From: Mizuhopecten yessoensis
Lineage: Eukaryota
Assembly (NCBI RefSeq): GCF_002113885.1
Contig: NW_018404269.1
Coordinates: 6,108 to 70,107 of the forward strand
Direction: 5' to 3'
Length of the DNA: 64,000 nt
In this document: positions 1-64,000 of the stretch, in pieces
Layout of the letters: each line of letters opens with the position of its first letter
How positions within the stretch are numbered: the first letter of the stretch is position 1
Made by a program: the position numbers and the translations under genes
The notes under the pieces: model-generated
The model's database searches: none
What the model was told of the DNA's origin: nothing
Seen by the model: the letters and a program-made list of their open reading frames with translations, nothing else

Positions 1-1563
1 AATGGTTGACAAGGGTGTAATGGGAGGTTTGGTATTAAACACGTCTATCAAAATAAAGCGGGTAATATATTGTCGACAAGGGTGTAATTTGAGGTATGCT
101 ATCAAAACATGTCTATGGGGATAAAACGGGTAGTATATTGTTGACAACGGTGTAGTTGGGGTATGGTATTAAACACGTCTATCAGGATAATGCGGGTAGT
201 ATGTGGTTGACAAGGGTGTAGTTGGAGGTATGGTATTAAACATGTCTATCAGAATAAAGCGGGTAGTATATGGTTGACAAGGGTGTAGTTGGAGGTATGG
301 TATTAAACACGTCTATCAGTATAATGCGGGTAGTATGTGGTTGACAAGGGTGTAGTGAGAGGTATGGTTTTACAAATGTCTATCAGGATAAAGCCGGTAG
401 TATATGGTTGACCAGGATGTAGTGAGAGGTATGGTAATAAATACGTCTATCAGAATAAAGCGGGTAGTATATGGTTGACAAGGGTGTAGTTGGAGGTATG
501 GTATTAAACATGTCTATCAAAATAAAGCGGGTAGTATATAGTTGACAATGATGTAGTGGGAGGTATGGTATTTAACACGGTTATTAGAATAAAGCTGATA
601 GTATATGGTTGAAAAGGGCGTAGTGGGAGGTTTGGTATTTAACACGTCTATCAAAAAAAAGCGGGTAGTATATAGTTGACAAGGGTGTAGTGGGAGTTAT
701 GGTATTAAACATGTCTATCAGGATAAAGCGGGTAGTATATGGTAAACACGGGTGGAGTGGGAGGTATGGTATTAAACACATGTCTATCAGAATAAAGCGG
801 GTAGTTTGTGGTTGATAAATGTGTAGTTGGGGGTATGGTATTAAACATGTCTATCAGAATAAAGCGGTTAGCATATAGTTGAAAAGGGCGTACTGGGGTA
901 TGGTATTGAACACGTCTATCAAAATAAAGCGGGTAGTATATGGTTGACAAGGGTGTAGTGGGAGGTATGGTATTAAACACGTCTATCAGGATAACGCGAG
1001 TAGTATATGGTGAACACGGGTGTAGAGGGAGGTATGGTATTAAACACATGTCTATCAGAATAAAGCCGGTAGTATGTGTTTGACAAATGTGTAGTTGGGG
1101 GTATGGTATTAAACACGTCTATCAGGATAAAGCGGGTAGTATATGCTTGACAAATGTGTAGTTGGAGGTATGGTATTAAACACGTTTATCAGAATAAAGC
1201 GGGTAGTATGTGGTTGACAAGGGTGTAGTTGGAGGTATGGTATTAAACACGTCTATCAGGATAAAACGGGTAGTATATGGTAAACACTGGTGTAGTGAGA
1301 GGTATGGTATTAAACACGACTAGCAGGATAAAGCGGGTAGTATATGGTTGACAAGGGTGTAGTGGGAGGTATGGTATTAAACACGTCTATCACGATAAAG
1401 CGGGTAGTATATAGTGAACACGGGTGTAGAGGGAGGTATGGTATTAAACACATGTCTATCAGAATAAAGCTGGTAATATATGGTAAACACGGGTGTAGTG
1501 GGAGGTATGGTATTAAACATGTCTATCAGGATAAACGGGTAGTATATGGTTGACAAATGTGTA
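1..1563. repeat. Tandem minisatellite, ~67-bp unit, ~23 copies (continues off the window start)
   Basis: The unit atcagrataaagcgggtagtatatggttgacaagggtgtagttggaggtatggtattaaacacgtct recurs at 181, 248, 315 etc. (period 67, some copies 69). Confidence 0.95.
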
Positions 1564-1589
1564 GCTGCCGAACTCAACAAAGATATGTC

Positions 1590-2350
1590 AACAAGAAACT
1601 CGTTCTCAATATTTCATTTTTATCGCTGGTCGTCTTTCCTTTAAAAGCATTATAATAAGAAATAAAATGCATTTTTGTTTGATTTGAGGAATGGAATTGT
1701 CACGAGGAAAAGTTTAATATTCTGACAGAATAAACATTTTGATGAGGGGATGCTCGAGAGTGATTAAAATATCGTTGGTTGTTTTCGAAATCCATATTAC
1801 ATTAATTAAACTGCTTGAGTATACAGTGTCACAATACGACTGTCACGCTGGTTTAATGGGTTCTAAGAATGATGGAACTTTGAATAATCCAAAATAATTC
1901 CTGTGAAATTGCGGGATACGATTTTAACGAGGCTTGTCCTTTTCCATATAAATTATTTTTCCAAATAATTGAAATGCAATCAGGTCATAATGCATTCGTA
2001 ATTGAACCTTGCTAGTAAAAATCCCTTGGGTATAAACTTACTGTTATAGTGATGAATCCTCTCAGCAAACTCTGTTGCTTAGAACAAGACAACGAGAAAG
2101 CAAAGCATCTGTGCTTTGAAAACAAATCAGTTGCATATAATCCTTACAATTTGGTGGATTTCAAGTTTACCATTTTGCAAGAATAATGGATTGCGCATTC
2201 TGATATGCCATAGAGAACTTGACAGGTACCGCTGGTTGGCTGTTCAATAGTACACGGGGAAACGTATGCTCAGTTGTGATTCTGAACACATGCAGCGGTT
2301 TGCCTGTTCAAAGCGCAGATATAGACAATCGCTGTTGTTTATGTACATGC
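1590..2350 (-). mobile_element. Degenerate Penelope-like retroelement reverse-transcriptase fragment
   Basis: Minus-strand translation of ~1745-1860 gives PIKPA*QSYCDTVYSSSLINVIWISKTTNDILITLEH, which resembles the YC.TVYSRSG.N.MWILKNS.DLL block I recall from invertebrate Penelope-type RTs. It has stops and frameshifts, and the boundaries are approximate. Confidence 0.55.
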
Positions 2351-3954
2351 TACATTCATGTTAGTCTCATATTTTACATATATTGATATATGAAGCATAT
2401 ATTTTGTTCAACCGTTAAGCAGGTATGTGATATAAACAATTCCCAATAATGAAATAATATCTGGGAAAAGTCATTTGGAATAATCAAGTAATCGACAAAC
2501 CTGGATACAGATATTTTTAGCTTTATATTTAGTATACAACTAAAAATGTACATGTAACTGTTCTGTTTCACTGTGTCTTGGTAAAGGAGCGGATAGCTCC
2601 GAAAATTTGACAATCTTAATTTGTCCACACTGTTGGAATTACTACTTTGCCCCATTAACTATATATATATATTTAATATTACAATTATTGACGATACTTC
2701 TTTAAAAATATGGTATCATTTAGTCTTTGACGTTATATTGGAAGAACTTGACTTGAAATAATGAGATAACTTATTTTTTTAATATCTTGAGTCAGCTACC
2801 GTCGAAATTGCAAACTTCACATTTTGTTTTATTGTATTCTTTATATTAGCTGATATGACTAATATTTGTATTGGTATATTTCAGGACATTTGGATAATAA
2901 AAAGCACCGAAAGATGCTCGAGAAAAACTTTATTCCTTTTTTCAAATACACTGACCGATTTAAACTAAATATAGGAATGGCAATGCATTTCTCGCATGAA
3001 AACCTTTAATGGTGGCGCAGACAATGAATTGAATAAATGACACAATTTGACTTAAACAATGGAGTTTATGGAATTTCAGTGCGCATTATTAACTCTCTAG
3101 GATGAAATCAATTCATCCATTAAATGGAAGGGATTGCTGTCTATTAAGTAAGGAACGGAATGAGACAAATTAACAGAATTAGACTCTTTATGGGAAAAAT
3201 TGAAGGCTTGCGTTTAGCTATTTGGTTGATTTGATGAGTGGAAGCCGGGCCGATCGGTAAGCAGGTACCTGTCTGTCTAATCCGAAATTCATTTTCGATC
3301 AATGACTCACTTAGAGCAAGCTTTCCTTCTCAACTCAGGTGTCTTACTTTTGCAGATCTTAGACTGGAAAGATAACTTACTCCTGAGTATAAAGCCCAGT
3401 AATTATTTCGGCACAACAGATAAATAGAGATTGAACTATGACGAAACAACTCCGAAATCAGAAGTATTCGTTCTGACCCCACGTATGGTTATTGAGAAAT
3501 ATTCTATGGTACTATGTGTCCGTGACGTTCTGGACTAAGGATATAAATGTTTTTCTACTCGGGTTAGTCATCTAGCAGAGGTTGACAAAAGAAACGGAAA
3601 TGAAGCAAAGGTCTGGAAGCCGATGTGTCAAGCGACGCACGGACAGGGCGACTCCAATATAACGTTAACGTAAAATTCTTCATCGGATGTATACATTTTA
3701 ACGCAGTAAATTTGAAAAGCCATATAATATGTATATATGTATGTGATAAAGTCAGTTGTTTATGGGTGCGGGGTGGTTGTGACGTAAGGACTTGGGAATG
3801 GCTCATACCTCTAGGTGATCATCAATCAAAAGACACCCTGGAAATCAATTTTGATTAGAGTGTGTACACTCCCACATTAAAGCAGCTCGACTTTCATTGG
3901 TTATAGATGGATCATCCAATCAATACATTCTCACGTGTTGCATAATTAATGGCA

Positions 3955-4037
3955 CAATAAAAAGGAGGCCGGCAGAATTAACGAACAGCTCACGCAAGAT
4001 ACAAGAAAGTCAGAGACGGAGCTCCTTTATCAACAAA
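3955..4037 (+). promoter_or_regulatory. Candidate promoter and non-coding first exon of the Gly/Tyr-rich protein gene
   Basis: TATA-like AATAAAAAGG at ~3956 followed by a strong donor AAA|GTAAGT at 4038. The coding exon has an acceptor (ttttcattaag/acag) just before the ATG at 6237, so an upstream UTR exon is expected. Confidence 0.4.
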
Positions 4038-4590
4038 GTAAGTACATATCCAACTGGGGGACAAGACAAGTACGACATTTAATACTATGTATAGCATCAT
4101 GCCGAAAGTATTCGCGATTTGCATATTTCATGCCTGTCTACGTTTTTGCTCTGTTTTTTTCCGGAGTCATTGATTGCGCCAGTGAAACGAAATCGGACAG
4201 CCTGGCAAATCATTCATTGGTGTTTTATTTGTCAATTCATTTTGTTTTGCTGTTGAATGATTTGCAAATTATGGTGAGTTATTCCCATGATTTCACTGTA
4301 AGACACAAAAAATGGCCTAGTAAAATCGATTTTATCTGCATAACTTGTCATACACCAAAAACAGTCAGCACAAATACATGAAAAACAATTCCTCAGTTTT
4401 TTTTATATAGAAACGAATTTTAAGTACGTGGAATTTTGTTTCAATAGCGCCATTTTTAGACCCATAAAAATAAAAACAAGTGTGGTACAAATACATGAAA
4501 TTTTGAATAAATTTGGAGAAACCGCGAATTCTTTCTGCTGTATGTGTCCCACATTAAATATGAATAATCACATATAATGCTTCCACAGCC

Positions 4591-4620
4591 TAGGGTTAGA
4601 GTTAGGGTTAGGGTTAGGGT
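4591..4620 (+). repeat. Short interstitial telomere-like (TTAGGG)n tract
   Basis: tagggttagagttagggttagggttagggt. Confidence 0.75.
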
Positions 4621-5236
4621 AAGGCAACAAGCGCCACTTCATTGAGGCTACATTAACGGGTTTGTACGTCCTTAGCATATTTGAGTGACAACTATTAAAA
4701 ACAAACTGCAAACTAATTCCTTAAAATCTAGGCTGAACATGGGTTGGACGCGAAATTATGTCGTCAAACAACCCTTTAATACAATGGTGCCAAAAGATGG
4801 CACAAATAAATAATTTGTTGAATAATTAACAGCATCTGCATATTCATAAAACTATTTATTGAAGAACAAACTGGCGTAATAAAACATTTCATTTTTCTGC
4901 CTGTTCCGTGGAAGATTGCAGTCGTACATTCCAGAGCCAAAATAAAGTCACATGTGTATTCTTTTCTACTATATTCAACGCATTTCTATCCATTTTTTAG
5001 AGAATTATTCTTAAATCAACTGTAACGCTACCGAAACAGCCATTTGCACCGTGAAAGAGAATTGTCTGAGTGCTTCTCTTACAATATCTTTCAAAGTTCT
5101 TTCGACCGAGATGCCACAAATTATTTTGTTGCGCAATCTTGTTATTTACTTTTTCCAAATTTTATTTAACCGTTAATGGAAAATTATGAATGTATTATGA
5201 GATAAAATAATACAACATATTCTTTAATATATATAT

Positions 5237-5279
5237 GTCCGCCTGAAGAAGCCATAGAAGGCAGAAACGCCTAGCGGAC
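5237..5279 (+). ncRNA. Minimal type-I hammerhead ribozyme relic (Penelope-like pLTR) within (TA)n
   Basis: GTCCGC-CTGAAGA-aGCC(atagaa)GGCa-GAAA-cgcc-TA-GCGGAC: a 6-bp stem I, both core boxes, stem II and a short imperfect stem III. TA microsatellite lies on both sides of the surrounding insert. Confidence 0.6.
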
Positions 5280-6236
5280 GATCTGAAAGATTTATGTTTT
5301 TATTCTATAGTTTCCTTCGAAAGGGCTTATTTATTTATTATCTACTATATATTTATATATATATATATGAGCAAGAGTAGAAATAGAAATTATCATACAG
5401 CCTATCAGACCTAGTTTGATATCCTATTTTTTGATCTTACGATTCCTACCGGTCGTTTCTCAGTTCGTCAGGTCAGCCGATGAAAACACGTTGAATACCA
5501 ATCATGTTTAAAACAAACTCTATCTCAGTTTTGAGAATTACATTTTTACTCATTGTGAAGCTTGGTTTAATATTGTGCTTACTTTTGCAAACAGTAAAAT
5601 CGAGGAAAGTAGGATTTAATTTTATATCAATTATGTTAGGGTTGAAATATTTGTACCAATCAACTAGTGATTATTCTTTACCTGTAATAATACTTAATTA
5701 AAAGGATATTGGCGAATGATTTACCAATACTGGTCTACGAAGTAAAGGTGATGTTTTGCCAGTCATTTTGTTTTAAAATTATTTATGAGTATGCATATCG
5801 AGTTTACATACTGTATACTTGTTTAATTTTGCGGCCTAATAATTCGCAGTTCTCCTTATCAGAACTAGTTCGCGGGTTTTTATTTCGCGCAACAAAAACC
5901 AGGTCAAAACAAATCGTGGTCGCAAGGTTATATTTGTGTTTGGGACAAGCGTTATATCAAACTCACTTAAAATATGACTTTGACATGTTTTATCTTTATT
6001 ATTCTGCAGTAAAAAAATGTCACTGTATATTCATGAAATTAATATTCACTTTTGTTTTAATTTTTAAATCTTTTGTGACAGGGAATATAGCGAAATAAAA
6101 TCTCATGCGTTATAAAAATCATAGGAATTTGAGAATTAACGATCAGTTAGCAAAGACTGTGTAATATTTATTGATTGAGACTCCATTTTGTAGTATATCT
6201 TATATATGTGTTTGTTTTCATTAAGACAGGAGGAAA

Positions 6237-8522
6237 ATGCGTACTTACGTGGTAGCCGCTCTTGTAGTTGCCGTTGTGGCATGTCTGACACTCGGAGTGT
6301 CTGCTGGTGGCTACGGATACGGACACAAAGGGAAAGGCGTGTACCAACATTACAGACCCCCTCGTTACGCGTATAGATACATTAGACAACCATATTTATT
6401 GAATGGGAACTCCGGGTTCAGCCAGCGATATATATCTGGTTACAACAGTGGTGGTTTATATGGTTACAGAGGTGGCTTCTACAATCGATCGGGTGGAGGC
6501 TTAAGTTTAATCTGGTGGCTTCTTATCGCAGGTTAGTATGTATAGTTTGGTGCGTGTAAGCACATCAATTAGATAACTTGTATCATTTGGCATATCTGAT
6601 TTCATTTTGGTGTAAAATGAAAAAAAACAATTACTACAATGAAAAAAATTCATCCGGAAGAATCATGCCTTAATTTAATTTTCATCGCTTTATATTGAAT
6701 ATGAAATTCTGAAAAAAGACGCATGTATTTTGGTTTTTAACTTAAGAATAGGAGTGGGGTTAACGTGACGACTGACAAATGATAATTTCTTTCGACCGTG
6801 TTCATGTTGCAGTCTATACGTAAAGCATTAACATCTGATAATAATCGAGAACAAATCTATGTTGATATCAGATATTTAGTTTGTTTAAACAGACAATCAA
6901 TGATCGATCTATTGTGAATCATCTACAAACATTTGTTATAATGAAGTTCAATTAAATCCGATGAGGTTACTTTATTTTAAGATTTGGGGCAGAAATCGTG
7001 ATTACCCATTTTACTGGCGACGCGACAGTATAATCACAATGTTCTGCTTCAAATATCAAAATAAAATAAGATTATCCCCATTCTAATTCCTATTAGCAAA
7101 AGCCACCGAATGCAACTCCGTTTTTATAATCGCCATCAGGGGTTCATATGCAACTGACAAATTTGCAGACGGTATTTCGTTGTTATACTAACGCAAAGAA
7201 TTTCGATTGGCCAATCAAATTTCCGTTTACATCTCATACGAATAATTACCATAATACTCTCACTGCACCCTTTGACAAATACATTTTGTCCGGGTGAATT
7301 TAACGGATATGCTTTAATCCATATTTGATGAAAGCATACATCGTATCGACACCATAGTCCAGTAACTCTATAATAATCGAAAGAAGGACGTACCGATTGT
7401 TTCAAGGCCTTAAGATTTGTCTCCGTTGTTTTGGAAGCTCTTGTTGTTGTATCCTCTCGGTTCCTGTTGTTGTCGTTCGTATAGGTTATGTATTCCGCTT
7501 GTGTGTCGACTCCTGTTTACCTTTTTAGGATATTTGTTTAACTGTCGAGAATGGAATGCTTTTGTTGAGATACTATTGTGTTAGAATCGCACGAAAATAT
7601 GTTTCTGTCGATAAGAACAGGTATTGCAATTGCGATATAGATATTTCCGAATTGTCGTAGTGTTTGTATGTTTCCCCACAGACTATTGTCATATCCATTG
7701 GAACAAACTGTGTGCCTCTCTTGGCCAGCTTGGTTTCTTTTCTTTTCAAACAGGCTGAGGTTATAGAACTTATCGGATTAGATTACAAAAACCTTGCTGT
7801 GTCCTTCATTTTTACTTTGAGATATATCTATATCAGCTGCTATGTTGATATCTATTCAGGAATGATTCATCCTGCGTTTTCTGCTTAGAAAGATGGATTT
7901 GATTTTCTGATCAAACACATTCATTTTCTTGTAAGAAGCATATCTGCTTCTCCACCTATGAAGGTATTATTCCCATATTCGATACTCGCTTGTTTTGAAT
8001 ATTACCATTTCCCTAATTTCGCATGCTTAATGACAAGTTTTAGACACTGGAATTCGATAAAAGTACAGGAAAGTGTTATGGTCCCAAACATTTTCCATTT
8101 ACTTGTTTGATATGGTTATCACGTTTCGATTGAGCTCATTAGTGTGTCTCGTAGTTTTGCTGTTGCTACCCTTGTATCATTTTGAGAACTTGACATTGCT
8201 AGGACTTGACTAAGATTTAAATAGCGGGTGTCGTCGACGAATTAGAACCTATTAGATTAATTATCCATTCCGAACACTTGATCATTTCCTCTTAGACATT
8301 TTCTAGAGTGTAAGTCATCCTTTTTCATATTCTAATTTGGTCGATGTTTTGTTTTCCAAAAATTTATTTAAAATCTTATTTAAAAGCTTATTTACACTCA
8401 AGTGTTCTCTACCTGTTTTTCATGGTTCATGTATGCCTTTACCCAATACACAAATTTCACTTCTAACTTTTGTTTTTCTTCCTTTTGCAGTTGTCTTATT
8501 TGCCATTCTTGCTGACAAATAA
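6237..8522 (+). CDS. Small Gly/Tyr/Arg-rich protein with signal peptide and C-terminal hydrophobic anchor (108 aa; 2 coding exons)
   Basis: Exon 6237-6531 (G|GTTAGT, phase 1) joins exon 8491-8522 (ttttgcag|TT GTC...TAA), giving MRTYVVAALVVAVVACLTLGVSA-GGYGYGHKGKG...YNRSGGG-LSLIWWLLIAVVLFAILADK*. A 3'-UTR intron spans 8547-8927 and AATAAA is at 9016. Confidence 0.85.
7310..8100 (+). mobile_element. Degenerate Penelope-like RT fragment in the intron of the Gly/Tyr-rich gene
   Basis: ORF 7664-7888 QTIVISIGTNCVPLLASL...NLAVSFIFTLRYIYI is a decayed GIPMGTNCAPLLADLF...FNFTFRYIDD RT core. A DKRDDFNF/SNIP-SPAYG-like segment follows at ~7885-7965. Confidence 0.7.
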
Positions 8523-10624
8523 GCAAACGAAAGTGTTGTATTACAGGTAAGCAATTAAATAACGTATACTTATTTTGTTTCACATATATATAAATTTATA
8601 TTAAGTATCAATGCCTCCCATTTCTATTAGAGTTTATATTCAAACCCTTTGAGGTTATGATGTAAACGGAGAAATATTCACTGCAGTTCCATTTTCGCCA
8701 TTTTAAATGAGGGCGAATTTATCATTATAGCGAACATCGGTAAACAACATAATATCCATAGAATGAATGTGAAGGTCGAATCTAACACTGAGCAAAACTG
8801 TCGAAAGACGAACACTTTACAGGACGCAAATTTCCCAATGTACAGTGCATATAACTGCCCGCAACTGAGGTAATTATGTGAAGCGCAATGTAACTAATAT
8901 GAGGTTTTATTTCTGTTATAATTTCAGGGATAAACTATGTTTACCCTACGGCTGACACGGACTCCACACTTCTCTGTTCATTTGGACCTGCTCTGAATTT
9001 TCGCTCCTGTTTTCAAATAAAGAAAAGTATATGCATACTATGTGTGATTTTTTTTTATCTTCACTGCAGTCAAGATATACGAAATTTTATATCTTCACAA
9101 GTAAATACATTATTCTCATTCTCCAATCAGAACTGTTTTCTTTTCATTGCAAAGATTTTTAGTTTCAAGTTCAGATAAAGCGACGGCGAAACAAGTGGCT
9201 ATTTTTTCTACTATTGCAACATACATTATGGTATTTAAACAACTACACCATTGATATCAATTTTGTTTGAAAATCATCCTACCAGATAATAGTAGCAACG
9301 GCAACAACTACATTGAGAACCCCATTCGAAATGGCGCTCTGCATTGTTGTCAAACGTGACGTCATGAAAACCTGACGCTAAACATTACGCTTCGAATTCC
9401 TGCACTTTTCTGATGTAGCAATATTTGCTTCGAGTTACTGAAAAAAATATATTAAAAAGAAAATTTAATGACTTTCCCGTTGAACACTAGATATGTATTT
9501 CACCCGTTTCAAACAATTAAAATTATAACCAGAAAACTAATGTTATGGCGGAGTGTGTTTTCGTAGAGAGGTAACAACTTCTTTGACAAGTATGCTCCAC
9601 CAGATATTAATTCAATTAAAAGGGGGCTTTAACTGACACTTTAACTCAGAATACAGTTATTAGTTTATTTAAAAGTGCATTATCAAATACAATCTTTGTA
9701 AAAAAAAGACGGCAAGTATAAATGATATTTTTCGTACAACTTATACTGTATGTTCTCTCTTGGGAGGTGACGTTATTACCAAATTGTTGACATTCAAACA
9801 TACAGTAAAACAATGTACATGTATGTGCCTTTTGGAAAGGATATTGAGCGTGAACAGAATATTCTAAACGTTAACATTAATGCCATTAATAATCGAAGAA
9901 TAAATTCAAGTGCGCAGGATCTGTCCCTCGTGGTTGTTCGGCTGTCAGTAAGTGATTTTCCTCTAAAGCCCATTGCTGCATTTTTTTCTGTATTATTATC
10001 TATCGGAAACAATGAGAGATGACGGCACAGATTAGGTTACGTGAGGCCTGTCCAATGAAATCACGCCCGGCCACGCTTGCTTAAAGGTTGGTTAGGGTTT
10101 GACGACTGGATATGGAACATTTTTGAATATGAATACAGGAAAATCAAGAACATCTGATATCTTTCTACTGCTTTGTTTCCTTTTAAACAAACTAGATTGA
10201 TATATTTGAAGGGTTTATTTTATTTTAAAATCATTTGATTCCGAATGATAACAATTTGATATTTCCACTGGGTAACGTTAGGCAACCGGGGCCAGGTGGT
10301 TTCCAACATGTAGATTTTATTGTATGTTTACCGTATCCAACGCAACGTATAGTGGTAATGGACGAAATACGACAGTTGTGTGATCGCACAACGCGCCAAA
10401 TTATCGTGTGCATATCGTACATGCATCGTGCGCACACCTCCCCCATATCGTCTTTACATAGTGCGCATATTTGTAGCATGTCATTACCTTTAAATGACGA
10501 TAAAAGCAAAGTAGTGAACCGATAACCAGTTAAATTTAATGACAGATAGGTCGTTGTAAATGCAATTTGCATACCGAAGCATGCCACACTGATTTACGTG
10601 CTTGTTCTCGTGTGTACGCTATGT

Positions 10625-13600
10625 TTACCCTTTTCTTTTCCGTGATCCTGAAAAAAAAAACGTAAAATAAAAATAAGAAAAGAAAAACCAAATACATTAT
10701 AAAATTACATATTTTAAATATAGATATGAAATAAAAATAATGAGCCATGTCAACATAATTCTTCAAAATGTGGTGTCTCAATTATTTTTTTTTAAGAGAA
10801 AATCGAACTTATGCTTGATGTCGAAGGATTACATATGCCAATTAAAAAAACCTCTCAAGTTTTGGAATTTCATTGAAAATCGGAGAGCAAAATATGAATA
10901 TGTTTAGTACTTTGCATTCCTTTATCTACTGAAAAATATTTTTCGATTGCTTACAAATACCCCCATTGCTATTAAATTAATTACCCATATATGTTAAAAT
11001 GTAGACATACGTTCAAAAATCATTTCAGTATCAGTGTTTGGGGGTTTCCAAATGTCCGGTTCCATGTCAAAGCGCCTATCAGTTATCCTGGAGTATTCCA
11101 CTGTGATAACGTCTCCCTCGTCCATCGTGTATGGAGTTGTCTGAGGTACCAGTGTTGTGTACGTCATCAGATCAGGGTTTTCACAACGGAAATGTTTCAC
11201 GGTGAAGTTGTCGAACCTTCTGTCGATACTGTCTGACACGAATGTTATATTCCATGTTTTACGACGCTTACACTGCAAACAGTAAATAGCAATAGTTTAC
11301 TGCACGTTACATATAACAGTAGTCCACGTGTTGAAGCCTGCATACACTATATATAACAGTAGTCTACGTGTTGAAGCCTGCATACACTACAAATAACAGT
11401 AGTCTACGTGTTGAAGCCTGCATACATCTGTTATCAAAGGTTACCAACCATTACCGACAATATGGATCAGGAACGGCAACAGCAATCACAGATAGAGGTG
11501 ATAAAGTGTGACAGCAATATTTACAAACAATTATCATCAGAATGTTGTTACCAATTATGACAGGAAGATAATATAAAAGTGTGGACAACCAATACAATAA
11601 ATGTTATCCAAGTATGGCAAACAAACACTGTAGGGCACTGTACTCAAAATGTGGACGACACTGCTCATCATTGGTAGCTGAAAACAAAGTGTTGACAAAG
11701 ACAGCTGGGTCCAAAGTATGGACAACAAATAGCACAAATAAATAAGCCTGTGGAAATCAGACAAATATCCACAACTGTAGCTGAAATCATTGATTTCAAT
11801 TTCTCATGAAAATCTATATAGGCATACTGTTACCCATAGCAAAGCATCTACTCACTACCGAGTGTGTTCGTTCTTCTGCTAAATAATTCTGGACACCAAA
11901 AAAAACCTACAAATCTTAAATGCTAAGCATCTTTTTCTCCGAAATTGATGCATATGCAATTTAGTGTTTGATTTTTCTGTATGCCGAGAAAACTTCATTC
12001 AGTCAAATTTCGCCCTTCACTGGTAGAATCTATTTCGCGAAGTGTTAGACTCGCCTTTCAAATGTTATTATTATGCAAAGTATGTTAATTATGTACTTAT
12101 TTTCACTGCTGAGATAAATTCGCCATCATCATGGAGGGCGAAAAAGGCAGAAGTTAAACTGCGGCGAAACTTTCTCGGTATACAGTACTTTACTGAATAT
12201 TACTTCCGGGTCATGTTAGTTGAAACCGTCGCACTTGAATGAATCATTTTCCTACCTTGAACATCCACTTGCATGTGAAGTACTTCTCTGTGAAGTTTCC
12301 ATTGATGATCATTCGCCATACCCTCCCCTTGAAAGCTGTTTTTCGTACTTTGCATGCATCATGTTTCTCTAAAAGGACAAGTGATCATACCTTATACGTT
12401 CGTATCAGTTAAACGATTAATCCTATGGCAAATATTGCATAACTGCTTTTAAATAATTTTCCCCGCTGCACTCTAGTTTTTTTCAATCAACAGTTATCTA
12501 CCCCTTGACTCCGTTTTCAATTTACCTGTAGCACACTTGGTCCATGACACTTCGTTGTCCATATAGCGCAGTGGGTCAGATCGATAATATAACATTTGGA
12601 GGTGGAGTGTTCGAATCTTGTTCTAGCCAAAACGTTATTTTTGCTCTCAGAACGCTATTGTTTATTATATATGTTTTATTTATTTCATCGCTATAGTTTT
12701 TTCATGAAATTTCCTCAAAGTATACTTTCCTTTTCAGAAATTATCTATCTAAACTATAGTCATGCCAAAAAATAAAAATATGTTAAGGGTTATTGCATTG
12801 GTACGGGTATCTTAAAATTGAATAACGTAATGATGAAAATATAATTGACGTAAACAAGTACCTTTTCAAATAGTATGGTTAAGATATACTTCGGCAGTCT
12901 TATGGGGAGAGTCACCTGATTGACTGTTAATGTAAATGTATGCAAGTAGCATGTAGTTTCGGGTAAAATAATAAAATTATTAAAGATCATATTATTCGTC
13001 TCACCTTCTTTCAAACAGTGTTTAGGTTTCCCAGGCTTTTTTATTGAACGATACGTGCAGAAGTTATGGGAATTGTTCGATGGCACGAAGAGTTTCGATT
13101 TCTTTCTGTCACACATTTTACGGAAAGGACAGAAGTATTGGTGATCTGAAAAATAGAAAAAGGAGAAGAACCAGAGAAAAATACAATGACTCACTGTAAT
13201 ATATATATAATATAATAGGGGCTCTCGAACGTACTTCAAAATGTATTTGTTAATAATTCACTGCTAGAGATAAAATATATCGTCTTGATCGCTTGAATTA
13301 AGTGATACAGTAGAACCTTGATAGAAAGCTATTTGTTTCTCTTGCCACTTTGCTCTTAGCCAACATAACAAAATGTACTTTTGCTCTTTTTCTTAAATTT
13401 ATCCTCAAATCTTTTATAGTGGAAAATACATTCTGGACGAATGGTTGCAGTATTACGAGGTCTGCTTTCGTAATTTGATAATTAAGCTTAACATACAGCA
13501 TCTTTCTAATTTTAGCGCATTTGATTTGTTTATAAGATTGCCGTGTTCAGTTTCTTGCAATGATCTTATGATTCCTCCATTGTGGATGGGTTGAATCAAC

Positions 13601-16600
13601 ATTCCATGACGCTGTACAGTTGGTCGTCAATCAAGCGCGATGAACGCGCCTTAAATGCGATAATAATACCTGTGGGAAATTACAATTAGCATACCAGAAG
13701 GTATATCAAATAAATTAAGGTTGCTTGCACAGGTTTTTTTTTCTTTATTAATAATAAGTTTTCCTCGATAATTTTTCTAAAGAGCGGCTAATGGTTTTGC
13801 AGTGTTTAAGCATCAAATAAGCATATTCTTTTAAAATAAACCAAAATATATATTAGCCTGAAAGGAGTCTTCTTTTACCCCAAATAAATCAAACTGTCCT
13901 TCAAATAATTTACTCTGTACATGCTACAACTTATTTGAGCTGTCTATGATAGTATTACGTAGACGGTACATTCCATCCGATCACATCTCTCGACCTTTTG
14001 TCATTTGTTACCGAAACAAAACAGTAATTATCCGAACATTTATCGCATACAATTTGCAGTTAATGTCAAATGCATTTGATTATATAGCAATACGTACTGT
14101 GAACGCACGTAGCATGCATCCCTTGCTTGGTTTTGATGACATCTTCTAAGTCAGACAGCGATGAATAAGTTTCACCAACCTTGAGGACTGTAAAACCAAA
14201 GTTTTGTAAAGTATATATATTACGATTTGTCGAAAGAAGTGTGGTTACATCAGAGATACTATTATTAAATATTGAACAATAAACTGCCTGATATGAGCAT
14301 AACTGATGTTTTGGTGACGGATCGAATGATACATTGTATATGGATTAAGTAAATGTTATTTAATCTTTTTAGAGCAATTTTGACACTAAAACGTGTTTGG
14401 TGTAAAATGTGTATTAAGCAAGATCGTATATTTCAAGCGACACATATCTCAGCTTTATGAATCGTTACATGACCTGGGATATTTCAAAAAATATGTTTCT
14501 TCTACACGTCTATGAAACAAATTTGAGTCCTTATTTTGTTTCTGTATGCTGACAATTCCATACACGAAGTCTATGATAATGAAATGGCTATCTCTTGCTG
14601 TAGACGTCAAAGAACATGTCGTTGTACTGGTCACAGGTAACAGGAATGTCGTTTTACTAGTCACAGGTAACAGGAAAGTTGTTTCACTAGTCATAAATAG
14701 GGAGAATGTCGTTTTCCTACTAGTCATAGGAAGGAGAAAAGTCACTTTGCTAGTCACAGGTAGTAGGAATGTCATTTTACTAGTCAAAGGTATGAGAAAT
14801 GTCGTTTTACTAGTCAGAGGTAAGAGGAATGTCGTTTTACTAGTAACAGGTAGGAGAAATGTCGTTTTACTAGTCACAAATAGGAAGAATGTTGTTTTAC
14901 TAGTCACAAATAGGAATAATGTCGTTTTGCTAGTCACAGGTAGTAGGAATGTCATTTTACTAGTCAAAGGTAGGAGGAACGACGTTTTACTAGTCACAAA
15001 TAGGAAGAATGTCGTTTTACTAGTCAGAGGTAGGAGGAGTGTCGTTTTACTAGTCACAAATAGGAAGAATGTCGTTTTACTAGTCATTGGTAGGAGGAAC
15101 GCAGTTTTTCTTGTCACATGTATGAGAAATGTCGTTTTACTAGTCACAGGTAGGGGTAAAGTTGTTTCACAAATCACAAATAGAAAAATTTCATTTTTGC
15201 CAGTCACAGGTAGGGGGAAAGTCGTTTTCCCAGTCACTGGTATGAGAAATGTTTTACTAGTGATAAGTAGGGGAATATTAATGAAATTAAATTGCTTGTC
15301 TTGCGACCCTACAATGTTGAAACAATGAACCGTGAATTTCAGCAAATGACAAAAAAAAAGTGTTTTACTTTAGGTCACCCCGTCGTATTAGGAAAAACAC
15401 TATCAAGATCTTAAACAAATTTTCTTACAGTCAATCCATTAAAAGGTTAAATATTAGTTAAACAGAATGAATTTTCACCAGATGGTTGTTTATGCTGAGT
15501 TGTAATTGATTCCTAATGACCTGCATATCAACGTCACGATAGGGTATTTTAATTATTTGAAAGACATTTAGCACATCGGCCATTCATTACTTCGGTAAAA
15601 CGGGCTTGCGCATCGCATGAGTACCGTTGATTATATGTTAAAAGACTGATAACATATTTTATAGTTTAGTCGCATTCCCCTTATCTTCATCATACAGAAT
15701 AAAGATTCTACATTCGTAGGTGGGTTTTTTTACCCTCAACAGGAGTAAAATTAATTGGGTAATGGACAATTTAAGTAAAAAATAAATAAAGTAAACTTAC
15801 ATTTGTAGTAAAGCACGAAACCAGAACCACCTTTTATGCTATTATCTGTAAACTTAAATCCAAACGTTATGTTGACGGGTCCAGTTGTGAAATTATGAAT
15901 ATAAGTCATAGATTGCTCTAGTTCTACGTCTTGAATGAATGCAGTGTTAAAATCATCACCGATATCCAATGACGCAACGTAGATAGCAACGCGGCTGAAA
16001 TCTCTCCGGGTCTGCAGATACCCGTTAAATGTCACGGTGCACCTTGGTGCATAACGGTTATTCTCGATATGAAAGACGTCCTTGCCGTATTCCCATGGAA
16101 ACCGTTCGTGACTCCTCACTACGCCAGACGGTTGGTTATGGCGTTGTTCTATGTTGATTGAATGCGTCTTGTTTCCAGCGCATATATCTGAAACAACTAT
16201 AAAAGACAAAAAAATATATTTTCTTTCTGTCTTAACCTTCAATTCCTCTGAAACAAAAGTTAATGTAGAATACACCGTTTCTTGTGCAATTTCTAATTTT
16301 AAAAGATAATTTGACAAACACAATGAATAAAATATGTTGCTGCTAATACAATGTATCAATCAGAGGAATATATGTGATGATTAGAAATGCAATATACCTG
16401 CTTTCTGAACACATTTCCAGTCCTTCACCATGACGTTCTGCCATTCCGACGACGGACATTTCGTTCTTAAACTAGTAGAAGGAAACGTTCTATGAATGGA
16501 TGATAGATCAATAAGACATTTGCTTTTCCAGTAGCAATTCAAGATGTCGACGCGTAAATCTGTGTATGGTATATCCACCCCGTAGCAGACGTGCCCAGCT

Positions 16601-16748
16601 TTACAAGACACACTGGTAGGGTACACATCAGGTTTGTATATCACATATCCAGGGGGACAGGACAGTTCAAGAAATTCACAGAAATCTTTAGTACTCTTTC
16701 CAGCACAACACTGTTTTAGTTTTTTTGTAGAAACTCTTTTTGCTGAAC
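10625..16748 (-). CDS. Gene B: SUEL/Gal-lectin-like + CUB-like domain protein with basic tail (5' exon unresolved; ~425 aa recovered)
   Basis: Phase-consistent GT-AG exons: 16748-16398 (LSCPPGYVIYKPDV...CYWKSKC), 16187-15801 (SGVVRSHERFPWEY...GSGFVLYY), 13145-13005, 12368-12256, 11272-11011 and 10647-10625 (RSRKRKG*). Minus-strand AATAAA is near 10215-10225. Confidence 0.75.
11310..11425. repeat. ~40-bp tandem repeat, 3 copies
   Basis: ataacagtagtcyacgtgttgaagcctgcatacact repeated three times. Confidence 0.9.
11976..12187. mobile_element. MITE with CTGTAT...ATACAG(TA) inverted termini (family also at ~63221-63394, partial at ~53830-53881)
   Basis: ctgtatgccgagaaaac ... tttctcggtatacagta here, and ctgtataccgggaga ... 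ttcccggtatacaata at 63.2-63.4 kb. The copies share ggcgaa/ttcgcc subterminal motifs. Confidence 0.6.
14605..15265. repeat. 30-bp tandem minisatellite (~21 copies) in an intron of gene B
   Basis: Unit gtcgttttactagtcacaggtaggaggaat. It explains the repetitive ORFs 14455-15345 and 14546-15328. Confidence 0.95.
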
Positions 16749-18087
16749 CTGAAAACATGATCAATACATATGATATAACTTTGCGGCGAATTTATTACAT
16801 ACACATGAAAAACTGTTAATATGATAAAAATGTTGTAGATGTTCGATGAACATTTCCCCCAAAGAGTAAATAAACATAATGTAATAGTTTTGTTTTCCAG
16901 AAAATCAAACATGACGTTTCCTTCTCTTACATGCACGATAGACTCAAGAGATGATAACATATATGCAAATGAGCATTTTTAAAACTATTACAGGAACTGT
17001 TGTCTATCTCCCTCCAATGCAATTACTAAAAGATAGAGTCTCACACCTTATGATACCTTCCGAGAGTTATCGCCTTTGGACCCGCTTAACATTATTTCAT
17101 ACTTACCAATAATTGTCAATTATAGAGTCGACCAATGGTTTTTGATATATACAGAAGTGGTGTCTCCATCAAAGCTGACAAATGCTATTGGATGCTTACA
17201 TAATATTGTCCCTCAAATCTCGAAAATGAGCCGCGGCATTTTTTCGTTTTTAGTACGAAATCCCAAGCTAGTTTTCAAAACCGGACTATCTTCATGGACG
17301 ACTCATTTAGACTGTAAGGTATGGAAGTTATTTTTAAGACAGTCTTATATTTGAAGCATTTTAAACAATACACGACGTAGTTGCATCATTGGTTAAGATT
17401 ATTACAAGCATTTACCGTAAAAGAATCGTGCAAGTTGCCCAGTGTTTTAAACCTGAAATAAAGTATTGATTTAGGGGGAGGGGTGCACTAATAACCATAA
17501 AGCCATACACGTGTCAGTTTGTTATTTCACCATTGGCAGCAAACTGACTGCAAGAATCCAATGTTTATTTTCAAGGCCGGCCTATTTTCGAAACTGGCTT
17601 ATGTTCCAGATATATTTGACTGCCAGGAATTTCAGGCTTATTTTAAAAGCCGGCGTTTTTCAAATTAGGCCTATCATCAAGAACTTATGATGAGAAGGTT
17701 ATGATAAAACATAGTGTTGTCGTTATCAAAGCTAACGAATGGAACATACTACTTACATGTAAGAATTCCTAACAATATTTTTCTCAATCAAAGGCGTTCA
17801 AATGTATATCATGCCTACCGAAAGTTGCCTTATCAGACCTGACCAACGCTTCATGTTATGAACAAAGAGGTGACCCTATCATAGGTGTCAGATATCGCAC
17901 GCTACATACAGTGAGTGTTATGTTCGTGTCAAAGAAGACACTACAACAGAGAAAATTCTCTCTGGTAAAGCTGACCAATACTGGAAAAATGCTTAATGTA
18001 ATTTACAACTATAAGAGTTGAACAACACTGCAATATGTTTGCAGAAAGGCTGCCTATATTTGACCTGAACCGTATTACGCAAAACGA

Positions 18088-18265
18088 ACAGAGCGTGTGT
18101 CTGTCAAAGCCGACAAACTCTGCATAATACTTACAGAGCGTGTGTCTATCAAAGCCGACCAACTCAACATAATACTTACTGAGTGTGTGTCTATAAAAGC
18201 CGACCGACTCTACATAATACTTATAGAGTGTGTGTCTATCAAAGCCGACCAACTCTACATAATAC
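18088..18265. repeat. 45-bp tandem repeat, ~4 copies
   Basis: acagagcgtgtgtctatcaaagccgaccaactctacataatactt repeated, with a further degenerate copy near 18420-18460. Confidence 0.85.
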
Positions 18266-19910
18266 ATGTACGTATAACTTACAAAACGTTATTGCAAAGA
18301 TGACTAACAATATCAGATTGCGTCTCATTGAACAAATTCTACCAACATAACTTTGCACTTTCGAAGAAGTGTTTCAATGTATCAAATCTGACTTATTGAT
18401 AATTACGATGATATATTTCCATCAAAGCTGACAAATACTACGCGATACTTACAGAGTGGTGTCTCAATCAACGCTATCAGGAATATGTAGCCGAATAGCG
18501 GACGCATAGCCGGTGATTTTCACATGTATCCTGGCATTCAAAATAGGATCAATAATCTATTTTACAATGATGATATTTTCTGGAGATACTGAAACCTTCC
18601 GTAACGATATGCTGTTTACTCCAACGTGAGTTTACGTAACGCCAACACAGGCTATACGTACAATTCTTGATATTTATAGTCAATGGACATAATAGAATGT
18701 GGCAAAAAATGCAAGGTTAGTCGAATTTACATATCACTGACGAGGATATCTACACCAGCAGAAGTGTATAGCGTCTAATCCTATATCGTGCGAACAGAGT
18801 TTGCAACTCTGCTTCATTTATTTAAAATCCCGTCATTGTATATTCTCATATTATTTTCTCACTTCTGTTCACAACAGGAAAAAAACGTTTGATTTTAGTT
18901 TTCAGACAAATTTGTTTTTTTGTAATTGAACAGTGTTTATCGGGAATCGAACCGTCATCCCAAAATGTCTTTTTTTCTATTTTAGAATTTGTAGAATTTT
19001 CAAAACAGGAATCTGTTAAGTTCATACCATGTCTAACGCGTTTTGTAATAGTTCTGGTGGTTTCTTTTAGGTTTCATATATGAATTATTTATTGTACACT
19101 GTACATGCTTTTTGCGTTTCATTTCCATTTTTATTCTTGGAATTGTGCATTCTATCTAGATTGATTGTAACATCTAGCTGCGGTTTTAGTTTTTAAGATC
19201 TTAGTAAAATGTAACCGCTGAATATTTGAAAACGATTTCAATGCCTGAAAAGGCTAGACTCTTAGTTAGTTTGGCCCGATAATGATTGGAAGTACGACTT
19301 ATATAAAAGCATAAAACTCATTCACTATTTCGCTAGCAAGTTGAAATTCTATAAGATGATGGTGATGCTATACGAATTATATCAAGTAATATGAACATTA
19401 TATTGTTATACTATGTGTAGACAGAATAAGCGTACATGTGTTACTGTTGTTGTTTTGGGATAGTTCTCATTGATGTTGTTGTTATTGTATACATCGGTGC
19501 ATTCGAGTCTGTCTGTCTGCTCCTCTGGGACATGTTTTAAGGTGCATCAGGACACTTTGAGATCGCCATATACGGTCGAAAAAGAAAGTCAAGAATTTAG
19601 AACAAAAGCACCGTTTCACAAGCGATCAAATATATGAACTTTTGAAAGTAGAACTTAATAAAAGTATTGGTGTGTTCATGTTCTAAATATCCTACTTTAT
19701 TATAGCGGAATCCGGTATTTTGAGGTACAATTTTACATATCGTAGTAGCTGTGACGCACAAAATTTATACCCGTAAACTGATGAAAATTCAGTTGGGTAA
19801 TATACCTCTGAATGCGCTGTTATATGTAAGGTTTGTCGTGCCATGGCGGGACTTTAATATAATTATGCAGCGCGTACATTAGATGGCATGTTTTCAATCC
19901 AACTCCTTAC

Positions 19911-19958
19911 CACATTTGCCGCCATCACCCATATTATGTATAACATGAATGTGTTCAT
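19911..19958 (-). CDS. Candidate signal-peptide exon of gene B (MNTFMLYIIWVMAANV)
   Basis: Hydrophobic N-terminus with a GTG|GTAAGG donor, an acceptor at 19974 and an upstream TATAAG (~20125) with a donor at 20077. It ends in phase 0 while exon 16748 needs phase 1, so a micro-exon would have to be missing. Confidence 0.3.
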
Positions 19959-22900
19959 AACACTACCGTATATCTGTACACATTTCGGCAGAAATGCACA
20001 CTATACAAAAAGGAAACATATCTGCCACTTATCCAAACCGATCAATGTCAGGATATATATAACAACCACATAATTACCTTTCACAGCACTTTACTTTCGT
20101 TTTAGCAGCCATCTTTGAACTACTTATATTCCTACGCCATCGACTGTTTCCGAAAATAAAACCAAAACTACCACCTGTACGATTATTCTAAATAATACTT
20201 TTTTAACTGATTTTGCTGCAAAAACATACTTTCCAAGTTTCGTGAAAAAAATAATAATAACGGGGTTATTTGGCGAATCAATATCCGGTTTAGTGTTGCA
20301 GGTCACATGCTGACAGCCAAGATGAACATCAGTTCCTTGCAAATACGATCGACATTGTCGATTACTCTGTTTTATAGACAATAGGTATGTATATGTGTTA
20401 TGAGTTATTGTGCATTATTGGGTTTTTACAATGAAAATCGGATTTTTGGTATTGAAAGAGAAAATTTTCCACGTCTGTGTTGTCAGTCGGTCAGCCATGT
20501 TTATAAAATGAGGTATATTTTCTGCTATAAAATTACATGTTATGTTGTATGTTGTTGTTTTTTTTATGCAGTTTGTTAGTAAATAAATTACTTTATTATG
20601 TTACCAAATCATTCTATTGTTAATTTTGCGCTCATAACGGTATTTTGTACGGAAGCCTGCAGATAGTCTCACCGGTCTCATGCATGCACTCCATGAGCAA
20701 TGGCTCATTTATTGTGAGTTTAGCTCGTTTCCAGTTTTTAATGTGGAAATGGGGATATTTGTTACCATGTGGCATATAATTGCAAATATATAAATTAATC
20801 CATCCTGTAGTTTAAATATTACGACATGTCTATAGAAACATGGTATAAAAAAAGGTGTATACTATTGTAAGATTGTACCTAAACAATTGCAAACAACATG
20901 TCATATGGTGTTTTGGTATGTGACAAGTACTTTATTATAGACAGCAAAAACTTATTTCTATCTTCTGTGTTTTCAATTATTGGATTCCAGATGTAGGCGA
21001 AAGTTTACCCGATTTGTAGGCAGGCAAATTTCCCATTTCTGGATCATTGATATTGAAATAAGGTATTTTAGAGACATTGCTTTATTTACTTCCCTTAACG
21101 GAAATAAAAGACATACTCGGATACATTGAAAGTGGTAGTTTACATGAGGTGAATAGATGAACACTTTGGAATGTTGTTAAAAGAGTAATATCATATCTAA
21201 CGAATCCATTAGTTGGTGATGTACCTTGTACAAAACACCATGTCATAGAAAAAAAATGGCAAATTATTGCGAAAGTGTGTTTAAAAGTATATGCAAACAG
21301 ACTGGCATTCATGGGTACCCATACTTTTGAAAATAATCCCAAATATGGCCGACTTTGCAGAAGAAATAACATGTAACTACATGTTATGTGTTTTGTCATA
21401 TCAAGTCATATAGTCTTAAATCGGACTAAGTAAGAGTGGCAAAACATGAAGTTGTATTTAAACTTCATATTTATTGTTAAATGATGAACAGTAGTGAGAA
21501 ATTCTGGTGGAACAAATGTTTCGGTTTTGGTTCCAAGACTCTTCAATGATATGTTATGTGAACATTTACCCTTAAAACTAATATGCAGTGATGAAACACC
21601 ATATCCTGACCTTCATTTTGATATATAATAATTTACATTTTTTTTCCCTCTCTTTTTCCTTTTTTTTTTTTTTAAATAAGGGAGCAAAAAGTGTCTTGAT
21701 GTACCTGAAACAAACTTCAAGGTTTGCGGTCAGCTTGGCGATTGGTTTCAGATGAAAAAACAGAACTGACCAATCACTAGGCTGATACCTAGCATAGGAG
21801 CGACTACCGATTTCAAAGCCAGTCATTTTTACCGTTACTCTTTCGTGCAACTCTTTAGATGTACATCAAACTAAAATCTCCACCAGTGGCAGAGACAGCC
21901 TTTGATTCCGTCATGAAATATTCTAGGTTTGCAGAGAACTTAAGAGATCAGAACCCCTGGAATATCGAGGATGCAAAAAGTTATCATAAGGGACAATAAT
22001 GCGATAGTATCTTTAAAACACGCGTTTGCAATCTGCAGTTTGTCACATATCAAATTCATGTTCAGTTATATGTTTGAGGTAAGATCAAGTGGTATTGTTT
22101 CTTACAACTGAACCATTGCTAAACACTGACCATATGTTATAAACGAGTTATATATTTCTAGCAGTACTAGTAACATCTATGAATGTATCAACGATGTAAA
22201 ACGTATTTAAGTGACACGTTTAACTTTGCTTCCTAAAACAGAACATACATTATTACGGCATCAAACCGATTGATAAATCAAAAATAAAACCAAATGTTGA
22301 TATCGTTAAATGACGTGAAAGTAATATCACGTGATTATTACACAAAATTTACCGCAAAATTGACAGTTTTTCTTTAAAATGTGTTGAGCCACACCATTAA
22401 TAGAATATTATAATGGTTTCCTGTTGACAACCACATACATTTTACTCGCATTGCAGCACAATAAAATAACAGCTATACTCGTTCAGTATATATGGTATTC
22501 GCATGATACATCGTCCACATCAGCTGCTTTGAATATCCAGTGGGCCTAGTGTTTCCTGTATAAACAATATATTATGTTACCAGACAAAACAAAACAAAAA
22601 AGAGTACTGAAAGACATTTTTTTTTTTTATTTGATACAATATTCGATTATTCATTTGCATGTGTTTTGAATAAATTAATAAATTAACACAAATTAGAAGA
22701 ATCATCCAAATAGTCGTGCATTATTTCCTTTCGATAATTCTCAGTTGTATGCACAAATGCAAAACTACACCTACACACCATATTTGAAAATACATATATA
22801 AATGTGTATGGTTCCTATTTTAAATCATAAATCACTACAGTGTAAGTTTCAAATACTTAAAGTTTACAAATAATGCCGCTCCGATATAAACACATGTGGA

Positions 22901-24384
22901 TATTTCATATAAATAACAAATGTAGGGAAGTCGATATCATGTAATTGAACACATATTGAAGTACCTGTGGAATTGTGATGTATGATTGATGTAATTGCGG
23001 ACAGCCTTCTGTTACATCTAATATACAATGTATCTCTATCGAATACACAAACACTAACATCTTCATCCTCTTTACAATCGTCGTAAAACAAGCATACATA
23101 ACACAATGATATGTGTCTTGATCAAAACAAAAATGTTATTGTGTGTCGACAGATAAATGCAGAGACAAAATATAGCTATTGCACATGTTTGTGTATACAG
23201 AACACAGAAGGATTTATAAAAGGCATACATTTATCCAGTCAGAGCCAATGTCATAATCTATATGTCTACAGTGTAATATCCATTAATGATTTTCTTATTA
23301 TTATTATAGAAGCAGCAAGAGCGACAACAACATCTTATACAACCTTTATAAAAGTATGTATTTTTGTGAGAACAGTTATGCTACGTAATCGTATAAATAA
23401 CCACACACAAAAAATACATACTGCTAATGTGCAAAAAGAAAATATATCATTAAAAAAATGAGAAAACACCAAGTGTCTCTTTAAACGTCTACATGTAGAC
23501 ATCAGTCAATATTTAAAATGGTACCTCAGTGAAATGAAACATATACTGTCCCGCGAAACGCAACATTCAAAACAGGAGTGTACACGGACGTTCGGGGTCT
23601 ATGATATTCGTATTCTCACACCTCAGATAGAGATATCCCACGTCATACCCCATGCTAGATTTTTTTCCATCTCGTCTTATTTGTCTAGTACCTATATGCG
23701 ACATTTCGCGGAACTTTTACGCAGCGATTTAAGCATCTGCGCGTTTAATGCTCGAAATTGATAATGTTCATTAGAAATATTCTGTTTTGTCGTTAAAAGT
23801 ATTATTTTGATGTTGTTAGATTCCTGATGTTCTCGATTAAATAGAATCTACACTGTGAAATGAATTGTCTTCTTTGTTAGGGCGGACAATATTTTACACG
23901 GAAGCATTCAAATGTAACTTTAGGAGTGTAGAGGCCATATGTATTTGAGGCCCGAGACGGGACGCTTGTAGTCTTTAGCGAAATTGATTTTTTTTCGAAC
24001 TAAAAAGTGCGAGATAAAAAATCAATAACCTGTTACAAGTAATATATATTATTATTGGTGTAAGTTCTGTACATAGTCTGTTGTGAGACGGTCATTTATA
24101 ACTCTTACATACATGGTTATCTACTGTATTGCTGTAAGCAAATCTTGTCCGACTGTGACATACGTATACCAATCTTATGATATTGTCGTTTTCCGACACC
24201 AATATTTCGAAAAAAAATCCTAAAAAGTTTGAAAATCAAATTTGGAAGTTGTGATGTACTACCGTTATTAAATATAGATATACTGTGATAACGTTTGTAC
24301 CACTGTTTAATATGTCTATCTGTACTTTTGTGGTGAAATCATCATACTATTACTTTTAACCTGTCGATTTCGGCTGTTATTTGT

Positions 24385-24590
24385 TTGTTCTGTTTTGTTT
24401 GTCTCGTCTTATAAATATTTAAGGAGGTGCCAGGTATTGAGGTCGAGAAAAGCCGGAGTTTTCGGAGAAATCCACCGATCTGCGGCCAGTAGTTGGCGAC
24501 TGCCCCACGTAGGCCTCGAACCCGCGACCCAGTGGTGGAGGGCTATAGTAATGAGGACCGTCGGACGCCTTAAACATTCTGCCACCGCGT
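24385..24590 (-). mobile_element. tRNA-derived SINE (V-SINE-like core)
   Basis: The minus strand has an A-box-like head, a B-box GGTTTCGAGGCC-like motif, a TTTCTCCGAAAACTCCGGCTTT core and an (AAAC)n-type tail. It is closely related to the copy at 47220-47416. Confidence 0.7.
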
Positions 24591-24994
24591 TGTACGGTTG
24601 TGACATACTTATAAATGTAGTATTTTTCTTGCAATGTCCGTATCGATTGTGTATGACTATTTATGGAATTATAAATATATGTATTATTGTTGTTGACAAA
24701 AGAGTTCAAGTTGTGGCTCTACAAAAATATTCGAGATGCAGTCCCGTTTATGTTGGCAATGCTTATGCAATAAAGTGTTTAGTGTTTCTGTGTGTGTGTC
24801 ACCGATTCCGTACACGAAAAACCAAACTTTTCTACAGCGAAGTCATTTTCATTCTACAGTACATATATTGAAGCAATAAAATGCTTATGGAAATAGAAAT
24901 TGTCCTTTCCAGGGTGAATTACTATCAATGCCAACTGGAAGCAGTCCTGAATTTAATACATATACTTCACGTTCTCTCATAGTCACCGTCATCA

Positions 24995-27900
24995 TCACGG
25001 TAATGTCTTTGCTGTACCGGTCCCTCTCGAACGTCGCTTGTTTCTTTCGCCACTCCTAACCTTTTTTCTATTTTTAGACGTTCCTGAAAAAAAAGAATTA
25101 TAAAGTGGCATGCACAATCGACGTTTTCGTATAAAAGGTATTCGATATTTGTAATGTTTTAATTTTATTATAAAAAACAAGGTTTTGGGGTTATTTCATA
25201 TTGTAGTGATGTTCGACTTGATATAAACTGCATTGTAAATATTTCTATTGATTTCCAGCAATTGCAACGAATACAAATCTACTTCAAACACATATACAAT
25301 ATAAAAAGTATACTTAAAATAAAATGATAGATTCATCAAAATAATACTATAATTTGGGTCAATAAAAGTGCCATGCTTGGACAAAAGAAGCAAAAAGATA
25401 AATTTAACATGTGACTAACGACTTACGTTCATAATGGAGTATAAATCCCGACCCTGCCTTGGATCGACGTTTTGTCGAGAAGGTAATCTCTACGGTACCT
25501 CCTGACAAAGTTTTCGACATGTTCCCATCATTGCCTCTGAATAAAATGGTCGTTTTTCGCCCTTTCCTGATATGTCTTAGGAAGAAGGTGTCCCTTTCAT
25601 CGTCTATGTCGACGTCGTCCAGTTGGAGGGTCAGCTGTCGGCCACGTCCTATCTGTTGACAAGATTGACATGCTAATTAAGTATTTTTCAGTGTTATATA
25701 AAGTTCTCCATGAACGTGCTTTAGTTTGCAATTAGAGTTTAGATCCTTTATGTCAGTCGTTATAATCTCTATATCCTTTCATATTGATAAGCTGCAGCAA
25801 TTCGTCGTGTGAATGGAAGGTCAATCCTGTTATGGGAGATGATGCTTGCATCATTTTATTGTTAAAGGTAACGCTCAAAGCTTCAAATCATTTTTTTGCA
25901 TTGATTTTGGTTATATTTACTAATATTTGCGATTTGTTTTGCGAAAATGTCCTTAACAATGCAATAAACCACTGTCTTCATTTCCATTTAATCTTTTAAA
26001 GTTTTTTTGGGGGAGTATAGATAACACATGGGACACACTGTACGTACAATTTTAAATGTGCAAATGTAGTCTTTGGTCTTAAGTTGGTTCATAGATATCT
26101 AAATCTAGTGACAGCGTTCATTCTCCTTTCAGAAAGCGATTACAAAACATAAGCCCTTTAGCGCGCTACAAACTCGCAATACATCGGAGTACCCAGCACT
26201 GACTGTTTTTCTGAACCAGACGCTATTCGCCGACGTTATCTAGACTGATACCTAACCTACATGTCTTACAACATCCTTCAACTCTCTCCGTAACACAACA
26301 TGTGCCAAGGCTTTGCCAGCCTCGGAAGCCAAACACACAGAAATAGAGCAGCCGAACAGTGCACACGTTATGTCGAAATCATGTATAGTTTTGGGCCGTG
26401 TCCTGACGGTGCATGGGTATACGGTATATTAATGCTGAATTGAGTTTGCTGCAAAAACATGCGAAAATCGAACGTTTGTTTTATAATAATGACGTGGAGG
26501 TTCTATATATGCGGCACTGTAAAGTGAATTTAAAGAGATTTAATAGGAAATGTAATAGACGCAGGCACTGGGTGCCTCTCTATCCATACATTGTATCAAT
26601 ACAATGTACATATGAGATTGTAACCAGCCAAATGACAGTATTTAAGTACTCATATGTCAGTCGTACTCCTAAATGTACTGAAAGAACATCTGCATCATTG
26701 ATATTTCATATTAATCAAAAGGATTTCAATTCGCCATACTAATCATATTTAGACGTAATTCGTGCCAGAATCGAAGCTAAGGATATTACATGTACGATGA
26801 TTTGCTATATTTACCCTAATCCGCTGTCGGCATCTTTTGTTCACTCTGGGGTAGTGCCAGGGATATTTGCCGTGGCTGCGGACAATACCGGTCGGCAATT
26901 TTGCTACTCTGGTGTCACAAATGTTAATAATGTTGCCTGGGAAAAAAACCAAATAATATTTGTGTAATACACGTTCTAACGAGAAATATATGAACTCACA
27001 TAAATAACGGAGTCATGTCCGGGTAATCATGAATGGTTACCTTGCCATGGTGTGTCTTCTATCAAACCCAGAACTCATAATTTTGTCCCGAGACATGATG
27101 TAATACCCTAATTTGAAATTACATTTATTTCAATTTCAATGTTTTCAAAATTAACGTTAATATGTATGCAACGTTTAATGAGAGTTTCCGGTATCGGTGT
27201 CTCTTATATCTTGTAGGTGAAGTTCAAGTTGATGTGGAATCATCTTAGTTTGCTTATCAGCTGGTTCCTTGTACGTAGGGTTCTGATATTACCTTTTAAA
27301 CAAGCAACCCGTGATGACCGAAATATTGTAAGTGTCGATTCATATATTTGAGATAACGTTTATTAATTAATTACAGCGAAGAAAAACATTTTTTGGCAAA
27401 CTAATAATACACACCATAAACGTTTTATAAATAATCTGATAGGTCGGCAGCGCTGTTTTAACTGATTTTGTCTTTATTTAAGATATTTCTCACCTTCCTT
27501 TTCACATTTGAAGCCTCTGCTTTTAAAGATGTCAGCAACACGGCCAAAACAGCGAGCTGATGACGTCATTGTAAGGAATGCTGGTCCTCGCCATTCCATT
27601 GTACAATTTCTACGCCAGTAGCACTCGTTACGCTGCACGAGAAGGTGCGGAGAAAGTCCCTCACATCCGGTATATCTACTGCTGGTGACGGTTACATCCG
27701 GGGCGTATATAACTTTGCCTCGAGGACAGGACATCGAAATGGATTGCTTGTCATTCCATGTCATGCTAGTCTTCAACGTTGCTGAAACCAGATTCAATAA
27801 AATTTGGACTAAAAACCAATAGTGGATGTCGATGGTTTGATCTGTTTGCTAATCAGACATAAACAAGACGCACGTGATCACTATTTCTTCGAGTGTGCAA

Positions 27901-30900
27901 AAAATATTAAACAGATAAAGACTACATCAACGAACTCATAAATTTCGAAAAATTCGCTTGCATTACACTTACTCATGCAAATATATCAAAATCACATTAA
28001 GTATACTGCATGTTTGTATACATTTCCTAAATAATTTATAAAATGTTCATACTGAACACATGAAGGTTTTGGATTAAACAGTTACATAATCTTTCCTTAA
28101 TTGTATCTCATCAAGATAGATTCTTATTATTATAATCATTATGATTGTACTATTATCATAACGACGATAAGACATGTGATTACTACACATATCACATGAT
28201 ACTCAATATTTGATGCATTTTTACAAGAGTTACTCCCCCTACATCATTGTATTGCATATCATAACACATTCACACACAAATGATGATCCAGATTACGTAT
28301 TACACTGTACAAAATATATTGCATATTTCCCTCCGCTATCAGCAGAAAAACGCCTATGCCGTTGAAACGTGTCAATTATTTCGAAGAATTTTTCAGAATT
28401 TACGTCTAATCAATAACATTAGTTAAAATGAAAATACATATAACATATATCTGCCAAGCGGTATATATATTGAAACAAAAAACAAAAACCCAACAAATCT
28501 AAGTCACGAAAATATTTTGCAATAGACTGAATATAGCTCCTGGACTATTGATAATAACAAAAATAAGAGTCTGTGACATTTAATCCAGCGGGAAATTAAA
28601 CCGCTGTAGGTAGATTACGTATCGGGACTATCACGACGTGGGGGTGGGGGTGGGGGCGGGGGTGGGGGTGTTTACTTCATATGCTTCTCACCACAGGAAC
28701 TAAATAAAATACAAATACTAGCAGGCCTAATGTCACTTGACAAAGGCATGTTTACTTTTGAACTTTTGTTTGTGAGTTATAACAACACAACTGTTGAACC
28801 TACTGGCATCAGCTACTTGATTATTACTAACATTTCATAGGAAGACGAACACGTAAAACCGAAAATACGATGTCAATTCTGCAAATCTAAGACGAAATAT
28901 CTAAAAGGGTATACCAACAACTATGAGGATCAGTGACAATCACAAAACCTGATCTATTTTTACTGCGAATGCCTCCCTTTAAAATAGCCGGAAATTGTAC
29001 TAGTAATCGAAACAGGTGTCAGGTACAAATGTACTAGTAATCGAAACAGGTGTCAGGTATTTCTGATCGTTTACTTCCGTAATCTAGTTCAATTATATCC
29101 TTGTTTCTCTTTCCGGTATCATTAGCTATTCGGGCTGATTCATTTACTAAACATCTGGCAATAATACTAGTGCAGACCGGCAAATCTAGCTTGGCGTGCT
29201 CGCTTAAAAAAGTGGAATAAACGTGATCGAACTTTCGCTAAATAAAATGTTTTATCCATATGTTTACTTCCCTTTACAATCTTCCTCAGTAACACTCCTT
29301 ACTTGAACAAGCCCTGAATACACCAAAGACCAGGACATCTTTTATTTTATTTATTTTTTGGAATATTCATAACGTTAACTACTGTCATGGTAAGAGTCTT
29401 TGACATAAAACGTCTATTCTAAATAAATAATAGGTAAGGTCATTTCATTACAGATGAGGAAAAAATACAAACAACAATTTGTGGAAGCATTTTTAAGAAT
29501 TTTGAAATAGTATTTAAGCAATTAAAATAATTATCAATAATATTATCTTCACTTAATTGAAATGACCCATATACTTCTATTTCATAGAAATTTTGTATTG
29601 TAAATATTCTTATAGTCAATTGAATCATTAGCTAGACTATTTTCACTGTCCTTCAACATTTGAATTATTGAGCAGTAATGGGACTTTTGAATTACTGGGG
29701 TAAAATCACCCTCATATCATGCAAACCTTGTTGCTAATCGTGCATATAAAAGATTGATTGAAATGAGGAAAATGACGTCACTAATTTGTTGCCGCGACTT
29801 TATAATGTGCGTGACCCTATAGAGTAGAAATAGTGAGAAAGATAACTGTGTACAATTAAATCAAGGATTTTTAAAAAGGCATATAAAATACCATTATTGT
29901 ACTAATTTTCGGACAATTTTTACAAAACACAGAAGGCCAGACTGATGCGTGAGAGGAAACCCAAAAACTCACTTATAAATCTGTTGTAAGCGGATTTATG
30001 TATCGGGCATTTGTCTTTGTAATTTGAGTGGTCACGTGATAAATTAATAAAGTAAATATGCTTACAGTATACATAATTTAATAATTCGTATCAACAGAAT
30101 CTACCTCCCACGACAACAATTCAAAACGTATAGTTTACGCGAAAATTACAGTAACAACAGACAATAATTATCAAGTAACGCGGAGAACACCTTGTCATGA
30201 ATGTCAACGTTTTATTTTCACCGCCAGTAACTGTATTTTGTTTCAAAATAATAACCAAATAAAGAACGCACAATACAAGAAAGGGGACAATAGGTCATTT
30301 GAAAAAGCTATTTTCACAGCATTGTAACCTAGCTATCAGGAAAACAGATAAGATCAGCATTGGGAAGATCAAGAACTTTTATATAATCATAAGTCCGAAA
30401 TTCTATAGACATTGGTATTGTTGTAACAATTGATTTATTTAATGTATTGTTATTATTGTATATTTGAGTCCGGTGTAGAGTATGCTGTACTGGTAATAAA
30501 CTTAACTTAACATGTATTTATTTTTAGATAAAGTTGTTACTGTTTACAATATACTTATTTAGCTCCTTTGTATTATGTATAACACACCTGGACATTGGTG
30601 CAACTGAACCTATCGCTTACGTTCAAATTGTGATACTCCTAATATGAACGTATGACTAAATTATAAACACATAATGAAACCACCAATATACATATTCCGA
30701 AAAATATGTAATAACCTTAAATATATTTCGATATAAATTTTGTATGTCACCACCCAGCATCACTTACCCTCGTCTGCTGGATAACCGAACTACTCGGTAG
30801 TGAAGCGGACGTAAAACCAATCAACCAATCAATCGATCACTTACCTTGTACGAGATAATGCGTTGGAGTCTGCGACGGTTGGTCACTCGCTAAGCGAAGG

Positions 30901-31560
30901 TTTCCTTGCGTCGATTTTCCAATAACTTTCACTGAAAAAAATGTAAACAATTATTTTCGAAGCTTTGTATTTTGGCTACTTTAGAAATATAATTTCATTT
31001 CTCTTAGATACAAAATCAAAGGAACAGTCATCCAAAGGTGTATTAACGTTTACTTAGAATGCACAAGTAAATTATCTACATACTGACAGACATGACCCTT
31101 CGGTGTCTCATTTGGAAGTATTCATAGCTGAATTAATATGTGCATCATTCCTGCCAAATATGATGCAGTGCACGGGAACGTATTCCAATATCGTGTAATT
31201 CTAATGGTTTCTACATGACCCACTCTTGATTCAATGTTAATTGCCAAAAAGGAAAACTAAGTTGTCAAAGTTATAATATCCATATTAGATCGAAATTTTA
31301 AAGGAATTCCGCGTATGTACATGAAATACAAAAGATTAAAGTAACGTTGTCATGTTACACAGTGCAATAAAGCATGATTCAGTTTCACGTTCCATAACAA
31401 AAATATTCGACAAGGGGGACATATTGTCTTTGTTTGCGAGTTGTGGATGAGGTAGGACACCATACTTGTACATAAGTCCAGCACTACGTAAAGAAGTTGA
31501 TAGACAAGCTCAAAAAAGCCTAACCAATGTTAATGTTGTAATAATAATGCGAAAACAGGC

Positions 31561-31601
<41 letters not shown>

Positions 31602-34059
31602 TTTCTATATAAGACTTAATACAAAAAAAGTTATAGAGATTAATAATTCAGTAAAAAAATAATAAGTTACTGAGGGTTTTGTTAAACAGGATACATTGCA
31701 CATTTCCCCCTCAAAGAAACAAAGACTTACCATTATAGTATACAACACAGCCTTCACGTGTTGTGTCAGTGTTTTGTGGGCGCCATTTTATCTCAAATTT
31801 GGAACCCTTTTCGGAAAAAGTAGCGAGTTTTTTAAATGTTTTCTTTCTTAATTCCCCGCTCTCTGAGGTCCAGACTACTCTAGGTCGATTTTTAAGTCCA
31901 ATTTGAATGTCCAAAAAGTTGAGTGATAACCTAATGACGTCACTCGTACTCCCAAAACGTCTAATGCATGGTGTGTTAATGGTTCGTCCAGGGTTGTTGT
32001 AGCTACTGATAATACCACTGTCGGGGTTAATGGGTAGGGCTTCGTTTCCCGAACACATGTCGTGTATGGTACCTACAATATATTAGCAAACATAGAATTA
32101 CAAAGCAAATTATATATATACGAACACTCATCACAACCAGTATGTTAAATAGCGTATAACAAATTAATGGCGAAGTCACTAGTACTGTGTTCAATTATGT
32201 GAACGAGCAATACAAAATGGGGTGGTCGGGTGTTCAGTGGATAGCGCACTTGCCTTTCACCAAGGCGACCGGGGTTCGATTCCCCGTTCAGACGTGAAAA
32301 GGTATGGGGTTACCTGCCCGACCACATGGGTTTTGTCCGGGAACTCCGGTTGCCCCCGCATGCTAACATCCGGCCCAAATACAAGTGATTAATATAAGTT
32401 GAAATAACTTGTTTCATAGTAGAATTAAAAAAAATAACGTTTATAAAAAAATAACTTTTGCAAAACATTAAAAACTATATTTATATTGAAGATTTGAATG
32501 TTAAATGCATACATAATGAGTGTACTTAGATATAATTCTGATTTTATCAGGTAAAAATTAGAATTAAACCTACCTTTATCGACACATTTTGGGGGAATGA
32601 CAGACACATATGTCAACGGTTTCCCCTTGCATATTTTTCTCTGTCCCGGTAAGGGAACAAGTGTCTCCAGAATTCTTCGTAAATTTATAGAACAAGTCTC
32701 TTGGTTTGCGCATGCTTGAGTCTCCCTTTCCAGTGATTTACTCATTCCCAGACAATCATTTCCATTAAAAACGCACTTGCTGCTGTCTGAGTACCCAGCT
32801 ATGAGTTTAGGTGCCAGCATCACTTTGTGGCTGGGACAGGTGATATTCATGAAGTCGGCATGTCGTGTGACGCAGCGCGTCAGGAATTGTCCTGACCGGA
32901 GATCCGACACTATGTGAGAGAGAAAAAAGTTCTATAAACATGTAATAATCGAATTGATATCATAATCAATATTTCGTTCTAATTAAAAATCAAAGGGACA
33001 ATCGAGTGTTTGTCACAAATATGCAACCGTTTTTGCACAAACCAAATGTTCACTGTGGAATGCGTCCAAGGTCACTTCACGTGTCCTCCCATATCTCCAC
33101 GAGTGACAACATGCAGTCCTGTTTACAAACTAGTTTAAACAGTCTATAATTATGTGTAACCCCAGTGCTGCTTTAATTAAGATCCTTTAAACAAAAGTGA
33201 TGTTTGTAAACAAATTTTAGTGATTATCTGAAAACACTGAATTCCATTGTAGTACGTTTTAGTGACAAATATGATTGGATCTGTTAATTTACAAAGGTAG
33301 TTATATTTTTTCACATAGAGAAGTATAGCAATAAATACTATGCATTGGGAAAATTTCATTCAGTCAAACAACTGTATTCACTCTCGCTATATACTTACTA
33401 CATACTTATGTTGTGTGCTAAAATTCAGCCTTCATCAATTAATCCTCATCACCAATGGCGAAAAATTCTAAACTTACACTGCAGCGAACATTTTTCGGTA
33501 TTCATGTACAGTATTAAAATACGAATGAAAGCAATGACGTGATATTATCATTTCGTCTGCATACGTAATATGGAATGTATTATGTCAATGTGGTGTAGAT
33601 ACGTAACATGTAATGTATTATTCCCCCCGATAGTTTAGATAGACTTACCCAACTCTAGTTATAGAACCACGTGATCACGCTTAATTACGTTCGTTTACCT
33701 CTATAAACGTGCGAGTTTTCGTGTTTGTGTTCTGGATGTTGTATATGTGTTCAAGATTGTCTTGGTTCAGTAGCTCCAACGGTTCATTCATGGTGTCATT
33801 TACCACTTGAATCCTACTATACAGTGCAGATAGCCCCTTACTCAAAAACGGAACCATACCCCACCGTCTGAGGGTCATACTGTAACCTATGACTTATTGG
33901 TCATTTGGCCGAACACTAATAACTTCGCCATGCAGTCGCTGTATGTATTTTGGAGAACTATATGCATACATGTTTTAGTATTTTCTCACCTGTGACATTG
34001 ATTGCGCTGGTGATCCCGCTGAATACAAGGACGCTCGCGATCACTACCAAATTATCCAT
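24995..34059 (-). CDS. Gene A: secreted tandem (SUEL/Gal-lectin-like + CUB-like)x2 protein with basic C-terminal tail, 519 aa, 8 coding exons
   Basis: Exons 34059-33990 (signal peptide MDNLVVIASVLVFSGITSA), 32909-32574, 32072-31731, 30931-30845, 27781-27494, 26936-26815, 25652-25427 and 25083-24995. All are GT-AG with matching phases and total 1560 nt. CUB-like motifs: SGIISSYNNPG, TGIVRSHGKYPWHY, GSGFILHY. Lectin-like Cys patterns: ITCPSHKVM...C...C, MSCPRGKVIY...CYW. Confidence 0.85.
28640..28668 (+). other. Potential G-quadruplex (five G5 tracts) in an intron of gene A
   Basis: gggggtgggggtgggggcgggggtggggg. Confidence 0.6.
30759..30845 (+). mobile_element. 67-bp 5'-truncated SINE/LINE 3' tail with a 10-bp TSD (ATCACTTACC) that duplicates a splice donor
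   Basis: ATCACTTACC at 30759-30768 and 30836-30845 flanks an insert ending gacgtaaaaccaatcaaccaatcaatcg. Confidence 0.75.
31563..31601. repeat. (CAT)n microsatellite
   Basis: ~13 CAT units. Confidence 0.95.
32219..32440 (+). mobile_element. tRNA-derived SINE (V-SINE-like) in an intron of gene A
   Basis: A box (tgttcagtgg), B box GGTTCGATTCC, core GGGTTTTGTCCGGGAACTCCGGTTG and an A-rich end. Confidence 0.75.
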
Positions 34060-34093
34060 GGTGGAGTGGTCGTATCCCGGACATTGCGTCAAT

Positions 34094-34101
34094 CTTATAT
34101 A
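34094..34101 (-). promoter_or_regulatory. TATA box of gene A
   Basis: TATATAAG on the minus strand, 35-42 nt upstream of the CACCATGG start codon at 34059. Confidence 0.55.
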
Positions 34102-37100
34102 GCATGGTACAGGAAGTATCCAATGTTGTAAACGTCCTCATTTTAAGGAAGTATGTCATTTTCGAGCGTCTTATATGTTGAAATTTAAACAACACTGTTA
34201 ATTTATGGTAATTGTCTCTCCTAAATGGTATTTGATTAAATTTAAGATGTGAAAAATATAATAAAATATTCTTTTAATTTCTAATGTATGTGTTTTTCAT
34301 AAATGAAATACTTGTTATTTTGTTACACATTACAATATACTGAGCTACTTGGAAATGCGCAAAATATTATCTGAAACAATAACGAGAGATAGTATCTACC
34401 GACACACTTCAGAAAGCAACTTTTTGTGGTCGGATACTTGTATTAATTAATAATGTTGCCATCTGCCAATATCGCCCAAAGGTCAGAATCAACAGCAAAG
34501 ACATGCAATTCCTTATCGATTGTCTTCCTGATCAGTTATATCACTTTCGGTTCGGGACAAGTTCCAGTTTCTGTTCAGTGCGTTTAGAATATATAAAAAA
34601 TAAGATTGCCCGATACGAACGTCACCGATACTTTCCCATGTATGTACAATGCTGAACACGTCGGTCGTTTATAAAACTGTATTCACATAATCTCATTTAT
34701 CCCGGAAGAAAGTTTGTGGACAAACGACTGGTGCTTCTACCCCTGGTCTTCCTGGATGGATCGTCCAATCCTAGCTCTAATGCTAGTACAAAAAAAATTC
34801 ATTAATTCAAGGTTAAAATTAAGAATTATTATATCCCCAAGACCGAAATTATATGATGCAGAATTAATAAATTATCTTTATCGATTACTTTGGAATACAC
34901 CTTTGATTTTGCATGAACAACACAGTGAATATATATCCGATGGTAAAATCCGAGCTCAAAGTAGATTCACAAAGACAATAACAGGAACAGATAAATATTT
35001 CATAGTATTTCATAATGTCACTTTTATGCTGAATCAATAACAATTTGTTAGAAAATGCATTTATCGATACCACAGTGTAGTTTATTTTGTGTTTTTATCA
35101 ATTATAGTTTAAACTGTCGATAGCTACATGTATCTCTTTCATAAGTTCAAAAGGTCTGTAATTCCTAATTCCTTTATCAGCGCAGTCTCTATTAAAATAA
35201 GCGTTTATATTCTACCGTTGGGCGTTCTTCGTGTATAACACAATAATGATATTAGCACTTAGAGAATAACTTTCATATTTGTATATTATGAATATCAATT
35301 TAATATCAGTGTGGAAAATGAATGTAAAATAAACCGGCGATAGACACATATATGTAAACAATAAACTGTATAGAGTATCTTATTTACATGAATAACGATA
35401 CACAAGGCTCTGTCCTGATATCAGAGCAGTTAACGTCTAACTAGGTCAGCTGAGTATGTGTGGTGAACTAAGTGTGTGTGTGTGTCAATAGAGAAAACAC
35501 AGACAAGGAAGGAAACCCAGGAAGACGCGTCGACACATGGTACAGGTAGCATGTTAAATGGCTACCAGGTAGCGTCCTTTACGAAGTATTGATTGACACT
35601 GACCTACATGTGTGAATTTATGAAAATCATACTTGGAGTGTTAATATATGGGGTAAAAATGATACGGAAATTGTTTATGATGAAATAATACCGAAACTAG
35701 CGAGTCATCCATACGTAACTGTGTATCACATAACCATTGAGCGCATTATAGAAGGAATGCTTCATTCAAAATGCAATATCGTCATACTGTTAATGTAATT
35801 TATAAATAAGTATCTAGAAACACAGATAAATTTGTAAACATAATATGAAGGGGAATATTTCTCTTGCCAGAAAAGCGAGAATTTGAAACTATCTTAAGTT
35901 TTATTACACATATATTGTAAGAGTTCACTCCCTTAAATGTGCATAACGTACTGTGCTTATTTGATATACACCGATACACACCATGCTGGAACTATTTTAC
36001 AATGTAATAGAAGTAACTGTTTGATGAAGATAGGTACGGTCAGGTATGGTCCTACTGTTGTATTAATTAATTGTATTCGTATCTTCATATATTATATTAT
36101 TTTTATCACACTTTTCGTATCTGTTACTTTAAATATTTACATACCGGTATCTGTGTATCAACCCTAATTTTGTTAATGAAAATATATGGGAATATAAATA
36201 ATAACGTGCAATCTTTATGATAGGAGATTGAAATTTGGCTGTTTCTCCCACCAAAGGTAAGGCTTACTACCGAAACGCAGAGATTACATCACTTCTGACT
36301 TCTTAACAATGACAACATGAGAACAGCGCGCTACTGACCAGATGGCCAGATGCCACACCCATAGCGCACTATAGATGGCAGGGTTGGTTTGGTTTGGTTT
36401 AGTATTGTTATGGGACATGCATGTGGAAGCTGGTATCGTTCTTATTATCTGTTGATTGTGTCCTAGGAGGAAGGCCCGAGTGTCAAGTGCATCCCCCTCC
36501 TTTTTTGGATCAGTCAGTCTGTCTGTCTGTCTAGAATTGTCCTCTTGGCCATCAGTTGAGATCTGAGAGAGCTCAAAGGTTTGAATTGTGCTACCCCCAA
36601 CTTTCCAAGCGATTGTAAATCCTCCTCAGACCTTCAGAGATACTCAGCATGTAATGGCCACCTTGTTCTGGTTTTATATCTCCGAGACTGCCACTGCCTC
36701 AAATATTTATTTACTCGTAGACACAGATACTCATAGATTACTGTATATTCCCTTCGTAATGGTGGCACCCAGTTTGTTATTTAGGGTTCATATCACAGCT
36801 GGTTTGTGTTGCAGTGGATTTCACCTCTCGTTTGTATCTTAAAGGTATTATTTACTTACATTTGTACCTAAAAAATGAAGATGTTGGAATAAGGACAATA
36901 TGTATTACCTGCTGCACGAATATGTTCGGCACCACTCGACAATACCAGTGATCCCATCACGTCTCCCCGTTCCCTTTTACCTGTTTTATATATTGTTATT
37001 ATGCATGAGCATGTATCTATGTGTTTATGTGTTATATGAAATGAAATACAGTTTGAACTGATATCAAACATCAAATGTGTCTAAAAGATCAAGACAAGTC

Positions 37101-37116
37101 TAAAATATTGTACATG

Positions 37117-37306
37117 TATTCCGTCTTTGCGTATTGCAGAGTTATCTTCTCTTGAGAGCAGGTATTGATTGGTACGTCATTGGTTTGTGTGAAAAAATTA
37201 CGTCGTTTTCTCAAAAATTGATGACGTTATTCTCACAAACAAATGACGTAACAATCAATACCTGCTCTCAAGAGAAGATAACTCTGCAATACGCAAAGAC
37301 GGAATA
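37117..37306. mobile_element. ~190-bp palindromic MITE with TA flanks (copy 1)
   Basis: TA-TTCCGTCTTTGCGTATTGCAGAGTTATC...GATAACTCTGCAATACGCAAAGACGGAA-TA. The long inverted arms cover most of the element. Confidence 0.9.
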
Positions 37307-38756
37307 TAAAATCATGAATTAAAAAAGACTTTATTGCCGACGTAATTCAGGACGCTACTTACAAGCATTCAACTGTGTTGAACCAAGCTTTGCAGACAAT
37401 CGTTTTGTGAGCTAGCGATACGAAGTCCTGGTGCCATTAAATTTGAATTCGATTAACGGTATAGTTGATATTTTAGAAGGCTTCATTTTTGTAGCATATT
37501 AAGAGCCTTAACGACCCTGCTTATATACAGCGTTAGAAGTAGGTGGCTGAGACATCTCCAACATATTTAAGACTAACCTTAATGATATATCTTCCTTAAA
37601 ACCCGTAATTTTCTGTGTTTATTTTCTCAGAACTGATTACGCCTTGATTTCATATGAGAATGACTCATTCGCATTGCTCACGACTAACTACTTGACTGAC
37701 TGAAGCCGTCACGAACGTTATGATTACAAATATACACTCCTAATATTGAACGTAGTCCTAGTGTGTACTGTTTGTAATTTAAATGATGTTGAAGATTAGT
37801 TTCATTTTATGTTGAAATGTCCATATTATTCGGATTTGCGTGTTAATGTTTTGAAAAATTACTATGTAAAAAACCAAGTAGAATGTTTAAAATGATAAAT
37901 TATTAAATGTAAATAACACATAAGAACTTGTCAATTTGGCCAAATATATAAACGCAGCAAATGTAAGAAGAAATCAAATAACTTAATTTTTTTCACTCTC
38001 CATACTGTTTATACATTGCTGGTATTGTATTGTATGTATTGCATGTATTGTATTGCATTGTTTTGTATTGTATTGTCTGTAAATATGTAAATATATCTCC
38101 TTTTTGGAACCGATGGGTCAAATGACCCAATGTAATAAAGAACTTGAACTTGAACTACACAGCCTTAAACGGTAAAACAATTGTCGGCATTAATATGCGC
38201 AGAAGTGTTTGTCTACTTTGAGAAACGGAAGTTATTGCCTTACCCGGAATCCAACCCTAACTGTTTTGTTTACAACAAGCCCACGAGTTTTGTTTCAGTT
38301 TCGAATCATCACTTTTTCCAAGTATTTTCGCTTATATTAAGCATTGAAAATAGAAAATATTCGGGTTGTTCCTCATCACGGCGTTTCAGGCACTATGCCT
38401 CTTGTTACGATACTAGCACAGATTTCTCAGGAAATGATTCTATTGATAAATAGTATTAGATCAGAAGTACTAATTTAGTTTTGCAGAAGGGCTGTCTCAA
38501 AATCAGCAAACAACTAAGAGAAATAATAATAATAATATACAATATTTGTATAGCGCCCTATCTAGCTAGAATAAGCCACTCTAAAGTGCTTTACAATACA
38601 TAGATATATATAATTCATACAATAAATATAATTAGCATATACATCAATCAATACGAGTTTTTAGGAATTCGCAGGAGCTGCCTTATCAGGCGCTAGCTAC
38701 TAGTCCTATGCCACATGGCTAATATCCCCCATTTGTGTGTATGCCCGTGTGTGTAT

Positions 38757-39075
38757 GGAAGATGTGCTTTGTTGTGTGAAAGATGTGCTTTGTTGTGTGA
38801 AAGATGTGCTTTGTTGTGTGAAAGATGTGCTTTGTTGTGTGAAAGATGTGCTTTGTTGTGTGAAAGATGTGCTTTGTTGTGTGAAAGATGTGCTTTGTTG
38901 TGTGAAAGATGTGCTTTGTTGTGTGAAAGATGTGCTTTGTTGTGTGAAAGATGTGCTTTGTTGTGTGAAAGATGTGCTTTGTTGTGTGAAAGATGTGCTT
39001 TGTTGTGTGAAAGATGTGCTTTGTTGTGTGAAAGATGTGCTTTGTCGTGTTAAAGATGTGCTTTGTTGTGTGAAA
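38757..39075. repeat. 21-bp near-perfect tandem repeat (~15 copies)
   Basis: Unit gaaagatgtgctttgttgtgt. Confidence 0.97.
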
Positions 39076-41613
39076 TGAGAGTTCAGTCAAAAGCGTTCAA
39101 CAGAAATTGTGTAATTGGAGAGAGAAGCACCTGTATATAAAGTCAAAAAAGCTATGACGGACAGGTAAAAGGGTTATTGTTTATTTATTTTTTATACATG
39201 TGCCATTATTATTTACTTGTTTATTTTTATTATTATTCACTATGTTTTGGCGTTGGAGGTCCTATTGATCAGCAGCTTGTGTTTTTCGTTGTACAGAGAA
39301 GGTTGGTATTGTAAAACAAAATCAATTAGGCCTCTACGTTTGACCTTCAAGTCTTACATGTACCACACAGTTGTGACCTTGATTGATGAGTATATAATCA
39401 CCTCTATAAAATAACTTACCAATGGGTAAATGATCCCAATCAAAAGTGAGCTACCGCAGTAGATATTCTCCGATTAGGCTTCTACTGTGGAAGTTCACCT
39501 TTGACAGGATAAGCCTGCCACATCAGATGCATGTAGAATGACAGTTGCTTCACCTTCATGTCAAAGCTTCCGTGAAACATAGCATGACCCATGTCTCCCT
39601 AATAGTACACACTTGATCAATTAAACGAGACTTACCTGTTGAAATTTGATTGGAATTCTACTTAATATTGTCTAGGACGGAGGAAGTACATGGCCACCAA
39701 ATAGATATTATGAAGGTGAAAAAACAAATCCTTTGTTTCTCATTGCTTTTAGTACATCACGGTCTAAGATAATCCTTCAGAGGCGAAATTGTTCTTTTAC
39801 GTTCTCATGACAATTAATAGACGTGACTTTAAACAAGTTGTATCAGAGGTATTCTATTTACAAGTCAGTAACAAAGAAATGTAATATGATTTTGACCGCG
39901 ATACATTTGAACATTACAAATCAAAAACTTATCTGGGGCTGTACTCATTATATGTATCTGAAACTTTTTATTGAATGTGAAAACATGAATTTAAACCCTG
40001 AGCTTAACATTTAAATGCAAAGTTTACAAATTAGGACTTTTTGAAGAAATTTAACAAGAGGAACATGTTGATTAGGCTTCCGTATTGATTAACAGTTAAT
40101 TTCTACCGTGTACCGCATCATCCTTACAATACTGACTTTTAAACACTGAATACTGTTAATCACAATCGGTAAACATTGCACTCGAAATTCCCAAAGAGTA
40201 ATGTCATTATGGAGCTACTGAAATATTAGGACCCCGCTCCATGTCTCTAACCCAACCATCGGCCCATCACCAATGTCAGTCTGTCATTTTCATACAAACA
40301 AAATAGCTGACACAAACAATAGGACAACCTTTTTCTGTAGAAAAATGGTAAAGCGAACAAGTAGCAGACGGACGAATGTAGGCTAGCAGACGGACGAGTG
40401 TAGGCGTCGGTGAATTGGGCAAAGAAAACGTGATTGTTGTGTCACTCATAGACGGGACAAGGAAATATCATAACGGGGAAATCCTTTTGAGGATCATGAA
40501 AAGTAATAAAGACATAACTGGCTTTTATGTTATCCTATAGAAATTGTTTGGTTGCCTACGTGCATAGACCAGTACACCTACGTACTATTATCGGTCAATT
40601 AGTACAGAAACAAATGCTATAAATCACGGACAAATAAAATAATCTTCAATAAGTGTTTTTGAATACGTTATTGTTTACTGGGTAATAACGTGGCAACATC
40701 TCTCTTTTAATCAGAATGCGGATATTGCCGAAAACAATCAAGACATATGAGACAACAACACTATCCTACTGATAGATGTTTTTATTATTTTCCGCATTCT
40801 TAGAATTTAAAATGTGTTAAACATATTTATGTGAATCATCGCCCATCATCTTAATGAATAACACTGTGAAACTTTTCTCAGATACGGTGATGCACGTAAC
40901 AAAAGTCATTTTATGTGCTGGCGGAGGTGTACGTGTGTTGAGAGAAGCTGACTCGTTATAGTTGGCAGGAGATCTTTGATTGTGTTTAAGACTTAAGGTA
41001 CCTATGTTTAAGTGTTACATTTTTTTCGTAGTAATAGTTGCGTTTACTAAATGTTTAACAGTCCAATATCAAATAATATTAATTTGTAAAGTTTTCAATT
41101 TTGACAGTAGATATACTTGTGTACGTTGAATGTGTCTCTCTATTATGTTCGAAGAGAATTTTGTGTCGCTTCGTGTTGATAATAGGGAGGTTGTTTTGGT
41201 AGTATCTTTGTGTTACAAGTAAGGTCACGGGAGAATGATTGGTCTGATAAGTGGTTCTTTGTGTCATTGACATCGCCTGGTCATAATATATCAATTAAAA
41301 GGATACATCATCATACATTCATTATATCAAACCATGTAAAAAACAAATCAACGATGTTTAAAATATTTACTGTGCAGACAAATACAAGTAATATTTCCGC
41401 AATCAAAATCTGAAAAAAGACGGACATTTCCATATCATTGTTACAATTCAAATAAAAAAAAACTATCAACTTCAAATATAATGTTTTATAAACATTGTCT
41501 TTGTAGGTGCCGTACCTGCCAAGAAAGCAAACATATACAATGCAAGAATTTCAAAATGTTGATTCATACAGTTATAAATGGTACAACGCCATTCTTTCCA
41601 AATAACATCAACC

Positions 41614-43325
41614 GTACCTACTTATCCCGTCACTATAGAACCTATTTATCCCGTCGCTATATAACCTACTTATCCCGTCACTATCTCTAGAACCTTCTTA
41701 TCCCGTCACTATATAACCTACTATAGCACCTACTTATCCCGTCACTATATAACCTACTTGTTGGATAGATAAGAAGGTTCTATAGTGACGATATAAGTAG
41801 GTTATATAGTGACGGGATAAGTAGGTGCTATAGTGACAGGTTAAGTAGGTTCTATAGTGACGGGATAAATATGTTATATAATGACGGGATAAGTAGATTA
41901 TACAGTGAAAGTTTAAATAGGCTTTGTACTGACGATATAAGTAGGTTATATAGTGACGGGATAAGTAGGTTCACAGTGACGGGATAAATCGGTTTTATAG
42001 TGATAGGATAGATAAGTAGGTTCTTTAGCGACATGATAAGTAGGTGCTATAGTGACGGTTTAAGTAGGTTCTATAGTGACGGGATAAGTAGGTTCTACAA
42101 TGGCGGGATAAGTAGGTTCTATAATGACGGGATAAGTAGGTTATACTGTGACAGTTGTAATAGGTTCTATAGTGACGGGATACGTAGGTACTATAGTGAC
42201 GGAATACGTAGGTTTTATGGTGACAGGATAAGTAGGTTCTATAGTGACAGGATAAGTAGGTTCTGTAGTGACGGGATAAGTAGGTTCTATAGTGACGGGT
42301 TAAGTAGGTTCTATAGTGACGGGTTAAGTAGGTTCTATAGTGACGTGATAAGTAGGTTCTATAGTGACGGGTTAAGTAGGTTCTGTAGTGACGGGATACG
42401 TAGGTACTATAGTGACGGAATACGTAGGTTTTATGGTGACAGGATAAGTAGGTTCTATAGTGACGGGTTAAGTAAGTTCTATAGTGACGGGATAAGTAGG
42501 TTCTACAATGGCGGTATAAGTAGGTTCTATAATGACGGGAGAAGTAGGTTATACTGTGACAGTTGTAATAGGTTCTATAGTGACGGGATACGTAGGTACT
42601 ATAGTGACGGAATACGTTGGTTTTATGGTGACAGGATAAGTAGGTTCTATAGTGACAGGATAAGTAGGTTCTGCAGTGACGGGATAAGTAGGTTCTATAG
42701 TGACGGGATAAGTAGATTCTATAGTAATAGGATAAATAGGTTATACTGTGACAGTTTTAATAGGTTCCATAGTGACGGGATAAGTAGGTTATATAGTGAC
42801 GGGATAAGTAGGTGCTATAGTGACGGGATAAGTAGGTGCTATAGTGACGGGATAAGTAGGTTCTATAGTGACGGGATAAGTAGATTCTATAGTAATAGGA
42901 TAAATAGGTTATACTGTGACAGTTTTAATAGGTTCCATAGTGACGGGATACGTATGTACTATACTGACGGAATACGTAGGTTTTATAGTGACAGGATAAG
43001 GAGGTTCTATAGTGACGGGATAAGTAGGTTCTATAGTGACGGGTTAAGTAGGTTCTATAGTGACGGGATAAGTAGGTTCTATAGTGACGGGATAAGTAGG
43101 TTCTATAGTGACGGGATAAGTAGGTTCTATAGTGACGGGATAAGTAGGTTATATAGTGACAGGATAAGTAGGTTCTATAGTGACGGGATAAGTAGGTTCT
43201 ATAGTGACGGGATAAGTGGGTTCTATAGTGACGGGATAAGTAGGTTATATAGTGACGGGATAAGTAGGTTCTATAGTGACGGGATAAGTAGGTAATATAG
43301 TGCCGGGATAAGTAGGTTCTATACT
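41614..43325. repeat. 24-bp minisatellite (~70 units) with an internal strand inversion at ~41760
   Basis: Unit tagtgacgggataagtaggttcta. Positions 41614-41759 carry the reverse complement (cttatcccgtcacta). The array produces the spurious (FYSDGISR)n ORF. Confidence 0.95.
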
Positions 43326-43578
43326 TACAGGATGAATAGTTACCTTTTTACCGGATCTAACAAATTAACAATACAGATACTACTGTTGACCAGTGCATAC
43401 TACAGTGTATACACTCAGTGCCCTAAAAAAAGTTGTTATCTTGATAAACTTGTACAAGTCATCATTTAACAGACATTTTGTCAAAATTTAGAAGCCTCGC
43501 CAAGATAAGGTTTCATGATAAGGCCCAGTTCGACTCGTTTCTATTGAATGAGTAGCCGACTGTCACGTTTTATTCACC

Positions 43579-46156
43579 ATGTCGCCGATCCTTATGTGTA
43601 TGCTAATTGGGGCTCTTGTTGGTAAGTGGTTTAAAATACATCACAATTGGAGAATCAGATTAATTATAATACAATGGTGTTGATTGATTAAGCACGCAAT
43701 ATGAATGTAACATTTAAACTGATTCCCGTCAGAATAAAAATACGAAAAGGGAAATTATCGAAGTTTTTCTTCATACACAAACAATGTACGTATTAAACGT
43801 GTGTATAAAGTAAAACTTTGATATAGCGTATCTCCAAACTGACGAATCGTATTGAAGAGAATAGGAACAATCAAGATTTGGTGATTAGGTATTGATCAGA
43901 AAAAGTATTGTTGAAAGAGTGTTGTTGTTCGATGTTAAGATATACATTAATTAGCATACTATAACTTCTATCTTATTAACTTATATACAGTCATCGGAAC
44001 GTAAGGACCAATAAATCATCGCGTGTATTTGTTTCTTTATTAGATAAATTGCTTTGGAATACTTTCATTTAAAAAAAATGACAAGGTTATTAAAATGGCA
44101 ACATAACACATTGCTGATCACCTATTAAGTATCAAATATTACAAGATGTCAAATTCATCGAATAAGTAATTTCCCATTTACAAAGTTGTGTGATATTGGT
44201 TTAAAAGATTTGTAGTATTAAAAGAGGTCAGGAAATCAATGCAACATTTATTTGAATATTTTCTGATGATTGTATTATGCAAGAACAAATTTATTATCCA
44301 TAACTTTGGCGTCCGTTCTAAAAGTTGATGGCGATTACTTATTTGGAGAGAGGAGTTAATGATAACCTTACAATTATGTACATTAAAACAATTTGACCTA
44401 GTTTTGTCTTTCTTTTTAGCTTTCCCTCGCATCTTTTTCGAGGGAATGGAGTGCCCGGGGTTCATTTCTCTTACGTCATGTTGCCCCACGGAGGGGGCCT
44501 CTTTCCTTTATTCACTCTCCTTTTTCACCTTTTCTCTTATGATACCAACCATTCAATCTTTCATCCGCATCATTCCAACAATATTATTATTCAATTAAAT
44601 CAAAATCATACATCAATCTAACAAACAATTACTTATATTCATTAACAAATATTGACAGTACGTACATATTTATTAATACATTAACCTATTTCTACCATTT
44701 TAGGAGTGAGCGTGTCCGAGTCTGGGAACGAACATCACTGTTACAGCTGTTTCCATGTTGCTTCTCCCCATGACTGCGGAACGATCGAGCAGTGTCCTCA
44801 TGGCAAGGTAGACAACAATAACAGTTATTTCACGATTAAAATATAGAAAATAGTCATGCAACATTCATGCAAAACACTTTATTTTGTAATACACAGTGTG
44901 TATGCCCGAGCACGATATATTATTGCCTGCCTTCGATTCTTCTGCTGGATTACTACATGTAGCAGTCCTGAGGTTGGCCGTAGCTACATATACATATTAT
45001 GTCTAAACTGATGAAAAGTCCAGACTTAATATGATAAAAAAAAAAGTGTGCACTGTAGTTAACTCAAGTGCACATAGATGTGAACTCCACTTCTCTTCAG
45101 TGTTAACTCCAGTGCACAAGCTAGAAAACTGGAGTTAACTTTTCTAACTCCAATGATCCAGATCAGTTAGGTTTGATCCCAACTGAACGAAATGCTAGTT
45201 TAAGAATAAATGACCTGTTTCAGTCAAAAGCTGTACGTTGGTAACGCAGTAAGGGCTTGATATGGACATTTTCCTTTTAATTGCACATCTGCTTCGAAGC
45301 TCGTAGGACAGTGACTTTTCATTCTTTTGAACTTCCGTTTCGATGATGAGTCCAAAATGGACAAAAGAACGTGTCACCGTGTAAGTCGTTGGCGATGCTA
45401 AATAAATCGTTTCGTTGTTATCACAATAACGTTTATGTGGCGTACTTTCAGGAATGTTTTGCGACCCAATACACCGGACCGGACTCAAAAACGTTCTACC
45501 ACCTAGGATGTGCCAACCACGGAGTAACATACTTTTATAATTAAAAATAAGAAAAGATATCTTAGATAATGCATTTCAAAGGATTATCCTTGATTTTTCA
45601 GATATGTTTTAAAACTTATATTTTTGTTTCCTTCGAATTTGAACATGACAATAATTATGATCGAACCATGTTCCTTTGAACAATTTAACAATGAAAGGGA
45701 GGTAACTCTACATCATTTTAAGAAAGTTTTAATTCAAACGTTATTGCAATGTCAATATAAAATGCTTAAATTCTCCCAAATTAAATAAAATTCACGCTTA
45801 CTTCAACATTTTTGAGTTTATTTCTCTAATAAACTTCAACAACTGAGTATCCCTTTTCAGGCAAAAGTTTTGTCGCTCATAAACAGTTTTCTAACAATTC
45901 CGTGCTATGCATTTAATACAACATAATAAAAACAAACCAGTTTTTTCCCATGTATATTGTTACCTCTGTACGCTATTTCATTTGCTTAGACATGTATTCG
46001 TTTTTATTTTGCTATAAAAAGACTTGCACGCATACGGCCAGCTTTCACCCCCACACACATGGTTGGCATCACCCATATACGTTTGAAGAGGTCCTGTGTG
46101 GACACTGCTGTTCTACCCCAGGATGTAACATGAACACATGCGATCCATCTTCGTAA
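43579..46156 (+). CDS. Secreted His-rich three-finger (Ly6/uPAR, LU-domain) protein, 117 aa, 4 coding exons
   Basis: Exons 43579-43621, 44704-44807, 45452-45523 and 46022-46156 (phases 1,0,0) give MSPILMCMLIGALVGVSVSESGNEHHCYSCFHVASPHDCGTIEQCPHGKECFATQYTGPDSKTFYHLGCANHGTCTHTASFHPHTHGWHHPYTFEEVLCGHCCSTPGCNMNTCDPSS*. It has the CxxC start and CCxxxxCN end. A 3'-UTR intron spans 46162-47022 and AATAAA is at 47075. Confidence 0.85.
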
Positions 46157-46733
46157 CCAAGGTATGTATATATCTACACTCACCAACTAATTCAATACTT
46201 AATTAATATGTTTCGTAAGTAGCCAATCTGGATCCGTTTTTCAGAAGCTTGGTTATTTTAACTGTAGTATAGTTATCTCACATTTGTAAATTTTTGAAAT
46301 TTAAAAAACAATTATAATATGGAAGATCTTGTCTTTTCCTCCTTATTTTGAATCCTTATTTATGCACATGTAGTTTTAGTTTTACTGAAAAATTTCAATA
46401 TCTAAAAATATAATCAATATACAAAATGAACGCGGACATGAATCACTCGGCTAATTTATAATAATCGTTAACTTGTCATTTTATAATACAACTCTTAGAC
46501 TATTGTATTGTATTGTCATCAGTTTTGTATCAATTCAGAAAAAAACTAAACCATATAATAATGATTTAGATATCAATTCTTTTATAGAATAGTCATATCG
46601 AAATAATCTGTTGCATTGACCTTTTACGTAGAATATTCAAGTTCGTTGTTCAGATGCTTGATGAGAAACATGAGTGACCACTTTCGCTGAACTAAATATC
46701 TGAATAGGCTCCTTGTTTGTATATTGACTCGCC

Positions 46734-46921
46734 TATTCCGTCTTTGCGTATTGCAGAGTTACCTTCTCTTGAGAGCAGGTGTTGATTGTTACGTCATTTG
46801 TTTGTGAGAGAAACGTCATCAATTTTTGAGAAAACGACGTAATTTTTTCACACAAACCAATGACGTAACAATCAATCCCTGCTCTAAAGAGAAGATAACT
46901 CTGCAATACGCAAAGACGGAA
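46734..46921. mobile_element. Palindromic MITE (copy 2, opposite orientation to copy 1)
   Basis: Same termini as 37117-37306, with the central spacer reverse-complemented. Confidence 0.9.
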
Positions 46922-47219
46922 TTATCATTATGGTGCATTGTATTAGGAAGTCAGCAAAAAGTTCCTTATAGTTTAACTGTATATTAAATACTTTGATATT
47001 TGCTTATATGCTTTCTTTGCAGGTACCTGAAGTAACGACGGAATTAATCCTTCATTGTAATTATCGTTACAAATAATAAAAAGCTGTTTAATGAAATGTC
47101 TATGCGATGAATTTGTAAATCACTTGGCTGTCAAGAAAGTCTCGAAGTTTAATATTTTCCTAATGAATACTTTACGCTGGACAAACATGGTAGCATGGAG
47201 TGGAGCGAGATGGAAACTT

Positions 47220-47416
47220 TTTGTTTTTGTTTGTTTGTGTTTTACGTCCCATTTAAGGACGTCCCAGGGTTTGGTGGCGGAGGAAAGCCCGAGTTCCCGG
47301 AGAAATCCCACCGACCTACGGCTAGTACCTTGCGACTTCCCCACGTAGGTCTCGAACCCGCGACCCTGTGGTGGAGGGCTAGGGGTAACAGAATGTCAGA
47401 CGCCTTAACCACCGTG
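47220..47416 (-). mobile_element. tRNA-derived SINE (V-SINE-like core)
   Basis: Minus strand: GGTGGTTAAGG A box, GGTTCGAGACC B box, TTTCTCCGGGAACTCGGGCTTTCCTCC core and an (AAAC)n tail. Confidence 0.75.
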
Positions 47417-47899
47417 GAAACTATTGTCGAATTAACGAAATACAGCTAAAATAACCAGCAGTGTGCTTCACTTTGTTTAGCAACAATTCTTAGTCTTTAA
47501 ATTTACCCAGGCAGCCAGATTGTAATTGCTTTATTTACCTTAAAATAAATAATAATTTCAACACCATCATTGAACGACGCCATTTCGTGCCCAGTCTGTG
47601 TCCGTTAATCTATAGCACACATTATTTAAACAGTGATAATTCTACGGTCTAAAATTACTGAAAGGAACCACAGGAAAACTATTAACAGGTGTTTTTTTTC
47701 TACTTTGGGTCTGCTTCATTTTTAAGTGATAACTTTTTTTTGAAGAGGAAATTCCTTCATTTACTAAGATGTAAGAGTGAAATTTTGAGAAAAAAATATT
47801 GAAAGGTTGTAACAGTTGGCGCAGTTAATGCTGAAAGTTGATTGTTGATGCACAAATATATAGGTATTGAAAAGGTTTTTTTCATGTACATTGCGGCAA

Positions 47900-49150
47900 T
47901 AAATAGCAGAAGATGATCTACATATCCTGTGGAGCACGTTAGCGAAAGCTGCGACTTTTATACAAGTCAGACTTGTACCCTGCCACTACCAGAGCTTGCT
48001 TCAAAATGTTGCTAAAGTGTATGTACTGTATAAATGAAATGTATAAATAGGGCTTTCTAGAGAGCCCCGGACATTTAGAAAATGGAACAATGTCATCACG
48101 GGACACACTGATTCCGCTTGTTGAGTTTGAAGTGATAATGTCACCGGGGTGGTAATATAGTGCCCTTTAAATGAGTCAAAAACTATCTCAAGCCGTGATG
48201 GATATTGTTTTCCCTGTCGGAAGAAACGTAAATTGGATATTTTGAGAATGTTCTGGGGTCTACCGTTTTTTGGCTATTTCCCAAATTCGAAGAAATACAT
48301 GAAATGCGAGTAGAAACATTGACTTAAACAGCAGGTTGTCGTAATGTGAAGCACATATTCTGTCCAATGCCAGCAGCAGCTGGTGTATAATAGGCTTAGT
48401 AATAGGTTTTCGGAAATCTTGTTTACTCCCCAATTTTTTTAACCTACCAACATTTTTCGAACTATGAAAAATTTAGTTGGATCTGTATAACCACTAAGCT
48501 TATGCACATATGATATGGCTGACATATAGCTGGTAATAATAGAAGGTGCAAGGTTTTGTTCAGACAAATGCGCAATAAACATGACTAAGGTATACACGTC
48601 TATGTACTCCGTATGCAGAACTGATTGGACAAATTGTGACAATGATACAAACACTATATGTTACATCTGCTGTCAGCTAGGTGTGAACGCAGAATTGACA
48701 AGCACTAGAACTTTTCCATTTAAATATGTAACAGATTGTCTGCCAGTTGTGTTGGGGGCTTGTCCATATGCGGAGCCGCCAATACGAAACAATGGGACCT
48801 GCAAACGAGACAGGTAATCAGCCAGGACATTTTCTTTACCCGGAATATGTTTAGCATGGAAACGAATGTTGAGTTGCAGAAAAAAACTATGACTAGCCCA
48901 CGCAATAGTACCATCATGTCAGGGTTGGGAGATGTCTGTTTGTTTATAATAGACACTACTGTTTGATTGTCCGAAAAGAACAGACCTGACTTATTTTTGA
49001 GCAGATTTTCGCCCAAACTTCAAGCGCCACTGTGATTGGAAACAGCTCCTTAACATTAATGTGATATAGTTTCATGACATCTTGCCATTCCCCATAGAAC
49101 CAGTGACATCCACGTATAGCAGCAAACCCACTAATATGAAAAGGCAAAGC
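47900..49150 (-). mobile_element. Decayed DIRS/Ngaro-type retrotransposon: RNase H plus tyrosine recombinase fragments
   Basis: RNase H-like WFYGEW...HINVKELFPITVALEVW and FFSDNQTVVSIINKQTS; YR N-terminal FIAHLSEQNLAPSIITSYMSAISYVHKL; FKSMFLLAFHVFLRI; and an H-x-x-R-box relic LYKSRSFR at ~47940-47975. Frameshifted. Confidence 0.8.
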
Positions 49151-49307
49151 CTTAAAAGAGCGTAGCTTTTGTTGATCTCTGATATTTACTGATTCAGAAT
49201 TCCGCTTTTAGAATGAGATAAGATAAACGTTATTTAAAGTCGGCTAGTCTAGGAATAAGAATAAAACCTAAGCTCTAATGAGAGTAAGCTTAAGACCGAC
49301 ATAATAA

Positions 49308-49955
49308 TAGGGGAGGTCGGGACAAGTTCGGCCTATTTTTTTTTTTTATTAAAGTCCGTTCTGGGAGTATGGCAGCACGTCCGTTTGACAACATTATTTA
49401 ATTATCCCTGTCTGAAGATCGGATGGCCGAATGAGCCCCGCCATGGGATAAGTTCGGACAGGCATTCGAGTAAGTTCGGCCAACGGTGGAATCAGTTAAT
49501 CATGACGTCATAAAGCAGGCAACGTCAGATTTTACCGCCAATTTTACGACTTTTTATGTGATACATGGGCCGAACTTGCCACGGTATTATATTATTAGCC
49601 GAACCTGTCCGGGCCCAAATTGATATTACAATAAATTCTTATCGTACAACAATATGGTAGCGAGTGCTTGGCTTGGCCTTTATGTATTTGAAGCTGTCAG
49701 TGGGTTACATGTTTGGCCGTAAAAAAGGAGCAATTCCGTTTACAGAAAGTTCGCATAAGTAGAAGCGAGATCATGATTTTCTTTCTACCCTCTCAAAAGC
49801 AATTTTCTCTGGTTTAGTAATTTTACATTAGAGTTTTTCTCACCATTTTTTTGTGTGAATGCTTAGCCAACTATACTGTTAAGATGCTTAAAGTTGTAAA
49901 ATTTTTCTCAAAACAAAAATATCAGGGGTGGCCGAACTTGCCCCTGTCTCCCGTA
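49308..49955. mobile_element. Non-autonomous Tc1/mariner-pogo-like DNA element with ~24-bp TIRs and TA TSD
   Basis: TA-GGGGAGGTCGGGACAAGTTCGGCC ... GGCCGAACTTGCCCCTGTCTCCCG-TA, with internal AAGTTCGG/CCGAACTT repeats. Confidence 0.75.
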
Positions 49956-50060
49956 TGCAGATTTTTTGTATCATTGATGATTGGTAAAACATTATTCACA
50001 ATATAAATTTGTTGCGTCAATGACGCAATTTTCTTCCAGTCAAGGCTTAAGTAGATACTA

Positions 50061-50228
50061 GGTCGGATGGCGCAGTGGATAGCGCGCCTGTCTTCACCAA
50101 GATGGCCAGATTCATGAAGCAACAATAAAGAGATAAATGCAACGGACATAAGTTCCAAGATTTTCCGGTTATTTTTCTTCCGTCCGGTGAAAGGCAGGTG
50201 CGCTATCCACTCCATCACCCGACCACCC
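50061..50228. mobile_element. Two truncated SINE tRNA-like heads in convergent orientation
   Basis: ggtcggatggcgcagtggatagcgcgcctgtcttcaccaag (+) and the reverse complement of gggtggtcgggtgatggagtggatagcgcacctgcctttcacc (-). Both match the 32219 SINE head. Confidence 0.6.
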
Positions 50229-51133
50229 ATTACAGTACAGAAATTACCTGTGTAATAAGTATTTGACTATTCTATTTCAGTTGTAAATTGTGGTATGCTT
50301 AGCCTCAGACTTTTCCCATGTAAATATTTAAGGTCGATGAGGTAATTTGTGGAAAAACTTCAAAATCTTGCTGTTTCAAATTAGTGATTGTTTTTCTCAA
50401 AAAATTGTTAAACATCAATTTCAGAATATAAAACAGGCATTTTTGTTCAGGCACAGAATATGTATTTAATACCTTTATTTTAATTTTATTTTTGTAGATA
50501 ATAAATAACAAGTTCTGTTTTGATTTCCCATCATTTTATTGGCCGAGGGAAATTTTAATACTCATCGCCTAACACTACACATTTTAGCCTCACTTTCTCC
50601 ATCCAGTAAACACTTTGACATGATGAAAAACCTATAAAACTTGTACAGCCACAGAAAGACAGTCCTTAGGCCAGTACAAATGGACTGAAAAGAATAGTCA
50701 CTGAAATGCACTATTAACCTAAGAAGTAGATTTCAAACACAGTATGTCATCATTCCTTTGTTTGGATAGATCACCAATATGAGATTAATTACATCTAGAA
50801 GTAGGCAGGGAAGGTACTTGCAAGTATGTTTGTAGAGCTAGCAGGCATATGTTGCCAACTCAGTGACAATCCTTGAAATTTAATTACATGTAGTGTACAT
50901 ATATCAACAGAAAGTATATGCATTAAAAAGCAGTTGATATATACCTGGTACATACAAGGTTTGTTGATCATCTATGCCATACTATATACAAAAATGTCCA
51001 GTTTTATTGCGAAGTAAAAAAGTTTTATAAAAAGAATGCTTTCTTAACACATTCATTATGAACGTAAAAATCAACATTAAACAATCAGAAACGATGGAGT
51101 TCAGGGGGAACATGACCCTTTCTCAACCTATAC

Positions 51134-51135
<2 letters not shown>

Positions 51136-51167
<32 letters not shown>
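51136..51167. repeat. Poly-C homopolymer (~32 nt)
   Basis: Uninterrupted C run. Confidence 0.9.
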
Positions 51168-51170
<3 letters not shown>

Positions 51171-51662
51171 CACGCTAACCATACTGAACACAAAGTGGTA
51201 TTGTTACGCCGGGAATGACCCTAAACCCTTTACCATTCCATGTTTGGGTATTTAAACCTGACTTTGGCAAGGAAACTTTACCAAAACACAAAGTCCAAAC
51301 TCAAATTTTAGTGCTTAAGCCGGTTTCATATTATTTTCAACTCGTTCGACATAAACGTTGTCTACACCTTTGACAATATCAACGATGCGCACCTATCTCC
51401 ACATAACCCGCCTATGCACGGGCCCTGACAGCACGTGTGCAGGTGAACCTGCCCGTTGTGAAATGGAAAACTGATACAATTCACCATCAATACAAATTAT
51501 ATAATACCTGTACAGTTTAGTATTATTTACAAACTATGTTCGACAAACTACCCAGACGCTACATCTCACGACACACATTTAGGCTATAAATAGCCGTGAC
51601 AAACCGCCGCTTAGGCTATCCTTAAAACTGATACAATCACAAATAGTTCTGACCAACTGCGT

Positions 51663-52290
51663 ATTACTCACTTTGTGTAGCATACCTAGCATCGACGATA
51701 CGTCTGATAGCTGCACCCCGAACACTGCGGACATATTTTGGCACACCGTACTGTTGATTGAGATGGACTCCGTCGGGCGTAAAAATGTTAACTTCACACT
51801 GTTTCAGTCCCATGTGCTTGAATTAAGTAGTGAATACTATGACTACGCGACAAACGAGCCTTCAGTTCCCTATTCACTGTGCATACTCTGTCATTGTAGA
51901 CCTCGACAGGAATGCGCCTCGTTGACTTACGAAACAGAAGTTGCATAATGCAAACATGGCGTATTCCAAACCCGAACACCATCCACTCAGCTACAGCCAC
52001 AATATTACTCGCGATCTTTGAGAGACCGAAATCAAAACAATCAACATCATTTCCACCAATTTGTAGTAGCACTGCATCGGGTCGCTCCAACGTCAAATGG
52101 GAAGAGAAATCAAGGGAAGTTAAGTCACTCACTTTCCCGCCACCTTTTTTCCAAAAACTTGACCACCACATCAGACTCACTCAAGTTAAGATCTCCCAGT
52201 CGTTCCTGGGCCTAGACACATCATCTTTCAGTCGTCTGATATAGTTATGACCTAACACGGATAACTTAACCGTCACACCATACACACTGT
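51663..52290 (-). pseudogene. Decayed SGNH/GDSL hydrolase ORF of a Ngaro-like tyrosine-recombinase retroelement
   Basis: Block I VLGHNYIRRL, block III LQIGGND and block V PDGVHL (after a frameshift). It has an in-frame stop and lies near the RH/YR relics on the same strand. Confidence 0.7.
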
Positions 52291-53205
52291 GCCCCGGAAG
52301 GACAACAAAATCACTGAACTATGTCGACAATAAAAAAATGAACAACACTTCTTACCTTTGGCCCCTGACAAAATTTGTTCAAGTGACGCTATCGCCTGTC
52401 ACGTGACATGTGTTCTTGCCTGTAAAGCGGTAAACAGTTCATGGTATGTTAATATTAATAGGCAAAAGCAAGAAGTCCTTCCACCTATAAAAACAGTTCT
52501 ACACAAAATATGCAAATCCACACTATAAATGCAATTAAATTTACTTTGTATTTAATTATTATTTTTTAGATGATAATTATAATCATTTCCTTACAATATG
52601 GAAACGATTCTCGCCGAAATGCTTACAACTCATATTTTTAAAATATGACCAAACTATCCTTGTTTGATGACACTGATACAGGCCATGTTTATTTAACATA
52701 ATGATATCATTACACAAATTTAGGAAATCTGATGGTTATTTTTGTTTCAATTGTTTGTTTTTTCACTGATATATTTTCCTAACAAGCTAGTATACTTATG
52801 GGAGATACTCCCAGAGCCCATTTTTTGTTTTGTAAGGACTTTAGGCAACCGTTGCATTGCCGGCTCTGTACTGAAAAAAGGGTATTTGCTTGTGAACCGG
52901 CCTTGTAACATATTGATAATTCGCCAGTATAACCCACACGATCAAGCTGTATGTGAGCTTTGCCCGTCGTATGTATAACTGAATTGCTTTTATGTCTTAG
53001 TGTTACTCATAACATTTTGCCTTCGTCTAAGTATATGAACCCTGAAAGACCATATATACAAGGACACTATTAAATGTCAACACTTTCAAGAGGCGTTGCA
53101 GGGTTGCAATTTTTTTTCAGGCTGTACTGCTCGTTATATAGTTAAACATATAATAGTAACGTGTGCACATATGACGAAATCTCATTTAAAAAATTAAAAT
53201 GCATT

Positions 53206-53395
53206 TATTCCGTCTTTTCGTTTTGCAGAGTTATCTGCTCTTGTGAGCAGGTATTTATTGTTACGTCATTAGTTTGTGTGAGAAAATTACGTCGTTTTCT
53301 CAAAAATTTATGACGTTACTCTCACAAAGAAAAGACGTAACACTCAATATCTGCTCACAAGAGCAGATAACTCTCAAATACGAAAAGACCGAATA
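53206..53395. mobile_element. Palindromic MITE (copy 3, divergent subfamily)
   Basis: TA-TTCCGTCTTTTCG...CGAAAAGACCGAA-TA. Confidence 0.85.
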
Positions 53396-54368
53396 TGTAG
53401 ATACTAAAGACATTCGCCTACCTTAAGCTTCCCCGATAGAAAAGTCAGAACACATTTTAAATAAAGAAAAAAACACATACTTAGAATAAGCCATAGATAA
53501 TAAGTTCATCTACATTTGGTACTTTAAAATGTAAACCCAATAAGCTGGATAGCCGTGCATACTGCTACATGTACATTAATTAAAGTACTTAGTAAATCAC
53601 GGATAATACCGTCTTTCACAGAATTCTGTAGTTATAGGCGGCCATTGGTTTCATACTAAGGTATGCTGTAAGAAGGTTAGATGCTGATGAATATAATACA
53701 AAGTAAATGTTTGTATATTTATTTGTGAATAACGACAAACAGCTGTCCAGCTTAACTTGAGTAGAAGGGCTTTGAGATATTTCGGACGAATCATAAGGTG
53801 TAAGTTGTTCTTTCTATTCAATACGGAAAGGCGAATAAAGGCGAAAATTAAACTGCAGCGAAAATTTCCGGGTATACAGTATATATATATATTGTACTAC
53901 ACAAGCTCATCCTCTTCACTGATTTGAATCTCAATTTAGCCAGCAGGTAAAGAAAATAACTGAATATACGTGACATGTTTAAATAACAAACTGAACACTT
54001 TAAATATCCCCTTTGATAACCTCCATCGAATTATAATAATTTGTTGAATTTTTTGTTGCATTAAACAGGAAGCAAATCACGAAACACGAAGGTATTAAAG
54101 ATGTAATAAACTAGTATGTATTTAGAATTAAGTCAACCATCAAAACTATCTATTTACAAAAATATTATCCCACATATTTTCCGACATTTTCTGAACATAT
54201 GTAACCTAGAAGCAGTCGTGCCGAACGTCAACACACTAAAGACGTATCCACCCATCAACTCTCGCCTGTAAATACAGTCACTTTACCTTACTCGTCTGAT
54301 CATAGATTTTATATCCGTGTACGTGCGTACGACTTCTCACTGCCGACCCGTAAAGGGAGAGTTATAAG

Positions 54369-57300
54369 ATGGCAGAGTTTGGGTACGTACTAGGGTTACT
54401 CCTGGTTACTCTTACAGAACTCTCAGCACAAGGTAAGTCGGCCACTGTTTAATTTTGTACACTTTCTCGATTTCAAAATACGTTTTTATTGTTGTTTTAT
54501 CAATAACCTTTCCGTAGAAATATAGATTTGTTTGTCCTTACAGCACGTATATATATTTAGACTTCATACACAGATAATGAAGAAGTTAACATTATTTCAA
54601 AACGTAAGAAGAAGGTTAATATCAAGTTATGTGCATGGCTAACAACAGATTTGGTATAAGCATTCAGCATTCAAATTGTTCAGTGTGCACATCAAAAAAC
54701 CAAGGCAACAGATCCTTTTTGTTTTCGTACTTTCTTTTCGCGTTTAGATTCGTCCCTTCTTGTCCTTGTGTATTGATGCAGTGGTTTATTTATTTTTATA
54801 TCCATTTAAAATCGGTGTTGACAAAAGAAATTCATGGTTATGCAAAACCGAGACAGCATAAATTAGTTGCAAAATATGCAGACCATACCCGACGATCCGT
54901 TTTATTCATAGATAGTTATTGATATCGATCTAGATAGTGACAGTCGATTCACATTACATACGTGTATGTACATGTAACATGATTTACATATAACCAAGTA
55001 CTGGTGGAGTGATCACAATAATGGCCGATACTGAATTGTCTTCCTAAAATTCACTGTATGAGAATGAAATAGCTATATTTAATCAGTATAACTACATCGT
55101 TATACACATTTTTGATATATAACATATGTAATCAAAAACGTTTTGACGTCAAAGGTTTAAAATATAGGATAGCATGAATAGACAGTAAAAAAACTGTAGT
55201 TTTTGGCGTTTTCCTGTGTTTTGATACTTAATCTATGTGTTATTCAACGAACCGTAGATAATGTATGTTTCTTTAAAACTAAATATTAGGGGTGTATCTT
55301 TCCGTTTTTATTCGTAAAACATGCATTCGTGGTTGCCAAACGATGACAGAGAACTTCAACATTTCGAGAAAATTGACACCATGTCAACACCATGTCAACA
55401 TCATGCAGTTCCTGTATGTTCATAACATGAACATCGCCATCCCTAAAAATATACTTCCTATGAATAGTCAGTTGAATAATAAGACTAGTGTACCCAAATT
55501 AATTATCGTATGGGGAAAATTATGTGAAAACCCCTGAAGTATTTGTTTTCTGTGTCATCCGCTAGCGTGAATTGAAGAATCTTAAATTAATCCGCTTTCA
55601 TTTTGCAAAATTTGGGACCTCCGCCACCTTCCCCTTTCCTTACTTGCTCGAGGTGGTTGACACTGTCTCTCTGGGTTCCTCTGTTTAGGCCGTTGTCTGA
55701 ATAAATTTGACCTATTGGCGTGTCATAATTTCATGTCAAGGTCATGGCATTTCAGTGAGATGGCACTTTAAGAGTAAGAGGGCTTTTGAGTGACCCCACC
55801 ATCAGCGGCCATCGTCCCCTTATAACTTTAGTTGTCATGATGACGCCAAACCTAGCAGAGTAAAATATATCTGTGATCGACCATAGCTATATTACCTGGG
55901 TTTCTCGACGTCATATGCACCAGTTGTATAATAAAGCTATTCAAAGTTGTTTTCTCCTCTGGCTTTTGTGTGTATAGGCCTTTTACGTGCTCTACGGGTT
56001 TAGGTAATTATCGTATTCTTTACTCTACCCATACACTTATGTTAGCAAAGTGTAATGGGCTTGTGTATAAGTAGTGTTCGACTAGGTAAATATGAAGGCC
56101 TACATCCTTACCTGTACTATTCCATTTGAGAAATAGTCAACATATGTGCGTGAATTATGGTTGAATTTATAACGAGGGTGCACAATAATGAATTGATAAT
56201 TTTTCCAGCATTTCCGAATCCAGAGTTGTATATTTCACCATGATATATAAATATATGTTGATTATATCCATTCAACATGTACCATGCAAAATGTGATGGA
56301 AGCCTTTTTCTAGGCTACCTCATCAGTGGGCATGACCCTTTGATAAGCACGGTGACCTAGATATAATCTTACTATTTGAATGTTGTTCTTTTGCACACAC
56401 TAACACGTGATGTCTACATATCTCCATTTCACAACAAGCTGTTCGTTTTTAGCATGTCTGATCCTATGGGCAGTTCAATTTAGCATGGATATATTGGGGA
56501 AGTATTGTTTTTAAATGTTTAGTCGCCATGCGGTCGACAAACGATAAACAATAAACACTGACGTCATGCTTTGTGCCAGATGTTTATTTCTTTCAATCAA
56601 AACCACCAATCTTTCGACATCGGTTGTCCACACATGAAATCAACATCTGACAGAATTAACGACACTATTTCTAGTCACCTTCGCGGTAAGTTCAGCTGAA
56701 CATTCCATTCTGGCCATGAACTCTTGAAAAGTTTTAAATAAATCCAGAGGTTAAATATATGTTCTTTTGTTTACCTGTTTACCTGCTATCAAATCTTCAC
56801 TACATATAAACTGAAATGCGGGAACCCTCATTAGACAAATAAAATCATCCATTTGCGGGTGAGGTTTTTAGAAGAGCGTTGGTTTGTTGGAATAATAATT
56901 AAACACACTCGCACGCACGGTCAATGGTTCAATAATTCATGGGTATTAACCAATGAAAAGTGTCGTTACATCGCAAACGTGGTAGAACACTGAATATTTC
57001 ATTAGGGCATGGCATGCATTCATACAGGATACAGATAATATATATAGATATCATAATTCTACAGATTGATAAACATGTTTAATCGTGACGCCAAAATAAA
57101 CAATACATTTTGACGTCATTATTGATGATGTCAGAATGAACGAAATTATTAGCAGGGCAATATTCAAAGTTTAATACTATATAAGAAAGTGCGAAATTAA
57201 TAAGCTGAAAGATAAAAACACAGAAGGATGTTATTAATGAGGAACGGAAGCACGACAATCGTGAGATCAAAACCGTAACATATATGATACAAGTTGATGA

Positions 57301-60300
57301 TGAGATGACCATTATAATCATACTGTAGGTAAATGTCGTGACACAAAGCTTAAGAACATGTGATATCTTTGGATTTAATTTCTTCGGGATAAAGGAGATT
57401 CAATTAAGCTAATCTCTTAATTCTTGCCAGATACAGGCAAACTATCATCAGTGAATGAAATATGAATATAGAATTAAAGAAACGGCCGAGTATCTTTTAC
57501 ATTTTCTTGAATATGTAATAACCTGTTTGTTTAAATTCAAACGAATACATACATGTAAGAAACTTTGAAAAATTCGAGCGATGCATTCGTTCTTAATTGT
57601 TTATCCAAATAAAATACAAAACGGCTGTAATATCGTTTTAAAGGACTGACGACTGGTAGTTTTAATATCGTGTTAATATGTATAGTTTTTGTATGATTAT
57701 TAAGATGATTTTGAAAAAATCTGTTAAGCAGCGTGAAAATCCAATAAAGGTAAAAAAAATCTAAACTGCGTTGTTGAATTGTCTGTTTCCTTTCTTATAC
57801 GTTATAGTTATATATAATGGCATTATGTCAACAGAGACTCCGGTTACGTTCAGAACATACGAATGACAGTTATGTATACCATAGAAAAGTTATATTGATA
57901 GAAATAATTTACGGCACTGCTTTTTTTTATTTCGCCGTCAGCTTGAATAAAGAGCAAACGCTTTAGTCGATAACTATTCTTTTTGCTACCATAATGCTTT
58001 AAAGATCTCTATAGGAATTCAGCGAATGTTATACCCTGCGACAAAAACACCCCAGTCTTCGTTCCTTCATGATCGATTCCTCAAAACAAAGTTTTTATTA
58101 GCGAGTGTTTGAACAGGGAGACTGCTTAAATATTACGTGCCAGCCCAGACAGTAACATTAAACCGTCTTGTGTAATACTCTTATACAAAACAGGATCTTC
58201 AGTACAACAACGCTTTATTTACAAAATACGTGACTGTTATTGAAATCACCAGAACTGCATGTGTATATTTTTTTTCGTTTCCAATTCACTTCCTACTTAA
58301 GCACGATTTTACTACACACGTATATCTATATAAAATTAAATAAATCAGACAAAAATTTCAAAGTCCGTCTGATGGTTAAAAATAAAATAAAAAACATAGA
58401 GTTTCTAAGTACCTCCCTAGAGCTTTCACCTCTTTAGATGCTCATCAGGGGGACACTCAGATGAGTTTCTTAAGATGTGAAAGCGCTAGGGAGGTACTAC
58501 ATGTAAGAAACTCTTTGTATTTGTTTTTTAAAATGAAGTTTATATGTTAATATAATATTCGATACATTTTATTGTGAAATAGAGGTAGTGTACAAAACAG
58601 GTTTGGTATATACACATTCACTTTTAAAGCAGCTCCAGTAAGTATTATTAGTATAGACCGACCACATATTGTGAAATAAGGTCTTTTGATAGGGCACAAT
58701 TTCAAGGTTTTCTGACAAAACAGCATTTCGTTGGTAGAAAAATTCGGTGATTACGACTACCCATTCAAACGAATCATTGCTTTATATTAAACTTGTAATT
58801 ACATTGTGCACCTATGAGTTAGCGGATGAAGATTGCCTCCGAAATAAACGAAATTAAATTAAACAAATAACAAAGACACGAAATTATCGATTTCACAGAA
58901 TTTAGAAATTTAACCATTGTGTTTAAATATAACGATATATTGTCCCAGTTAATGACAGTTTGTTAAATAACAGAGCATAAACAGTCATGCGTGAAATGAT
59001 GAGACATTATAAATCCGTACCGAGATATAGACTGACATGTGTGTATGTGTATTTCTATACGTACTGTGTGTACTATGTGTTTCTGTTTATGATGACTTTG
59101 AGACTTTACTCTCATTCTTTAATCTGCTTATTGAGATAAAAAAAAAAGAAGCTTTCAGTTTTTACGAACAACATTTAACGCGTCACAGAAATCCATTGGG
59201 TGACGTTACATCCTGGTTCTACTTTTAATAGCGGTCATAAAATGTTATTAAAATGTTAATTCCGACAGAGACTAGACCCCCAACCGTTCAAACTGTAGAG
59301 TGTTCATCTAGATCTACATGATATACTTGTTTAGAATTCATGTTTCATTATTTTACACATATTTATGTTTTATTTAGAAATCATATCATCACAAATCTCC
59401 GATGTTTTTGCTTCAAAGTACGCTAAATATAGAGCGAGAAACGTAACTATTTATCTTGTAGACATTACAATTACATATCTATATCCTAATATCGAGCCAG
59501 CCAGATGAGGTTGTTGGTATAGGAGATACTTAATATCCATACAAATGTTATCGATTATCAATAAAAATAATAATCTTTATCAAACTTACGGTGGAAGTTT
59601 CTAATACAAAGAGAAAGTTTATAAATTGCTTGTTGTAAGCCTCCTCGTACATCCTGTATCAATACACATTAAGTAACAACAGTGGACATACATGTAGTTT
59701 CGCATGAAAAAAACTCGAGACCTTTTTTGTTTGTTTGAAATAGAAGTTCGTAACAAAGGTACATTGTAGGTTTGTACAGGTGTTCGTACAGTTCCAGCTG
59801 GAACAGGTTATGCTATATATGTATTTGGACTTCTTTATGACAAAAAAATAAACATTTTGGGAAACTTCGTTTCAGTATCTAGATTTGTCTTTAAGCAAAT
59901 CACGTTTGTAATGAATTGTTTAAAAAAAACACTGTTGAAAGTTTTTATGTGTAAGTTATATCAAACACTGTTTTAGAGGCAATGATTTAGTGTGTTTCTA
60001 CATGTACTTTGCTCGGGTTAGTCCACCCGTTCATTTATTCATGAGGTAGACGTCACACTGGCCTATGGTATACACACATTAACCCTCTGTACTTTCATGC
60101 GTTTCAAATAAATATCGTGGCGACTTTTTAAAACATATTTATTGCCATGACGTGCTCTCAGAGACGCACCCCAGGTACCGCCTATCTGTCTGTGATTAGG
60201 ATATGGTAAAGATTTAACATCCCAAGTTGCCTACAGCCATGTATCTAAACACAGTCTCAATATGTGTACTGATGTTCATTCGATAGCACTTGTGTGGGCC

Positions 60301-63300
60301 ACAAAGCGTGTATTTCTAAGCTGCATCGTATGATAAAAAAGTTTGATCCCGCAGTTAATTCTCATTTTAGTCGAAAATTCGCCATCTTACACACTATATA
60401 TTCTACATTTGTACTTAAATTTGATAACTATGTAAGTACTAGTGTGCACTGCAGTACAAAGATGATAAGGTCTATCCTAATATATATATATATATGACTT
60501 ATATAACCTGTATTCTCGCATATGTATAACAATGTATTGGTAAATCACGTACAGCCTAAAATTCAACCGAATTTTATTTTGACTTATATATAAAAATATG
60601 TAATTGAATCACATCAGATTTTTCTCTCAATATTTATCTGNCCAGATGAGGTTGTTGGTATAGGAGATACTTAATATCCATACAAATGTTATCGATTATC
60701 AATAAAAATAATAATCTTTATCAAACTTACGGTGGAAGTTTCTAATACAAAGAGAAAGTTTATAAATTGCTTGTTGTAAGCCTCCTCGTACATCCTGTAT
60801 CAATACACATTAAGTAACAACAGTGGACATACATGTAGTTTCGCATGAAAAAAACTCGAGACCTTTTTTGTTTGTTTGAAATAGAAGTTCGTAACAAAGG
60901 TACATTGTAGGTTTGTACAGGTGTTCGTACAGTTCCAGCTGGAACAGGTTATGCTATATATGTATTTGGACTTCTTTATGACAAAAAAATAAACATTTTG
61001 GGAAACTTCGTTTCAGTATCTAGATTTGTCTTTAAGCAAATCACGTTTGTAATGAATTGTTTAAAAAAAACACTGTTGAAAGTTTTTATGTGTAAGTTAT
61101 ATCAAACACTGTTTTAGAGGCAATGATTTAGTGTGTTTCTACATGTACTTTGCTCGGGTTAGTCCACCCGTTCATTTATTCATGAGGTAGACGTCACACT
61201 GGCCTATGGTATACACACATTAACCCTCTGTACTTTCATGCGTTTCAAATAAATATCGTGGCGACTTTTTAAAACATATTTATTGCCATGACGTGCTCTC
61301 AGAGACGCACCCCAGGTACCGCCTATCTGTCTGTGATTAGGATATGGTAAAGATTTAACATCCCAAGTTGCCTACAGCCATGTATCTAAACACAGTCTCA
61401 ATATGTGTACTGGTGTTCATTCGATAGCACTTGTGTGGGCCACAAAGCGTGTATTTCTAAGCTGCATCGTATGATAAAAAAAGTTTGATCCCGCAGTTAA
61501 TTCTCATTTTAGTCGAAAATTCGCCATCTTACACACTATATATTCTACATTTGTACTTAAATTTGATAACTATGTAAGTACTAGTGTGCACTGCAGTACA
61601 AAGATGATAAGGTCTATCCTAATATATATATATATGACTTATATAACCTGTATTCTCGCATATGTATAACAATGTATTGGTAAATCACGTACAGCCTAAA
61701 ATTCAACCGAATTTTATTTTGACTTATATATAAAAATATGTAATTGAATCACATCAGATTTTTCTCTCAATATTTATCTGACCATTTCACAACAACAGGA
61801 TAAAAATGACAAAGATGTTTAATAGATACTGAAGATCAGCGAGAAACCATCTGGACATATACATTCTTGTATATAGTGTCGTGTCAAGTTGATCGGTATA
61901 ATATACTGTAAACCTGCTGAAGTGTGACTCTTCCTTGTTTGTAAACAGATTTCATTCTAGATTAATAGGGACATCCTGTGCTTGACTAAAAGCATTTCTA
62001 GTAATGATGAGGGATCGGTGTCAAATAATGTGTGTTACGGATAACAGATTATCCCGTAAAGAAGAGAATATTATAAGCTTAAGCGAAAGTTAAGAACAAT
62101 TTTTTTTGTGCCCTTTTCTGACAGAATTTTTATTATATTGAGACCTTCAATTTTTATGTTTAAGGATGCAAAAGATCTAAAATATGAACAGATACACGCC
62201 AATGAAATAAATAACACTCAGCTGCGTTAATGTACTACAACACAATGGTCGGAAAGACAATTGGGAATATCATTTAAAAATAAGCTTTCTCACAAGTTCT
62301 TACATGTATATAGATAAAACAAGAAAAAGTACCAATATGGTAATCACAAAAGAAAACAACCATTTGAAATAACTATTTTTTTCCTTTTTTACAGAGGCTT
62401 TAATAACGGGTTTTCAATCCTCTGTCGTGAAAAATGGTTCCCTGTACACGTATCAAGGGACAGTCGACCAACTATCAAAGCAGACGACAATCGTACCTGT
62501 GATAACGCATTTCAATACCGGAGTCACCATTACTAGCCTGACCTCTGACCCCGAGAACGATGTCCTGTTCTTTTACGAATACTTCACCCAAACCATATAT
62601 CAGATATCAGATTTTACATCTTTAAACGTCTATCAAGCGTCACCGGTACATGCTGTTTCCAGTTCCTTAAATACCAACATAGCCTTTGATTGGATAACCC
62701 GAAATCTGTACTGTACTGATGGTATTCTAGGATGGATATTGGTGATACACATGGGAGCTACGAGGGAGGTAGATATGGTACGAATCCTGCTGGATACCAA
62801 CATGGAGTCACCAGGTGCCATCACAGTGGACCCAAAGGAAGGGTAACTGTTTAGATAAATACAACTTACAACCGTTTTATTCCTTGCATTAATTACCGAT
62901 GAATCAGAGAAGGACGTTTTTTGTATACTGTATCAATTACTAATTCTATAGGTGCTTCTTAATTTTAAAGTATGTAAAAGCCGAAGAGCGACATGTTTTA
63001 CCACTTGTCATAGAAGTAATACAATTGCTTTTACTATAACATTAATGACATGGCTGCCGTTTGCCTTTTAGTTAGCACCTACCTAAACTATGACTTTGTA
63101 ATTGACTTATCATAATTAAATTTCTCATTGACAAAATAATTCTTTCCTTGCGCTGAGCTCTGTTCTCTGTTCATACATGTATATATGTTCTCGATTTGGA
63201 ATAATTAATTGTGTTCAAAACTGTATACCGGGAGATTGTCGCACTGACAAACCTTCGCCCTGCGCTAGTAAATACATATTCGCCTAGTGTTAATTGGGTC

Positions 63301-63701
63301 CTTCAAATTTGATAACTGTATATACCATGTTGTTTATGTACCAGGGATGAAAAAAGCCAAAGTTAAACGGCGGAGAGAATTTCCCGGTATACAATAATGC
63401 CATGGTGACTTGCTGCTAATATGAATGCTAATTCGAACGTTGTAGTTACATGTTCTGGTCAGACATTTACAAAGGATCTCCCCGTATAGAACGAGCATAC
63501 CTGTCTGGAGAGCGACGCGAGGTGATTGTATCCACCAGTCTGCTCATCATCGGCGACGTATCCGCCGACGTCCAGGAGAGACGCATCTACTGGACAGACA
63601 GGATGCGAAATACCATCGAAAGCTGTATGTATGACGGCCAGCAAAGGGAGATCATTCATCGGCGGAACAATTACGTCTTTTCCGACATCATGACTGACCT
63701 C
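54369..63701 (+). CDS. LDL-receptor-related (YWTD beta-propeller) protein, 5' part; continues beyond the window
   Basis: Signal-peptide exon 54369-54432 (MAEFGYVLGLLLVTLTELSAQ, G|GTAAGT, phase 1). Exon 62395-62842 (IAFDWITRNLYCTD...PGAITVDPKEG, phase 2). Exon 63446-63701 (YMFWSD...RIERAYLSG...RRIYWTD). Phases match. The link to exon 1 spans an 8-kb intron and is less certain. Confidence 0.8.
58397..58515. ncRNA. Inverted pair of minimal hammerhead ribozyme relics (Penelope-like pLTR palindrome)
   Basis: Minus 58452-58413: cccc-CTGATGA-gcatc(taaa)gaggt-GAAA-gctc-TA-gggag. Plus 58455-58494: CAGATGA-gtttc(ttaa)gatgt-GAAA-gcgc-TA-gggagg. The flanks are also inverted (agagtttct...agaaactct). Confidence 0.65.
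59501..61780. other. 1.14-kb near-identical tandem duplication separated by a single N (probable assembly overlap)
   Basis: 59501-60640 matches 60642-61780 except for one substitution and 1-2-nt microsatellite length differences. The N at 60641 sits exactly at the junction. Confidence 0.9.
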
Positions 63702-64000
63702 GTATGTTATGTTGTTTGTACTACTTGTGAATACCATGGTAGGAGTAGCTATACTTTCCTTGTCTATTATCAAAACGGGTAGCACAAAGATAATTCGTGA
63801 TCTTTGTCATCTGATTTTACTAGTAATCAATGTCTGTGTCATATGATTTTACTAGTAATCACTGTCTGATATCTAATTCAGAATAATCAGTAAATGGTAT
63901 GATTTCTAGGTAGAAGAACCACTGTTCTCTTTCCAATCGAAAGGCGGTGTTTTTAATATGTTCAGGCACCTATGAATTAAGGTATTTAATGATATGAATA

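What the first reader, a model, noticed from the sequence alone, without database searches (positions are those of the whole stretch)
10625..34059. Tandem pair of secreted (SUEL-like + CUB-like) module proteins with basic tails, invisible in the ORF track
Seen: gene A rebuilds as a complete 519-aa protein (signal peptide, lectin-like, CUB-like, linker, lectin-like, CUB-like, K/R tail), with domains bounded by phase-1 introns. Gene B, 8 kb downstream on the same strand, has the same plan. They share distinctive motifs: CPxGxVIYxPDV, CYW, G(I/V)VRSHxx(Y/F)PWxY and GSGF(I/V)LxY. Established: SUEL domains bind galactose/rhamnose and CUB domains mediate extracellular protein binding. Inference: a lineage-expanded family of soluble, cationic lectin-CUB proteins with no protease or TM domain, perhaps acting in extracellular matrix, adhesive or pattern-recognition roles. 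I do not recognise a named gene.
Basis: partly seen in the sequence, partly recalled or inferred. Interest (0 to 1): 0.7.

Follow-up and report, generated by a model that had tools for sequence, protein, structure and literature searches.

The report
Scallop secreted SUEL-like/CUB gene pair
The stretch holds two real neighbouring Yesso-scallop genes, already in public annotation as "uncharacterized proteins", that encode secreted, strongly basic proteins built from very divergent CUB-fold and SUEL-lectin-like modules; the sugar-binding motifs of true SUEL lectins are missing and the function is untested.

Summary
One GT-AG exon set per gene reproduces each database protein exactly. Both have 8 coding exons and the same intron phases (1,1,1,1,1,0,1).

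Gene A is signal peptide, S1, C1, linker, S2, C2, K/R tail. Gene B shares the exon plan, but its fifth exon is a 47-aa Cys-rich basic piece, not a detectable lectin-like domain. Its second beta-sandwich is not recognisably CUB by sequence.

Pfam and PDB sequence searches find nothing. An AlphaFold model built on a family alignment gives a CUB fold for the C domain. The S domain is only suggestively SUEL-like and lacks the YGR and DPC..KYL motifs.

No membrane segment was found, and the calculated pI is 9-10. The tandem pair is conserved in Pecten, Argopecten and Ylistrum. Distant relatives occur in Mytilus, and three more loci lie in this genome.

The only transcript evidence is intron-free contigs of the Argopecten orthologue. 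The scan noted a related membrane-bound SUEL-CUB family before, on other DNA of this genome. Interest is modest.

The parts
33990..34059 (-). Gene A (LOC110441794) exon 1: ATG and signal peptide (aa 1-23), ends in phase 1
   Evidence: Exact threading of P0020 and a unique GT-AG solution
32574..32909 (-). Gene A exon 2: S1, SUEL-like Cys-rich domain (phase 1-1)
   Evidence: It is the best conserved part among orthologues, 67-73% identity
31731..32072 (-). Gene A exon 3: C1, divergent CUB-like domain (phase 1-1)
   Evidence: hhalign of the C1 family against canonical scallop CUB gives P 4e-4, and against the C family P 3e-5
30845..30931 (-). Gene A exon 4: 29-aa linker (phase 1-1)
27494..27781 (-). 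Gene A exon 5: S2, SUEL-like domain with CPRGKVIYAPDV and CYW
26815..26936 (-). Gene A exon 6: first part of C2 (GIVRSHGKYPWHY), ends in phase 0
25427..25652 (-). Gene A exon 7: second part of C2 (ends GSGFILHY)
24995..25083 (-). Gene A exon 8: K/R-rich 28-aa tail and stop codon
18453..18507 (-). Gene B (LOC110441744) exon 1: ATG and signal peptide (aa 1-19)
   Evidence: Exact threading of P0007 and a unique GT-AG solution
16398..16748 (-). Gene B exon 2: S, SUEL-like domain with an 8-Cys frame
15801..16196 (-). Gene B exon 3: C, CUB-fold domain
14616..15252 (.). 30-bp minisatellite (about 21 copies) inside gene B intron 3. It is open in two reading frames but is not part of the annotated protein.
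   Evidence: It is absent from P0007
14098..14187 (-). Gene B exon 4: 30-aa spacer
13005..13145 (-). Gene B exon 5: 47-aa Cys-rich basic segment. It sits at the position of gene A's S2 exon but is not detectably S-like.
12256..12368 (-). Gene B exon 6: first part of C', ends in phase 0 six residues after a Cys, as in gene A's C2
11011..11272 (-). Gene B exon 7: second part of C' (beta-sandwich, low model confidence)
10625..10647 (-). Gene B exon 8: 23-nt micro-exon encoding the basic end SRKRKG and the stop codon

Best explanation
This is a tandem pair of real, conserved bivalve genes (M. yessoensis LOC110441794 and LOC110441744). They encode secreted, disulfide-rich, strongly cationic proteins made of a two-domain module. 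The module is a very divergent SUEL-lectin-like domain (S) followed by a divergent CUB-fold domain (C). Gene A carries it twice. Gene B carries it once, followed by a Cys-rich basic piece and a second beta-sandwich. Both end in a polybasic tail.

Shown: the gene models, the absence of a hydrophobic stretch long enough for a membrane span, the positive charge, the CUB fold of C, conservation of the pair across scallop genera, and the absence of the canonical SUEL sugar-binding motifs.

Inferred mechanism: the proteins act outside the cell as binding or bridging adaptors. The CUB domains, with S as a cap that no longer binds rhamnose or galactose in the canonical way, would hold a protein or glycan partner. 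The K/R tail would tether the complex to polyanionic material such as sulfated mucus or matrix glycans, acidic matrix proteins or microbial surfaces. Gene A, with two modules, could cross-link two partners.

My confidence in the gene and domain description is about 0.9, and in the mechanism about 0.35. The figure given for this explanation is a blend of the two.
For: - Gene models: one GT-AG exon set per gene translates exactly to P0020 (519 aa) and to P0007 (476 aa).
- Orthologues: gene A is 58-64% identical to proteins of Pecten maximus, Ylistrum balloti and Argopecten irradians. Gene B is 51-66% identical to its orthologues in the same three genera.
- Conserved adjacency: accession and LOC numbers of the two genes are consecutive in Mizuhopecten (OWF54630/OWF54631), Pecten (XP_033732106/107) and Argopecten (XP_069103626/627).
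- Transcript evidence: two Logan contigs of 1672 and 1682 nt each carry the whole 512-aa Argopecten-type orthologue of gene A, so they are intron-free.
- Solubility and charge: no window after the signal peptide exceeds KD 1.1; pI is 9.2-10.1; K+R outnumber D+E 87:42 in A and 74:50 in B.
- Profile comparison: the C family against canonical scallop CUB exons gives P 3e-4, against 0.33 for the SUEL control. The alignment is in register with the G-x-I-x-SP..P..Y...C signature.
- S domain: ESM Atlas neighbours are SUEL_Lectin clusters (score 0.92, 193-195 shared features). hhalign against canonical SUEL gives P 8e-4 to 2e-3, with the Cys columns aligned, against 0.11 for the CUB control.
- Basic tails elsewhere: K/R-rich open stretches also lie downstream of the paralogous S-C modules, and the Mytilus relatives have long K/R/Cys tails.
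Against: - No family library or PDB sequence search recognises any domain.
- The S domain was never folded or fold-searched on its own, and its profile match is weak (probability 13-25%).
- C' and the region around exon 5 of gene B have pLDDT below 50.
- No paper in the searched library mentions these genes.
- The tethering and bridging mechanism is pure inference from charge and domain types.
Confidence: 0.6

Rival explanations
1. They are functional carbohydrate-binding lectins of the SUEL/rhamnose-binding type. They would act as soluble pattern-recognition or agglutinating molecules through galactose or rhamnose binding by the S domains.
For: The S domain's language-model neighbours are SUEL_Lectin clusters. 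The profile alignment to canonical SUEL is weak but in register. Gene B's S domain keeps eight cysteines at spacings comparable to canonical domains. Orthologues differ by 33-42% among scallop genera, which is compatible with immune-type divergence.
Against: Pfam SUEL_Lectin gives no hit even at E 1. YGR, GDPC and KYL are invariant in eight canonical SUEL domains of this same genome. In all S domains they are replaced by unrelated residues. Gene A's S2 has lost two of the eight cysteines.
Confidence: 0.15
2. They are fast-evolving reproductive or gamete-surface proteins. SUEL was first found as an egg lectin and spermadhesins are CUB proteins. The basic tail would bind the acidic egg coat or sperm surface.
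Against: There are no expression data at all. Spermadhesin is only one of many equally scored CUB neighbours. I did not compute a genome-wide baseline for scallop orthologue divergence.
Confidence: 0.1
3. They are shell-matrix, byssus or mucus structural components. CUB domains would organise the matrix and the cationic tails would bind acidic matrix proteins or mineral.
For: The proteins are secreted, Cys-rich and strongly basic. By general knowledge rather than any test here, CUB-domain proteins recur in skeletal proteomes.
Against: No accession of either gene or its orthologues appears in the searched literature. There are no low-complexity, repetitive or acidic regions typical of matrix proteins.
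Confidence: 0.12
4. They are annotation artefacts or decaying pseudogenes, with chance open frames stitched together.
For: No library recognises the domains. RefSeq isoform X2 of gene B starts at an internal Met and lacks the signal peptide.
Against: All 16 exons are open, with canonical GT-AG borders. Full-length collinear orthologues occur in four scallop genera. Intron-free contigs carry the whole orthologue. The cysteines and motifs are conserved out to Mytilus.
Confidence: 0.03

Closest known systems
CUB-domain extracellular proteins (Pfam PF00431): MASP/C1r/C1s CUB1-EGF-CUB2, PCPE-1, neuropilin a1/a2, TSG-6 CUB_C, Kremen, the Gpr126 CUB and spermadhesins
   Same: The C domain is a beta-sandwich of about 130 aa. 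Its best structural neighbours are almost all CUB domains. It has an N-terminal Cys, then a G-x-[IV]-x-S-x..P-W-x-Y motif, then a second Cys at the canonical distance. It is extracellular. Gene B's order of sandwich, small Cys-rich piece and sandwich was aligned by Foldseek over about 350 columns to CUB1-EGF-CUB2 proteins.
   Different: It scores below any Pfam threshold. The canonical 'SP' is replaced by 'RSH'. Only one of the two usual disulfides can form, because the C domain has two Cys. There is no protease, EGF, CCP or other partner domain. The Cys-rich piece of gene B does not fit the EGF cysteine pattern (reading the sequence). C' is unsupported as CUB by sequence (P 0.2).
SUEL / rhamnose-binding lectin domain (Pfam PF02140): sea-urchin egg lectin, fish RBLs, latrophilin RBL, and 45 or more canonical copies in this scallop genome
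   Same: The size is similar, about 95 aa. The opening C-E-x-L-x-L-x-C-P-x-G-x-[VI]-I matches. Gene B's S domain keeps an eight-cysteine frame with comparable spacing. Language-model neighbours are SUEL clusters. The profile match is weak but in register.
   Different: YGR, GDPC and KYL are invariant in the genome's canonical copies and absent here. Pfam gives no hit. Gene A's S2 has six cysteines. The S fold was not tested on its own. These domains should not be filed as SUEL lectins.
Scallop/mollusc SUEL-CUB single-pass membrane protein family noted earlier in this scan (s1-546579, another piece of the same genome)
   Same: By that note, the head has the same order, a divergent SUEL-like domain followed by a CUB-like domain. 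That agent reached the same conclusion that canonical sugar binding is probably lost.
   Different: The present proteins have none of these and end in a short polybasic tail. My profile search of this genome did not reach that family at E 0.01, so any kinship is distant and untested.
Mytilus 'uncharacterized protein' LOC143064203 / LOC134706952 (P0006, P0012; UniRef name 'CUB domain-containing protein')
   Same: It has a signal peptide, S, C and then a basic tail. It shares the CPxGxVIYxPD, CYW, GIIRSH..PW.Y and GGSGF motifs and is 26-31% identical over S and C.
   Different: It has one module only. It is followed by a tail of about 190 aa that is rich in K, R and Cys, in place of a second module.

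Membership tests
CUB (PF00431) | Match to the Pfam CUB model at or above the gathering score | tested here: not met
   No CUB hit at E up to 1 for any exon or for the whole proteins P0007, P0003, P0009 and P0006. PF00431 finds 42 other places in this genome at E 1e-10, none of them in the window.
CUB (PF00431) | CUB beta-sandwich fold of about 110-130 residues | tested here: met
CUB (PF00431) | Signature G-x-I-x-SP-x-[YF]P..Y followed by C-x-W-x-I, with the first disulfide pair | tested here: inconclusive
   hhalign of the C family against canonical scallop CUB exons aligns this signature in register at P 3e-4, probability 40%. 'SP' is replaced by 'RSH'. Both cysteines are present.
CUB (PF00431) | Second disulfide (Cys3-Cys4) of the canonical four-Cys CUB | tested here: not met
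   The C domains of A and B contain only two cysteines. By general knowledge, some accepted CUB domains also lack one disulfide.
CUB (PF00431), applied to gene B's last domain C' | Sequence or fold similarity to CUB | tested here: inconclusive
SUEL / rhamnose-binding lectin (PF02140) | Match to the Pfam SUEL_Lectin model at or above the gathering score | tested here: not met
   No hit at E up to 1. PF02140 finds 45 places in this genome at E 1e-5, none of them in the window.
SUEL / rhamnose-binding lectin (PF02140) | Hallmark motifs YGR and (G)DPC..KYL | tested here: not met
   These motifs are invariant in eight canonical SUEL domains of this genome. They are absent from all S domains of A, B and the paralogues.
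SUEL / rhamnose-binding lectin (PF02140) | Eight-cysteine frame | tested here: inconclusive
   Gene B's S domain has eight Cys from FCE to WKC, at spacings comparable to canonical copies. Four Cys columns align in hhalign. Gene A's S2 keeps six.
SUEL / rhamnose-binding lectin (PF02140) | RBL alpha/beta fold | not tested
   The S region of the whole-protein model has pLDDT about 60-85, with mixed strands and two helices.
SUEL / rhamnose-binding lectin (PF02140) | Binding of rhamnose or galactose | not testable with these tools
   This needs recombinant protein and glycan arrays.

The most novel reading that the evidence does not exclude
The S-C module with a polybasic tail defines a family restricted to pteriomorph bivalves. 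Its members would be secreted recognition proteins in which a former sugar-binding SUEL domain has been turned into a protein-binding cap for a CUB domain. The K/R tail, which holds furin-type dibasic sites and in gene B sits on its own micro-exon, would be a functional unit. It would either anchor the protein on polyanionic microbial or matrix surfaces, or be released as a cationic peptide.
Probability: 0.15. Interest if true: 0.55.

Novelty: new variant of a known kind. Interest (0 to 1): 0.3.

Why it matters
If the reading holds, these genes add a small, conserved bivalve family. In it, two well-known extracellular modules (SUEL-like and CUB) are fused, diverged beyond the reach of family libraries, and joined to a polybasic tail. 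This is a candidate for mucus, matrix or immune recognition in commercially important scallops and mussels.

It is also a practical example of how many 'uncharacterized' mollusc proteins contain known folds that only structure prediction reveals. It does not open a long-standing question, and the genes are already in RefSeq.

Tried and rejected
- Pfam scans of ten exon translations and four whole family proteins found nothing relevant.
- PDB sequence searches with three profiles found nothing.
- The word search with the C exon was blank because of its length window.
- Single-sequence AlphaFold of the C exon gave pLDDT 45 and was unusable.
- I looked for a second SUEL-like exon in gene B by tblastn and three-frame reading around 12500-12900. 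The suggestive fragments there are intronic: they are not in P0007.
- The 30-bp repeat at 14616-15252 was considered as a mucin-like coding stalk and rejected, because it is absent from the annotated protein.
- Gene B's exon-4-plus-exon-5 segment (aa 269-344) was tested as a degenerate S domain: no similarity (P 0.27).
- A membrane-anchored reading was rejected. No hydrophobic stretch occurs in A, B or their orthologues, and none was seen downstream of two paralogous modules.
- Five literature searches found no paper that mentions these genes or this architecture: three by accession or LOC number, or for SUEL with CUB in bivalves, and two broader ones that returned only unrelated papers. One candidate paper was read and was unrelated.
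- No exon model that I joined myself was sent to any search or fold tool. Whole-protein steps used the database proteins P0020 and P0007. A local script only checked that GT-AG-bounded exons translate to those proteins.


Full report
**What is in the sequence**

The window is AT-rich (GC about 0.35). In the stated span, the only long stop-free stretches with protein-like content lie on the minus strand. Using the clearest ones as queries showed two related sets of exons, at 25.4-27.8 kb and 15.8-16.8 kb, plus a more distant set at 31.7-32.9 kb. Candidate splice sites gave a coherent chain of mostly phase-1 exons.

**Identity of the genes**

The full HMMER search with gene B's C exon (window:15802-16185:-) found six proteins in 1.84 billion.
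- One is 100% identical: M. yessoensis LOC110441744, isoform X2 of 352 aa. Its cluster also holds isoform X1 of 476 aa, P0007 (XP_021340662.1, OWF54630.1).
- A profile search that included gene A's exons as separate rows returned P0020. This is LOC110441794, 519 aa (XP_021340727.1, OWF54631.1), on the same 1.9-Mb contig.

Both proteins thread exactly on the window. For each, exactly one set of GT-AG-bounded exons translates to the database protein.
- Gene A runs from 34059 to 24995 and gene B from 18507 to 10625.
- Each gene has eight coding exons and the same phase series: 1,1,1,1,1,0,1.

No exon model that I joined myself was sent to any search or fold tool. Whole-protein steps used these database proteins.

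**Anatomy**

Gene A consists of:
- a signal peptide (23 aa);
- S1 (exon 2);
- C1 (exon 3);
- a 29-aa linker (exon 4);
- S2 (exon 5);
- C2, split by a phase-0 intron (exons 6-7);
- a 28-aa K/R tail (exon 8).

Gene B consists of:
- a signal peptide;
- S (exon 2);
- C (exon 3);
- a 30-aa spacer (exon 4);
- a 47-aa Cys-rich basic piece (exon 5);
- a second beta-sandwich C', split by a phase-0 intron at the same place relative to its Cys as in A's C2 (exons 6-7);
- a 23-nt micro-exon encoding SRKRKG and the stop codon (exon 8).

They link A's second module to B's first.

The claim that gene B repeats 'lectin, CUB, linker, lectin, CUB' holds only for the exon plan.
- The exon-4-plus-exon-5 segment, which includes exon 5, shows no similarity to S (hhalign P 0.27).
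- C' shows none to canonical CUB (P 0.2) and only a weak one to the C family (P 0.017).
- The 30-bp minisatellite at 14616-15252, open in two frames, is intronic.

**Secreted and cationic**

After the N-terminal hydrophobic stretch, no 19-residue window exceeds Kyte-Doolittle 1.1 in A, B or any orthologue except the Pecten gene A orthologue P0021 (1.66 at residue 140, still below a membrane-span value). The calculated pI is 10.1 for A and 9.2 for B.

**Domain identity**

Sequence libraries fail.
- Pfam found nothing for any exon or for whole family proteins.
- PDB sequence profiles found nothing.

For the C domain, several lines agree on CUB.
- ESM Atlas neighbours are CUB clusters (score 0.93, 22 of 30 hits).
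- The AlphaFold model of P0007 on a 21-row family alignment has pLDDT 70-86 over residues 136-270.
- Foldseek's best PDB matches are CUB1-EGF-CUB2 proteins, PCPE-1 and neuropilins (E 7e-7 to 1e-4, probability about 1).
- I took canonical CUB and SUEL exons from this same genome and compared profiles, with cross-controls:
  - C family against CUB: P 3e-4 (control against SUEL 0.33);
  - C1 family against CUB: P 4e-4 (control 0.37);
  - C1 family against C family: P 3e-5.
- The C-to-CUB alignment is in register with the CUB signature.

For the S domain the evidence is thinner.
- ESM Atlas neighbours are SUEL_Lectin clusters (score 0.92, 193-195 shared features).
- hhalign against canonical SUEL gives P 8e-4 to 2e-3, with the opening L-x-C-P-x-G-x-V-I and four Cys columns aligned. 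The control against CUB is 0.11.
- Gene B's S keeps eight cysteines at canonical-like spacing.
- Against this, YGR, GDPC and KYL are invariant in the genome's canonical copies and absent from every S domain.

I therefore call S 'SUEL-like, canonical sugar site not conserved' and do not file it as a SUEL lectin.

**Relatives and conservation**

- Gene A orthologues: Pecten maximus LOC117321704 (64%), Ylistrum balloti LOC132563464 (59%) and Argopecten irradians XP_069103626.1 (58%).
- Gene B orthologues: P. maximus LOC117321705 (66%), Y. balloti LOC132563483 (58%) and A. irradians XP_069103627/8 (51% for P0002, XP_069103628.1; 55% for P0009, XP_069103627.1, in the alignment).
- Consecutive accession numbers in three genera indicate that the tandem arrangement is conserved. 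This is an inference from numbering, not from coordinates.
- Two Logan contigs of 1672 and 1682 nt carry the whole 512-aa Argopecten-type orthologue of gene A. They must therefore be spliced transcripts. This is the only transcript evidence I could obtain.
- By domain, S1 is the best conserved part (67-73%). Tails and linkers are the least conserved.
- Mytilus species have a one-module relative with a long K/R/Cys tail.
- In this genome a profile search found three more S-C loci, at C942:1.167 Mb and twice on C5343. K/R-rich open stretches and no hydrophobic span lie downstream of the two examined.

The family is therefore small. It is shared by scallops and mussels, and it is characterised by S-C plus a basic tail.

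**Mechanism**

Nothing functional is known. No paper in the searched library cites these genes.

From the anatomy, I commit to a secreted binding or bridging adaptor. The CUB domains, capped by S, would hold a partner, and the polybasic tail would tether the complex to polyanionic surfaces. Gene A would be bivalent. I put this at about 0.35. The rivals are a true lectin, a reproductive protein, a matrix component and an artefact. They are listed separately with their tests.

- RNA-seq support for the junctions in M. yessoensis itself was therefore not checked.

**Earlier notes of this scan**

The scan had already noted a membrane-bound SUEL-CUB family and divergent CUB-like heads elsewhere in this genome. 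These notes told me the species and suggested the loss of the sugar site. I checked that loss independently for these S domains.

**Verdict**

- The genes are already annotated but uncharacterised.
- This is a divergent variant of known extracellular modules, of modest interest.

Noticed in passing
window 14616-15252: A 30-bp minisatellite of about 21 copies (75% matches) lies in intron 3 of gene B. It gives 260-304-aa open frames on both strands that mimic a coding repeat, but it is not in the annotated protein.
   Followed up: partly
window 18088-18265, 11308-11426 and 31562-31601: There are other intronic tandem repeats. A 45-bp x4 repeat lies just 3' of gene B's exon 1. A 40-bp x3 repeat lies just upstream of gene B's exon 7. 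A (TCA)13 microsatellite in gene A's intron 3 reads as poly-Asp on the minus strand.
   Followed up: no
window 10625-34059 (both genes): The two genes have the same number of coding exons (8) and the same intron-phase series (1,1,1,1,1,0,1). By sequence, however, B's first module resembles A's second module. The order of duplication events is unresolved.
   Followed up: partly
window 16398-16748 (RefSeq isoform X2, P0001): The annotated isoform X2 of LOC110441744 starts at an internal Met near the end of the S exon. It lacks the signal peptide and the S domain. It may be a prediction artefact or an alternative start.
   Followed up: no
G000:C942:1161467-1169499; G000:C5343:153878-156689 and 118081-119241 (L011-L016, L042, L043): Three further S-C module loci occur in this genome. 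The C942 copy has its signal peptide and S domain in one exon. Open frames very rich in K/R lie downstream of the C942 copy and the 155.7-156.7-kb C5343 copy. The C5343 copy at 118-119 kb has lost conserved cysteines and may be decaying.
   Followed up: partly
window 24395-24710 and 32220-32392: Open frames on both strands contain GLEPAT / GIEPRSPW-type peptides, as tRNA-derived SINE-like repeats often give. ARAGORN finds no tRNA gene in 9000-36000.
   Followed up: no
window 10625-10647: Gene B ends in a dedicated 23-nt micro-exon encoding a basic end (SRKRKG). Orthologues end in RTRKRKREA, RTRKRN and RSRQGNG. It is a conserved separate tail exon whose role is unknown.
   Followed up: no
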